From NCBI RefSeq assembly GCF_028368995.1, contig NZ_JAQNDL010000003.1:1280001-1344000 (forward strand): a stretch of 64,000 nucleotides of DNA. The letters are read 5' to 3'. The translations under genes were made by a program, and so were the position numbers. Source of the DNA: Nannocystis bainbridge (GTDB taxonomy: Bacteria; Myxococcota_A; Polyangia; Nannocystales; Nannocystaceae). Of the stretch, positions 1 to 64,000 are shown in pieces. Numbering within the stretch: the stretch's first letter is position 1; the number at the start of each line of letters is the position of its first letter. The notes below the pieces were generated by a model, which was given only the letters and a program-made list of their open reading frames with translations, had not been told where the DNA came from and did no database searches.

Positions 1-225
1 TCCGACCTCGCCGACTTCCTGCATTTGCTGGCCGCGGGGATCGGGCCCTACGAGGTCGTGGAGTACGGCTCGACCGAAGGCGAATCACCGCAACCGGCGA
101 TCGCCGCGCTCGCCGAGCAGTTCTTCCCCGCCCGCGGCCAGCGCGAGGCCAGCGCGATCATCGTCGACGCCCAGCGCGACTACGCGGATTTCGCCGACCG
201 CCTCGCGGCGCTGGTGAAGCACTGA
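1..225 (+). CDS. 3' end of a gene truncated by the window edge; possibly SMI1/KNR4 (SUKH)-like protein
   Basis: Frame open from base 1 (SDLADFLHLLAAGIGPYE...) to TGA at 223-225. Family guess rests on recalled similarity of the 'LADFL.LLA.G.GP.E' segment only. Confidence 0.4.
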   Translation, partial: SDLADFLHLLAAGIGPYEVVEYGSTEGESPQPAIAALAEQFFPARGQREASAIIVDAQRDYADFADRLAALVKH

Positions 226-238
226 GAATTCGCCCGCG

Positions 239-1288
239 CTACTGACCCAGCGTCGCCGCCAGCCAGGCGTCGATCTGGGCCCAGCCGACCTCGCGGTTCA
301 GGTGCAGGTTGAAGTCGTGGCCGATGTCCGGCAGCACCTGCACCGTGACCGCCGGAGCGCCGCTGTAAAACGCGGCCTCCTCGGCGGCGACGGAGGCGGA
401 GGCGATGAGGTCGTGCTCGCCGAGCTGCGACAGCACCGGCACCTCGACCTGGTCGACGCGTGACAACCCGACGATCGCCTCCGGATCGCCGATCGCCAGC
501 GCCGTCATCATGTCGAGCACGTCGAGCAACAACCCACGCGGCAGCCCCGAGACCATGTTGGCGTTGTCGTACGCGATCACGTCCGGGTCCGCCGTCGGCG
601 GATAGTAGAACAGCAGCTCGCGCACCGGCGGCGAGAAGGCCACGTAGGGCTGCTGCAGCGGCTCGGCGAACGCCTCCGGATCGATCGGGATGATGCGCGG
701 CGCGTGGGCCCAGCCGGTCGCCACCAGCGCGTCGGCGATCGGCCCGTAGCTGCCGAGCGCGTACACCGAGGTGATGGTGCCCATCGAGTGGCCGACCAGG
801 GCCACCTTGTCGAACACCGGATCGCCGAACAGACCGAAGCTCCGCACCCGCGTCAGCACCTGCTCGAGCGCGCTGGCGCTCTCAGCGAGGTCGGCCAGAT
901 CGCCGGGCGGAGCGCTCGACGCGCCGGCACCCAGCATGTCGAGGGCCAGGACCGCGTAGCAGCGCGCCGTCATGTAGTCGGCATACGAGTAGCGTTCGCC
1001 GTTGATGCGAGGCCCGTCCCAGTACTCACTGTCGTACGTCCCCCCGTGCAGGACCACCTGCAGCGTCCGATCGTGCCACAGCCCGCACGCGCCGCCGAGC
1101 TTCATGGACAAATGCCCGACGACCGTGTAGTCCTGGTCGTCGGACAGCGTGACCACGAATTCGACACGCTTGCCGAGGCTGACGCTCACTGGCAAAAGCC
1201 CGGCCTCGGCGGCCGGGACAGGCAGCAGATTCGCCGCTGCTGCTACCATCAGTGCACCCGCCGCGCGAGCTCCCTTGCGTGCGCTCAT
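239..1288 (-). CDS. Secreted alpha/beta-fold hydrolase
   Basis: Signal-peptide-like N-terminus, HG oxyanion segment (VLHGG), nucleophile elbow GHSMG, Asp (GEHD) and His (GHDF). Confidence 0.85.
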   Translation of the reverse strand: MSARKGARAAGALMVAAAANLLPVPAAEAGLLPVSVSLGKRVEFVVTLSDDQDYTVVGHLSMKLGGACGLWHDRTLQVVLHGGTYDSEYWDGPRINGERYSYADYMTARCYAVLALDMLGAGASSAPPGDLADLAESASALEQVLTRVRSFGLFGDPVFDKVALVGHSMGTITSVYALGSYGPIADALVATGWAHAPRIIPIDPEAFAEPLQQPYVAFSPPVRELLFYYPPTADPDVIAYDNANMVSGLPRGLLLDVLDMMTALAIGDPEAIVGLSRVDQVEVPVLSQLGEHDLIASASVAAEEAAFYSGAPAVTVQVLPDIGHDFNLHLNREVGWAQIDAWLAATLGQ

Positions 1289-1506
1289 CTCGTCCTCCTA
1301 TGATTCGCCGGGGTCGCGGCCGCGACGACCAGGGCCGCACGGCCCCGCCAGCGACGCCGCACGATCAAGCTACAAGCCCGCGGCGCCGCAGCCAAGACAA
1401 TTCGCGGGACCTTTGGGCATCCCACGCGCTGCGCTGAATGTGGTCACGGGGCGGAGACCGGCCCCGGGGCGCCGGGGCCCCACGCCCGACGTGTCGGATG
1501 CGCCCC

Positions 1507-4689
<3,183 letters not shown>

Positions 4690-4731
4690 CAGCCGCCAGT
4701 CCGCGAGCCCCCTCGCGCAAGCCGAGCGCCT

Positions 4732-5562
4732 TCAGATGTGCTTGCGCGTCACCGCCACCGTCAGCCGCTGATACAGCGACGGCAGCAGGCGCGCCATCAG
4801 GTCGATGAAGTGCGCGTCAGGCCCGACCAGCACCCGGCGCTTGTCCTTCTGCACCCCGCGCAAGATCGTCTCGGCCGCGACCTCGGCGGTGGTGATGAAG
4901 TTCTTCTCGAACTTGAGGTTGGCGTTGTTCGGGTCGCCGCCGAGCGCGGCGATGCTCGGATCGATGCGGCCGGCGCGGGCGATGTTGGTCTTGATCCCGC
5001 CCGGATGCACGCTGGTGGCCGAGACCCCGCAGCGGAGGATGTCGAGCTCCTGCCGCAGCGACTCGGTGAACCCGCGGACCGCGAACTTGGCCGCGTTGTA
5101 GGCCGACTGCGACGGGATGCCGATGAGGCCGAACACCGACGACGTGTTGACCACGTGGCCCTCGCCCGCCGCCTTGAGGTGCGGCAGGAACGCGCGCGTG
5201 CCGTGGACCACGCCCCAGAAATTGATGTTCATCAGCCACTCGAAATCTTCAAGGCGCATGCCCTCGACCGTGGCCCCGAGCCCGACCCCGGCGTTGTTGA
5301 AGATCAGGTTGACCCGCCCGTGATCGCGCACCACCTGGTCGGCCCACGCGAAGATCGCCTCGCGGTCGGCCACGTCGACCCGCTGCGTCGTCACCTTGAC
5401 CCGCGCCTCCCGCAAGAGCGCCGCCGTCTCGGCCAGCCCGATCTCGTTCACGTCGGACAGCGCCAGGTGACAGCCGCGCCGCGCCAGCGCCAGCGCCAGC
5501 GTGCGACCCATGCCCGAGCCGGCGCCGGTGATCGCCGCGACCTTTTCGGTAAAGCTCTTCAT
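4732..5562 (-). CDS. Short-chain dehydrogenase/reductase (SDR)
   Basis: TGAGSGMG, NNAG and YNAAK motifs. Start MKSFTEK at 5562. Confidence 0.93.
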   Translation of the reverse strand: MKSFTEKVAAITGAGSGMGRTLALALARRGCHLALSDVNEIGLAETAALLREARVKVTTQRVDVADREAIFAWADQVVRDHGRVNLIFNNAGVGLGATVEGMRLEDFEWLMNINFWGVVHGTRAFLPHLKAAGEGHVVNTSSVFGLIGIPSQSAYNAAKFAVRGFTESLRQELDILRCGVSATSVHPGGIKTNIARAGRIDPSIAALGGDPNNANLKFEKNFITTAEVAAETILRGVQKDKRRVLVGPDAHFIDLMARLLPSLYQRLTVAVTRKHI

Positions 5563-5823
5563 CCCGGCCGGCATACCAGCTTTGCCGGCCCCGGCCCAGC
5601 CCATTCGGCCTCCACCCGCACGTGCCGCCGCTTTTGCACGGCGCGCACGCCCCTGGATCCTGCGAGGAGCAGCCGCCGCCGGCCCCCGTACCGTCGCTCG
5701 CCGGCGTCAGCGTCGGCTCGCCGCTGTCGACGAAGTCCCACAGCGGCCCTGAGCGTCGGATATGATCATAGGACTGCCCGCCAGCGCCGTCATGCAGCGG
5801 CGCTCGGCGGCGCTGCTCTGCGC

Positions 5824-6171
5824 TCAGGTCTCCCAGGAGTAGCCGCCGGAGCCCTGGCTCTTCTTCCCCTTGCTCGACTTCTCGCCGTAGCCGACGACGT
5901 CGAGGGTCGCATCGCCCTCCCACTTGAAGCCGATCGCGTCGCCGCCGGTCAGCTTCTTGTGCCCGCAGTTGCGGGTGGACCCGACGACGACCGCGCCGTT
6001 GCCGTACCAGCCAGTGCCGCGATTGACGATGTCGTCGACGTGCTCGAGGAAATTGTCGTCGACGAGCCGGCTGCAGAACCGCTCCGACGGGAAGCGCACG
6101 GCGATGCCGCGAATATCGAGCGTCGTGCGTTGACCCTGCTTGAGCTCCTCAGCCTCAGGTGTATCCCACAT
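5824..6171 (-). CDS. Small hypothetical protein (possible RelE/BECR-like toxin domain)
   Basis: 115-aa ORF with non-shadow composition (Lys, Trp, Asn) and a purine-rich stretch upstream. Function speculative. Confidence 0.55.
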   Translation of the reverse strand: MWDTPEAEELKQGQRTTLDIRGIAVRFPSERFCSRLVDDNFLEHVDDIVNRGTGWYGNGAVVVGSTRNCGHKKLTGGDAIGFKWEGDATLDVVGYGEKSSKGKKSQGSGGYSWET

Positions 6172-6389
6172 GTTCGTCCTTTCGAATGGAGGGACATGCA
6201 TACCATGGCACCCGCCCCCGCCTGGGGCCGCCCGGGCACTCGAACTCGAGACAATACCAGTGGTCAGGCGGAGACGGGCGACGCGGATCGCATTCGCCCT
6301 GCAGAGAATCGCGCAATCGGGTCACCAGCGCGCACGACGGGCAATGCGGGTCACCGACGTCGCAGCGGCTCCGCGCAATGACGATCGTC

Positions 6390-7676
6390 TCAGAGCAACA
6401 GGCACGCCGCCGTCGGCACCTCGTGGTCGACCGTCAGCAGGCACTGCGCGCGCAGGCTGATCGCGATAAGCTCGCGCGCCTCCGCCTCGCCCGGCTCGCG
6501 CCCCGCGCCCGCCAGCGCCCGCGCCCGCGCCAGGTCGGCGAGCAACCGCGGCCGCGCCAGCCCCGTGAACTCGTCGGTGCCGCGGACCCCGCCCTCGCCC
6601 AGCCCGGCCGCCAGCAGCTCGGCCAGCACCGCCGCGTCGGCGCTGCGCAGCGGCTGGTCCCGGGCCCAGGCTGGCCGATCGGGCATGTCCGCGAGGACAC
6701 GTACGTGCGCCTCGACCACGTCGACGGCGGCCAGCATCTTGTCGTATTTCAGCGTCTCCGGCGTGTCGCTGGGCTGGTGGTAATGCGGGGAGCGGCCGGT
6801 CGAGACGAACAGCGAGGGGATCTCGCTACCAAAGAAGGCGCCGTGATCGCTGAACGCCTGCCGCCCGTGCGGCAGCTCTTCGACGAGACGCAGGTGCATC
6901 GCCCGCACGGGCAGCCGCGGGTCTTCGCGCAGCGCCGGGGCCGGCGGCCGCACGAAGGTCTCGCGGCCCATCACGTACAGCGGCGAGCGGTAGCCGTCCC
7001 ACAGGTCGCCGCCCATCAGGTCGAGGCAAACCACCGCGACCAATTGCTCGCGGGCGATCGTCGGCCGAGCCACGAAGTAGTCCGAGCCCATCGAAGGCGT
7101 GCGGTAGTCCGGCGGCTCCTCGGCGTCGAAGGCCGCGAGCAGCACGCTACGCGCCGGCGGATCGGCGGCCAGCCGCCTGACGACCGCGAGCGCGACCGCC
7201 ACGCCGCTGGCGTTGTCGTCGGCACCGGGATGCACCACCCCGTCGACCTCGCCGAGGTGATCGTAGTGGGCCGCCAGCACCACGTGCTCGCCAGCCCGCG
7301 CCGGGTCGCGCCCCGGCACCCGCGCCAGCACGTTGGCGCCGCGCGGCAGCGGCTGCTCGAAAGACCCTGTCTCTCCGGCCATCTCGAGCCCGTACGCCCG
7401 CACCCCGGCGACGATCGCCGCCCGCGCCGCCGCCCCGCCCGGGCTGCCGTTGTCGCGCCCGCCGAGCTCCGGCCCGGCCAGCAGCTCGACCCAGCAGCGC
7501 AGCGCCGCCGCCTCGTCGCGCTCGCCGGCGCATGAGGTCGGCGCCACGGCCCGTGGCACCGTCGCCCCGGTCACCCCCGCGTCGGCCACCGGCGCCACCG
7601 ACCCCGCCTCGCCCCGCTCCCCGCAGGCGAGCATCCAGCAGACCGCGAACAGGCGCCAGGGCGACATCCCGACCAT
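6390..7676 (-). CDS. M28 family metallopeptidase, lipoprotein
   Basis: Lipobox (MLAC) and motifs AHYDH, GADDNASG, DAEE, SDH, YHQPSDT. Confidence 0.9.
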   Translation of the reverse strand: MVGMSPWRLFAVCWMLACGERGEAGSVAPVADAGVTGATVPRAVAPTSCAGERDEAAALRCWVELLAGPELGGRDNGSPGGAAARAAIVAGVRAYGLEMAGETGSFEQPLPRGANVLARVPGRDPARAGEHVVLAAHYDHLGEVDGVVHPGADDNASGVAVALAVVRRLAADPPARSVLLAAFDAEEPPDYRTPSMGSDYFVARPTIAREQLVAVVCLDLMGGDLWDGYRSPLYVMGRETFVRPPAPALREDPRLPVRAMHLRLVEELPHGRQAFSDHGAFFGSEIPSLFVSTGRSPHYHQPSDTPETLKYDKMLAAVDVVEAHVRVLADMPDRPAWARDQPLRSADAAVLAELLAAGLGEGGVRGTDEFTGLARPRLLADLARARALAGAGREPGEAEARELIAISLRAQCLLTVDHEVPTAACLLL

Positions 7677-7934
7677 GTAGCACGGCGTCCGCCCCCGCCG
7701 GAGCGCGCGTTCGCCGGCACGACGCCCGACCCATCATCGGGGCCGGAAGACCGCAATCTCTCGCGTCTCCGCCTGTGCCCCTGAGCCGGCATCGGGCGAT
7801 TTGTGACCCCGTATACCAAAATTTCGGGTTGCTCGCGACCGCGCGGCTTCCTAGATTCCTCGTACCTCCGGCGAGGTCGGTATGATCAACCGCCATTTCA
7901 CCGCATATACACGTTTCACCGGCGAGGGCGCGCG

Positions 7935-8279
7935 ATGCTCGAAGTAGAGATCGACGTCGAGGTCGTGGCGCCGCCGCCGAACGGCGCGCCGCTCGATTTC
8001 CGCGAGCGACTGGTGCTGGCCCTCAAGACGACCGACGCCGCGGTGCTCGAGGCGGCGGAGGGGGCCTTCCGCGGCGTGTGGCCGAGCATCGACGCTTACA
8101 TCCTCGAGCGGCTGGCCGCCGACCTGCCGCCGGGGCTCGGCTGGGTCCTGGACTGCTGCGACCCCGCCGGCCTGCGCCAGGGCTACGAGGCCGGCGCGCG
8201 CGAGGTCTGGGCCATCCCGCTGGGCCACGGCCGGGCCATGGTGTTCGAGAGCCGCCAGGCCGCCGCCGCGCCGGCGTAG
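7935..8279 (+). CDS. Hypothetical protein (weak resemblance to ArdA C-terminal domain)
   Basis: ORF MLEVEIDV... preceded by GAGGG. The pattern 'FRGVWPSIDAY...LP..L.W...D' recalls ArdA. Confidence 0.55.
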   Translation: MLEVEIDVEVVAPPPNGAPLDFRERLVLALKTTDAAVLEAAEGAFRGVWPSIDAYILERLAADLPPGLGWVLDCCDPAGLRQGYEAGAREVWAIPLGHGRAMVFESRQAAAAPA

Positions 8280-8488
8280 CGGCCCTCGCTCGCGCTCGTA
8301 CGATTGCGCCGCCGTCGCGCGATTCATGCGACCTGGTGCGGCAATCGTGACACCCCGCATTGCCCGCGGCGCCCGTCCGCGATCGGCCGTCGGGACCCGG
8401 ACGGGCCCGCGGGCGAAACCGCGCAAACCCCGCACCCCGGGCCCTCTTGCCGATTTGGCCGGGATTCGGGACGCTGCTTGGGTCACCG

Positions 8489-9202
8489 GTGTCCTTCATC
8501 AACACCAAGGCCGGCGAGATCGGCGTCAAGGTCGTCTACTTCGGGCCCGCGCTGGCTGGCAAGTCGACGAACATTCGCACGATCCACCGCAAGACCCGGC
8601 CGGCCCTGCGCGGGCGGCTCGACGCGATCGCCGGCGACCTCGGGCCGATGCTGTCGTTCGACTTTGCCCCGGACACCTTGCCGCGCATCGACGATCGCTA
8701 CCGCGTGCGGCTGCACCTCGTCACCGTGCCGGGCCCGGTGCTGAGCCCCGTCTCGCGCAAGCTCGTGCTCAAGGGCGTCGACGCCGTCGTGTTCGTCGCC
8801 GACACCCAGGAGGAGGGCGGCGAGCTGGTGCGGTTCGAGGACAACGTCGAGTCGATGCAGCAGCTCCTGACCCTGCTCGACGACCTCGGGGTCGACAGCG
8901 CCTTCATGCCGATGGTGCTGCAGTACAACAAGCGTGACCTCGTCGAGGCCCCGACCCTGCGCCCGTTCGACTCGGCCCACGCCTCGCCGATCCCCCTGAC
9001 GACCCTGGCCGCCCTCGACGAGGCGATCAACCCCAACGGCCTGCCCACCATCGAGGCCGTCGCCACCGCGGGCATCGGCGTGATGGACTCCCTGCGCATC
9101 GTCGTCAAGGACCTGCTCGCCCCGCTGCGCGCCGAGTACGAGGCCAGCGGCGACCGTTACCCGATCGCCGCCGGCAGCTCCGGCGGCTGGCCCCGCGTCT
9201 GA
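8489..9202 (+). CDS. MglA-family small GTPase paralogue (degenerate switch motifs)
   Basis: (M)SFIN..EI.VKVVYFGP..AGKSTN, HL.TVPG, SRKL.LKGVD.VVFVAD and LQYNKRD are collinear with M. xanthus MglA. GTG start. Confidence 0.9.
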   Translation: MSFINTKAGEIGVKVVYFGPALAGKSTNIRTIHRKTRPALRGRLDAIAGDLGPMLSFDFAPDTLPRIDDRYRVRLHLVTVPGPVLSPVSRKLVLKGVDAVVFVADTQEEGGELVRFEDNVESMQQLLTLLDDLGVDSAFMPMVLQYNKRDLVEAPTLRPFDSAHASPIPLTTLAALDEAINPNGLPTIEAVATAGIGVMDSLRIVVKDLLAPLRAEYEASGDRYPIAAGSSGGWPRV

Positions 9203-9265
9203 CCTGCGCTTGTATCAGCGTGTCCCCGGGGACAGGTCATTCACCTGTCCCGCGGGACAGCTCGC

Positions 9266-9901
9266 TTACGCCTCTTTCGCCTCGTACGCGGCGATCAGGT
9301 GCTTGTAGTTCGGCACGTGCTCGACCATCAGCTTGGTGAAGCCGGACTCGTCGTTCCGCCAGTCCCGCATCAGCTCGGACGCGACCGCGAACCATGACAT
9401 CGGCTGCGCCCCGGCCATCGCCATGCGAGCGATCGCCCCGCCGGCCGAGCCGACGCACAGCGAGCCGGACGCGTCGGTCACCACGCGGACGTCGTAGCCG
9501 GCCTCGAGCGCCGACAGGACCACGAACGCGACGCACACGTCGGTCGTGATGCCGGCCACGATGAGCTGCTTGCGCCCGGTCTTCTTGACCGCCTTGACGA
9601 ACTCGGGGCTGTCCCACGCGTTGATCTCGCCCTCGCGGCGGATCACCTGGACCTTCGGCAGCCGCGCGCGCACCTCCGGCATCAGCGGCCCGTTCGGTCC
9701 ATCCTCCTTCGAGGTCGTGACCACTGTCGGCAGCTTGAACAGCTTCGCGGTGTCGGCAAGGGCCAGCACGTTGCGGTCGAACACGTCGGGGACGTGGTCG
9801 TGGACCAGCTGAAACAGGCCCGATTGGTGGTCGATGATCAGCAGCGCCGCCTCGTCCTTCGACAGGCGGTCGTACTTCAGCTTGGCGCGTTCGATATCCA
9901 T
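9266..9901 (-). CDS. YcaC-like isochorismatase-family hydrolase
   Basis: LLIIDHQ, GPNGPL, INAWD and AGITTDVCV (catalytic Cys). Confidence 0.92.
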   Translation of the reverse strand: MDIERAKLKYDRLSKDEAALLIIDHQSGLFQLVHDHVPDVFDRNVLALADTAKLFKLPTVVTTSKEDGPNGPLMPEVRARLPKVQVIRREGEINAWDSPEFVKAVKKTGRKQLIVAGITTDVCVAFVVLSALEAGYDVRVVTDASGSLCVGSAGGAIARMAMAGAQPMSWFAVASELMRDWRNDESGFTKLMVEHVPNYKHLIAAYEAKEA

Positions 9902-10302
9902 GATGTGTCCTTTGGAACAGGTGCGCAGGCGCGCGGATCACCCGTCGCCCGCGACGGTCACCATAGCCACCGCTGCCGGCGCGCGAGCCTCCGGCCCCGG
10001 CGCTGCTCCTGCCCTCTCACGGCCCGGTCGCCGGCCGCACCGGCCCTTTCGGCCGCGGCCGCCGCGGCGCGCCCGTGCCCATGGCCCTACGGCGACCTGT
10101 CCTTCGAGACATCTCATCCGCGCGCCCGCGCGGCGCGCTCCTCCACGCGATCACGCGCCCGATCGCGCCCCGGCGACATCGACCGCCGTCGGTCGTCACA
10201 TACGCCAGGCCCGCCTCGACCTGTCCTCGCGGACATATCACCGCGACCCTCGCCGGCGCCCGCGCAAGTCCCGTGGTCGCCGCGAGGACGACCGGTCGCC
10301 CG

Positions 10303-10755
10303 TCACGGCTCCTTCGCCGCCTCGTGGGTGCCTCGCCACCGTCGCACCGCCAGGTACACCAGCACGTACGACAGCCCCGCCAGCGTCGGGATCGCCACTG
10401 CCGCCCCGAGCGCGAACGGCCCAAGCATCGAAGTGAACAGCTCCCACCAGCCCGACCCGTCGAGCGCCCGCAGCTCGGCCCACGACGGCAGCGGGCGGCC
10501 CATCAGCGCCAGCCCGAGATAGAGCTCGCCGGCGTAGAACACCGCCCCGGTGACCGGGTTCACCACCGCCGTGCCGAGGTACGTCGCCGGGATGTTGAGC
10601 TTGAGCGGCGGCGCCAGGGCCAGCGCCAGCAGCATCCCCGCGAACGGGATCGGGATCAGCGACAGCCCGACCCCGAGCGCGAAGCCGCCGGCGATCCCCT
10701 GCGGCGTGCCGTTCAGGGCCAGGAGCCCCGCGACCCAGGTCCGGACCCGCCCCAC
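10303..10755 (-). CDS. DUF2062-family membrane protein
   Basis: TPQGIAGGFALG, IPIP and NPVT motifs with hydrophobic helices. Confidence 0.8.
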   Translation of the reverse strand: MGRVRTWVAGLLALNGTPQGIAGGFALGVGLSLIPIPFAGMLLALALAPPLKLNIPATYLGTAVVNPVTGAVFYAGELYLGLALMGRPLPSWAELRALDGSGWWELFTSMLGPFALGAAVAIPTLAGLSYVLVYLAVRRWRGTHEAAKEP

Positions 10756-11153
10756 TACTTCTTGTCCCTCTCGTCCTTCTCGAGCTCCGCGTTCGCGGCC
10801 TCCACACCGGCCTTGGCGGCGCCCTTGATCTCGTTGAACTCGGCCTTGCCCTTCTCGAGGGCATCACGCGCGCCCTGCTCGACCTTGTCGGCGCCGCGCT
10901 GGATGTGCCGCGCCGCATCCTCGGCGCCGTCCTCGATCTTCTCGCCGGCCACCCTCGCCCCCGACTCGACCACGCCGACCGCCTTCTCGGCCCCCGAGCG
11001 GACCTTGTGCCCGGCCTCCTTGGCCGCGTCGGCCGCCGCGTCGATGGCCTCCTTCGTCTCCGCGGCCGCGCGCTTGCTCGTCGGCGAGTCGCCGCAGCCG
11101 GCCAAGAGCCCCGAGAGCACCACCGCGAGCGCTGAAATCCCGTGTTTGCGCAT
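10755..11153 (-). CDS. Lipoprotein with Ala/Lys/Glu-rich helical (LEA-like) repeats
   Basis: Lipobox LAGC followed by amphipathic A/K/E repeats. The stop overlaps the start of the DUF2062 gene. Confidence 0.75.
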   Translation of the reverse strand: MRKHGISALAVVLSGLLAGCGDSPTSKRAAAETKEAIDAAADAAKEAGHKVRSGAEKAVGVVESGARVAGEKIEDGAEDAARHIQRGADKVEQGARDALEKGKAEFNEIKGAAKAGVEAANAELEKDERDKK

Positions 11154-11213
11154 GCTTTCTCCTTCGAACCGGCCCAAGCGTGATCGCGAACGGCGAACTC
11201 GACAAGCGCGCTT

Positions 11214-11239
11214 GCATATCTACTCGGGAGTAGATATGC
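11214..11239. promoter_or_regulatory. Perfect 12-bp inverted repeat, probable TetR operator in a divergent promoter
   Basis: GCATATCTACTC-GG-GAGTAGATATGC lies 10 bp upstream of the tetR ATG. Confidence 0.75.
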
Positions 11240-11248
11240 TCCCCGAGC

Positions 11249-11851
11249 ATGGGTCGTCCGGCAGCTGGGAGCAACACCACGGCCACCCCGGAGCGCCTGC
11301 TCGACGCCGCCGACGCGGTGTTCTCGCAGCATGGATTTCGCGGCGCGCGGCTCGAGGACATCGCCGCGGCCGCGGGCATCCGGCGGCCCTCGCTCCTCTA
11401 TCACTTCCCCTCCAAGGAGCTGCTCTACAACGCGGTGGTCCGGCGCACCTTCCAGCGCCTGGGCGCCGCGCTGACCGAGGCGATGCTGCAGCCCTCGAGC
11501 TTCTCCCAGCGCTTCGACGCCATCATCGACACGTACACCCAGTTCCTCGAGGAGCACCCCGAGCTGGCGCGCATCCTCGTGTGGGAGCTGCTCGACGGCC
11601 AGGGCCCCGGCCGCGTCGTCCTGCTCGAGCAGGTCGTGCCGCTGCTCGACCTGACCGAGCGATTCGCCCGCATCGAGGGTCGCCGCGACATCCGCCCCGA
11701 CCTGCCGGTGCGCGCGGCGATCCTGCAGATCGCCAGCGACCTGGTGCTGCGCACCTCGGCCCGCGAATTCAAGACCGCCCTGTGGGGCGATCAGGACCAC
11801 GCGCGGGTCCTCGCCCGCGCGCTCTTCTTCTCGAGCAACAGCGGAGGGTAA
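11249..11851 (+). CDS. TetR/AcrR family transcriptional regulator
   Basis: N-terminal HTH: LLDAA..VFSQHGF...LEDIA..AGI.RPSLLYHFPSKE. Confidence 0.93.
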   Translation: MGRPAAGSNTTATPERLLDAADAVFSQHGFRGARLEDIAAAAGIRRPSLLYHFPSKELLYNAVVRRTFQRLGAALTEAMLQPSSFSQRFDAIIDTYTQFLEEHPELARILVWELLDGQGPGRVVLLEQVVPLLDLTERFARIEGRRDIRPDLPVRAAILQIASDLVLRTSAREFKTALWGDQDHARVLARALFFSSNSGG

Positions 11852-11855
11852 GCAA

Positions 11856-13025
<1,170 letters not shown>

Positions 13026-13114
13026 GCTCGCCGCGCCCGCGGTCGTCGCCCACATGTCCCCGAGGACATGTCATCGCCCCGGATCGGAGATGACATGTCT
13101 CTCGGGACATCCCG

Positions 13115-13672
13115 TCAATCAAAGCACACCTCCTCGGTCGGCTGGCAGTCCTCGACCCAAGCCGCCGGGTCGCCGCACTCGGGCGTGAACGCGATCAGGC
13201 ACGCCTCGAACAGCTCGCGCGGCTTCAGCATGCAATCGACGATCTCCGCGTAGCCGGGCGGCTGCGTCTGCGAGCGCCACTGCCAGCGCACCTCGTCGGT
13301 CCCCGCGCCGCGGGGGATCAGCCGGTGCAGCGCGCACCCCCCGTCGCAGCGCGCCACCTCGATCACCCCGGTCGCGCGGTCGTAGAGGGCAGCCAGCGCG
13401 CACATGCCCGCGGGGCCAGGTCCCTCGCAGCCGCCCGCGCAGTCCCAGGCCGGGCACAGCGGGTTGTCGAGGCACGCGAACAGCCCCTCCGGCAGGTGCG
13501 GCCCGCTCGCCCCCGGCTCCTCGCTCGCCTCGCTCGTCGCCGCCGTCGTCGGGTCGCCCGCGCCCGTCGTCGCCGTCGAATCACCCGTGCTCGCATCGGG
13601 CGTTCCCGGCAGTCGCTCGCTGCACCCGGCGATCCACACGAAGATTCCGAGCCCGACGAGGCGACGCAGCAT
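13115..13672 (-). CDS. Cys-rich lipoprotein, hypothetical
   Basis: MLRRLVGLGIFVWIAGC lipobox, Thr/Ala linker and Cys-rich domain. Confidence 0.75.
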   Translation of the reverse strand: MLRRLVGLGIFVWIAGCSERLPGTPDASTGDSTATTGAGDPTTAATSEASEEPGASGPHLPEGLFACLDNPLCPAWDCAGGCEGPGPAGMCALAALYDRATGVIEVARCDGGCALHRLIPRGAGTDEVRWQWRSQTQPPGYAEIVDCMLKPRELFEACLIAFTPECGDPAAWVEDCQPTEEVCFD

Positions 13673-13795
13673 GCTTCCACCATAGCCGCCGGCTCGCGGC
13701 TCCGCGCCGCCGGTCCGATCGCGGTACGAGCCTCGCGCGGATTCGCCCGGCTCGATCCGCGCCACGGCCTCGCGCGTCGCGGGCATCATGCGCCC

Positions 13796-14173
13796 GTGAC
13801 TGCCCCCCAGCTCCGCCAGATCGGCGCCGCCTCGGCGCTCGTGCTCCCTGATGCCGGCCCCGCCCTCGGCACCCTCGACGACGCCATCCAGCTCATCGGC
13901 GACGCCGGGGGCAGCGACGCCGACACCGTCGTCATCCCGGTCGCCCGTCTCCACCCTGATTTCCTGGTCCTGCGCACCCGCATGGCCGGCGAGTTCACGC
14001 AGAAGTTCGTCCAGTACCGCTGCCGCCTCGTCATCCTCGGCGACCTCTCGCTCGCCCTCATCGACAGCCCCGCCCTCCGCGACTACGTGCGCGAGGCCAA
14101 CCGCGGCGACGACGTGTGGTTCTTCGCCGACTGGCCCGAGCTCGAGCGCCGCCTCACCGGCGAAGCGGCCTGA
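13796..14173 (+). CDS. DUF4180 family protein
   Basis: L.TRMAGEF.QKFVQY.....I.GD.S....S.ALRDYV.E.NRG motif. GTG start. Confidence 0.88.
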   Translation: MTAPQLRQIGAASALVLPDAGPALGTLDDAIQLIGDAGGSDADTVVIPVARLHPDFLVLRTRMAGEFTQKFVQYRCRLVILGDLSLALIDSPALRDYVREANRGDDVWFFADWPELERRLTGEAA

Positions 14174-14355
14174 GCCGCGGCTGGGCCAATCGCAACACAT
14201 GTCCTATCGGCCATGTCTTACGAATCGCCGAGCGCCGTGGACCCCGGCGCGTCGTGCCACCGCCGGCGGCGACCGTCCTCGTCCATAGTCGCGCGATTTT
14301 TGTCACGCCTCCTCGCGGTCGGTTCCTCACCGAACGGTGCTCTAACCGCACCTGC

Positions 14356-15453
14356 ATGAGCGGCGCTCTCCTCTCTCCCCTTCGTCTGCGCAACGGCCTC
14401 GTCGCCCGCAACCGGGTCTGGCTGGCCCCGCTGACCAACCAGCAGAGCCGCGACGACGGCGTGTGTTCGCCCGAGGAGCAGCGCTGGCTCGAGCGGCGGG
14501 CCGAGGGCGGCTTCAGCGTCGTCGAGACCTGCGCCGCCCACGTCTCGCGCGACGGCCAGGGCTTCGACGGCCAGCTCGGCGTGTGGGGCGATCATCAGCT
14601 CCCGCGCCTGCGCGAGCTCGCCGCCGGCATCACCGGCGCCGGCGCGATCGGCCTCGTCCAGCTCTACCACGGCGGCGTCCGCTCGCCCTCGCGGTTGACC
14701 GGTCAGCAGCCGTGGAGCGCCAGCAGCTTCACCGAGGCCAAGCCCGACTTCGAGGTCCCGCGGGCCGCCGACGTGCGCGACATCGAGGACGCGCTCGACG
14801 CCTTCGAGCAGGCCGCGCGTCGCGCCGCCGCCGCTGGATTCCAGGGTGTCGAGCTCCACGGCGCCCACGGTTATCTCCTCGGTCAATTCCTCAGCAGCGC
14901 CATGAATCAGCGCACCGACGAATGGGGCGGCAGCTTCGCCAATCGCGCTCGCCTCATTCGCACCGCCGTCCGCCGGGTCCGCGCCGCCACCCCCGCGCAA
15001 TTCCTCGTCGGTGCGCGGATCTCCCCCGAGGATTTCGGCCACGCCCGCGGCCTCGACCTCGACGAATCGTTGCAGCTCGCCGCCTGGCTGGCCGAGGACG
15101 GCGTCGATTTCCTCCACGTCTCCCTCTGGGACACCAGGAAGAACACCGCCAAGCGCCCCGACCAGCACCCCGTCCCGCTGTTCCGCGCCGCCTTGCCGGC
15201 CGGCGTGCCGCTGGTCGTCGCCGGCAACATCTGGACCCGGGCCGAGGCCGAGGCCCAGCTCGGGCTCGGCGCCGACTTCGTGGCTCTCGGCAAGGTTGCG
15301 ATCTTGAACCCCGACTGGCCGCGACGCGCCGCCGATCCGGCCTACGAGCCCGAGCGCGGCCCGCTCACGCCCGCCCAGCTGCACGACCTGGCCATCAGCG
15401 ACACCTTCGTCGACTACCTGCGCCGCTTCAGGACGATCGTCCGCGACGCCTGA
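14356..15453 (+). CDS. NADH:flavin oxidoreductase (old yellow enzyme family)
   Basis: NR..LAPLT, QLYHGG, ELHGAHGYLL.QF and NQRTDEWGGS motifs. Confidence 0.93.
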   Translation: MSGALLSPLRLRNGLVARNRVWLAPLTNQQSRDDGVCSPEEQRWLERRAEGGFSVVETCAAHVSRDGQGFDGQLGVWGDHQLPRLRELAAGITGAGAIGLVQLYHGGVRSPSRLTGQQPWSASSFTEAKPDFEVPRAADVRDIEDALDAFEQAARRAAAAGFQGVELHGAHGYLLGQFLSSAMNQRTDEWGGSFANRARLIRTAVRRVRAATPAQFLVGARISPEDFGHARGLDLDESLQLAAWLAEDGVDFLHVSLWDTRKNTAKRPDQHPVPLFRAALPAGVPLVVAGNIWTRAEAEAQLGLGADFVALGKVAILNPDWPRRAADPAYEPERGPLTPAQLHDLAISDTFVDYLRRFRTIVRDA

Positions 15454-15476
15454 GCTGCCGTCGCCCATCCTGGCGC

Positions 15477-15536
15477 GCTGTGGTGATTCGCCACAGCTCG
15501 CCAATCACCCCAGAGGCCGCCGCTGTGGTGATTCGC
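15477..15536 (+). terminator. Hairpin downstream of the OYE gene with a partial second copy
   Basis: GCTGTGG-TGATTCG-CCACAGC at 15477-15497. GCTGTGGTGATTCGC recurs at 15522-15536. No U-tract. Confidence 0.35.
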
Positions 15537-15676
15537 AACGCCCCGCTCTCCTCTCCAGCTGCGCCCCGATCTATCACCCCCCTCTGAATTTTCCCGCGTG
15601 ACAATGCCGCCGCGCCGCGCCGATCGCCGCCTGCGACGGCGCGAATAAGTCGCCTCCCGGGGCGTCACCGGAGGCC

Positions 15677-16393
15677 ATGACAATCCATCGAAGCGTGCAT
15701 CGCGGCCTCCTCGCCTGGACCCTCGCCTGCGCCGGCGGATGTGGGGACGACGGCGGCGGCTCGACCGGCGACGGCTCCACCACCGAGCCCGCGACCTCCG
15801 CGGCCACCGACGAAAGCACGGGCGCGCCCGGCACCACCACCGACGGCACCACTGGCACTTCCACCACCGGCGAGGACCCGACGACCACCGGCGAGCCGGA
15901 GACCGGCAGCACCACCGAGGCCCCGATCGACGGCAGCGGCCTCAATTGCATGACCCCCGCGACCCCGATCCCGAATCCGGTCCCGCCGGAGATCCTTCCG
16001 ACCTCCTTCACCTTCGATTTCGCCGAGAGCGGGACCGTCGGCGATATCAACGTCAAGCTGCGCACCAGCGAGCTCAAGAGGGCATCCTACGTCGAGATCC
16101 GGCTGACGCACGGCGAGACCACGGTCGTCCTTTCCAAAGACAATTGCGAGGAGAACAAGGACTTCAGCGTCGTCTTCGACGACGAGGCCGGCCCGTTCAC
16201 CTGCTGCGGGGACATCTTCTGCTCCGGCGATCCGCTCGTCGGCGACTTCCAGCCCACCGAGCCGCTCGCCGCCTTCGCCGGCCAGCCGATCGCCGGCACC
16301 TGGACGCTCGACATCTACCCCTTCACGTGGTCCCCGGACCTGCCGTATCAGGGCATCGTCGAGGAGTTCTGCCTCGACATCTCCCTGCCCTGA
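15677..16393 (+). CDS. Lipoprotein with Thr-rich linker and proprotein-convertase P-domain-like C-terminus
   Basis: GGC.DD lipobox, T/G/S linker, then 'DINV...IRL.HG...VVL...FDDEA...PL..F.G....GTWTL.I'. Confidence 0.75.
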   Translation: MTIHRSVHRGLLAWTLACAGGCGDDGGGSTGDGSTTEPATSAATDESTGAPGTTTDGTTGTSTTGEDPTTTGEPETGSTTEAPIDGSGLNCMTPATPIPNPVPPEILPTSFTFDFAESGTVGDINVKLRTSELKRASYVEIRLTHGETTVVLSKDNCEENKDFSVVFDDEAGPFTCCGDIFCSGDPLVGDFQPTEPLAAFAGQPIAGTWTLDIYPFTWSPDLPYQGIVEEFCLDISLP

Positions 16394-16577
16394 TCGAAGG
16401 CGGAGCATCGCTGCGATCGCCGGCGCCGATCGCCGGCACATGTCTCGAGAGACATGTTGTGTCAATTCATCGCTGTCCGCTCGCCGATGCGCATGCCCGC
16501 GCGTGGCATCGCGCCTGCGCGCCCGCGAGCGCTCGCCGTACTTGTGCGCCGGCGGGTCGCTCCCGTATAGCCTGATC

Positions 16578-17456
16578 ATGCGCCGCTCCCTGCTCCTCGC
16601 CTCCCTCGCGCTCGCCTGCACCCCCGCGCCGCCCCAGGGAGTGAGCACCGAGCCCCGCCCTCTCGCGCCCGAGCTCCCCACGCCCGCCCCTGCCCCTGTC
16701 CCCACGCCGGTCCCTGCGCCCACGCCTGCGCCTGCGCCCGTCGTCGCCCCCGCCCCTGCCCCCGCGCCGACCTTGCTCGCCGGCCCCGACCGCTATCGCC
16801 TGCCGAGCGCCGCCCGCTGCCAGGAGGGCGAAGAGGGCCCCTTCTGCGGCGTGTACATCGTCGACGCCGCCACCGGCGACACCACCACCCTGCTGACCCG
16901 CGACGGCTCTGCCTGGCTCGTGCGCGTCGGCAAGACCGAGACGCCGACGGTCGTCGAGTTCGTGGAGATGCCGCGCCCCCCGGAGCAGATCCAGCCCCTC
17001 GATCTGCCGCGCACCGACGCCGGAGCGATGATCGCCTTTTTGCCGCCGCATCCGCTCGTGCCCGAGCCCTTCGCGCTCGCCGGCGTGCGCTCCTTCTTCG
17101 GCGATTTCGTCGTGCTCGGCGACAAGTTCTACGGCGCCGGCCTCGTCAAGGACACGACCCTCCTCGAGATCGATCCCAGGGCCCGCAGCTTCAAGCCCTT
17201 CAACCTCGCCGGCAAGTCGCCGCTCTCCATTCAGCCCGCGGGGCAAAACCTCGCCCTGTCGCTCGCAGGCAAAAAGCGCAAGACGGTCGCCACCTTCGAA
17301 GTCGCGACCGGCAAGCTGCTCCGCGAGTTCGCGCTGCCCCGCGACCTCGAGCCCGAGTGTCGGCGCAGCCATCACTATTACGGCGAGGACCAGGCGCATT
17401 TCGACATGGCGACGGGTCGCTTTTACGTCGGCTTCTCCTGCTTCCCCGACGCCTGA
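16578..17456 (+). CDS. Hypothetical lipoprotein with Pro/Ala linker
   Basis: MRRSLLLASLALAC lipobox, PA repeats and a globular C-terminal domain. Confidence 0.75.
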   Translation: MRRSLLLASLALACTPAPPQGVSTEPRPLAPELPTPAPAPVPTPVPAPTPAPAPVVAPAPAPAPTLLAGPDRYRLPSAARCQEGEEGPFCGVYIVDAATGDTTTLLTRDGSAWLVRVGKTETPTVVEFVEMPRPPEQIQPLDLPRTDAGAMIAFLPPHPLVPEPFALAGVRSFFGDFVVLGDKFYGAGLVKDTTLLEIDPRARSFKPFNLAGKSPLSIQPAGQNLALSLAGKKRKTVATFEVATGKLLREFALPRDLEPECRRSHHYYGEDQAHFDMATGRFYVGFSCFPDA

Positions 17457-17799
17457 CAGCAATCGTCGGGCTGCTTCCTCCAGAGCGGAGCGGGGTCCTC
17501 CTTCGCCTCGTCCTGCCGATGAGGAGTTCCCTGACATTGCTATGAGCGGCGCGCGCCGCGGGCTGCCCTCCTCGCGCAGACCTGCGGTCGGACGTCCGTC
17601 CCGCGAAGCAGTTTGTCCGCGCAGCGGCGCACGACCGACCGCATCGCTCCTTCGCGCCTCGCCGCGCCCCCGAAGATTCTCGTCCATACGGCCTCGTGCG
17701 GGCTCCATTCGTCGATTCTCCGTCGCTCGGAATACATGTCCCTCGGGCTATGTTCCATCCCATCAGGACCACCGAGGTGCGCCTCGCTCTGCCTCCTCC

Positions 17800-18171
17800 G
17801 GAGGCCTCAGCGGCGGCGGCCTGGTCAACCTCGCCCGCTACCTCGGCGCCAAGTACCCCGATCAGCGCCTCGGCCTGGTCTCCTCCACCCTCGACGTCAC
17901 GATCCGCTTCTTCTTCGGCTACGGCGAGGACGAGTGCACCCCGAAGACCATCAACGTCCCCGCCGGCGAGTTCGAGGCCGGGCTCGTCGACCTGCGCGAC
18001 AACTACGTGCACGAGCCTTCCGGCGTGTGGAGCACCTACCTGGTCGGCGGCAGCGACGCCCACGTGTGGACCATGAGCTCGCGGTTCGCCAACACCCACG
18101 TCGACGGCGTCCGCTTCGTCGACTGGCTCACCGACCTGCTGGCCGGCGAAGCCCGCCACGTCGGCCCGTGA
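17800..18171 (+). pseudogene. Orphan C-terminal fragment, probably of a pectin-acetylesterase-like (VtpJ-type) hydrolase
   Basis: Good coding-type sequence (YPDQRLGLVSSTLDVTIRFFFG...STYLVGG..H...VDGVRFVDWL) with no plausible start. The upstream frame is non-coding-like. Confidence 0.55.
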
Positions 18172-18452
18172 CCTGCGCTCGCGGACATGCCCAATCGGAC
18201 ATGTCCACGCAGACACATCACACCTCCGCGCCGCAGGTGCGCGCGACGGCTCGATCCGCCGCCGCGATCGAGGTCATCCTTCGCGTCTTCCGCCGTCGAC
18301 TCGCTTCGAGCGGGCAATGACCGCCCGACCGTTCGCCTCGTTCCTGCTGCCCCGAGGACGTCGCACCTGAGGCCGCTCGCGGGTCCGGGTCGGCGATCGC
18401 GCAATGATTTGTCGCCCGCCGCCTCGAACCGCGCGGGGGCATCTGCTACAGC

Positions 18453-19127
18453 ATGGCGATGATCGACCTCTACACCGCAGCCACGCCCAACGGGCACAAG
18501 GTTTCGATCGCGCTCGAGGAGATGGCTCTCCCTTACGAGGTCCACGCGCTCTCGCTCACCCGAGGCGACCAGAAGCAGCCCGAGTTCCTCGCCATCAACC
18601 CTAACGGGCGGATCCCCGCGATCGTCGACCGCGACGCCGGCGACCTCGCCGTGTTCGAGTCGGGCGCGATCCTCATCTACCTGGCCGAGAAGACAGGTCA
18701 GTTCCTCCCCACCGAGGCGCACGCGCGCAGTCGCGTCCTTCAGTGGTTGATGTTCCAGATGGGCGGCGTCGGCCCGATGATGGGCCAGGCCAACGTCTTC
18801 TTCCGCTACGCCCCCGAGAAGATCCCCTACGCCATCGGCCGCTACCAGCGCGAGGTCCGGCGCCTGCTCGAGGTCCTCGACAAGCGGCTCGCCGGCGTCC
18901 CCTACCTCGCCGGCGACTACTCGATCGCCGACATGGCCACCTGGCCGTGGGCCCGCGCCCACGACTGGGGCGGCGTCAGCATCGACGGCCTCGACCACCT
19001 GCAGCGCTGGCTCCGCGACGTCGGCGAGCGCCCGGCCGTCGTGCGCGGCTACGCCGTCCCGCCCTCCGAGGCCCCGCAGCCGACCGACAAGACCGTCGAG
19101 GGCATCCGCAACACCCTCCTCGTGTGA
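18453..19127 (+). CDS. Glutathione S-transferase (YfcG/Nu-class-like)
   Basis: [21 protein letters not shown] and YSIAD motifs. Confidence 0.93.
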
Positions 19128-19209
19128 CAGCGCCGCCGAAGATCGACCAGTCTGTTCCGTCAGGTCCGAAGGGACATGCCCCGAGAGACATGTCCCAAGA
19201 CCGTCCGCC

Positions 19210-20787
19210 TCACGCCAGCCCGTAGAGCGAATCGACCAGCGCGTCGAGGGCCGGCGCGACTGACGGGTCGCCCGCGCGCCAGCGGTCGACCAGCCTGACG
19301 ATCTCCGCCGCCACCTCCCGGTCCCAGTCCTCCGGGGCCGGCACCGGCAGCCCGCGCAGCTGGCGGGGACCGATCCGCAGGTACCCGCGGGCCAGGCGGT
19401 CGCCGCCGTGCACGTGTTGATAATAGTCGTCGATCACCCGGCTGTGCACGATCGCCGCCAGCACCCGCAGGTCGTCGGGCCACCAGCAGATCGTCGTCGA
19501 CTTGCCGGCCAGCACCTCGCCGCGGGCGTCGATCGTCGCCTCGATCGAGCGCGTCATCCCGGCCACGATCAGCTTCGGCGTGCGCGCCTGGGCCAGCCGG
19601 CGCGGCGGCAGGCGCTCGGGCGCCGCGATCACCGGGCGCAGGAAGCTGCGGCCCAGGTAGCGCAGCGGCGTCTTGCCCCACAGCTCGGCGCAGCGGTCGA
19701 TCGTCCCGCTGTTGACCACGCGCAGCCCTGCTTCGCCCTCCACGATCAGCTCCGCGATCGCGTAGGCCTCGCCGACGGTCGCCGCGCCCCACACCTGCGC
19801 CAGCTCGCCGAGCGGCCGGCCGACCGCGCGCATGTGGGCCACGCAGGCCGCGTCGCCGCGGCCCGAGATCGGCCACGGCCCCTGGGACAGACCTGTCCCG
19901 AGGGACATCTCCTCACATTCGTCCGTGCCGCGCCGCAGCGCCACCGGCGTCGCCTCGCCCGGGCCGCGGCGGGCCACGAACGCCAGCGGGTAGACCCCGG
20001 CCGCGAACGGCAGCGCCTCGCTCAGGTCGTACAGCGCCACCAGCCGGGCCTCGCGCGTCAGCAGCCGGCGGGTCGCCGCCGCGTAGTCGGCCGACGCCAG
20101 CTTGTTCGGCACCACCAGCGCCACGTAGCCGCCCGGCGCGCACAGGCGCAGGCCGAGCTCGATGAACACGCAGAACAGGTCCCAGTTGCCGCGGGCCGCC
20201 TCGTAGCAGCCGGCGCAGTGGCGGCGCAGCGCCGCGTGGTGGCGCGTCATCGCCTCCGCGTCGACGAACGGCGGGTTGCCGAGCACCGCGTCGAAGCCCC
20301 CCGCCGCCAGCGCCGCCGGGAACTCCTCCGCCCACACGAACGGCTGGCCCGCCGCCGCCGGCGCCCCGGCCCCCAGCAGCGCGTTGCCGACCTTGATGTT
20401 TTCGGACATGTCCTCGGGGACAGCTCCCACCAAGCCCGCCACCGCCGCGCGCGCCAGCAGGGCCGCCGCCGGGTCGACGTCGACCCCGAAGATCGCCGCC
20501 TGCAGCAGCGCCAGCCGCTCGCCCGCGCTACGCGCTTCACCTGTCTCTCGGGCCATCTCCTCGTCGCGGGCCAGCAGCGCCGCCGCGGCCGCGATCAAGA
20601 ACGCCCCCGCGCCACACGCCGGGTCGACCACCCGCACCGTCGCCCCCGCCGGCGCCGCCGCCAACACGCGCCCGAGCGCGTCGTCGACCAGCCGGCGCAC
20701 CAGCGGCGCCGGCGTGTAGAACACCCCGTCGCGCTTGCGGCGGGCCGGATCGAGCCCGCGTTCGTGCGCCCGCGCGGCCTCGTTCAT
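19210..20787 (-). CDS. Orphan N6-adenine DNA methyltransferase (gamma class, TaqI/Eco57I-like)
   Basis: GVFYTP, motif I VDPACGAGAFL, motif IV GNPPF and a C-terminal target-recognition-like region. No nuclease domain or neighbouring nuclease. Confidence 0.88.
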   Translation of the reverse strand: MNEAARAHERGLDPARRKRDGVFYTPAPLVRRLVDDALGRVLAAAPAGATVRVVDPACGAGAFLIAAAAALLARDEEMARETGEARSAGERLALLQAAIFGVDVDPAAALLARAAVAGLVGAVPEDMSENIKVGNALLGAGAPAAAGQPFVWAEEFPAALAAGGFDAVLGNPPFVDAEAMTRHHAALRRHCAGCYEAARGNWDLFCVFIELGLRLCAPGGYVALVVPNKLASADYAAATRRLLTREARLVALYDLSEALPFAAGVYPLAFVARRGPGEATPVALRRGTDECEEMSLGTGLSQGPWPISGRGDAACVAHMRAVGRPLGELAQVWGAATVGEAYAIAELIVEGEAGLRVVNSGTIDRCAELWGKTPLRYLGRSFLRPVIAAPERLPPRRLAQARTPKLIVAGMTRSIEATIDARGEVLAGKSTTICWWPDDLRVLAAIVHSRVIDDYYQHVHGGDRLARGYLRIGPRQLRGLPVPAPEDWDREVAAEIVRLVDRWRAGDPSVAPALDALVDSLYGLA

Positions 20788-21050
20788 GCCGGCGATCCCG
20801 GGCCCGCGGCGATCTCCAGCGCGCCCGCCGCGGCGCCCCTGGACGGCGACCACGGCCCGCTCTCCGCCCTCGCCAGGCCCGCCCGCGGCCAGCCCGGCCG
20901 GGCCACGAGCGCCTCGCCGCGGACCTTCGCGGCCCGTCCGGCCCGCGGCTCACGCGACCTGGCGTCGGCGCACACCGGCGCAGTTTACCCACGCCCGCCC
21001 GTCTGTGCTACCACTCCCGCGCGGACGGCTCGCCACCTGTCCGGAGAGAC

Positions 21051-21788
21051 ATGTCCCAACAAACAGCCTCGCCCGAACGGCTCGCGCCGGTGATCGCCCC
21101 CTCGCTGCTCAGCGCCGACTTCGCCCGCCTCGGCGAGGAGGCCGTCGCGCTCGACCGGGCCGGCGCCGACTGGCTGCACGTCGACGTCATGGACGGCCGG
21201 TTCGTCCCCAACATCACGATCGGCCCGCTGGTGGTCCAGGCCCTGCGCCCGCACACCGCGCGCGTGCTCGACTGTCACTTGATGATCGAGGAGCCCGAGC
21301 GCTACGTCGAGGCGTTCGCCGACGCCGGGGCCGACATCATCACCGTCCACCTCGAGGCCTGCCGCCACCTCCACCGCAACCTCCAGCAGATCCGCGACCT
21401 CAAGCGCAAATCTGGCGGGCGGGTGCTGGCCGGCGTCAGCCTCAACCCGCACACCCCCGCCTCGGCCCTGGTCCACGTGCTCGACCTGTGCGACCTCGTC
21501 CTCGTCATGAGCGTCAACCCCGGCTTCGGCGGCCAGCAGTTCATCCCCGCCGTGCGGCCCAAGATCCGCGAGCTGCGGGCCATGATCACCGCCGCCGGCC
21601 TGCCGACCCGGATCGAGGTCGACGGCGGCGTGACCGTCGACACCATCGCCGACATCGCGGCGGACGGCGCCGACGCCTTCGTGTCCGGCACCGGCGTCCT
21701 GCGCAGCCGGCAGTTCGGTCGGGACTACGCCGCCGCCATCGCGGCCCTTCGGGGAACCGCCGATGCCGCCATGATCTGGCGCACCTGA
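21051..21788 (+). CDS. rpe: Ribulose-phosphate 3-epimerase
   Basis: IAPSLLSADF, HVDVMDG.FVPN, DCHLM, MSVNPGFGGQ and EVDGG motifs. Confidence 0.97.
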   Translation: MSQQTASPERLAPVIAPSLLSADFARLGEEAVALDRAGADWLHVDVMDGRFVPNITIGPLVVQALRPHTARVLDCHLMIEEPERYVEAFADAGADIITVHLEACRHLHRNLQQIRDLKRKSGGRVLAGVSLNPHTPASALVHVLDLCDLVLVMSVNPGFGGQQFIPAVRPKIRELRAMITAAGLPTRIEVDGGVTVDTIADIAADGADAFVSGTGVLRSRQFGRDYAAAIAALRGTADAAMIWRT

Positions 21789-21881
21789 CCGGCCGTCCGG
21801 CCCCGCGGAGGCCCTGCGCGATGGCGCGGGAAGTTGGCTGGCGGCGCAATCGGTGTCACAAACGGGCGCGTCGATTCCGCC

Positions 21882-22967
21882 ATGCCGTCGCTCGTCCGTC
21901 ACTCCTCGTTCGTCGCGTTCGCCCTCGTGCTCGCAGCCGCGGGCGACGTCGCCGCCCAATCGCCCACCCCAGCCCCGCCGGCCGAGCCGCCCGACGAAGA
22001 GGCCGCGCCGCCTGCCGAGCCCACGCCGCCGCCTGCCGGTACTGCCGCCTCGACCGCCAAGACGACCGGCACCATCGGCACCCAGGCCCCGGCCAGCAGC
22101 GGCGCCGCCAACCTCGACGACGCCAAGTTCGCCACCACCAGCACCACCGAGCCGATGGACGCCACCGAGGCCGAGGTCTCGGCGGGTGGTCTGTTCACCT
22201 CTGGCAACGCGCGCTCGGCCGCGATGACCGGCGGCGGCCGGTTCCGGATCCGCCGCAAGATCCACGAGTTCCAGGCCCAGTTCGTCGGCAACTACGCCCA
22301 GGCCGCGATCCGCCTGCCCGACGGCGAGCGCAGCAGCCAGCTGACCGCCGGCAACGTCCAGGGCCGGGTGCGCTACGACGTCTACTTCCACCCGCGGGTC
22401 ACGTTCTTCACCATGCTGACCGCGCGCTTCGACCCGTTCCTCGGGCTCAACATGCGCATGCGGGTCGACCCGGGCTTCGCGTTCTACATCATCAACCAGC
22501 CCAAGCACCGCCTGTGGGCCGAGGCCGGCTACGACTTCCTCTACGACCAGCGGCGGCTGCGTCGCGGCGCCGACAATGCCCAGTGTCCGGCCGGCACCAC
22601 CCTCGTGCTCGACGTGCCGAACACCACCGCGGCGATGCCGACCTGCGCCGCCCGCTCGAGCGTCGCCACCCACTCGGGCCGCGTCTTCCTCGGCTACACC
22701 AACCTGCTGTCCGAGTACGTCACCTTCACCACCGGCATCGAGTACATCCAGGCGTTCGCGCCGTTCCGCTCCAACGCGGTCGAGACCGACGGCGGCAAGG
22801 CGCGCAGCAAGTCGTGGGTCAACTGGGACGTGGGCCTCACCACCGCCCTCGGCAAGCGCTTCGCCTTCGCCACCAGCTTCACCCTCCGCTACGACAACGC
22901 CCCGCTGCCGGGCATCAAGAAGCTCGACACGATCACCTCGTTCAGCCTGGTGTTCCGCTTCATCTAG
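21882..22967 (+). CDS. DUF481-like outer-membrane beta-barrel protein
   Basis: Signal peptide, Pro-rich linker, alternating beta strands, T.GN motif, 'YDNAP.PG..K.DT.T' and a terminal aromatic strand. Confidence 0.75.
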   Translation: MPSLVRHSSFVAFALVLAAAGDVAAQSPTPAPPAEPPDEEAAPPAEPTPPPAGTAASTAKTTGTIGTQAPASSGAANLDDAKFATTSTTEPMDATEAEVSAGGLFTSGNARSAAMTGGGRFRIRRKIHEFQAQFVGNYAQAAIRLPDGERSSQLTAGNVQGRVRYDVYFHPRVTFFTMLTARFDPFLGLNMRMRVDPGFAFYIINQPKHRLWAEAGYDFLYDQRRLRRGADNAQCPAGTTLVLDVPNTTAAMPTCAARSSVATHSGRVFLGYTNLLSEYVTFTTGIEYIQAFAPFRSNAVETDGGKARSKSWVNWDVGLTTALGKRFAFATSFTLRYDNAPLPGIKKLDTITSFSLVFRFI

Positions 22968-22980
22968 GCCGGCCCGCGAG

Positions 22981-23320
22981 CGACCTGCCCCAAAGGACAT
23001 CCGCCCAGCGCGCCGCCGGCTGTCTAGTGGGACATGTCGAAAAGGACATGCCCTTCGGGACACCCGGTCTGGCTGCCCCGCGGACACGTCCTTGAAGGCA
23101 CGGCCTTCGGGTCGCCGAACCGGCGTGACCTCGGGAGCATGTCCCTGAGGCCATGCCCTTCGGGTCACCCCACCCGGCCTGTCCCGTGGATATGTCCCCG
23201 AAGACATGCCCTTCAGGTCACCCCACCGCCATGGCTCGTGGACATGTCCTTGAAGCCATGCCCTCCAGGTCACCCGATCGCCAGGGCACCCGGTCACCGG
23301 GCGCGACCTGTCCCTCAAGC
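22981..23320. repeat. Intergenic cluster of tandem TGYC-N6-GACA units
   Basis: For example TGTC-tagtgg-GACA-TGTC-gaaaag-GACA-TGCC-cttcgg-GACA at 23021-23062, with further degenerate runs to about 23320. Confidence 0.85.
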
Positions 23321-23351
23321 CAGATCGCTCTGATTTTTTCTTAGAAGAATC

Positions 23352-24440
23352 TCACTCGGGCACGTCGCACACCGGCTCCGGCTCCGGCTCCCGGCAGCGA
23401 TCGCCCTCCCCGCACTGCAGGTGGCCCAGGCACTGCACCCACCCGGCGGACTCGCCGCACCCGGCGTCCACCCCCCCGCGGAGCACGCACACCTGCGAAC
23501 CGGCGTTGGGCTTGCACTCCGCGTACGGCTGGCACTCCCAATCCAGGCATGGTTCGCCGGCGGTCGGCAGCTTGACGCACTTCCTGCTCGTCTCGTCGCA
23601 GGTGTTGTCGAGGCGGGCGCACGGCGGGTAGTTGTTCGTCGAGCAGCTCTGGCCCTCGTTCGGCAGCGTCCGGCACGTGCGCCCGCCGTCGTCCGAGGAG
23701 TAGCATTGCAGGCCCTCGGCGCATTCGACCCACCCTGACGAGCAGTCCCCGCCTTCCCCGGTCCGCTCGCGGCAGATCGACTCCGAGAAATCGCAGTACA
23801 GCTCGAGCGCGCACGAGTTGCCGTTGTCCACGCACGACTCCCCCGCCTTGCGCCGCGCCGTGCACACCGTCGGCAGGAACGTATTGGGGTCGCGGGCGCA
23901 GAACGCATCGTCCGCGCAGCCCGAGCCGCTGCACGCGTCGCCGATCTGCGGCCCTGCGCCGCCCAGCACCCGGCACGCCCCCGGGCAGCACATGTCCTCC
24001 TCGCAGCCGAACGGCGAGAACCCGCACACCGCATCGCCCGCGCACTCCTCCGAGTTGAGGCACGGATCGTAGTTGCGGACCTTGCCGACGAACACGTCGG
24101 CGCACACCGCCGGCCCCGCCGTGGGGCCGACGCTGAACAGCACCCGCTCGAGCAGGTTGCGCTCGCACGCCTGCGCGCTCACCTGCTCGAGGCAGGCCTC
24201 GGCCGCCTCGGCGTCGAACTTCACCCGCTCGGCCGCCAGCGCCGCCAGCAGGTACTGGAAGCGCCCGCTCGTGTCCCACACCAGCGATTCGCGGCACTGC
24301 GCCGGCGACTGGAACACCGCGCAGCCGGACGCCCACGCGCACAGCGCCTGCTCGTACTCGCCGGCGAAGTCGTCCGGCGTCGCCGGCTCCGCGCACCCCG
24401 CCGTCACACACAGCACCAGCCCGGCGATCGTCGTCCTCAT
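23352..24440 (-). CDS. Cys-rich repeat lipoprotein (paralogue B)
   Basis: Lipobox TAGC, 'FDAEAAEACL' helix domain and repeated GE.C.....C..GL.C units. Confidence 0.85.
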   Translation of the reverse strand: MRTTIAGLVLCVTAGCAEPATPDDFAGEYEQALCAWASGCAVFQSPAQCRESLVWDTSGRFQYLLAALAAERVKFDAEAAEACLEQVSAQACERNLLERVLFSVGPTAGPAVCADVFVGKVRNYDPCLNSEECAGDAVCGFSPFGCEEDMCCPGACRVLGGAGPQIGDACSGSGCADDAFCARDPNTFLPTVCTARRKAGESCVDNGNSCALELYCDFSESICRERTGEGGDCSSGWVECAEGLQCYSSDDGGRTCRTLPNEGQSCSTNNYPPCARLDNTCDETSRKCVKLPTAGEPCLDWECQPYAECKPNAGSQVCVLRGGVDAGCGESAGWVQCLGHLQCGEGDRCREPEPEPVCDVPE

Positions 24441-24467
24441 GATGTCCTCCACGACATGTCCTTATGT

Positions 24468-25700
24468 TTATGTCCCTTGAGGCAGCTGATCCGCCGCCGG
24501 CACCGGACACACGCTGTCGATCGCCGGCGCGACGCAGCGGGCGTCGTCCCAGCCGTCGCAGCGCAGCGCCCCGGCGCAGCGCTGGATGTCGAAGCCGCAC
24601 GGCTCGCCCTCGCCGCCGCGGGCCACGCAGACCTGGGTGGTCCAGTCGCAGCTGCTGGACAGCCCGCACACGCTCATCGGGCACGGCTCGCCGGGCCCCG
24701 GCGCCGCCACGCACTGCTCGCTGTCCGGATCGCAGGTCGCCCCGAGCGTCCCGCAGCCGAGGTACCAGTCGGCCTTGCAGGCCGCGCCCAGCGGCGCGAA
24801 CGCGCGGCAGCGGCCCGCGCCGACGTACTCCGGGTCGGCGCAGAACAGCCCCTCCTGGCAGCCGAATTCGCCGAACGGGGCGCACGCCTCACCCTCGCCG
24901 CCGAGCGGCCGACACAGGCCGCTCTGGAAGTCGCAGAAGCTGTCGGCGTCGCACGCGTCGACGCTCTGGCAGGCGCCGCCGGCCGGCCGCTGCGCCGTGC
25001 ACTGCGTGGACGCCCCGGTGTTCGGGTCGCGGTCGCAGAAGCTGCCGGGCTCGCAGCGGCTGTTGCCGTTGCAAGGCGTGCCCACGGTCAGCGACGCCAG
25101 CCGGCGGCAGCCGCCGACGCAGCAGCTGTCGGTGCACGACGGATCGAAGCCGCACACCATCTCCGCCCCCTCCTGCAGCGCGCACTCGGCCGTCAGCAGG
25201 CACGGCCCGTTCTCGACCATCGTCCCGCGCAGGATCGCGTCGCAGGCGGCCCGCCCGGCCGCTTCGGCCTCGTCGACCACGTACGAGCCCAGGAGCTCGC
25301 AGCCGCGGGCCTCGACGTAGGCCAGGCAGCTCGCCGCCGCCTCGGCGTCGAACACCAGCCGCCCCGCCGCCTCCGAGGCCCGCAGGTACGCCGTCGCCTG
25401 CCCGCCCCCGCCCTCGCCCTCGTCGAGCCGCGCCTGGGCCAGCAGCCGCGGCGGATAGACCGTGTCGAAGAACTCGACCGCGCGGCAGTCCGCCTCCGCC
25501 GCGAACGCCCCGCAGCGGACCGCCCAGCCGCAGTAGCTCGCCTCGGCCAGCTCGAAGAAGTCGGCGAACGCGATCGCCTCGGCCGCGCCGGTGTCCGTGC
25601 CCGTGCCCGTGTCGGTGTCCGTCGTCGCGGCCTGGTCGCTGCCGCACCCGAGCACCCCGACCAGGATCACGGCAGAGCACCGACGCAAAGTTAAGCGCAT
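24468..25700 (-). CDS. Cys-rich repeat lipoprotein (paralogue A)
   Basis: Lipobox LGC, 'FDAEAAASCL' and the same Cys-repeat pattern as the adjacent gene. Confidence 0.85.
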   Translation of the reverse strand: MRLTLRRCSAVILVGVLGCGSDQAATTDTDTGTGTDTGAAEAIAFADFFELAEASYCGWAVRCGAFAAEADCRAVEFFDTVYPPRLLAQARLDEGEGGGGQATAYLRASEAAGRLVFDAEAAASCLAYVEARGCELLGSYVVDEAEAAGRAACDAILRGTMVENGPCLLTAECALQEGAEMVCGFDPSCTDSCCVGGCRRLASLTVGTPCNGNSRCEPGSFCDRDPNTGASTQCTAQRPAGGACQSVDACDADSFCDFQSGLCRPLGGEGEACAPFGEFGCQEGLFCADPEYVGAGRCRAFAPLGAACKADWYLGCGTLGATCDPDSEQCVAAPGPGEPCPMSVCGLSSSCDWTTQVCVARGGEGEPCGFDIQRCAGALRCDGWDDARCVAPAIDSVCPVPAADQLPQGT

Positions 25701-25731
25701 GCCCCAAGCTACGGGCCGCCCGCGCGGCCTG

Positions 25732-26943
25732 TCAATTCGCCGGCACCGGCGCGGGCGCGGGCGCCCTCGCGGCCGCGGAACGCCGGTCTGCCAGCGCCTT
25801 GCGGGCCCCGACGGCCTCGCCGATCAGCACCGTCGCCGCGCAGCTGGCCGCCAGGCTCGAGCGGGCCCGCTCGACCGCCTTGCGCACGCAGCCCGCCAGC
25901 CTGGGATCGGCCCCCTCGACCCGGACCTGCCCGGCCCGCCCGCCGCGGTAGCTCCAGACCACCGCCACCGCCGCCCCGGCCGGCGCGCAGGCGTCGAGCG
26001 CCGCCTTGTGGGCCGCCACGCCCTCGAGCGCCTCCGCCAGCGCCAGCGGGTCGGTCTGCGGCATCCGGCACGCCAGCTCGTGCACCGTCAGGCCCGCCAT
26101 CGTCAGCGTCGGCGCCCGGCTCGTCAGCGCCACCTCGACCTTGCGCCCGCGCGACCGCTTCAGCTGGGCCGCCAGCTCGCAGCCGTCGCCGTCGCCGCCC
26201 TCGCACGCGCGCGCGAACAGGGCCGTCGCCTGGCCGACGTCGACCGCCGTGCCGACCCCGCGCAGCGCCGCCAGGCCCTGGCGCAGGCACCCCGCCGGCT
26301 GGCCGCCCGCGCACCCGCGCGCGAACAGCTCGACCGCGCGCGCGTTGTCGCCGGGCCGCCCGCCCGCCTCGTCGAAGATCAGGATGCCCGCGTTGAAGCA
26401 GCCGGTCGCGTGCCCGAGCCCGCACGCCTGCTCGAACGCCGCCGCCGCGCGGCCCGGGTCGCGCGTCGCCCCGCGACCTGTCTCGAAGAACAGCCCCGCC
26501 GTGAAGCACGCGAACGCGTCCTGCTTGGCGCACGCCAGCTCGAACATCGCCAGCGCGCGCGGCGGATCGGCCGGCACGGCGGTGCCTTCGGCCAGCATCG
26601 TCCCGACCGTCGCGCACGCCTCGGCGAAGCCGAGCCGGCACGCGCGGTCGTACAAGCCGACGGCCCGCGGCGGATCTTTCACCGCTCCGCCGACCCCGCC
26701 GCGCAGCACCCCGGCGAGGTTGGAGCAGCCGACGGCATGTCCGAGAGAACATGACCGATCGAGCAGGCGCAGCGCCTCGTCGGGGCGCTGCAGGCCGAGC
26801 GCCAGCATGCCCTCGGTGTTGCACTCGGCCGCCTCGCACTGCCGCGGCGGCTCGGCCGGCGCCGCGGTCTCCTGCGCGGCCGGGCAAGCAGCGACGAGCC
26901 ACAGGCCCGCGACCAGGGGCGAGAGACACCCGTGCGTGCGCAT
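25732..26943 (-). CDS. Sel1-like repeat lipoprotein
   Basis: Repeated A..LF..AC..G....C..LG motifs. Lipobox VAAC. Start MRTHG at 26943. Confidence 0.85.
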   Translation of the reverse strand: MRTHGCLSPLVAGLWLVAACPAAQETAAPAEPPRQCEAAECNTEGMLALGLQRPDEALRLLDRSCSLGHAVGCSNLAGVLRGGVGGAVKDPPRAVGLYDRACRLGFAEACATVGTMLAEGTAVPADPPRALAMFELACAKQDAFACFTAGLFFETGRGATRDPGRAAAAFEQACGLGHATGCFNAGILIFDEAGGRPGDNARAVELFARGCAGGQPAGCLRQGLAALRGVGTAVDVGQATALFARACEGGDGDGCELAAQLKRSRGRKVEVALTSRAPTLTMAGLTVHELACRMPQTDPLALAEALEGVAAHKAALDACAPAGAAVAVVWSYRGGRAGQVRVEGADPRLAGCVRKAVERARSSLAASCAATVLIGEAVGARKALADRRSAAARAPAPAPVPAN

Positions 26944-27175
26944 ATTTGCGCGAGGGTTGCCCACAGCCCCGGCAGCGTCAAGCCTCGGCGGGCGCGGGTG
27001 CGAGGAACACCGCCCGCGCCCGTATGCGGCCTTCGGCGCCGTCCTTGCGACAGCGCCCGCCTCACGCCCTCGCGCCCGGGATCGCCCGCCTCCGCCGCGA
27101 GCGATCTGCAGCCGTCCGCTCGTGCGGGCCGCCACGCCCGCCGCGTCGCGATCACCGGCGCTCCGCCGCGCCCCA

Positions 27176-27294
27176 AACCCTGGACAGGGACTCCATCCAT
27201 TGCGAGCTCCCCGGTTCCCCGCGCTCGTGGCTCCGCGCTCCGTCGGCGCCTGGCTCGCCGAGCGCCTCGCGGACAACCCTGGACAGGGACTCCA
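27176..27294. repeat. Exact 20-bp direct repeat AACCCTGGACAGGGACTCCA (27176-27195, 27275-27294)
   Basis: Read directly in the divergent intergenic region between the Sel1 gene and the poly-HAMP kinase. Confidence 0.8.
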
Positions 27295-27741
27295 CACTTC
27301 ATCGCCGCGAATCCCCGAGGCGCTCCGCCGCGCTTCGCCTTCCGCTGCGTCACCGCGCTTGCGGGCCTATCACCGCCGTCTCACGGTCGAGCCCGGTGGC
27401 TCGCGCGCTCGCATCGATGCCCGCACCATCGCCGTCGATCCGCGATTCGCTCGCCGCCTGCACACCGCATGTCTCTTCAGACATGTCCCTTTCGTCATGT
27501 CTGGACTGTCACACATCCCGGGCCCGGGTGTGTGCGAGCGCCACGTCGGCGTCGGGGTTCGTTCGCCCGGGCGCGCCGGCGCCTCGGGCCCCCTAACCTG
27601 CGGAATCCGCCCGAATTTCGCCTGGCATCGCGGCAGGCGCGCCTTTCATCGTCGACATGATCGAGCGGGACGCCGCCTGGCAAAGCTGCGTATCCTCCAG
27701 GGGACGCGCGGACCTTCGGGTCGCGCGCCAGGAGCCTCGAC

Positions 27742-33996
<6,255 letters not shown>

Positions 33997-34003
33997 CGGA
34001 GGC

Positions 34004-35767
34004 GTGGACATGACCGAGCGCGAAAGAGTCAACATCCTCCTCGTCGACGACCAGCCGGCCCGGCTGCTCAGCTACGAGGCCATCCTCGCGCCGCTCGAGC
34101 AGAACCTGGTGCGCGCGTCGTCCGGCGTCGAGGCGCTGCAGCGGCTGCTCAAGGAGGAGTACGCCGTGATCCTCCTCGACGTCAGCATGCCGGAGATGGA
34201 CGGCTTCGAGACCGCGGCGATGATCCACCAGCACCCGCGGTTCGAGCGGACGCCGATCATCTTCGTCACCGGCCACAACATCACCGACCTCGACGCGCTC
34301 CGCGGCTACGAGCTCGGCGCGGTCGACTACGTGTACGTGCCGATCGTGCCGGAGATCCTGCGCGGCAAGGTGTCGGTGCTGGTCGAGCTGCACCTCAAGC
34401 GCCAGGAGTTGGTGCGGGCCAACCGCTCGCTCGAGCAGGCCAACGCCCAGCTCGCGCTCGCCAACTCCAACCTGCAAGCCGAGAAGACCCGCGAGCTCGA
34501 GCAGCTCAACGCGGTGCTCGAGCGCGCCAACGCCGGCCTCGCCGCGGCCAACGGCACCCTCGCCGCCGAGATCACCGAGCGCCAGCGGGCCGAGGAGGCG
34601 CTGCGCCACACTCACGCCCAGCTGCGCGAGGCCGACCGCCAGAAGGACGAGTTCCTGGCCATGCTGGCCCACGAGCTGCGCAACCCGCTGGCCCCGATCC
34701 ACAGCGCCGTCGAGCTGATGGGCGTCAAGGAGATCGACGATCCCGAGGTCCGCTGGTGCCGCGACGTGATCGAGCGCCAGACCGAGCAGCTGCACCGCCT
34801 GGTCGACGACCTGCTCGACGTCTCGCGCATCACCCAGGGCAAGATCAAGCTGCAGAGCGCCCCGCTCGAGGTCGCGGCGGTGATCAGCCGCGCGCTCGAG
34901 ACGACCCGCCCGCTGATCGAGACCCGCCGCCACCGGCTCGACGTCGGCGTGCCCGAGGAGCCGATCTGGATCGAGGGCGACCGCACGCGCCTGACCCAGG
35001 TGGTCGGCAACCTGCTCAACAACGCCGCCAAGTACACCCCGGAGGGCGGGCAGATCCGCCTCACGGTCGAGCTCGCCGGCCCGACCACGCAGGTGCTGAT
35101 CCGCGTCGCCGACTCGGGCACCGGGATCTCCGGCGAGATGCTGCCCAAGGTGTTCGAGCTGTTCACGCAGGTCGACCGCACCGTCCACCAGGCCCAGGGC
35201 GGCCTCGGCATCGGCCTCGCGCTGGTGCGCCGCCTGGTCGAGCTGCACGGCGGCTCGGTGGCCGCCCACAGCGAGGGCCCCGGCAAGGGCAGCGAGTTCA
35301 CGGTCCACCTGCCGCTCCTGCGCCGCGAGGCCGCCAGCGAGGCCGCGGACGCCCACGCCGCCCCGGAGCCGAAGCGGACCAGCCGCCGCGTGCTGGTGGT
35401 CGACGACAACGTCGACGCCGCGCTCAGCCTGGCCGGCCTGCTCAAGGTGTCCGGCAACATCGTCGAGACCGCTTACGACGGCCAGCAGGGCATCGACGTG
35501 GCCGACCGATTCCGCCCCGAGGTCATCTTCCTCGACCTCGGCATGCCCAAGCTGGACGGCTTCGGCGCCGCCTCGTGGATCCGCTCGCAACCGTGGGCCG
35601 CCGACGTGCTCCTGATCGCGGTCACGGGGTGGGGTCAGGAGGACGTGCGTACGCGGACTCAGCAGTCGGGGTTCGACGCCCACCTGGTCAAGCCGGTCAA
35701 CTTCGCCAAGCTCACCCGCCTGATGGACCAGCACCGCGGCGGCGCCGGGCGAAAGAGCGTCGGGTGA
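34004..35767 (+). CDS. REC-coiled coil-HisKA-HATPase-REC hybrid kinase
   Basis: N-terminal ILLVDD/LDVSMP, AHELRNPL, NLLNNAAKY, GGLGIGL and a C-terminal REC. Confidence 0.93.
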   Translation: MDMTERERVNILLVDDQPARLLSYEAILAPLEQNLVRASSGVEALQRLLKEEYAVILLDVSMPEMDGFETAAMIHQHPRFERTPIIFVTGHNITDLDALRGYELGAVDYVYVPIVPEILRGKVSVLVELHLKRQELVRANRSLEQANAQLALANSNLQAEKTRELEQLNAVLERANAGLAAANGTLAAEITERQRAEEALRHTHAQLREADRQKDEFLAMLAHELRNPLAPIHSAVELMGVKEIDDPEVRWCRDVIERQTEQLHRLVDDLLDVSRITQGKIKLQSAPLEVAAVISRALETTRPLIETRRHRLDVGVPEEPIWIEGDRTRLTQVVGNLLNNAAKYTPEGGQIRLTVELAGPTTQVLIRVADSGTGISGEMLPKVFELFTQVDRTVHQAQGGLGIGLALVRRLVELHGGSVAAHSEGPGKGSEFTVHLPLLRREAASEAADAHAAPEPKRTSRRVLVVDDNVDAALSLAGLLKVSGNIVETAYDGQQGIDVADRFRPEVIFLDLGMPKLDGFGAASWIRSQPWAADVLLIAVTGWGQEDVRTRTQQSGFDAHLVKPVNFAKLTRLMDQHRGGAGRKSVG

Positions 35768-35960
35768 CGGCGCTCGCGCTCGCTGGCGGGCCTCGGGTCT
35801 GTCCCCAGAGACAGGCTCGGTTCCTGTCTCCGGAGACAGCTCGGACGGCCGTCCGCCGGGGCCCGGGCCCGCGCGCGGTCGCCCGCGTCAATGGCGCACT
35901 GCAGTACCGTGTTTTCTCGACTATTGAGGGATTTCCCTGGCCGAGGTAGCAATCTTGCGC

Positions 35961-36566
35961 ATGGCCGCACCACCCCGTCCTCCCCGCGACGACGATCCGC
36001 GCTCGGAGCCGTGGGTGTCGATCGACGAAGTCGCCGCCCACCTCGGGGTGCGCAAGGACTCGATCTACCGCTGGATCGAGCGCCGCGGCCTGCCGGCGCA
36101 GAAGATCGGCAAGCTGTGGAAGTTGAAACTTTCGGAGGTCGACAAGTGGATGCTGGCCGAGGGCCAGCGCCGCTCGGAGACGCCGGGACAGCACCCGGCG
36201 ACGGCTGCGCCGCGTGACTACGTGTTGGTCGTCGACGACGACGAGGTGGTCCGCGAGTCGCTGCGCGACTTCCTGGTCGACGAGGGCTACGGCGTGCTGG
36301 CCGCCGCCGACGGCCTGGAGGCGTTCGAGCTGCTGGCCGCCCCGGCGACGCCGCTGCCCGCCGTCATCGTGCTCGACCTCAAGATGCCGCGCATGGGCGG
36401 CCAGGAGTTCCGCGAGGTCAAGGCCCGCGACCCTCGCCTGGCCCCGATCCCGGTGCTGCTGGTGACGGCCGAGCGGCGCGTCGACGCCGGCGGCGCCATC
36501 GTCCTGCGCAAGCCGATCGAGCTCGGCGCGCTGCGCGACGCGCTGCGCAAATTGCTGGGCCGCTGA
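35961..36566 (+). CDS. Excisionase-like (HTH_17) DNA-binding domain fused to a C-terminal receiver
   Basis: WVSIDEVAAHLGV..DSIYRWI....LPA.KIGKLW, then VLVVDDD...VLDLKMP...KP. Confidence 0.88.
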   Translation: MAAPPRPPRDDDPRSEPWVSIDEVAAHLGVRKDSIYRWIERRGLPAQKIGKLWKLKLSEVDKWMLAEGQRRSETPGQHPATAAPRDYVLVVDDDEVVRESLRDFLVDEGYGVLAAADGLEAFELLAAPATPLPAVIVLDLKMPRMGGQEFREVKARDPRLAPIPVLLVTAERRVDAGGAIVLRKPIELGALRDALRKLLGR

Positions 36567-36610
36567 GACCACCATGAGCCGCACCGCCGAGCGCCGCTGA
36601 GGAAGAGACC

Positions 36611-37684
36611 ATGAGCCGCACCGCCGACGACGACACCCGCACCGCCGAGCGCCGCTTCGCCGCGCTGACGCAGGCGTCCGGCCAGGCCGTATGGCGGGTC
36701 GCGGCCGACGGCGCCCGACCGCTCGAGGACTCGCCGGGCTGGCGCGCGCTGACCGGCGTGAGCCGCGAGCAATGGCTCGAGCGCGGCGTGCTCGCCGGTG
36801 TGCCGGCCGGCGACCGCGACCGCGTCGAGGCGGCCGTGCGCGCCGCCTTCGCGGCCGGCGTCGCGTGGGACCTCGAGGTCCGCCTGCAGCGCCCCGACGG
36901 CCACCTCGGGTGGGCGCTGCTGCGCGCCGCGCCGGTGGAAGGCCCGCGCGGCGAGCGGGTCGAATGGGTCGGCACCGTCGCCGACATCCAGCGCCGCAAG
37001 GACGTCGACTCGTTCCGCGACATGATGACGGGGATCCTCGGGCACGACCTGCGCAACCCGCTGAACGCGATGATGGTCTCGGCCCAGCTGGCCCACCTGC
37101 GCGCGCGCGAGGAGCCGGTCCGCACCCCGCTCGAGCGCGTGCTCGCCAGCGGCGAGCGCATGGGCCGGCTCATCGATCAGCTGCTCGACCTGACGCTGAC
37201 GCGCCTGGGCGGCGGGCTCGTCGTCAACCCGGTCGCGGCCGACCTGCGAGAGATCGTCGAGCAGGCGCTCGAGGACCTGCCGGCCGCGAAGCCGCGGATC
37301 CGCTTCGACGCCGTCGGCGACCTGCGCGGCACCTGGGACTTCGACCGCCTGCAGCAGGTCGTCACCATCCTGCTCGGCAACGCCGTCGATCACGGCGCCC
37401 CCGGCACGCCGATCTCCGTCCGCGCTGTCGGCGAGGCCGAAGCCGCCGTCGAGCTGATGATCCACAACCACGGCCCCGCCGTGCCCGAGAGCGTGCGCGA
37501 GGCGGTGTTCGAGCCGTTCCGCCGCACCGACCCGGCCCGCCGCCACGGCGCCCGCGCGCTCGGCCTCGGCCTGTTCGTGAGCCGCCAGCTGGTGCTCGCC
37601 CACGGCGGCACGATCGCGTTCGAGTCGAGCGACGCCGGCGGCAACCTGATGCACGTGCACCTGCCCCGCCGGCCCCCGGCGTGA
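36611..37684 (+). CDS. PAS sensor histidine kinase
   Basis: PAS/PAC (W..LTG...RPDG..W....WVG...DI), GHDLRNPL, LLGNAVDH and LGLGL. Confidence 0.88.
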   Translation: MSRTADDDTRTAERRFAALTQASGQAVWRVAADGARPLEDSPGWRALTGVSREQWLERGVLAGVPAGDRDRVEAAVRAAFAAGVAWDLEVRLQRPDGHLGWALLRAAPVEGPRGERVEWVGTVADIQRRKDVDSFRDMMTGILGHDLRNPLNAMMVSAQLAHLRAREEPVRTPLERVLASGERMGRLIDQLLDLTLTRLGGGLVVNPVAADLREIVEQALEDLPAAKPRIRFDAVGDLRGTWDFDRLQQVVTILLGNAVDHGAPGTPISVRAVGEAEAAVELMIHNHGPAVPESVREAVFEPFRRTDPARRHGARALGLGLFVSRQLVLAHGGTIAFESSDAGGNLMHVHLPRRPPA

Positions 37685-38415
37685 CGAAGCGTGACGGGTG
37701 ACGTGACCCGCGGCGCCGCGTGACGGCGTCGCTACGCGGCTGACGCTGGCGCATGATGTGTCGGGGCGGCGCTGTATAACGGCGCCCCATGGAGCATCGC
37801 CATACTGCTTGAAGCGCAGCATGGCGTGTCGAGGCAAGCTGCGTGAGTGCGTCGCATGAAGTGTTGCGGCGACGCTGCGTAGCGGCAGCGCATGCTGTGT
37901 CGCGGCGACGCAGTGTTGCGGCAGCGCATGCTGTGTCGCGGCGACGCTGTGTTGCGGCAGCGCAGTCGCGGCGACGCTGCATGAAGGCGGCGCATGAACT
38001 TTCGGCGACGCTTCGTGAATGCGTCGCATGACGTGTCGCAATGCTGCGCGACGGCGTCGCATGAAGTATCGGCGGCGCTGCGTGAATGCGCCGCATGACG
38101 TGTCGCAGCGATCTGCGAGACGGCGTCGCATGAAGTATTGCGGCGGCCCTGTGTGGCGGCATCGCAGGCGTGTAGCGACGTGCTGCATGATGGCGTCGCA
38201 TGACGTCTCGCAGCGATCTGCGAGACGGCGTCGCATGAAGTATTGCGGGCGGCCCTGCGTGGCGGCATCGCAGGGCGTGTAGCGACGTGCTGCATGACGG
38301 CCTCGCATGAAGTATCGCGGCGGCCCCGCGTGACCGCGTCCCATGAGGTGCCGCGGCGACGCTGCGTGACGGCGTCCCATGACGTCTCGCGGTGACGCTG
38401 CGTGAACCCGCGACG
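37681..38415. repeat. Degenerate tandem array of about 20 ~35-36-bp units
   Basis: Consensus approx. GCGTCGCATGAMGTRTCGCGGCGACGCTGCGTGACG. CATG anchors at about 37752, 37788, 37820, 37855, 37891, 37927, 37993, 38027, 38060, 38094, 38129, 38199, 38234, 38306, 38342 and 38378. Confidence 0.85.
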
Positions 38416-38689
38416 CCTTTGCGCGCCGCGGCGCGACGCTTCGACCGCGGCGAGGCAACCCGCCTCGCGGAACTCTCCCTCGCGCGCCCATCGACCCCGC
38501 TCATCCCCCGGACCGCCCGCCCATCGGCGAGCACGGGCACTCGCGCGCCCCCGGGCGAGCGGACGGGTGGTCGCCGCCACTGTCCGGCGCCTCGCTGCGA
38601 TTTTGTGGCTGGCGGGGCGCTCCCACTCGCCAATGGGAGCACCGCGGGCCTGCAGCCGGCTTTCCTGCGGCCTGAGCGGCAGTTCTCGG

Positions 38690-38920
38690 CCATTCGTCTC
38701 GCAAAACAATGATTTCCCCGATAACAAAATCAGTTTTAGCCCGTCCTCTCGCCGCCATGAAACTGGGTCTCAGTCGGTCACAGTCGGTAAAAGTCGAAGA
38801 AAAACAGCGCATACTTCGCAGTTAACGTCGTTATTGATGCGATCTTGATGCGTTTGGCCGCTCTCCTGACGTCCTCTTGATCCGATCATTGCGAATCTAT
38901 TGGAGGTCAGACGAGGGGTC
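38690..38920 (+). promoter_or_regulatory. AT-rich promoter/leader region of the sigma factor gene
   Basis: Marked drop in GC (e.g. GCAAAACAATGATTT, ATAACAAAATCAGTTTT, GTTATTGATGCGATCTTGATG) just upstream of the gene. Confidence 0.55.
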
Positions 38921-38924
38921 CACA

Positions 38925-40169
38925 ATGCTCAATCGAATCACCGCTTCCGGGAATGCTTGCACTGTCACTTCGGCGCCGATGGGTGGTGCGACGACCGCGC
39001 GTTACTTCCGCGAGCTCGCGGACGTGACGGTGATGGGCAAGGACGAGGAGCTGGTCGCGGCGACGCGCCTCATCGAGCTGCGCAAGACCATGTGGGCCGC
39101 CTTCCTCGCCTACCCGCCGTTCGTCTCGGCGATCTGCGCCCTGGTGGCCGAGCGCCTGTCGGCCGAGTCGGTCCCGCCGGCCGTGCTCGAGGCGGTCGAG
39201 AAGACCTCGCGCGCCCTCCGCGACCGCGTCCTCAAGAGCCACGAGGAGGCCTTCACCGCCGCGCGCAACGCCCTCATCGAGCGCCTCGTGTTCGCCGACG
39301 TCGACAGCGTGGTGGCTGACTCGATCCTCGCCGACCTCACCGGGCTCGAGAGCGACCGCGGCGTCGCCACCAACATGAAGGTCAAGCCCCCGTACCGCGA
39401 CAGCGCCCCGTTCGTCCGCTACGTCGCGGCCGCCCGCCGGGCCCACAGCGCGGTGATGCTGGCCAAGAACGCGTTCGTGCGCTCCAACCTCCGCCTCGTG
39501 GTCGCCATCGCCCGCCGCTTCGCCCGCAGCTCGATCCCGCTGCAGGACCTGATCCAGGACGGCAACATGGGCCTGATGAAGGCCGTCGACCGCTTCGACC
39601 CGACCCGCGGCTGCCGCTTCGCCACCTACGCCGCCTGGTGGATCCGCTACGCCATCACCCGCGCCATCGTCGACACCGACCGCAGCGTCCGCCTGCCCCT
39701 GCACATGATCGACGCGTGCAAGAAGGTCAGCCGCGCCCGCCGCGAGTACGAGGTGATGTACGGCCGCTGCCCGACCGACGAGGAGCTGTCCTCGGCCACC
39801 GGCATCAGCATGGAGCGCATCCAGCGGATGAGCTGGTCGCTGATCGACCAGCCGCTGAGCCTCTCGCTGCCGGCCACCCGCGACGGCGAGGGCAGCCTGG
39901 CCGACACCCTGGTCGACGCGACCCTGGTCGCCCCGTCCGAGCTGATGGACTCGGCCGTCCTCCAGGACGCCCTGCTCGAGGTGTTCGAGAAGCTGTCGCC
40001 GATGGAGGCCGACATCCTGCGCAAGCGCGTCGGCATGGACGGCGAGCCCGAGCTCACCCTCAAGGAGATCGGCGCCAACTACTCGCTGTCGCGCGAGCGC
40101 ATCCGTCAGCTGCAGGAGCAGGCCCTGCGCAAGCTCCGCTCGGAGTTCGAGCGCCGCCAGCTGATGTAA
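38925..40169 (+). CDS. Sigma-70 family (RpoD/RpoS-like, alternative) RNA polymerase sigma factor
   Basis: Region 1.2 (RYFREL), region 2 (SNLRLVVAIA, DLIQDGNMGLMKAVDRFD, FATYAAWWIR), region 3 and region 4 (TLKEIG...LSRERIRQL). No region 1.1. Confidence 0.93.
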   Translation: MLNRITASGNACTVTSAPMGGATTARYFRELADVTVMGKDEELVAATRLIELRKTMWAAFLAYPPFVSAICALVAERLSAESVPPAVLEAVEKTSRALRDRVLKSHEEAFTAARNALIERLVFADVDSVVADSILADLTGLESDRGVATNMKVKPPYRDSAPFVRYVAAARRAHSAVMLAKNAFVRSNLRLVVAIARRFARSSIPLQDLIQDGNMGLMKAVDRFDPTRGCRFATYAAWWIRYAITRAIVDTDRSVRLPLHMIDACKKVSRARREYEVMYGRCPTDEELSSATGISMERIQRMSWSLIDQPLSLSLPATRDGEGSLADTLVDATLVAPSELMDSAVLQDALLEVFEKLSPMEADILRKRVGMDGEPELTLKEIGANYSLSRERIRQLQEQALRKLRSEFERRQLM

Positions 40170-40535
40170 TCACAATAGCGACTCCCTGCTGAACCCGTCT
40201 GATACGACCCCCGACCCCGAGCCGATCGCCCCAACCCCTGGGCGATCGGCTCGCGTCATTTTTGGGTCACCGTCGACCGTCGGCCGCTGCGCTCGCGCTC
40301 GCTTCGCCGGGGCGCCGACGGGTGACCGGCGCACCGCCCGTCCGCAGCCAGCGGGCCGCCGGCAGGGGCGGCCCTTGAGCCCGCTATTCCGACTTTCGGC
40401 GCCCCCGCCGACCCTGGTGGACCGACGTGACATAGCCGAGCCCGGTGAGCGGACTTTCGAGGTTGCCGCTCGCACGCCGCCAGCCCTAAACTGGCGGGGC
40501 CGGGCTGCGCTCGGCACGCCCGAGTCGGCAAGCAC

Positions 40536-42260
40536 ATGACCGCAATCACTGCCAGCGAACGCGCGAGCATCCCCAAGGCCCCCACGGGGATCAACGGCCT
40601 CGACGACATCACCGGAGGCGGCCTCCCGCGCGGGCGGCCGACGCTCGTATGCGGCAGCGCCGGTTGCGGCAAGACCTTGATGGCGATGGAGTTCCTGGTC
40701 CGCGGCGCCATCGAGTTCGACGAGCCCGGGGTGTTCTTCGCCTTCGAGGAGACGGCCGACGACCTGACCGCCAACGTCCGCTCGCTCGGCTTCGACCTCG
40801 ACGACCTGGCCGCGCGCGACAAGCTGATCGTCGAGCACATCCATATCGAGCGCAGCGAGATCGAGGAGGCCGGCGAGTTCGACCTCGAGGGCCTGTTCAT
40901 CCGCCTGGGCCTGGCGATCGACACCGTCGGGGCCAAGCGCGTGGTGCTCGACACGCTCGAGACCCTGTTCGGCGGCTTCGACAACGAGGGCATCCTGCGC
41001 GCGGAGCTGCGGCGGCTGTTCCGCTGGCTCAAGGACCGCGGCGTCACCGCCGTCATCACCGCCGAGCGCGGCGACGGCACCCTCACCCGCCAGGGCCTCG
41101 AGGAGTACGTGTCCGACTGCGTGATCCAGCTCGACCACCGCATGCACGACCAAGTGTCGACGCGGCGGCTGCGGATCGTCAAGTACCGCGGCACCCACCA
41201 CGGCACCAACGAGTACCCGTTCCTCATCGACAGCGACGGCTTCTCGGTGCTGCCGCTGAGCTCGCTCAAGCTCGACCACGAGGCCTCGACCGAGCGCGTG
41301 TCGACCGGCATCGAGCGCCTCGACGCCATGCTCGCCGGCGGCGTGTACCGCGGCACCAGCGTGCTGCTGTCCGGCACCGCCGGCACCGGCAAGTCGAGCA
41401 TCGCCGCCCACATGGCCGCCGCCTGCTGCGCCCGCGGCGAGCGCTGCCTCTACTACTCGTTCGAGGAGTCGCCGTCGCAGGTGCTCCGCAACATGCGGAC
41501 GATCGGCCTCGATCTGGCCCCGTGGCTCGACAACGGCATGCTCCACTTCGTCTCGACCCGCCCGACCTTCCACGGGCTCGAGATGCACCTGGCGACCATG
41601 TTCAAGCATGTCCGCGAGTTCGACCCGCAGTTGGTCGTCATCGACCCGATCAGCAATTTCATCTCGGTCGGCACCGCCGGCGAGGCCCAGTCGATGCTGC
41701 TGCGGCTGGTCGACTACCTCAAGAGCCGGCAGACCACGGCCGTGTTCGTCAGCCTGATCAGCGGCGGCAAGGGCCTGCTCGAGGCGACCGAGCAGAACAT
41801 CTCGTCGTTGATCGACACCTGGATCTTGCTGCGGGACGTCGAGCTCGGCGGCGAGCGCAACCGCGGCCTCCACGTCCTCAAGTCGCGCGGCACCCCGCAC
41901 TCCAACCAGGTCCGCGAGTTCGTGCTCACCGCGCACGGCGTCGAGCTGCGCGACGTCTACGTCGGCCCCGAGGGCGTGCTGACCGGCTCGATGCGGCTGG
42001 TGCAGGAGGCCAAGGAGCGCGAGGCCTCCGAGCTGCGCCGGCAGGCTATCGCCCGCAAGCGGCGAGAGATCGAGCGCAAGCGACAAGCACTGACGGCCCA
42101 GATCGCGGCCCTGCGGGCCGAGTCGGAGAGCGAGGAGCTCGAGCTCGAGCTGCTGCTCTCGGCCGAAGAGGCGGTCGATCGGCGGCTCGCCGACGACCGC
42201 GTCGGCATGGCGTCCAGTCGCCGCGCTGACGGCAACAAGCAACAGGAGGAATCGCCATGA
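40536..42260 (+). CDS. kaiC: Circadian clock protein KaiC homologue (double ATPase with C-terminal coiled coil)
   Basis: Walker A GSAGCGKT and [11 protein letters not shown] in both domains, KYRG/KSRG fingers, ISSLID phospho-site region and a helical tail. Confidence 0.95.
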
Positions 42261-42580
42261 ACAGCGAGCACGAACTTCAGGCGGGATCCGACGAGCCCGA
42301 CGTCTGGGAGCTGCGGCTGTACGTCGCCGGTCAGACCCCGAAGTCGATGCAGGCGCTGCATAACCTGCAGAAGATCTGCGAGGAGCACCTGCCCGGGCGC
42401 TACCGCATCGAGGTCATCGACCTCCACAAGCACCCGAAGCTGGCCAAGCAGGACGAGATCGTCGCCATCCCGACGCTCGTCCGCAAGCTGCCCGACCCGA
42501 TCCGCCGCGTCATCGGCGACCTCTCGAACCTCGAGAAGGCGCTGATCGGCCTGCAGCTGGTGCCCGCGACGAACCCATGA
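42257..42580 (+). CDS. kaiB: KaiB homologue
   Basis: [20 protein letters not shown]...Y.IEVID....P.LA....IVAIPTL...[15 protein letters not shown] overlap with kaiC. Confidence 0.96.
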
Positions 42581-42710
42581 CCGCCCGCGCGACCGCCGTC
42601 TCTACCTGTCCTTTCGGCCAGGCCCAGCGTGACCGCCGTGCGCCCTCCGGGGCCCGTGCGGTCACCTGTCTCTTCGGCCATACGCGGGCCCACCCGGCGG
42701 AGGTGACGTC

Positions 42711-44735
42711 GTGAGCGACGCCCTCGCCGCTGCCCAGCGGGAGCTCGAGGAGCTGCGCCTCCGCCTCGCCGAGGCCCAGGAGACCATCCGCGCGATCCAG
42801 GGCGGCGAGGTCGACGCCCTCGTCGTCAGCGACGAAGAGTCGCCGCGGGTGCTCACGCTCGACGCCGCCGACAAGCCGTACCGCCTGCTCGTCGAGCAGA
42901 TGCACCACGGCGCCGCCGCGCTGACGATCGAGGGCGTCGTGCTGGCCTGCAACCCGGCGTTCACGCGGCTGCTGCGGAGCGAGCCGGCCGCGGTGCTGGA
43001 CCTGCCGCTGCAGCAGCACATCGACCCGCCGGGCCTGCCGGTGTTCGAGGCGCTGCTGCGCGACGGCCTGGCCGCGAGCGCCGAGAGCGAGGTCATGCTG
43101 CGCCGCGGCGACGGCGAGCGCATGCCGATCGTCCTCGGCGTGCGGGCGCTGCACGAGGGCGTCGCCGGCGTGTGCCTGCTGGTCGTCGACCTCAGCGAGC
43201 CGAAGCGACGCGAGCGGCTGATCGCCGACGAGGCGACCGCGCGGGCGATCCTCGAGCAGGTCGCCGACGCCGTGGTCGTGTGTGACAACGAGGGCACCGT
43301 CCTGCGCGCCAGCCGGGCCGCGCACGACCTGTGCGGCACCAACCCGCTGTTCCAGCGGTTCGACCGCGTGTTCTCGCTGACCCGCCACGACGAGCCCGGC
43401 GCGCTCGTCGACCTGACCGCCGCGTGGCGCGGCGAGCCGCTGCGCGGCCTCGAGGTCCGCTGGGACCGCCCCGGGGGCAAGCGCGCCGAGCTGATGCTGG
43501 GCGCCGGCCCGCTGGTCGTCGCCGGCGGCGAGCGGCTCGGCGTCGTCATCACCCTGACCGACATCACCTCGTTGCGCGAGGCCGAGGACGAGCTGCGCCG
43601 CCGCGCCAGCGAGCTCCAGGCCTCAGACCGCCGCAAGGACGAGTTCCTGGCGATGCTGGCCCACGAGCTGCGCAACCCGCTGTCGCCGATCCAGTCGTCG
43701 CTCGAGATCATGAGCCTGCAGGCGCTCGACGACCCGCTGACCAACCAGTGTCGCGAGGTCATCGAGCGCCAGGTCCAGCAGCTGACGCGGCTGGTCGACG
43801 ACCTGCTCGAGGTGTCGCGCATCAACACCGGCAAGATCCAGCTGCAGATCGAGCGCATCGACCTCGGCGCGACGGTGCAGCGCGGCATCGAGACCAGCCG
43901 CCCGGCCGTCGACGCCAAGCAGCACCGGCTGCAGTTCGTCGGCCCGCCCGAGCCGGTGTGGGTCCGCGCCGACGCCACGCGGATCGCCCAGGTGATCGGC
44001 AACCTCGTCAACAACGCCGCCAAGTACACCGAGAACGGCGGCGAGATCGCCGTGCGCCTCGAGAGCGAGCGCGGCCACGCCGTCGTCCGCGTGCGCGACA
44101 GCGGGATCGGCATCCCGCAGGAGATGCTGGGCGAGGTGTTCGACCTCTTCACGCAGGTCCACCGCTCGCTCGACCGCTCGCAGGGCGGCCTCGGCATCGG
44201 CCTGGCGCTGGTCAAGCGGCTCGTCACCATCCACGGCGGGCAGGTCGAGGCCCACAGCGACGGCGCCGGGCTCGGCAGCGAGTTCGTGATCCGCCTGCCG
44301 CAGGGGGAGAGCGAGCGCGCCGCGCCCGAGCCGCCGCGCGCCGACAAGGCCGGCTCCTCCGGGCCGAGCCTGCGCGTGCTCGTCATCGACGACAACCGCG
44401 ACGCCGCCGAGCTGCTGGCGGCCCTGCTCGGCATGCTCGGCCACAAGGTCGAGACCGCCGGCGACGGCCCGTCCGGCATCGCCGCGGCGCTGTCGTTCTT
44501 GCCGCAGCTGGTGCTGTGCGACATCGGCCTGCCGCTGCTCGACGGCTACGGCGTGGTCGCCGACCTGCGCCACCGCCCCGAGTTCGCCGCCACCCGCTTC
44601 ATCGCCCTCACCGGCTACGGCCGCGCGGAGGACCGCCAGCGCTCGCAGGCCAGCGGCTTCCACGCCCACCTGATCAAGCCGGTCGGCCTCGCCAAGCTCA
44701 AGTCGCTGCTGCGCCCGCCGCAGGACGAGACCTGA
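42711..44735 (+). CDS. PAS-PAS hybrid histidine kinase of the kaiBC-associated type
   Basis: N-terminal 'LAEAQETIRAIQGGEVDALVV' segment, two PAS domains, AHELRNPL, NNAAKY, GGLGIGL and REC. Confidence 0.92.
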   Translation: MSDALAAAQRELEELRLRLAEAQETIRAIQGGEVDALVVSDEESPRVLTLDAADKPYRLLVEQMHHGAAALTIEGVVLACNPAFTRLLRSEPAAVLDLPLQQHIDPPGLPVFEALLRDGLAASAESEVMLRRGDGERMPIVLGVRALHEGVAGVCLLVVDLSEPKRRERLIADEATARAILEQVADAVVVCDNEGTVLRASRAAHDLCGTNPLFQRFDRVFSLTRHDEPGALVDLTAAWRGEPLRGLEVRWDRPGGKRAELMLGAGPLVVAGGERLGVVITLTDITSLREAEDELRRRASELQASDRRKDEFLAMLAHELRNPLSPIQSSLEIMSLQALDDPLTNQCREVIERQVQQLTRLVDDLLEVSRINTGKIQLQIERIDLGATVQRGIETSRPAVDAKQHRLQFVGPPEPVWVRADATRIAQVIGNLVNNAAKYTENGGEIAVRLESERGHAVVRVRDSGIGIPQEMLGEVFDLFTQVHRSLDRSQGGLGIGLALVKRLVTIHGGQVEAHSDGAGLGSEFVIRLPQGESERAAPEPPRADKAGSSGPSLRVLVIDDNRDAAELLAALLGMLGHKVETAGDGPSGIAAALSFLPQLVLCDIGLPLLDGYGVVADLRHRPEFAATRFIALTGYGRAEDRQRSQASGFHAHLIKPVGLAKLKSLLRPPQDET

Positions 44736-44749
44736 CCCGCCGGGCAGCC

Positions 44750-44910
44750 TCACGTCTTTCGTGAAGGGCTGTCCGTGAGGACATGGCCGGAGAGACACCC
44801 GAGGATGTCCTCTCGATCATGTCCTCAAAGCCATGCATGACCTTCCCGGCGCCGGTACTGCCCGTCCCGAGCGACACAATCTGGCCCTCCAAACATGTCC
44901 TCGAGGACAG
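44750..44910. repeat. Cluster of TGTC-N6-GACA units at a convergent junction
   Basis: Perfect copies at 44770 and 44896, with phased degenerate copies between them. Confidence 0.8.
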
Positions 44911-44977
44911 ATTAAAATCACGCCGGCTGTCGGGTTCGCCCGGCTGGCGGGTCCAGGCACGCCCTCGACCCGCCTCG

Positions 44978-45973
44978 TCACGCCGGCGCGGGCGCGAGCG
45001 GCAGGCCGATCGCCAGCGTCGTCCCGCCGCCGCTCGGCGATGGTTCGTGCCACAGCCGGCCTCCGTGGGCCTCGACGATGCTGCGGGCCACGAACAGCTC
45101 CGTCGTCGTCCGCCGGCGCGCCAGCGACGGGCGGCCGAGGTCCGCGATCACGTCGCTGACGCGGAGCACCACCTCCGCGCCCACCACCTCGCCGCGCAGC
45201 ACCACCGCGCGCTCCGCCACCGCGGCCCGCAGCGCCGACTGCAGCGCGCTGGTCAGAGCCCGCACCAGGCGCTCGTGGTCGCCCAGCAGCCACGCCTCGC
45301 CCACCTGCAGCGTTTGCTCGATCCGGACCTTGCGCGCCGAACCCGAGGCCTCGCTGCGGGTGACCGCCTCTGCCACCAGCTCGCCCACCGGCAGCGGATA
45401 GCGCTCGAGCAGCTCCGGACTCCCGCGCAGGTCCGCCACCTCGTGCAGCCCGCGCGTCACGTCCTGCAGCCGCTGCGACGCGCTCTGCAGCATCTCCGTC
45501 ACCATCTCCTGCTCCGGCGAACCGCCGCCGAGCCCCCCCAGGTAATCGCGGCACAGGCAGATGTTCATCAGCGGGTTGCTGATGTCGTGCGCCAGCATCT
45601 CCAGCAGCTGCGCCTCGCGCTCGCGCAGCAGCGCCGCCATGCTCGCCGCGTACTGGCGGTCCAGCACCTCGTGGAGCGCCTCGCCGACCTCGCCCTCGCG
45701 ATCGGCCGGTTCGAGGTGGCCGGCGACGTCCCGGCGCAGCGCCGCGAACTCGCGCGCGAGCGCCTCGGGCCCGGCGTCCTCGCGCGCGCGGCTGGCCCCG
45801 TGCCCGGTCGCCGCGTCGGCGCTGGCCGTCGTGTCGGTCGTCTCCAGCAGCTCGGCCAGCTCCTCGACCAGCAGCTCGGCGCCCTCGAACAGCGTCACGA
45901 ACGCGGGCAAGCGCTCGCGCAGGCGCTGGGCGGCGTGCGCTCGGGACGAGGGTGGAGACCGCCGGGCCGGCAT
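44978..45973 (-). CDS. Histidine-kinase-like protein with intact H-box but degenerate ATPase domain
   Basis: LAHDISNPL is present. The N box reads TSALQSALRA, G1 reads SDVIADLG, G2 reads TTTELF, followed by ARSIVEAHGG. Confidence 0.75.
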   Translation of the reverse strand: MPARRSPPSSRAHAAQRLRERLPAFVTLFEGAELLVEELAELLETTDTTASADAATGHGASRAREDAGPEALAREFAALRRDVAGHLEPADREGEVGEALHEVLDRQYAASMAALLREREAQLLEMLAHDISNPLMNICLCRDYLGGLGGGSPEQEMVTEMLQSASQRLQDVTRGLHEVADLRGSPELLERYPLPVGELVAEAVTRSEASGSARKVRIEQTLQVGEAWLLGDHERLVRALTSALQSALRAAVAERAVVLRGEVVGAEVVLRVSDVIADLGRPSLARRRTTTELFVARSIVEAHGGRLWHEPSPSGGGTTLAIGLPLAPAPA

Positions 45974-46229
45974 CGTCGGCCGCGGAATATGGCACAGAGG
46001 CCCGCGGCGCGTGAAGCTCCGCCCCGCCGTCCGCGCCGCGCGACGCCTGGGAATTCCCCGACGAAAGCGGCGCTGTACGGGTGATTTTCGCCCCTGCGCA
46101 GCAGGTTCGTCGCCGACTCACGCCGCGCGCCGCGACGCCCTCCTGCGCGACCGCTCGCCCCCGTCTTCACCCGACGCCCGGGCCGCGCCCGCGCGGCCCG
46201 CGAGGCCTCGATCCTCGGGAGCGCCGCGC

Positions 46230-46405
46230 CTCTCCTGTCTTTGCAGACAGCCTCCTCCGAGGTCCCCGCGACCCTGACGCCCGCGGCCCGCCCCCCGGCG
46301 AACATGTCCGCGAGGACAGCCTCACCGGTCCCTGCGTGAATCCCCGTCCCGCATCCCACCTGTCCCCGAGGACATCCGCCTCCGTGACCTGTCCCCGAGG
46401 ACATC
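46230..46405. repeat. Cluster of four perfect TGTC-N6-GACA units
   Basis: Copies at 46236, 46305, 46361 and 46390. Confidence 0.85.
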
Positions 46406-46429
46406 CGGCGGCGCTCGACCTCGCTGGGC

Positions 46430-47047
46430 TCACTCCACGCCGCTGTCGTCCCGCAGCAAGTCGGCGTCCGGATCGGGTCGCAGCTCGAGCGGCACCCCGA
46501 GCAGCGCCGCCAGCTTCGCCGCCGCCGCCTGTGCCGCCGCCTCGCGGATCGGCTCGGCCAGAGGATCGAGGTCCAGCGACCCGACCCGCAGCGTGCGCGC
46601 GTGCGTACGCACCTTCAGCTCGAGCCAGCGCGGCGCGCCGCGCTTCATCTTCGCCCGCGCCGGGCGGGCCTCCAGCGCCTGCAGCCCGAACGCCGGCTCG
46701 CTGTGCCGACGCGCGGCGGCCTGGAACTCGAGCGTCACCTCGCCGCGCACTGCCACGATTCGCAGCGGAGCCTCGAGCAGGAAGCAGTAGAGCACCACCC
46801 GCAGGCAGATGTAGAGCGGCAGCAGGAACGACACGCCCTTCAGCGCGTTCGCCAGGGCCATCTCGCGGTACAGCAGCACCCCGAAGATGAGCACCTGGAG
46901 CGCGGCGATCGTCACCACCGCCAGCCACAGCCCGACGCGGCGCCGCCAGTCCGCCGCCGTCCGCCGCCGCGACAGCACCAGCCGCGTCCCGTCGTCGACC
47001 TCGACCGTGAAGGGCCGGAACGGGTCCTCGATCACCGCCTCGGGCAC
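46430..47047 (-). CDS. Hypothetical membrane protein (2 TM)
   Basis: Two hydrophobic segments followed by a soluble domain. The start is uncertain (GTG 47047 chosen). Confidence 0.6.
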   Translation of the reverse strand: MPEAVIEDPFRPFTVEVDDGTRLVLSRRRTAADWRRRVGLWLAVVTIAALQVLIFGVLLYREMALANALKGVSFLLPLYICLRVVLYCFLLEAPLRIVAVRGEVTLEFQAAARRHSEPAFGLQALEARPARAKMKRGAPRWLELKVRTHARTLRVGSLDLDPLAEPIREAAAQAAAAKLAALLGVPLELRPDPDADLLRDDSGVE

Positions 47048-47644
47048 GATTTCCAACCATACCGCAGTCGAGCTCGCCGCCACCACCCGCCCGACTCGCG
47101 GGTTCGCGCGTGCGCTCGACGAAGCGTCGGGCGAGCCCGACCTGCGAGGGCGTGAGCTCGGCCTCACGCGCCGTCGCCGACGCCCGCACCGACGAGCTTG
47201 CGCGCCCGCCCGTGCGGCGGACGTGCCGTCACGCGCCGCCCTCGCCGCGCGCGTCCCGCTCGCGCCCGGCTCGGCCAGGCGCTGCGAGCCCGACCTCTGG
47301 CAGCGCCTCGACCGAGCTGGGGCCGGCCAGCTCGCTAGCCAGGCCGCAGGCTCGCCCGCGTCGGAGATCCCCCGCTCGAGCTCGCCTTGAGGTCGGCCCG
47401 CCGCGATTGTGCCAGTGCCCCCAGCGGCTGACCTTTCGGACATCTCGCGCTCCCTTCGCCGCTGCGCGTCATGACCGACCTCAGCCATGTACCTGCATGT
47501 GACCCGGCGAATACGAACTGTGGTTCGCCGGAGCCGCTGCGACAGCGGCACGCGTGTATGCCACACACGGTGCGGCAGGCGCTGATATTGCGGCGCGGCC
47601 CCGGAGCGAGGACACTGTCACTCGGCATGCACGATCCCGGAGGC

Positions 47645-49168
<1,524 letters not shown>

Positions 49169-49237
49169 GCATGTCCCGAAGGACATGCTGCGCCGGGCCG
49201 CCTTGACGACATGTCCCTCGGGACATGTCTGCCGAAT

Positions 49238-51064
49238 CTACGGCTCGAGCTCGCCCCAGCGGACGATCGTGCCGTCCTCCGAGGCGCTCCACAGCGCGCC
49301 GTCGGCCCACCGTAGATCCAGCACCTGATCGGTGTGTCGGTGGAGCACCGCGACCTGCTCGCCGCCGGGCACCCGGTGCTGCGTGATCTGGCCCCACTCG
49401 TGGCCGACGAACAGCCACTCGCGCGTGAGCAGCAGGCTGCACGCGTGGCTGGGCCCGCTCGGGAGCTCGGGCAGCGCCTCGACCACCGCCCCGGTCGCCA
49501 CGCGGATCAGCCGGATCTCCGGGTACCCTGCCACCGCCACGAACGCCCCCTCGGGGCTGATGGCGATCGCGCCGCCTCGCTCGATCTGCAACGACAGCGT
49601 CGGCTTCGCCTTGGCCAGGCCGACCACCGCCAGCGCCTCGCCGATCAGCACCGCCGCCACCTCGTCGGCCAGCGCCAGCCGCGGCCAGTCACCCTTCGCC
49701 TTGAACGTCTTCCCCTTCGCAGCTCCGAACGCGCGCCACTGGGCGTGGCAGGTCGGATCGCTGCGCGGGTTGGACGGCCGCGTGTGCGACAGGACGCCCC
49801 ACGTCGCGTCGTTCGGCGCCAGCGCCAGCCCGTCGGCGCAGCGCTGGACCTCGATCGTCTCGAGCTTCTCTCCCTCGGCGTCGAGCACCGCCACCGCCAC
49901 CGCCGCCCCGTCGTGGAGCACCACCATCCGCTGGCGGTCGCGCGTGCGCACCACATCGTGGACCTGCACGTGCGTCAGCATCCGCGTCGCTCCGCTCGCT
50001 AGCTCGATCTCCACCACCGAATCGAGGTAGTTCAGCGACTGCGTCAGGTGGGCCGTGACCGCCCCCTCGTACACGATCACCCGCCGCAGGCCGCGGCTGA
50101 AGCCCGTCACTCTGGCGAGTGGTTGCTCCGGGCGATCGATCGCCCAGATCGCCACGCTCGCGTCGATGCAGTCGATCGCCGCCACGTGGCTCGCGCTGGC
50201 GGCCGCCCCCTGCCCGCGCCAGCCCGGCTGCTGCCCGATCGTGCCTGGTTGCCGGGCGGTGAAGATCGCCCGCTCCGCCGCCACCTCCCACACCACCACC
50301 TCGCCGAGGCTGTCATGGAAGGTCACGCGGCTGCGATCGTGCGCCACCGTCCCGGGGCCCGAGCCGATCGACAGATCGCGGAGGTGGACGAATTTGCCGT
50401 CGACGAGCCCGGCCCGCTCGCCGCGCGTCCCGATCATCCCGCCGTCGTCCGTCACCAGCAGCGGGTTCGGGCCGATGAAGAACGGGCTGTCCTCGCGCGG
50501 CTCGATACGCCCGTCGGCATGCACGATCAGCAGGTGATTGCTGCTCATATAGACCGCGCCGTCGCGGCGGACCGCCAGCGCCCCCCTCGCCTCCGGCGGC
50601 AGCTCGATCTCGCCGAGCACCGCCCCGGTGAGCGTATCGACGCGAAAGAGCGTCGCCGGCCGACCCGGTCGATAGCCGACGAGCTGCGCCCCGTCGGGCG
50701 TCAGCGCCCCGTTGAACTGAAACCCCGGAATCGGCGCCGGCACCAGCCCGACCACGCGGCCCGACGCCGGCCACACGCGCACCACGGCGCGGCCTCCCGG
50801 CTCGCGCACCGCCGCCACCACCGATTCCCCGTCGGGGTGGGCCACCATCCATTCGACCCCGCCGATGGCGGGGATGCTCGCGCGTGGCGGCATCGGCGAC
50901 GCCGGATCGTGGAGCGTCAGCCCGTGGCTCGCGCCGACCACCAGCGACCCGTCGGCCAGGAACGCCAGCGCGTGCGGCTTGCCGGCGAAGATCCGCAGCG
51001 CCGGCCCGCGCGGGGCAGCAGCAAAATGCACGATGGGAGCGGCGAGACGGGGGGTCCAGGTCAT
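49238..51064 (-). CDS. WD40/beta-propeller repeat protein
   Basis: Repeated 'ALAF..DG', 'ISPEG' and C-terminal 'HTDQV.DL.W....LWSASEDGTI..W'. Confidence 0.75.
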   Translation of the reverse strand: MTWTPRLAAPIVHFAAAPRGPALRIFAGKPHALAFLADGSLVVGASHGLTLHDPASPMPPRASIPAIGGVEWMVAHPDGESVVAAVREPGGRAVVRVWPASGRVVGLVPAPIPGFQFNGALTPDGAQLVGYRPGRPATLFRVDTLTGAVLGEIELPPEARGALAVRRDGAVYMSSNHLLIVHADGRIEPREDSPFFIGPNPLLVTDDGGMIGTRGERAGLVDGKFVHLRDLSIGSGPGTVAHDRSRVTFHDSLGEVVVWEVAAERAIFTARQPGTIGQQPGWRGQGAAASASHVAAIDCIDASVAIWAIDRPEQPLARVTGFSRGLRRVIVYEGAVTAHLTQSLNYLDSVVEIELASGATRMLTHVQVHDVVRTRDRQRMVVLHDGAAVAVAVLDAEGEKLETIEVQRCADGLALAPNDATWGVLSHTRPSNPRSDPTCHAQWRAFGAAKGKTFKAKGDWPRLALADEVAAVLIGEALAVVGLAKAKPTLSLQIERGGAIAISPEGAFVAVAGYPEIRLIRVATGAVVEALPELPSGPSHACSLLLTREWLFVGHEWGQITQHRVPGGEQVAVLHRHTDQVLDLRWADGALWSASEDGTIVRWGELEP

Positions 51065-51346
51065 GGGGAGGTGCCCGAGAATAACCGTGTGCGCCTTGTC
51101 GCGGTTCACGATCGTCCATCGCCGCGATCGATGGCGCCCCGGGTGGCACTCCTCCTGCGTGACCCCGACGCCGCGCGAACGCGTGCTTTGGCGCGTGACG
51201 GAGATCCACCGTCACGCGCCCGCGTACGGCGTCCGACCGTCGAGGGGCGACCGCGACGTGCGGATCGCTCCTGGGTTGCTACGCTGCGCCCCCATCCGAT
51301 CGGTCGATATCACCGCCCCGGATGACTTGCCGATACCTCGGAGAAA

Positions 51347-52267
51347 ATGATGCATAAGCCTGCTCGAATCCTCACCCTGTTGTGCGCCGCGCTGCTCGGC
51401 GGCTGCTCGGATCCCGGCGCCGGCGTCACTGCGGCCCCCAGCACCGACGATCCGTCGACCTCGACCGACTCCACCGGTTCGACCACCGTCGCGCCCACCA
51501 CCGGCGAGCCCACCACCGGCACCACCACTGGCACCACCACCGGCACCAGCACCACCAGCGACGACGCCACGACCAGCGTGACCGACGGCGAGGAGGCGAT
51601 GTGCGACGTGTGGCAGCAGGACTGCCCGGACGGCTACAAGTGCATGGCCTACGCGCCCGAGGGTGAGCCCGCGTTCGTCGGCAACAAGTGTACCCCCGTG
51701 ATCCAGAACCCCGGCAAGGTCGGTGATCCCTGCATCGTCGAGGACGGCTGGTGGACCGGCGTCGACGACTGCGACTACGGCCTCGCCTGCTGGAACATCA
51801 ACCACGACGACAACACCGGCCAGTGTGTCGCCCTGTGTTCCGGCACCGAGGACTCCTACGATTGCCCGGGCTCGGCCGACATCTGCGTGTTCTGGGTCCC
51901 CGGCATCGCCCACGTGTGCCTGCAGGGCTGCGACCCGCTGCTGCAGGACTGCCCGGACGCCCAGGGCTGCTTACCCGACTGGGCCAGCGGCGGCCAGCAA
52001 TTCGTGTGCCTCGCCGAATACTCGTTCGAGGAGGGCCAGGAGTTCGACCCCTGCCAGTTCAGCAACGTGTGCGACCCGGGCCTCCTGTGCTGGGGCTCGG
52101 ACTCGGCGCTCGAGTGCGACCAGGACATCGGCGGCTGCTGCCTCTCGTTCTGCGACATCACCGATCCGCAGTGCACCGGCGAGGGCGCCGAGTGCGTGTC
52201 CTTCTACGAGGGCCGCGAGGTGCCGCCGGCCTTCGCCGACGTCGGGATCTGCGTGCTCCCCGGCTGA
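51347..52267 (+). CDS. Cys/acidic-rich lipoprotein (CD...QDCP repeats), hypothetical
   Basis: LGGC lipobox, Thr-rich linker and two CDxxxQDCP..G..C modules. Confidence 0.85.
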   Translation: MMHKPARILTLLCAALLGGCSDPGAGVTAAPSTDDPSTSTDSTGSTTVAPTTGEPTTGTTTGTTTGTSTTSDDATTSVTDGEEAMCDVWQQDCPDGYKCMAYAPEGEPAFVGNKCTPVIQNPGKVGDPCIVEDGWWTGVDDCDYGLACWNINHDDNTGQCVALCSGTEDSYDCPGSADICVFWVPGIAHVCLQGCDPLLQDCPDAQGCLPDWASGGQQFVCLAEYSFEEGQEFDPCQFSNVCDPGLLCWGSDSALECDQDIGGCCLSFCDITDPQCTGEGAECVSFYEGREVPPAFADVGICVLPG

Positions 52268-52406
52268 ACCAACGCGCCGGCTCTCGCTTGAGCCTCGGAT
52301 GTCCCTTTCGCCATGTGCGAAGGGACATCCGAGACACGACCCGGATCCAATCCATCGAGATGCCCCCGAGGACAGGTCCACGCGGACGTTTCAATCAACG
52401 CCCGCG

Positions 52407-53738
52407 TCAGTGCTCATGATGAAGATACGCCGCCTGCCGCGGCAGCCGCAGGCTCACCAAGAACGCGAGCGCCGCCATCGCGCTCACGTACCAGAAGAAC
52501 GCCGACTCGTGGCCCGCCGCCTTGAGCGCGAGCGCCACGTACTCGGCGGTCCCGCCGAAGATCGCGTTGGCCACCGCGTAGGCCAGCCCGACCCCGAGCG
52601 CCCGCACCTCGGCCGGGAACATCTCCGCCTTGACGATCCCGCTGATCGACGTGTACGCGCTGACGATCGCCAGCGCCGCCACCACCAGCACGAACGCCAG
52701 CGCCGGGCTGCTCACGTGCTGCAGCGCCGTCAAGATCGGCACCGTGAAGATCGCCCCCAGGCCGCCGAACAGCAGCATGTTGGTGCGTCGGCCGATCCGG
52801 TCCGACAGCGCCCCGAACAGCGGCTGCATACACATGCACAGGAACAGCGCCGCGGTCATCACGTAGCTCGCCGTCTTGATCGGCAGGTGCACCGTGTTGA
52901 CCAGGTACTTCTGCATGTACGTGGTGAACGTGTAGAACATCAGCGAGCCGCCGGCGGTGTAGCCCAGCACCGTGAAGAACGCCGCCCCGTGGTGGCGCAG
53001 CAGCCCCGCCACGCTGCCGGCCTCGGCGTTCGTGCGGGCCTCCTCGCTCTGCGTCTCGTGCAGCCCGCGGCGCAGCAGCAGCGCGACCACGGCCGCCACC
53101 GCCCCGGCCGCGAACGGGATCCGCCAGCCCCACGCCTTGAGGTCGGCCTCGCTCAGCAGCAGCTCGAGCACCACGATCACCAGCACCGCCAGCAGCTGCC
53201 CGCCGATCAGCGTCACGTACTGGAACGACGAGAAGAACCCCCGCTGCCCGCGGAGCGCCACCTCGCTCATGTACGTCGCCGTGGTCCCGTACTCGCCGCC
53301 GACCGAGAGGCCCTGGAACAGCCGGCACGCCAGCAGCAGCAGCGGCGCCCAGCCGCCGATCTGCGCGTGCGTCGGCAGGCAGGCGATCACCAGCGAACCG
53401 GCGCACATCATCGTCACCGAGATCAGCATCGAGGTCTTGCGCCCGAGCCGATCGCCGATCCTTCCGAACAACCACCCGCCGAGCGGCCGCATCAAGAACC
53501 CGGCCGCGAACACCCCCGCGGTGTTCAGCAGCTGCGCCGTCGGGTCCGAATCGGGGAAGAACGCCGGCGCGAAGTACAGCGCCGAGAACGCGTACACGTA
53601 AAAATCGAACCACTCGACCAGGTTGCCCGACGACGCCGCCACGATCGCGAACACGCGGCGGCGCTTCTCCTCCGCGGTGTAGTGCGGGCTCGCGGCAGGG
53701 ACCGTCGGGGTCGCGGGGGTCGTGGGATCGTCGCGCAT
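52407..53738 (-). CDS. kgtP: MFS metabolite:H+ symporter, alpha-ketoglutarate permease (KgtP-like)
   Basis: [35 protein letters not shown] and [15 protein letters not shown] motifs. Confidence 0.85.
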
Positions 53739-54050
53739 GGTCCTCGCCCCGCAAGTGTTCGCCGAAAGCCCCCCACGCGCGCAACCTGCAATGCGCAGGT
53801 CGCTCGCCCGCCCTCGCCGCCGCCGTGGGGCCTCGTGCGGCCGCTGCAGCGCCGGCGCCGCTGGGGCAGCCCGAACCGCGGAGCCGCCCTGCGTCGTCGC
53901 CCGCCCGCTATCCCGCGAGCGCCGCACCGTGGGGCCCCTCCGCCGACGAGCCTCGCGCCTCCGTAGCACGCGACCGCCGACGATCGGCGAGGGCCACGCC
54001 GACCTCGCTGCGGTGTATCGCCGCAGCTCGCCGCGCCGAGTACCGCGAGC

Positions 54051-54950
54051 TCACCCGGCGCCGACGCGCTGATGAAACAGCTCCTCGAGGGCAGCCACCA
54101 CCGCGCGGATCCGCGGCACCTGCCGCAGCTCGCGGTGATACACCAGCCACACCGTCACCGACGGCAGCGGTTCCTCGATCTCGATCCGCACCACATTGTC
54201 GAGCTCGCGACCGACCACCTCCGCCATCATGGCGATCCCCTGCCCGCGCTCGGTCGCCTCGTGGATCGCCTGCATCGAGTTGGAGCGGAACGGGAAGTGC
54301 TTCGCCCCGCGCGCCACCAGCCACTCCTCCAATTCGCGCTGGCGCGGCATCGCCTGGCTGTGGCCGATGAAATCGTGGCGCTCGTAGTCGCCGGGGCGCA
54401 GGCGGGCCCCACGGAGCCGGCGCTCCACATACGCCTGCGACGCGAACAGCCCGAGGTGCAGCACGCCCAGGCGGCGCTCGATCAGCACCTGCGACTCGGT
54501 GCGAGTGGTGCGGAGCCCGATGTCCGCCTCGCGGCGGGCGAGGTCGGCCAGGCGCGACTCGGCCATCAGCTCGATGCACGTCTCCGGGTGCTTGCGGCGG
54601 AACTCGCACAGCCCCTGCGTCACCGCGCGCACGAACCCGTCGCCGACCGACAGCCGGACCGTGCCCGCCAGCTTCGAGCTGCGCCCGCCCGCGTCGCGCC
54701 GCACCGCCTGCAGCCCGTGCTCGAGCTCCTCCGCCAGCGCCACCAGCTGCAGCGCGTCCGGCTCGATCGACGTGCCCGCGCTGCTGCGGTGCACCAGCGT
54801 CCCCCCGAGCGCGGCCTCGAGCGCCTCGATGCGGCGCGCCACCGTCGAAGTCGAGGTGCCCAGGGCCCGCCCGGCCGCCAGGAAGCTGCCGTGGCGATGC
54901 ACCGCGAGCAACACGCGCAGGTCGTCCCAGGTCGTCGAGTCGATTTCCAT
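54051..54950 (-). CDS. LysR family transcriptional regulator
   Basis: WDDLRV.LAV...GSF..A...LG....TV.RRI..LE..LG HTH plus a substrate-binding domain. Confidence 0.93.
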   Translation of the reverse strand: MEIDSTTWDDLRVLLAVHRHGSFLAAGRALGTSTSTVARRIEALEAALGGTLVHRSSAGTSIEPDALQLVALAEELEHGLQAVRRDAGGRSSKLAGTVRLSVGDGFVRAVTQGLCEFRRKHPETCIELMAESRLADLARREADIGLRTTRTESQVLIERRLGVLHLGLFASQAYVERRLRGARLRPGDYERHDFIGHSQAMPRQRELEEWLVARGAKHFPFRSNSMQAIHEATERGQGIAMMAEVVGRELDNVVRIEIEEPLPSVTVWLVYHRELRQVPRIRAVVAALEELFHQRVGAG

Positions 54951-55027
54951 ATCCGGGAAACCGTTTAACAGAAATGTCCATCGCTGCGAAGCCGCAGCGC
55001 GCTCATCCTTCGCCGCGGGAGCCTCTC

Positions 55028-56416
55028 ATGACTCTATTTGTGAACGGCCGGGGCGCCGCTGCCCCGTGGTGCATTCCTTTGTTCGCCTTGCTCGTCGCCT
55101 GCGGCGGCGACGACAGCGAGGCGTCCGCGACCGACGTCGGTGATTCCACGAGCGCGACCGCGGGCGAGGAGGCGCCCCTCACCTATTGGCAGGACGTCGC
55201 CCCCATCTACTACGCGCGCTGCGTCACCTGTCATCAGGCCGGCGGGATCGCCCCGTTCCGCCTCGACGATTACGCCGCGGCCGAGCCGTGGGCCGCGGCA
55301 TCGGCGAGCGCCGTCGCGGCGCGCACGATGCCGCCGTGGCTGGTGACCGACGACGGCAGCTGCGGCAGCTTCGAGGGCTCGCGCGCGCTGTCGGCGGAAG
55401 AGATCGATGCGATCGAGGGCTGGGCCGCCGCGGGCGCGCCCGAGGGCGAGCCGCGCACCGACCTCGCGCTGCCGCAGATCGAGGTCCTCGCCGACGCGAT
55501 CACCTACGAGACCCCGTCGTTCGTGCCCGAGGCCGAGGGCGGCGACCTGGCCGCGTTCGACGAGTACCGCTGCTTCCGCGTCGAAACCGGCCTCACCGCC
55601 GATCGCTTCCTCACCGGTTACAGCGTCGAGCCTGGCGTGGCGGCGATGATCCACCACGTGCTCGTCGTCATCGTCGACCCCGAAACCCCGGGCGCCGGCG
55701 GCGTCAAGAACAAGGACCTCATCACCGCGCTCGACGCTGAATCACCCGACCGCGACGGTTGGCCCTGCTTCGGCGCCGCCGGCGAAGGCGTCCAGCCGCG
55801 AGGGATCCCCGTGTCATGGGCCCCCGGTCAGGGCATCAGCGAGCTGCCCGCCGGCACCGGCTATCGCATGACGAAGGACGACTGGATGATCGTCCAGGTC
55901 CACTACAACCTCACCGACGACGCGCTCGCCGGCGTCGAGGACAAGACGGCCGTGCACGTCCGTTACGCCGACAGCGTCGAGCGCGAGGGCCACTTCTTCC
56001 TGCCCGACGACCTCCTCAACAGCCTCGCCACCGGCGATCCCGTGCAGCTCGCGCCCGGCGAGGCCTCGGTCGAGTACAGCTTCGACTTCAAGCTCGCCGA
56101 CTTCCTGCCGCACCACGGCGCGCAGACCGGCGAGCTGCTCGGCATCTTCCCGCACATGCATCAATACGGGCGCAAGCTCAAGGTCGAGCTGGTCGAGGGC
56201 GCCGCCGCCCCCCGCTGCGCCGCCGATGTCCAGCGCTGGGACTTCGACTGGCAGCTCTACTACTTTTATCAGCAGCCGCTGCCGCTGACCATCGATTCGA
56301 AGCTGCGGATCACCTGTAATTACGACACCCGCAGCGCGGTCGACCCGGTCCTCCCGGGCTGGGGCACCAACAACGAGATGTGCCTCGCCGGCGTGTTCAT
56401 CGTCCCCGACCCGTGA
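55028..56416 (+). CDS. Lipoprotein with c-type heme motif and copper type II (PHM/DBH-like) monooxygenase domain
   Basis: LVAC lipobox, CVTCH...MPPW, IHH, QVHY, PHMH and NEMC. Confidence 0.82.
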   Translation: MTLFVNGRGAAAPWCIPLFALLVACGGDDSEASATDVGDSTSATAGEEAPLTYWQDVAPIYYARCVTCHQAGGIAPFRLDDYAAAEPWAAASASAVAARTMPPWLVTDDGSCGSFEGSRALSAEEIDAIEGWAAAGAPEGEPRTDLALPQIEVLADAITYETPSFVPEAEGGDLAAFDEYRCFRVETGLTADRFLTGYSVEPGVAAMIHHVLVVIVDPETPGAGGVKNKDLITALDAESPDRDGWPCFGAAGEGVQPRGIPVSWAPGQGISELPAGTGYRMTKDDWMIVQVHYNLTDDALAGVEDKTAVHVRYADSVEREGHFFLPDDLLNSLATGDPVQLAPGEASVEYSFDFKLADFLPHHGAQTGELLGIFPHMHQYGRKLKVELVEGAAAPRCAADVQRWDFDWQLYYFYQQPLPLTIDSKLRITCNYDTRSAVDPVLPGWGTNNEMCLAGVFIVPDP

Positions 56417-56600
56417 GCCCCGCCGGGGCCGGCGCGCCGCTCGAGGGAATGGTCGTGTTCATCGTCCCGGGCCCGTGAGCCCCGCCGGGGGTCGGCGGGC
56501 CGCTCGAGGAATGACGAGAGCGCAGTCGTGCTCGCGGCGGCGGCCCCTCGCTGCACGCGCGCACGAGCCAGGGGTGCCGCGTGATACGCTCGGTCTCTCC

Positions 56601-57431
56601 ATGAGCGACGCCACCCCGCCGACGATCATCGACGCCTGGATGCAGCACCCGACCCCGCGGTTCATGGCGCAGCCGTGGCTCGACTCGCTCAAGCGCTGGA
56701 CCGGCGACGATTTCGCCGGCCCGTGGCCGCTCGAGGCGACGCTGACGAGCATGGACCAGGGGGGCGTCGGCTTCGGCCTCATCAGCGCGTGGGTCGGGCC
56801 CATGGGCCCGCTCGTCAGCAACGACGAGGTCGCCGCATGGGTCGCGCAGGCGCCCTCGCGGCTGGCGGGCATCGGCTCCGTCGACATCACCCGGCCGATG
56901 GACGCCGTGCGCGAGCTGCGTCGCTGCGTCAAGCAGCTCGGGTTCCGCGGCGTGCGCGTGCTGCCGTGGCTGTGGGAGCTGCCGCCGACGCACCCGCGGT
57001 TCTATCCGCTGTACGCCGAGTGCTGCGAGCTCGGCGTCCCGTTCTGCACCCAGGTCGGCCACACCGGCCCGCTGAAGCCGTCCGAGGTCGGCAGACCGAT
57101 CCCCTACATCGACCAGATCGCCCTCGATTTCCCCGAGCTCGTGATCGTCGGCGGCCACATCGGCTACCCGTGGACCGAGGAGATGGTGGCCGTCTGCACC
57201 AAGCACCGGAATGTCTATATCGACACCTCCGCCTATACCATCAAGCGCTACCCGCCGACGCTCGTGCAGTACCTCGCCGCGCACGGCCGCAAGAAGGTGC
57301 TGTTCGGCACCAACTGGCCGATGATCGCCCCGGCCCACGCGCTCGCGGGCGTCGATGCGCTCGGCCTCGACGCCGAGGCGCGCGCGCTGTTCCTCGCCGG
57401 CAACGCCCGGCGTGTGTTCAAGCTGGCCTGA
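56601..57431 (+). CDS. Amidohydrolase_2 family protein
   Basis: DAWMQH, GFRGVR..PW, GGHIGYPW, NVYIDTSAY and LFGTNWP motifs. Confidence 0.9.
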   Translation: MSDATPPTIIDAWMQHPTPRFMAQPWLDSLKRWTGDDFAGPWPLEATLTSMDQGGVGFGLISAWVGPMGPLVSNDEVAAWVAQAPSRLAGIGSVDITRPMDAVRELRRCVKQLGFRGVRVLPWLWELPPTHPRFYPLYAECCELGVPFCTQVGHTGPLKPSEVGRPIPYIDQIALDFPELVIVGGHIGYPWTEEMVAVCTKHRNVYIDTSAYTIKRYPPTLVQYLAAHGRKKVLFGTNWPMIAPAHALAGVDALGLDAEARALFLAGNARRVFKLA

Positions 57432-57556
57432 CAGCGGCGGCTCTTCGCGTTTTCCCGCGGCCGTCGAGCCGCGTCGATGGCCACGAGCATGCTCCGAGAC
57501 GCACAGGCACGGTTACGACGAATCTCCCGGCGAGCTCGCAAGCGAGGAGCGCCGCA

Positions 57557-58069
57557 TCACTCGCGCGCGACCTCGGGAGCCGCTCGCCCGCGGCTCTCCG
57601 CCTGCCGCAGCTCGCGCTCGAGGAAATAATTCAGCAGCGTCCGCAGCACCACGATCGCCGCCAGCTGACCGATCACCGCCAGCGACGGCGCCACGGCCGT
57701 CTTGAGGATGTCGGCCGCCAGCTCGAACTCCAGCGCCAGCGCCAGCGATTTGCCGAGCTGCAGCCGGATCTCGTCCTGATACGTGTCCCGCGGCGAGGCG
57801 CGGCGCGGCAGGTGCGGCACGAAGCGAGCGAGGGCCCGCAGCACCGCCACGGCGATCACCAGCGCCCCGCACAGCTCGGCGAAGAACGTCATGTACTGGA
57901 CGACGGTCGCCAGCACCATCTCGGTGGCACAGGCCCCGGGGATCGCGTTCTCGCATATCTCGCGAGCAGGCTCGACCGCGGCCGCCGGGGCCACCGCGCC
58001 GTCCTCGATGCGCACGGTGAGAGGGCAGGCGCACAGCACGAGCAGCGGGGCGAGACGAAGGAGACGCAT
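57557..58069 (-). CDS. DUF1622 family membrane protein with N-terminal extension
   Basis: IRLQLG.SL.LALEF.LAADI..T...PS......L..IV.LRT.LNYFL.REL motif. Confidence 0.85.
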   Translation of the reverse strand: MRLLRLAPLLVLCACPLTVRIEDGAVAPAAAVEPAREICENAIPGACATEMVLATVVQYMTFFAELCGALVIAVAVLRALARFVPHLPRRASPRDTYQDEIRLQLGKSLALALEFELAADILKTAVAPSLAVIGQLAAIVVLRTLLNYFLERELRQAESRGRAAPEVARE

Positions 58070-58426
58070 CACGCGAAATCTTGGTCGACGTCGCCGACCC
58101 GGGCCGCACCCCCGGCGTCGCCCGCCCACGCGCTCGCCCGTCGCGCGACGGACAGGCCCGCCGGGCCCATCGGCGCAGCATGCGAGCCGCGCAATCACGA
58201 GCGGGCTCGGCCGCAACACTCGACCGGAGCGCCTTCGCTTTGTCCTCACGCATCACGGCGCGTATCGACATTGTGCGCTAATGTCGGGAGCAACCGACAC
58301 GCGCACGCTCGTGCCCACGCCTGCGGTGATCGACGGCTCGCATCATTCGTCGCACGCGCAAGCCGGCCATATGCGGCACACCTTGTCGCGGGCGATGCAC
58401 ATCTTTGCCGCAGAGGGCAGCTCACA

Positions 58427-58810
58427 TCATTCGTCGCACGCGCAGCCGGGCGGCGTGCGGCATGTCTTGTCGCGAGCGATGCACGTATTGCCGCAGGCCT
58501 TGCCCTTGTGACACATCCGGCAGCACGCCCCTGCCGGCGACGCCTCGGGCTCCGGCTCCGGCTCCGGCTCCGGCGCCTCGACGCGCATGTGCGTCTCCGT
58601 GGTGGTGGACCGCTCCTCGACCGTCCACGACGACTCGCGGTGCTCGACCCTCGGCCCCGGCGCCGCGCGGGGCGGCGGCGGCGGCGGAGGCGGTCCCCAG
58701 GGTGGGTCGGGCTCCGGCTCGACCACCGGCGGCGGGGCCGGAGCCGGGGTCCCCCGCGCGTGTCCGCAGGCCAGCATTCCGGTCACCCCGATTGCAGTGA
58801 GGACGCGCAA
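58427..58810 (-). CDS. Small Pro-rich lipoprotein with Cys-rich C-terminal domain
   Basis: MLAC lipobox and CCRMCHKGKACGNTCI.....C....GCAC. The start is TTG 58810 or ATG 58870. Confidence 0.7.
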   Translation of the reverse strand: MRVLTAIGVTGMLACGHARGTPAPAPPPVVEPEPDPPWGPPPPPPPPRAAPGPRVEHRESSWTVEERSTTTETHMRVEAPEPEPEPEPEASPAGACCRMCHKGKACGNTCIARDKTCRTPPGCACDE

Positions 58811-58868
58811 CGGCAGGCCGAGCCGCCGGCGCGCTGCAGCGAGCGCGGGATCGATACATTGCTGGGCC

Positions 58869-60386
58869 ATGCGGATCCTATGCATCGCCGCCTTATCCCT
58901 CGCCGCCTGCGCCGGCGTCAACACCGGTCAATCGACCCGGGTCCTCGCCCCGCCCGAGGCCCAGCTCGGCCACGGCTATGATTCGCTGTCCGGCGATATG
59001 CGCGGCGCCTGCGTGGCCCCGCGGCCGGTGAACCGCACGCGCAGCGGCGGCATGTGGCGCCGCCACGTCTTCTTCGCTCGCAGCCGCGAGGAGGTCGCGC
59101 GCCAGGTCGGCTTCTCCGGCGGCGTGAGCCTCGGCCTGTCCGACTTCGGCCTCGACCTCGGGCTCGAGAACCTCGATCGCCGGACCCACCGTCGGGCCAC
59201 CACCTTCACGGTCATCCAGATCTCCTTCGACTCCCCGGGCCATTCGCTGGTCGATTATCGCCTGCAAGACGGGGCCGCCGCGACCCTCCGCCGCGAAGGG
59301 GCGCACAAGTTCTACGAGGGCTGCGGCGACGGCTTCGTCGCCGCGGTCCGCAGCGGCGGGCTGTTCCTCGGCATCGTCGCGCTCGAGGAGGTCGCCGACG
59401 CCGAACTGCAGCGGGTCTCCGGCGGCGCCGGGGTGTCGTTCTTCGGCTTCGGCGTCAGGGCCGGGGCCGGCAGCGAAACCCGGCAATTCTTCGCGCGGCA
59501 CCGCGCCCGCTATTACGTGCTGCAGAACGGCGGCGGCCCGGGCGGCTGGAACTCGGTGAGCGAGCTGCAGGACATCGACGTCCTGGTCCAGCGCGCCCAG
59601 GCGTTCGAGCGCGAGGTCCAGGCCGGCGCGACCGTGCCGACGCAGCTCATCGTCAAGCCGTACCAGGTGATCTCCAACCTGCCGCGCGGCGCCACCCTGT
59701 GGAACCTGCTCCCGCAGCAGCGCTTCCTCGACGCGCTGGCCCTGCGCCACGGCGAGCTCAAGCGGGCCGACGACGAGGTCCAGTCGCGCATCGCCGCTGG
59801 CTATTGCAAGCGCCGCGGCGACGCCAGGGAGCTCGAGCGGCTCCACGCGCGCTATGCCCCCGCGATCGAGGCCAGCCGCAAGCGCGCGCAGGACTGCCAG
59901 ATCGATCCGCGGCGGAGCTGCAGCGATCGCGGGCTGACCTTCGTCGACCCGCCGGCTCACGCCAGGGCGCTCGCGCGCTGCGAGCCGCCGCCCCCGCCTG
60001 TCGATCTCACCCCGCCTCCGCCGCCCCCGCAGCCCGGCGTCGACGCCCCGTGCCACCTGTGGCAGTTCTCGTCGCTCTCCGTGCGCGTCGCCTCGCGCGA
60101 GTACGACGCCGATGGTTCGGCCCCCGAGCTCATCGTCTCGCTGCACAGCGACGGGCGCCAGATCGGCCTGCCGACCGTCAGCAGCTATTCGCATCAGGGC
60201 GAGCTGACCGACCTGTATTTAAAGCCAGGTGCGGCGGTGACCGTCTCGATCTGGGACCGCGACCTCATGGTCGACGATCACCTCGCCTCGCTCGCCGGCA
60301 ACGTCCCGCCGATGCTCCCGTCCGGGCAGTGGACGCTCGGAAAGGGCGAGACGCGGGCCGTGCTGGCCGCCCAGTGCCGGGATTGA
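58869..60386 (+). CDS. Lipoprotein with putative MACPF-like N-domain and C2-like C-domain
   Basis: LAAC lipobox, LGHGYD, CGDGF-X6-GG, a Pro linker and D.DG...VSIWDRD...DD. Confidence 0.6.
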   Translation: MRILCIAALSLAACAGVNTGQSTRVLAPPEAQLGHGYDSLSGDMRGACVAPRPVNRTRSGGMWRRHVFFARSREEVARQVGFSGGVSLGLSDFGLDLGLENLDRRTHRRATTFTVIQISFDSPGHSLVDYRLQDGAAATLRREGAHKFYEGCGDGFVAAVRSGGLFLGIVALEEVADAELQRVSGGAGVSFFGFGVRAGAGSETRQFFARHRARYYVLQNGGGPGGWNSVSELQDIDVLVQRAQAFEREVQAGATVPTQLIVKPYQVISNLPRGATLWNLLPQQRFLDALALRHGELKRADDEVQSRIAAGYCKRRGDARELERLHARYAPAIEASRKRAQDCQIDPRRSCSDRGLTFVDPPAHARALARCEPPPPPVDLTPPPPPPQPGVDAPCHLWQFSSLSVRVASREYDADGSAPELIVSLHSDGRQIGLPTVSSYSHQGELTDLYLKPGAAVTVSIWDRDLMVDDHLASLAGNVPPMLPSGQWTLGKGETRAVLAAQCRD

Positions 60387-60682
60387 GCCGCCGAGCGATC
60401 GCTGCCCGATTCGCGGATCGCTGACCTGCAGCGCGAATCCGCGAACGCCACCGCATGGCGAGAATCCGACGACATGTCCCGTAGGACATGTTTTTTTTAA
60501 AAAAATAAGAATGCCATCGTTGACGAAGCACGCGGGCGTCCCTCGCATGCGCGGGCCCGGGGCCCCATCACCGCCTTCTGCGCGGCGTTCTCATACGTGC
60601 GAACCTCACCCGCACGTTTGCGACGGCGGCCTCGCGGGTGCGCGCGCGCGTCGAGGTAAAACGGAGCCCGACAGGTGGGTTC

Positions 60683-62035
60683 ATGAACACGCGCATTCGC
60701 TCTGCTTCGCTCCCCTCCCGCTCTTCCGTCCTCACGCTCTCATGGGCCCTGACGATCGGCCTGCCGCTCGCGGGGGCGAGCTGCGGTGGCGGCGGCGGCC
60801 CTGCTGCGAGCAGCGACACTGACGGCGTCGGAACCGAGACCACCGCTGCGAGCGACGTCACCGCCAGCGAGCCGACGACATCCCCTTCGAGCGCCGGCCC
60901 CACGACCTCCTCCACCACCGGCGACAGTGGCGGTCCCACGACCTCCTCCTCGACCCGCGGAGACGCCCCGGACCTCACGACCTCCTCCTCGACCGGCGAT
61001 GACCTGCCCGCGAGCTACCGCCACGGCGACCTCGTGACCATCGAGGGCGATTTCGGCAGCAACGACGTCACCCGGACCTTCCTCGGCGGCGCTGACGGCA
61101 AGATCGAGTCGCTCTCGCCCGGGCAGACCATGGAGAGCGGCGACGGTTGGTCGTTCAACGATCTCGGCGGCCCCACCAGCGTCGAGATCGACCCCGAGCG
61201 CGGCAGGGTCCTTTTTACGCCCGAGGACAGCGATCACTACAACGCCACCCGGCGCTTCGATCCGGGCTTCCCCATCGCCGAGCAGCGGCACTTTTATAAG
61301 GCCCACTACGTGCGCAACGTGATGCTCCTGGACGGCGCCCCGTACGTCAAGACCTACCAGTGGAAGCACGAGCGCGTGAACTGGGAGAACACCGTCGTCG
61401 ACGGCGACTGCGAGATCAAGATCCACAACCAGATCGGCGGCGCCGGCGTGCTCACCTTCGTCAACCGCTCGGCCAGCGACAAGTCCACCTATTACGGCGG
61501 ACAGGCCGGCGACAGCAACGGCGGCTGGGCGCTGCTGGAGATCCTCGTCTTCACCGGCACCGAGGGGCAGGAGGACGGCAAGCTGATCACCCGCGTGCAC
61601 AAGGACGGCAAGACGATCATCAGCGAGAACATGCAGACCGAGCGGATCTACGCTGACCCGTCCATGCGCCTGCGTCACTTCATCGAGCAGAACTACTTCG
61701 GCAATTTCGGCCAGGCCGAGGACGGTGTCGACAATCCGCTGCCCAAGCCGGACGTGCGCGAGCTGTGGTCGGACGACAGCCGCGTCCTCGTCGGCAACAC
61801 CGCCGAGACTGGCTGGAGGCGCGTCGAGCTGCGCGACAGCGTCGACCTCCAGAGCGCCACGCTGCGCGAGGTCCAGGAGTGGATCGGCTGGGACGGCGCC
61901 ATCGACCTGCGCCTCAACGCCGACGGCCTCCCCCCGGGCGAGCACGACCTGTTCCTGGTCGTCATCGACGGCGTCGACCCCGAGGGCTGGGACATCGTGA
62001 CTCACGCCATGCCCATCCGCGTCGGCGTCGATTGA
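60683..62035 (+). CDS. Secreted lipoprotein with Thr/Ser linker and unknown beta-rich domain
   Basis: GASC lipobox, T/S/G repeats and an aromatic-rich globular domain. Confidence 0.75.
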   Translation: MNTRIRSASLPSRSSVLTLSWALTIGLPLAGASCGGGGGPAASSDTDGVGTETTAASDVTASEPTTSPSSAGPTTSSTTGDSGGPTTSSSTRGDAPDLTTSSSTGDDLPASYRHGDLVTIEGDFGSNDVTRTFLGGADGKIESLSPGQTMESGDGWSFNDLGGPTSVEIDPERGRVLFTPEDSDHYNATRRFDPGFPIAEQRHFYKAHYVRNVMLLDGAPYVKTYQWKHERVNWENTVVDGDCEIKIHNQIGGAGVLTFVNRSASDKSTYYGGQAGDSNGGWALLEILVFTGTEGQEDGKLITRVHKDGKTIISENMQTERIYADPSMRLRHFIEQNYFGNFGQAEDGVDNPLPKPDVRELWSDDSRVLVGNTAETGWRRVELRDSVDLQSATLREVQEWIGWDGAIDLRLNADGLPPGEHDLFLVVIDGVDPEGWDIVTHAMPIRVGVD

Positions 62036-62110
62036 GGCGCGGCGAAAACCGGGCACGCGCCGAAGCGCCGGCACGTGGTCCCCTTTCGTTTGTCGCGGAG
62101 GCGACGCGTA

Positions 62111-62653
62111 TCAATCGACGCGTGCAGCGGCCACCGCGACGAGGGCCGAATACGGGGCGAGCGCCGACCCCAGGGCGGCGTCGAGGGCGTCGTTGCGAAA
62201 CTCCGCGTCGGCGGCGGACCGGATGTCCGTCGTGAAGAAGGCTTGCCCCGTGCGCAAGCCCGTGTGACTCGCGGCGACGAAGGCATCGCCGGGCCGCGCG
62301 TCGTGGGCCCCTGCGGCGAGCTCCTCGAGCACCCCGCCGCGCTCGCGGTAGCAACGCGCGCCGCCGGTGCTTGCAACGTGGGCCACGTCGCCGAGCAGGA
62401 GCACGACGCTCGCGCCCGAACAATAGGGCGGCGGTGGGGTCGCGGCTGCGAGCGTCGCGGCTGCGCCGTCGCTCACGCGAGCCAGGCGTGCAAGGGCGCC
62501 CTTGATGCCCTCGAGCGACGGGGTGGCGAGATTGCCCTGCACCGCGACCAACGCGACCACGCGCCCCTCCTCGACCGACCGCGCCTCCACGCTGGACGCC
62601 GCGTCGGTGTCTGCGCGCCGTCCGTGAACGAGGGCCCCGAACTGTGTTGCCAT
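62111..62653 (-). CDS. Hypothetical protein
   Basis: ORF MATQFGAL... with plausible composition. No motif recognised. Confidence 0.5.
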   Translation of the reverse strand: MATQFGALVHGRRADTDAASSVEARSVEEGRVVALVAVQGNLATPSLEGIKGALARLARVSDGAAATLAAATPPPPYCSGASVVLLLGDVAHVASTGGARCYRERGGVLEELAAGAHDARPGDAFVAASHTGLRTGQAFFTTDIRSAADAEFRNDALDAALGSALAPYSALVAVAAARVD

Positions 62654-63043
62654 GGGTGCCAGGGTAGCGGATCGCCGCTGAGAGGAAAGCGAAACGAGTG
62701 GGCCGCGCGCGATGAAGTTCGCAAGCGCGCCCGCGGGGTCTCGCCCGCCGTGTCGGCCGCGAGCTCGCGGCCTCGCGCAGGACCAGAAGGGGCGTCGCCT
62801 CGAGCCGCCGTGGCCGATCGACATGAACCAAAGGACAGACGCCCGCCGGGGTCGCTCGCGAGCTCCGCCTCGCGCAGGGCGAGCACGAGCAGCGCCGCGG
62901 GCGGCGATGCTGACCCGAAGGACCGGAGCCGCATCTCCTGCCGCGAGCTGCAGCGAAATGGCGCCACATGTCCCTTCAGACAGCTCTCAAGCATGCCCCG
63001 AGCGTCGCGCCGCTCCCCTGCGCACCGGCCTCGCCGGTCCCGC

Positions 63044-63700
63044 TCAGGGGATGTCCGCCACGGTCACGCCGAGCCGCTCGGCGTAGCGCTCGAGCGTGCG
63101 CTGCCACGCCGGGCGCGCCAGGGCTCGCACGTAGAACGCCCGCAGCCGCGGGTAGTCGCCGAGCAGGGCCGTTTGACGGATCTCCCGCAGGACGGTGGCG
63201 AGCAGGATGTCGGCCACCGAGAACTCGTCCGCGGCGATCCACGTGCGCCCCTCGAGTCGGCGCTCGAGCCCGGCGAACAGCCGGCGGGTCCAGGCCACCA
63301 GCGCGGCTTGCTGCTCGTCGCTGCCCGCCGGCAGGCCGCCGCCGCCGATCAGCTGGATCGTCGCCACCGGCGGCTCGACCGAGGTGAGCGCCGCGAAGCA
63401 CCACTGGACGATCGCCGCCCGGCCCGCGGCGTCGGCCGGCAGCGCCCCGGCCTTCTCCGCCAGGTACAGCAGGATGGCGCCCGTCTCGGCGATGATGACG
63501 CCATCGTCGTCGATCACCGGCGCCTGGTTGAACGGGCTGATCGCCGCGAACGCCGGGCTGTCGAACTCGCCGCCGGTGTGGTCGAGCGGGTGGACGCGAT
63601 AGCGCAGCCCGAGCTCCTCGAGCGCCCACAGCACGCGCAGGTCGCGTGTCTCGCCGATGACCTTGGGATGGACCCGGCCGAAGCCGTAGAGCGTGATCAT
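63044..63700 (-). CDS. Glutathione S-transferase family protein
   Basis: RDLRV.WALEELG, SPF.Q.P.I.DDG...ETGAIL and FSVAD motifs. GAGGAGG RBS. Confidence 0.92.
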   Translation of the reverse strand: MITLYGFGRVHPKVIGETRDLRVLWALEELGLRYRVHPLDHTGGEFDSPAFAAISPFNQAPVIDDDGVIIAETGAILLYLAEKAGALPADAAGRAAIVQWCFAALTSVEPPVATIQLIGGGGLPAGSDEQQAALVAWTRRLFAGLERRLEGRTWIAADEFSVADILLATVLREIRQTALLGDYPRLRAFYVRALARPAWQRTLERYAERLGVTVADIP

Positions 63701-63852
63701 CCGAACCTCCTCACCCGGGCCGTCGTGGCCGTGGGCATGCCAAGGAAGAGCACGTCAGCGATTTGCGCGCAAGCTGACTCGGCCATACGCAGAGCGCCAT
63801 GAACCAAGCTCCGCGGCCAGGGCCCATGACGCGCGATGGCCGTTCTCACGGG

Positions 63853-64000
63853 CTAGCCGGGCACCTCCGTCAGCGAATCCGCCAAACGACGCAGCGCGCG
63901 GACCCGGCGAGGATCTCCCCGCGTTTGTTCGAGCGCCTCCGCCAGACGTCCCGCCGCCAGGGCGTACGCCGCGTCCATGCCCTGCCGCGCGCGCGGGTTC
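63853..64000 (-). CDS. 3' end of a gene truncated by the window edge
   Basis: Open frame ...NPRARQGMDAAYALAAGRLAEALEQ...LTEVPG* with TAG at 63855-63853. Confidence 0.5.
   Translation of the reverse strand, partial: NPRARQGMDAAYALAAGRLAEALEQTRGDPRRVRALRRLADSLTEVPG

Follow-up and report, generated by a model that had tools for sequence, protein, structure and literature searches.

The repeat studied here matches a described type of LuxR box. PMC12114271 gives CTGNCC-N4-GGNCAG as the CviR box and CTGTCCGATAGGACAG as the csuI operator. The window, a stretch of 64,000 nucleotides of Nannocystis bainbridge DNA, carries a dispersed TGTC-N6-GACA palindrome, which the initial annotation did not recognise as parS, matS, the CRP box or the MrpC motif. 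Our analysis showed that the full word is (A/C)TGTCC-N4-GGACA(T/G), two-fold symmetric and 14-16 bp long. By its sequence this word is an instance of the CviR/CsuR LuxR-type box, a link that is new here, and hence it is not wholly unrecognisable. The N of the CviR box corresponds to the most change-tolerant arm position in the Nannocystis boxes. Unlike CviR-type sites, which are promoter-proximal activator sites, the Nannocystis boxes avoid promoters.

The window contains 30 perfect copies of TGTC-N6-GACA versus 0.66 expected (mean over 100 dinucleotide-preserving shuffles, maximum 4), which agrees with the earlier estimate of less than one chance copy. All 28 copies listed previously were found again, and our scan added those at 24443 and 57212. 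The copy at 57212, TGTCTATATCGACA, lacks the inner C/G and probably is a chance copy. When TGTCC-N4-GGACA was searched with at most one mismatch, 37 sites were detected versus 1.65 expected. Five of the 13 near-matches noted before (9906, 14200, 26738, 42607 and 52361) are such sites, and the other eight, at the coordinates given, are not. Genome-wide, TGTC-N6-GACA occurs 3663 times and each other spacer from N0 to N19 only 29-175 times, which bears out the fixed 6-bp spacer. The N20 spacer (984 copies) is an echo of a 14-bp register. When all spaced palindromes with 4-mer arms were ranked, the top seven were fragments of this single word. Box density was even along the contigs, with no ori/ter pattern. 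The sites in the window are collected in Table 1.

Table 1. Boxes in the window and their state in syntenic relatives
Positions	Site	Relatives and repeats
6686-6699	Perfect box inside Peptidase_M28 gene (6390-7676, minus)	Identical in 4/4 syntenic relatives
9221-9259	Two perfect boxes (9221, 9246) filling 63-nt convergent gap, gene ends 9202 (plus) and 9266 (minus)	One perfect box in orthologous gap of each of 4 relatives; aligned 9221 position keeps arms in 3/4, spacer and flanks differ
9906-9919	Near box (1 mismatch) just upstream of isochorismatase-family gene start (9266-9901, minus)	
10098-10111	Box in 401-nt gap 9902-10302	Perfect in 2/4
10222-10235	Perfect box 68 nt past stop of DUF2062 gene (10303-10755, minus)	
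13055-13109	Two boxes (13055, 13096), first 30 nt past stop of AurF-like gene (ends 13025); jointly can fold into long hairpin	Gap has 2 perfect boxes in 3/4, and in G010 2 boxes with one mismatch each; both aligned positions perfect in 2/4
14200-14213	Near box (1 mismatch), 27 nt past stop at 14173	
16441-16454	Perfect box 48 nt past stop at 16393, within 109-nt tandem gap	
18188-18215	Two-unit 14-bp lattice (near 18188, perfect 18202) after small ORF ending 18171	TRF period 14 over 18180-18215
19163-19176	Near box in convergent gap 19128-19209	TRF 14-bp array over 19169-19200
19894-19907	Box inside Eco57I-type N6 methylase gene (19210-20853, minus)	Arms kept in 4/4, spacer varies
20409-20422	Second box in same methylase gene	Arms kept in 4/4
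21038-21051	Box 38 nt upstream of ribulose-phosphate 3-epimerase gene, divergent gap	TGCCC variant in 4/4
22986-23206	Array in 384-nt convergent gap 22968-23351: perfect 23021, 23035, 23193; near 22986, 23049, 23140	14-bp lattice over 23021-23062 within 52/105-bp local repeats; one perfect box in 3/4 orthologous gaps
24443-24456	Box over start of minus gene 23352-24452 and stop region of gene 24468-25670	Perfect in 2/4
26738-26751	Near box (1 mismatch) inside Sel1-repeat gene	
27470-27483	Box in 777-nt divergent gap, 258 nt upstream of 2084-aa gene	TRF period 14 over 27468-27502
35800-35838	Two boxes (35800, 35825), first 33 nt past stop at 35767	Two boxes in 3/4, one in fourth; arms 8/8, spacer 3-6/6
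42607-42620	Near box (1 mismatch), 27 nt past stop at 42580	
44770-44909	Two boxes (44770, 44896) in 242-nt convergent gap 44736-44977	Orthologous gaps: 3-9 units with at least 7/8 outer TGTC/GACA arm positions
46236-46403	Four boxes (46236, 46305, 46361, 46390) in gap 45911-46429, past stop of minus gene 46430-47056	46361 and 46390 fall in 29-bp local duplication
47429-47442	Near box (1 mismatch) in divergent gap 47057-47626	
49172-49225	Two boxes (49172, 49212) filling 69-nt convergent gap 49169-49237; first begins 4 nt past stop codon; single-box hairpins -16.7 and -16.8 kcal/mol	
52314-52374	Two near boxes (52314, 52361) in convergent gap 52268-52406	
57212-57225	TGTC-N6-GACA match within gene	
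60475-60488	Box 89 nt past stop at 60386, then directly T8/A7 run	
62969-62982	Box in gap 62591-63043, 61 nt past stop of minus gene 63044-63700	

Across the genome, 51-64% of convergent gaps 40-300 nt long contained a site scoring at least 9/10, versus 0-0.6% for the backwards-read control. Boxes per kb numbered 4.6-8.8 in convergent gaps less than 100 nt from a stop, 2.2-4.8 over the first 30 nt of tandem gaps and 0-0.14 in divergent gaps less than 30 nt from a start. Coding DNA held 1272 copies versus 89 ± 7.7 under synonymous shuffling (14 times), and the counts of other spacers in coding DNA matched the shuffle expectation. A box lay downstream of only 8 of 102 tRNA genes.

The boxes were also conserved between relatives. 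Among 28 aligned intergenic site-by-species pairs, 19 were perfect, nine scored at least 8/10 and none was worse, with the aligned intergenic DNA about 80% identical overall. By position, conservation was 82-100% in the arms, 61-71% in the central spacer and 25-45% in the flanks. Gaps holding boxes keep them in relatives; where a gap has no perfect box, none of the aligned relatives has one either, with a single exception among such gaps. Selection probably keeps boxes mainly 0-100 nt past stop codons and between convergent genes. Promoters and 5' leaders are largely free of them.

Abutting copies, described earlier as frequent, are real and involve only a minority of copies. In the window the abutting units are 23021/23035 and, with near units, 18188/18202 and 23035/23049. 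Genome-wide, perfect box pairs numbered 144 at 14 bp, 88 at 28, 61 at 42 and 36 at 56, and the junction GACATGTC between abutting boxes occurred 2237 times. A neighbour scoring at least 8/10 was found for 17.3% of sites at +14, 9.7% at +28, 6.6% at +42 and 3.6% at +56, over a background of 0.35%. Neighbours at 14 and 28 bp have unrelated spacers, with 2.2-2.4 of 6 positions identical versus 2.33 in the background.

These features point to a dimeric protein that would recognise the site as double-stranded DNA, rather than to a hairpin, because pairing covariation and wobble bias are absent, the context is symmetric and the 14-bp lattice joins unrelated spacers. Base frequencies around the sites were mirror-symmetric relative to gene direction, and no U-tract was seen in their profile. 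Variants in a single arm outnumbered compensatory doubles, and half-sites decayed independently. The G and C of TG..CA were almost invariant, with 0, 3 and 0 compensatory doubles at the G/C pair. The box is probably a real and selected DNA element read by a protein, whose binding we infer. The earlier suggestion of a site for an undescribed, cooperatively binding protein is favoured by the same symmetry, independent half-sites, lack of pairing covariation and strict lattice; dimers within arrays may bind cooperatively.

Formation of a hairpin is physically possible, and the boxes may have a role in RNA. Folding energies of single boxes range from -8 to -17 kcal/mol, pairs can form long hairpins, and for several transitions compensatory doubles were 2-3 times above independence, an excess which could come from subfamilies or from some pairing constraint. 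Against such a role, Watson-Crick covariation was absent at the inner pairs (ratio 1.04 for 4-9, 0.99 for 5-8) and at the flanks (0.95 for -2/+15, 1.04 for -3/+16). Sense-strand variants were of wobble type in 311 cases versus 264 of mismatch type, within the general left/right asymmetry. A scan of 20 kb showed no enrichment of canonical terminators (7 versus 4.3 ± 2.2). An uptake-like element, though possible, fits poorly, being ill-suited to a palindromic, bipartite anatomy that forms lattices. The REP-like element offered by the initial annotation was rejected, since the RAYT gene, the defining feature of REP elements, gave no matches with a positive control detected in 6/14 genomes, and variable spacers and flanks also contradict it.

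In the DNA-level reading, a dimeric helix-turn-helix protein would bind the box with one arm (TG-n-C-Y) per monomer and a distance of 9 bp, roughly one helical turn, between arm centres. Abutment without a gap would let neighbouring dimers line up in a 14-bp lattice with up to about five units. Bound arrays may mark where transcription units end, and could serve as a roadblock or insulator that counters read-through and convergent transcription, or form a topological barrier. Such a gene-end boundary function, including its presumed effect on transcription, we consider somewhat unlikely. Awkwardly, a gene-end roadblock does not account for the intragenic enrichment, nor a boundary role for the scarcity of boxes downstream of tRNA genes.

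Of 73 family genomes, 23 from three genera have at least 11 copies of the 16-mer, and the other 50 have 0-1. The earlier pointer to Nannocystaceae is right at the level of the family, within which the motif occurs only in those three genera. Only nine LuxR-HTH proteins were found in genome G000. One of them is a small PAS-like and LuxR-HTH protein (about 180-190 aa), whose gene lies outside the window (G000:C3:1036254-1036793), next to gyrB and an ECF sigma gene. This protein has orthologues over its full length (E <= 1e-38) in 22 of the 23 motif-rich genomes and in none of the 50 motif-poor ones. Its HTH block is nearly invariant among 39 homologues with an overall identity of 44-97%. In its structural model it is similar to EL222 and VqmA, both of them PAS and LuxR-HTH proteins. 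The orthologue profiles of the other eight do not fit the motif distribution. AHL-binding domains gave borderline matches only, in 2 of 31 genomes, and the 1.5 kb to either side of the candidate gene in G000 contain no box, giving no sign of autoregulation.

We name this protein, the best candidate, as the reader of the box only tentatively, and the assignment leans toward the doubtful side. The screen covered LuxR-HTH proteins, and the reader could come from another dimeric family, such as the CRP/FNR, PadR or LacI types. Should the three motif-rich genera turn out to be one clade, the co-occurrence of protein and motif could also trace to a single event of shared ancestry. The whole proposal, that is, a box read by a dimeric HTH protein, the named reader, the history and the gene-end role, comes close to an even chance but stays slightly under it. 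As to the history, the boxes may have multiplied to thousands in Nannocystis. The two sister genera have a few dozen boxes each, and in the one whose sites were examined about half of the boxes lie in promoter-like AT-rich DNA.

TGTC-N6-GACA is a genuine and specific word of the Nannocystis bainbridge genome, better conserved than the DNA around it. It lies behind genes, is avoided before them, and keeps a 14-bp register. In the window (contig C2, 1280001-1344000), 30 matches to TGTC-N6-GACA were found, whereas 100 dinucleotide-preserving shuffles gave 0.66 on average and never more than 4. All 28 perfect copies located by the initial annotation are present at their coordinates, and two more (24443 and 57212) had been overlooked. 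Its 13 near-matches held in part: five of them come within one mismatch of TGTCC-N4-GGACA, and the rest do not at that stringency. At up to one mismatch to TGTCC-N4-GGACA, the window contains 37 sites (1.65 expected). The fixed 6-bp spacer, also proposed there, is borne out by the whole genome (11.05 Mb in five contigs, 71.5% G+C, 90.5% complete), in which N6 has 3663 copies versus 29-175 for each other spacer from N0 to N19. The counts of GACA-N0-TGTC (2237 times) and TGTC-N10-TGTC (1576 times) are high as well, because copies abut.

When all 4-mer arms with spacers of 0-12 were compared, the top spaced palindromes of the genome turned out to be pieces of one word: ATGT-N8-ACAT, TGTC-N6-GACA, GTCC-N4-GGAC, CTGT-N8-ACAG and CATG-N10-CATG. 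The consensus of this box is (A/C)TGTCC-yyrr-GGACA(T/G). ATGTCC-N4-GGACAT has 652 copies and CTGTCC-N4-GGACAG has 413, versus about one at control spacers. Across the box variants, the arm G and its partner C are near-invariant. The most tolerant arm letter is the third, the second T of TGTCC (mainly T to C), and the fifth allows C to T. The spacer is variable, with its commonest 6-mer in only 107 of the 3663 copies. PadR-type operators have the form ATGT-N8-ACAT.

Conservation was assessed by mapping the window to syntenic DNA of four congeners (G010, G005, G007 and G001), with about 89% coding and 80% intergenic identity where aligned. Among the 28 aligned intergenic site-by-species pairs (76 pairs were unaligned, and the BLAST gap alignments may be motif-anchored), 19 were perfect, nine matched at 8 or more of 10 letters and none was worse. 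At 80% identity, all eight outer letters would be kept in about 17% of cases. Identity in the relatives was 82-100% for the arms, 61-71% for the central spacer and 25-45% for flanks beyond 5 nt. At the level of whole gaps, those bearing boxes keep boxes in the relatives, and the number of boxes varies within the same gap. Gaps without a perfect box are also without one in the relatives, with a sole exception (see table). All 12 aligned coding pairs were perfect.

Complete Nannocystis genomes contain the exact 16-mer hundreds of times (389-652 in six genomes of 11-13 Mb). Among 73 family genomes from 17 genera, at least 11 copies were found only in Nannocystis (11 of 11 genomes) and in two other genera, in all five genomes of g2 (22-34 copies) and all seven of g4 (11-102 copies); in each of the remaining 50 it is present once at most. 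The counts for genome G013 are inflated, because 9 of the 20 sites examined there come from a single gene that is repeated. A search of 185,579 species, each represented by one genome, found two abutting boxes at 49 loci, mostly of Nannocystis, with about 17 Mesorhizobium records and three singletons. In the Mesorhizobium genomes (G031-G033; loci L076, L102, L107 and others), TGTCC-TGCC/GGCA-GGACA occurs 49-105 times; its spacer is fixed, and copies are often paired about 124 bp apart. The Mesorhizobium repeat is therefore an ordinary copied element distinct from the Nannocystis box, and it looks like a MITE- or RIME-like element that shares the arms by chance. No description of the motif in Nannocystis was found in searches of open-access text.

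To place the sites, a codon-usage gene caller was made for this genome. It gave 8162 genes over 84.7% of the sequence, a crude map with approximate starts. By this map, 2260 of the 3663 sites are intergenic, 1358 (37%) lie fully within coding DNA and 45 straddle a boundary. Convergent gaps had 3.13 boxes per kb, tandem gaps 1.25, divergent gaps 0.46 and coding DNA 0.145. In convergent gaps the density reached 4.4-8.8 per kb at less than 100 nt from stops and came down to 1.65 per kb at 300-400 nt. In tandem gaps it was 2.6-4.8 per kb in the first 25 nt past stops and 0.75 per kb at 300-400 nt, and within 30 nt of the starts in divergent gaps it was 0-0.14 per kb. When 9 or more of the 10 arm letters were required to match, 51% of the convergent gaps of 40-100 nt and 64% of those of 100-300 nt contained a site (backwards-read control, 0-0.6%). 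Such a site lies within 120 nt downstream of only 8 of 102 tRNA genes. One sequence-specific word separates more than half of convergent gene pairs in a genus. A site follows 40% of genes with typical codon usage versus 18% of the least typical fifth.

Coding DNA has an excess of its own. Well-scored genes contain 1272 boxes, versus 89 ± 7.7 when synonymous codons were shuffled within genes (14-fold), and the counts at control spacers N0, N3 and N12 were as expected under this shuffle. Frame 2 holds 652 of the coding boxes, frame 1 holds 547 and frame 0 holds 100. Frame 2 reads nnT GTC ... GAC Ann, giving V-x-x-D, and forces rare NNT codons. Coding boxes cluster in disordered repeats of large proteins, yet 729 genes have a single box. 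The proteins at five box-rich loci (see table) are TPR, Ser/Thr-kinase-like, GTPase-like and others with disordered repeat regions, in which the boxes encode x-V-P/L/S-x-D-S/I/M at periods of 21, 36, 42, 48 or 60 nt. The conserved part of those repeats seems to be the DNA word rather than the peptide.

Coordinates of boxes, genes and repeats in the window and elsewhere in the N. bainbridge genome (C2, C3 and C5 are contigs)
Location	Feature	Detail
Window 9221 and 9246	Box pair	Almost fills a short convergent gap
Window 49172 and 49212	Box pair	Almost fills a short convergent gap
Window 13055, 16441, 35800, 44770	Boxes	30-50 nt past stops
Window 19210-20853 (minus)	Eco57I/MmeI-type N6 adenine methylase gene	547 aa, between GST and ribulose-phosphate epimerase genes; syntenic in four congeners; its two boxes keep their arms in 4 of 4
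Window 27742-33996	Gene of 2084 aa	
Window 28196-31160	Tandem repeat inside the 2084-aa gene	276-bp unit, 10.7 copies, 87% identity
Window 37819-38405	Tandem repeat in a 1.3-kb gene-free gap	36-bp unit, 16.8 copies, with nested 67-, 105- and 177-bp periods
Window 47057-47626	Gap	Sole exception to shared absence of perfect boxes in relatives
Window 60475-60510	Box with flank	Box, then directly T8, then A7
C2:1197176-1198474	L172, LuxR-HTH protein gene	432 aa, two tandem LuxR-type HTH
C2:1216680-1218890	Box-rich locus	9-15 boxes
C2:2066054-2070511	Box-rich locus	9-15 boxes
C2:2556665-2559233	tRNA gene array	About 27 tRNA genes in 2.6 kb
C3:585193-587040	Box-rich locus	9-15 boxes
C3:712627-717846	Box-rich locus	9-15 boxes
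C3:1034757-1038293	L184, neighbourhood of the candidate reader gene	Candidate gene convergent to gyrB, downstream of an ECF sigma gene
C3:1036254-1036793	L173/P0001, candidate reader gene	
C5:658301-661411	Box-rich locus	9-15 boxes

The 14-bp register was detected by looking, from each perfect site, for a neighbour matching 8 or more of the 10 arm letters at each offset. Such neighbours were found at +14 for 17.3% of sites, at +28 for 9.7%, at +42 for 6.6%, at +56 for 3.6% and at +70 for 1.6%, versus a background of 0.35% and no more than 1.4% at every other offset. The spacers of neighbours 14 or 28 bp apart have 2.2-2.4 of 6 letters alike, versus 2.33 in random pairs, and the register is therefore not a residue of recent slippage. 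Neighbours 29-150 bp apart share a direct-orientation spacer in 25-41% of cases versus 4.7%, which means that longer local duplications do occur. Box pairs showed no inverted-spacer relation (4-8% versus a 4.4% background), and long inverted pairs of the BIME kind were ruled out on this ground. Dimers bound side by side, with arm centres 9 bp apart, would require a register without sequence identity.

The coding excess and the low number of boxes past tRNA genes are hard to square with a pure terminator, and the word may therefore instead be an RNA element, an architectural site or a product of drive. As RNA, the box would be a gene-end hairpin with a 5-9 bp stem and a 4-nt loop, serving for termination, protection or cleavage at the 3' ends of mRNAs in the manner of TRIT or REP elements, possibly with a stem-reading protein or RNase. 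We consider this possible but unlikely. Boxes do occur directly past stops and in convergent gaps. Single boxes fold at -8.2 to -16.8 kcal/mol (z +0.1 to -4.9) and box pairs at -33 to -37 kcal/mol (z -3.5 to -4.9). Canonical hairpin-plus-T terminators were not enriched in 20 kb of the window (7 versus 4.3 ± 2.2 in shuffles), which leaves room for an RNA role, and compensatory doubles are 2-3 fold above independence for some transitions. The TRIT ('Tuberculosis Rho-independent terminator') motif of Mycobacterium is the nearest gene-end analogue. In passages of its description, it is likewise a lineage-restricted, sequence-conserved palindrome, bidirectional and narrowly placed at gene ends, and its high conservation made the authors suspect a binding factor (PMC3152330). 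Passages of an atlas paper take TRIT as a likely RNase III substrate and present it as a longer structured RNA, with about 50 nt extracted per copy, 147 copies and a covariance model (PMC13714241). The Nannocystis box differs in its 14-16 bp, its free spacer, its roughly 3700 copies, its lattices, its selected coding copies and its absence of covariation.

Against a hairpin, the word shows no signature of RNA pairing. When sites were oriented by the upstream gene, the base frequencies around them were the mirrored complement at every position, and no U-tract was present beside the boxes (T, 3.4-3.6 of 15 nt downstream; A, 3.3-3.4 upstream). With such symmetric flanks, a canonical intrinsic terminator with a G+C-rich hairpin and U-tract was rejected. 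No Watson-Crick covariation was detected at four inner and flanking pairs (ratios 1.04, 0.99, 0.95 and 1.04; the pair -1/+14 alone reaches 1.22), and together with the absence of a wobble preference this speaks against a TRIT-like structure backed by covariation. One-arm variants outnumber compensatory doubles, and the invariant G/C of TG..CA is essentially without them (0, 3 and 0). On the sense strand in tandem gaps, 311 G-U wobble-type versus 264 C-A mismatch-type variants were counted; the wobble excess at one position is common to transversions and is therefore not about pairing. The hypothetical stem has a lower G+C than the genome, abutting units would leave no linker between hairpins, and box pairs lack inverted spacers. 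The enrichment inside genes and the few boxes behind tRNA genes also count against a hairpin, and no Rfam family reached threshold in the window. For window positions 8400-18300, no RNA run was listed, and six runs contain just 5-7% of the words of this stretch, all as contigs. The word behaves like a protein-binding site rather than an RNA hairpin, and we infer that it is bound as double-stranded DNA by a dimeric HTH protein.

A related operator is known for LuxR-type regulators. The ideal CviR/CsuR box of Chromobacterium is CTGNCC-N4-GGNCAG, and the csuI operator CTGTCCGATAGGACAG, as printed in a passage of PMC12114271, is an instance of the Nannocystis word. The N of the CviR box coincides with the most variable arm position of the Nannocystis box, which also conforms to the LuxR-type 16-bp palindrome CTGNCC-N4-GGNCAG, and both have the same 16-bp two-fold architecture and conserved letters. 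The use of the two differs. CviR boxes are few and promoter-proximal, serving as activator sites for an AHL receptor, whereas the Nannocystis box occurs in thousands of copies, mostly behind genes and in 14-bp lattices; in divergent gaps of N. bainbridge, promoter-proximal sites near starts are nearly absent. The Nannocystis candidate reader has a small PAS-like domain instead of an AHL receptor domain. The link of the box to a LuxR operator and to a candidate reader is new here.

The candidate was chosen by a distribution matching the motif across the 73 family genomes, in a screen of the LuxR-HTH family alone. The N. bainbridge genome has only eleven GerE-type matches in ten frames, one of them a sigma factor, and nine LuxR-HTH proteins were compared. 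L173/P0001 is a 179-aa solo protein with a GerE HTH at residues 114-166 and no Pfam family in its N-terminus. Full-length orthologues were found in 22 of the 23 motif-rich genomes (10 of 11 in Nannocystis, 5 of 5 in g2 and 7 of 7 in g4), and the only one without it, G006, is an 84%-complete bin. Among the 50 motif-poor genomes there were none (best matches 1.2e-14 and 6.7e-13, the rest HTH-only). The distributions of the other eight proteins do not fit the motif. An FHA-HTH protein (L168) is present in 73 of 73 genomes, and an HTH-TPR protein (L167) and the tandem-HTH protein L172 are each present in 3 of 11 Nannocystis genomes, the latter with a relative in G029. Four response regulators (L165, L166, L169 and L170) are equally similar in motif-poor and motif-rich genera, and another (L171) is found in 6 of 11 Nannocystis genomes, 1 of 7 of g4 and three motif-poor genera. 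The AHL-binding domain PF03472 is all but missing from the group, with borderline matches in 2 of 31 genomes, both in frames of more than 1100 aa.

In a large collection of proteins, the homologues of L173/P0001 carry the names of LuxR-type regulators from Nannocystis, Nannocystaceae or Myxococcales bins. In 39 homologues (44-97% identical overall), the HTH block P117-V166 is near-invariant and the N-terminus is variable. Profile matches among solved structures are the NarL DNA-binding domain, StyR, DesR and EL222, and the structures most like the predicted model (pLDDT 74) are those of EL222 and VqmA, two sensors that combine PAS with LuxR-HTH; no AHL-binding domain was found in the protein. 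The gene neighbourhood with gyrB and the ECF sigma gene (see table) recurs in the g2 genome G053 (L195), and the ECF sigma pairing also in G009; G054 differs. No box lies within 1.5 kb of the candidate gene in N. bainbridge. In the sister genome G011, a site 1.6 kb from its orthologue falls within an AstE/AspA-type gene; this linkage is not conserved. A search for autoregulation gave 92 small genes with a box at most 120 nt upstream, of which 20 were scanned: one encodes a MarR protein and the rest non-DNA-binding proteins. Based on its distribution and its HTH, L173/P0001 may be the protein that binds the box. The co-occurrence of protein and motif may be one clade-level event through shared ancestry.

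Sites of a different character were seen in G011 (about 60% G+C), where AT-rich, promoter-like gaps contain about 11 of the 20 sites examined. There the extended form is AACATGTCC-N4-GGACATGTT, and at least one site is between a promoter-like hexamer pair and a ribosome-binding site. The G011 sites (L124-L139) adjoin genes for a fatty-acid desaturase, OmpA, CAP, a hydrolase and DUF4215, eCIS-core, FG-GAP and TonB_C proteins. The secreted and envelope-protein genes among them may represent an ancestral regulon; the N. bainbridge homologues of the adjoining genes are mostly without upstream boxes. An SOS box was rejected, as the genes adjacent to the G011 sites are not SOS genes.

Binding by a protein could also serve a chromosome-wide job. 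An abundant nucleoid-associated or architectural protein may use the boxes for packing or supercoil domains, with gene ends as the places of least harm, which we hold to be rather unlikely. Box density is even along the five contigs (33-130 per full 250-kb bin). The coding sites well above expectation, the exclusion of boxes from promoters and leaders, the lattices and the HTH of the candidate reader, frozen across the family, agree with such a job as well. However, the fall of density with distance from the stop in convergent gaps is not predicted by a pure 'free space' model, and about half of the few dozen sites in one sister-genus genome are promoter-like, as for an ordinary regulator. An ori/ter pattern of density, raised in the initial annotation, did not appear across the five contigs in 250-kb bins. 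The regional, tens-of-copies distribution of parS, matS or Noc- or SlmA-type sites is likewise at odds with a word present in every full bin.

Molecular drive, through biased uptake and recombination or biased repair, could have spread the box as an uptake-signal-like, self-propagating word whose gene-end copies became useful secondarily. This seems improbable to us. The thousands of evenly spread copies, the coding share accommodated through rare NNT codons and favoured frames, the clustering in disordered repeats and the coding excess over synonymous shuffles are what drive would leave. The DUS and USS words of Neisseria and Pasteurellaceae likewise show a genome-wide excess in both coding and non-coding DNA, and their coding copies are found where frame and region tolerate them. 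The uptake sequences described so far are asymmetric 9-12-mers and form no lattice, whereas the box is bipartite and palindromic with a free spacer, and neither its strict 14-bp lattice nor its stop proximity is predicted by drive. ComEC and DprA are present, as in most bacteria; these competence genes are uninformative, because the control was also positive in 10-11 of 14 genomes. Inverted DUS or USS pairs double as terminators, those of DUS in Neisseria, according to a passage of PMC13714241.

That the boxes are REP- or MITE-like selfish repeats, mobile or recombinogenic relics tolerated at 3' ends with neither reader nor function, is very improbable: their 3' and intergenic location, the spacers shared by neighbours 29-150 bp apart through local duplication and the copy number varying between relatives in the same gap would suit it, but spacers and flanks differ between copies, positions and arms are kept across species while flanks diverge, lattice units share no spacers, and the Mesorhizobium look-alike has the fixed spacer and pair spacing expected of a copied element. 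REP and BIME elements of enterobacteria and pseudomonads are likewise short palindromes in hundreds of copies, extragenic at 3' ends or in convergent gaps and often clustered, and a passage of PMC13714241 lists them as 3'-terminus-associated elements of unknown mechanism. The box has the same placement at 3' ends and in convergent gaps, though more than a third of its copies are coding. REPs are 20-40 nt hairpins, conserved in sequence throughout and tied to RAYT transposases. In the box the arms alone are fixed, and with its variable spacer a shared stem and loop sequence of the REP/BIME kind was rejected. A REP-like element with a RAYT gene, entertained in the initial annotation, found no backing: PF01797 (Y1 transposase) gave 0 matches in N. 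bainbridge, with the control positive in 6 of 14 genomes. The dRS3/NIME repeats of Neisseria have fixed inverted arms, a variable spacer and hundreds of copies that flank local repeat units, and dRS3 is a target of IS110-like or phage integrases. None of the three IS110 copies of N. bainbridge abuts or is inserted in a box, which rejected a dRS3-like target.

Returning to a dimeric HTH protein as the reader of the box, bound arrays would form boundaries at gene ends. In a more specific proposal, which we think doubtful, a one-component PAS-like/LuxR-HTH regulator with a few dozen promoter operators, like those still seen in sister genera, was co-opted for protein-based gene-end punctuation. 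Lattices of its dimers on the thousands of boxes past genes would halt or insulate transcription, or serve as anchors for supercoil relief, its gene lying next to gyrB in two genera. If true, this would be a bacterial counterpart of the factor-bound terminators mTERF or Reb1, in a genome of 71% G+C with few classical terminators. With a sensor domain in the reader, a signal would then also be able to adjust how much transcription reads through thousands of gene ends. High-G+C bacteria are poor in classical terminators. If the LuxR-type candidate reads the box, this would be a rare instance in which an ordinary operator has grown into a genome-wide structural signal, which would offer a clean system for evolutionary lock-in of site and reader, with the HTH frozen across the family, and a directly testable route into myxobacterial gene-end biology. 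The boxes break assemblies of Nannocystis metagenome bins, and they would need attention when the large biosynthetic gene clusters of such organisms are engineered.

Some minor features of the window were also noted. No box occurs across the 8 kb taken up by the 2084-aa gene and the next gene. The 36-bp tandem repeat is unrelated to the box. In this 71% G+C genome, the box at 60475 with its T8 and A7 is the only window copy that resembles a classical bidirectional terminator.
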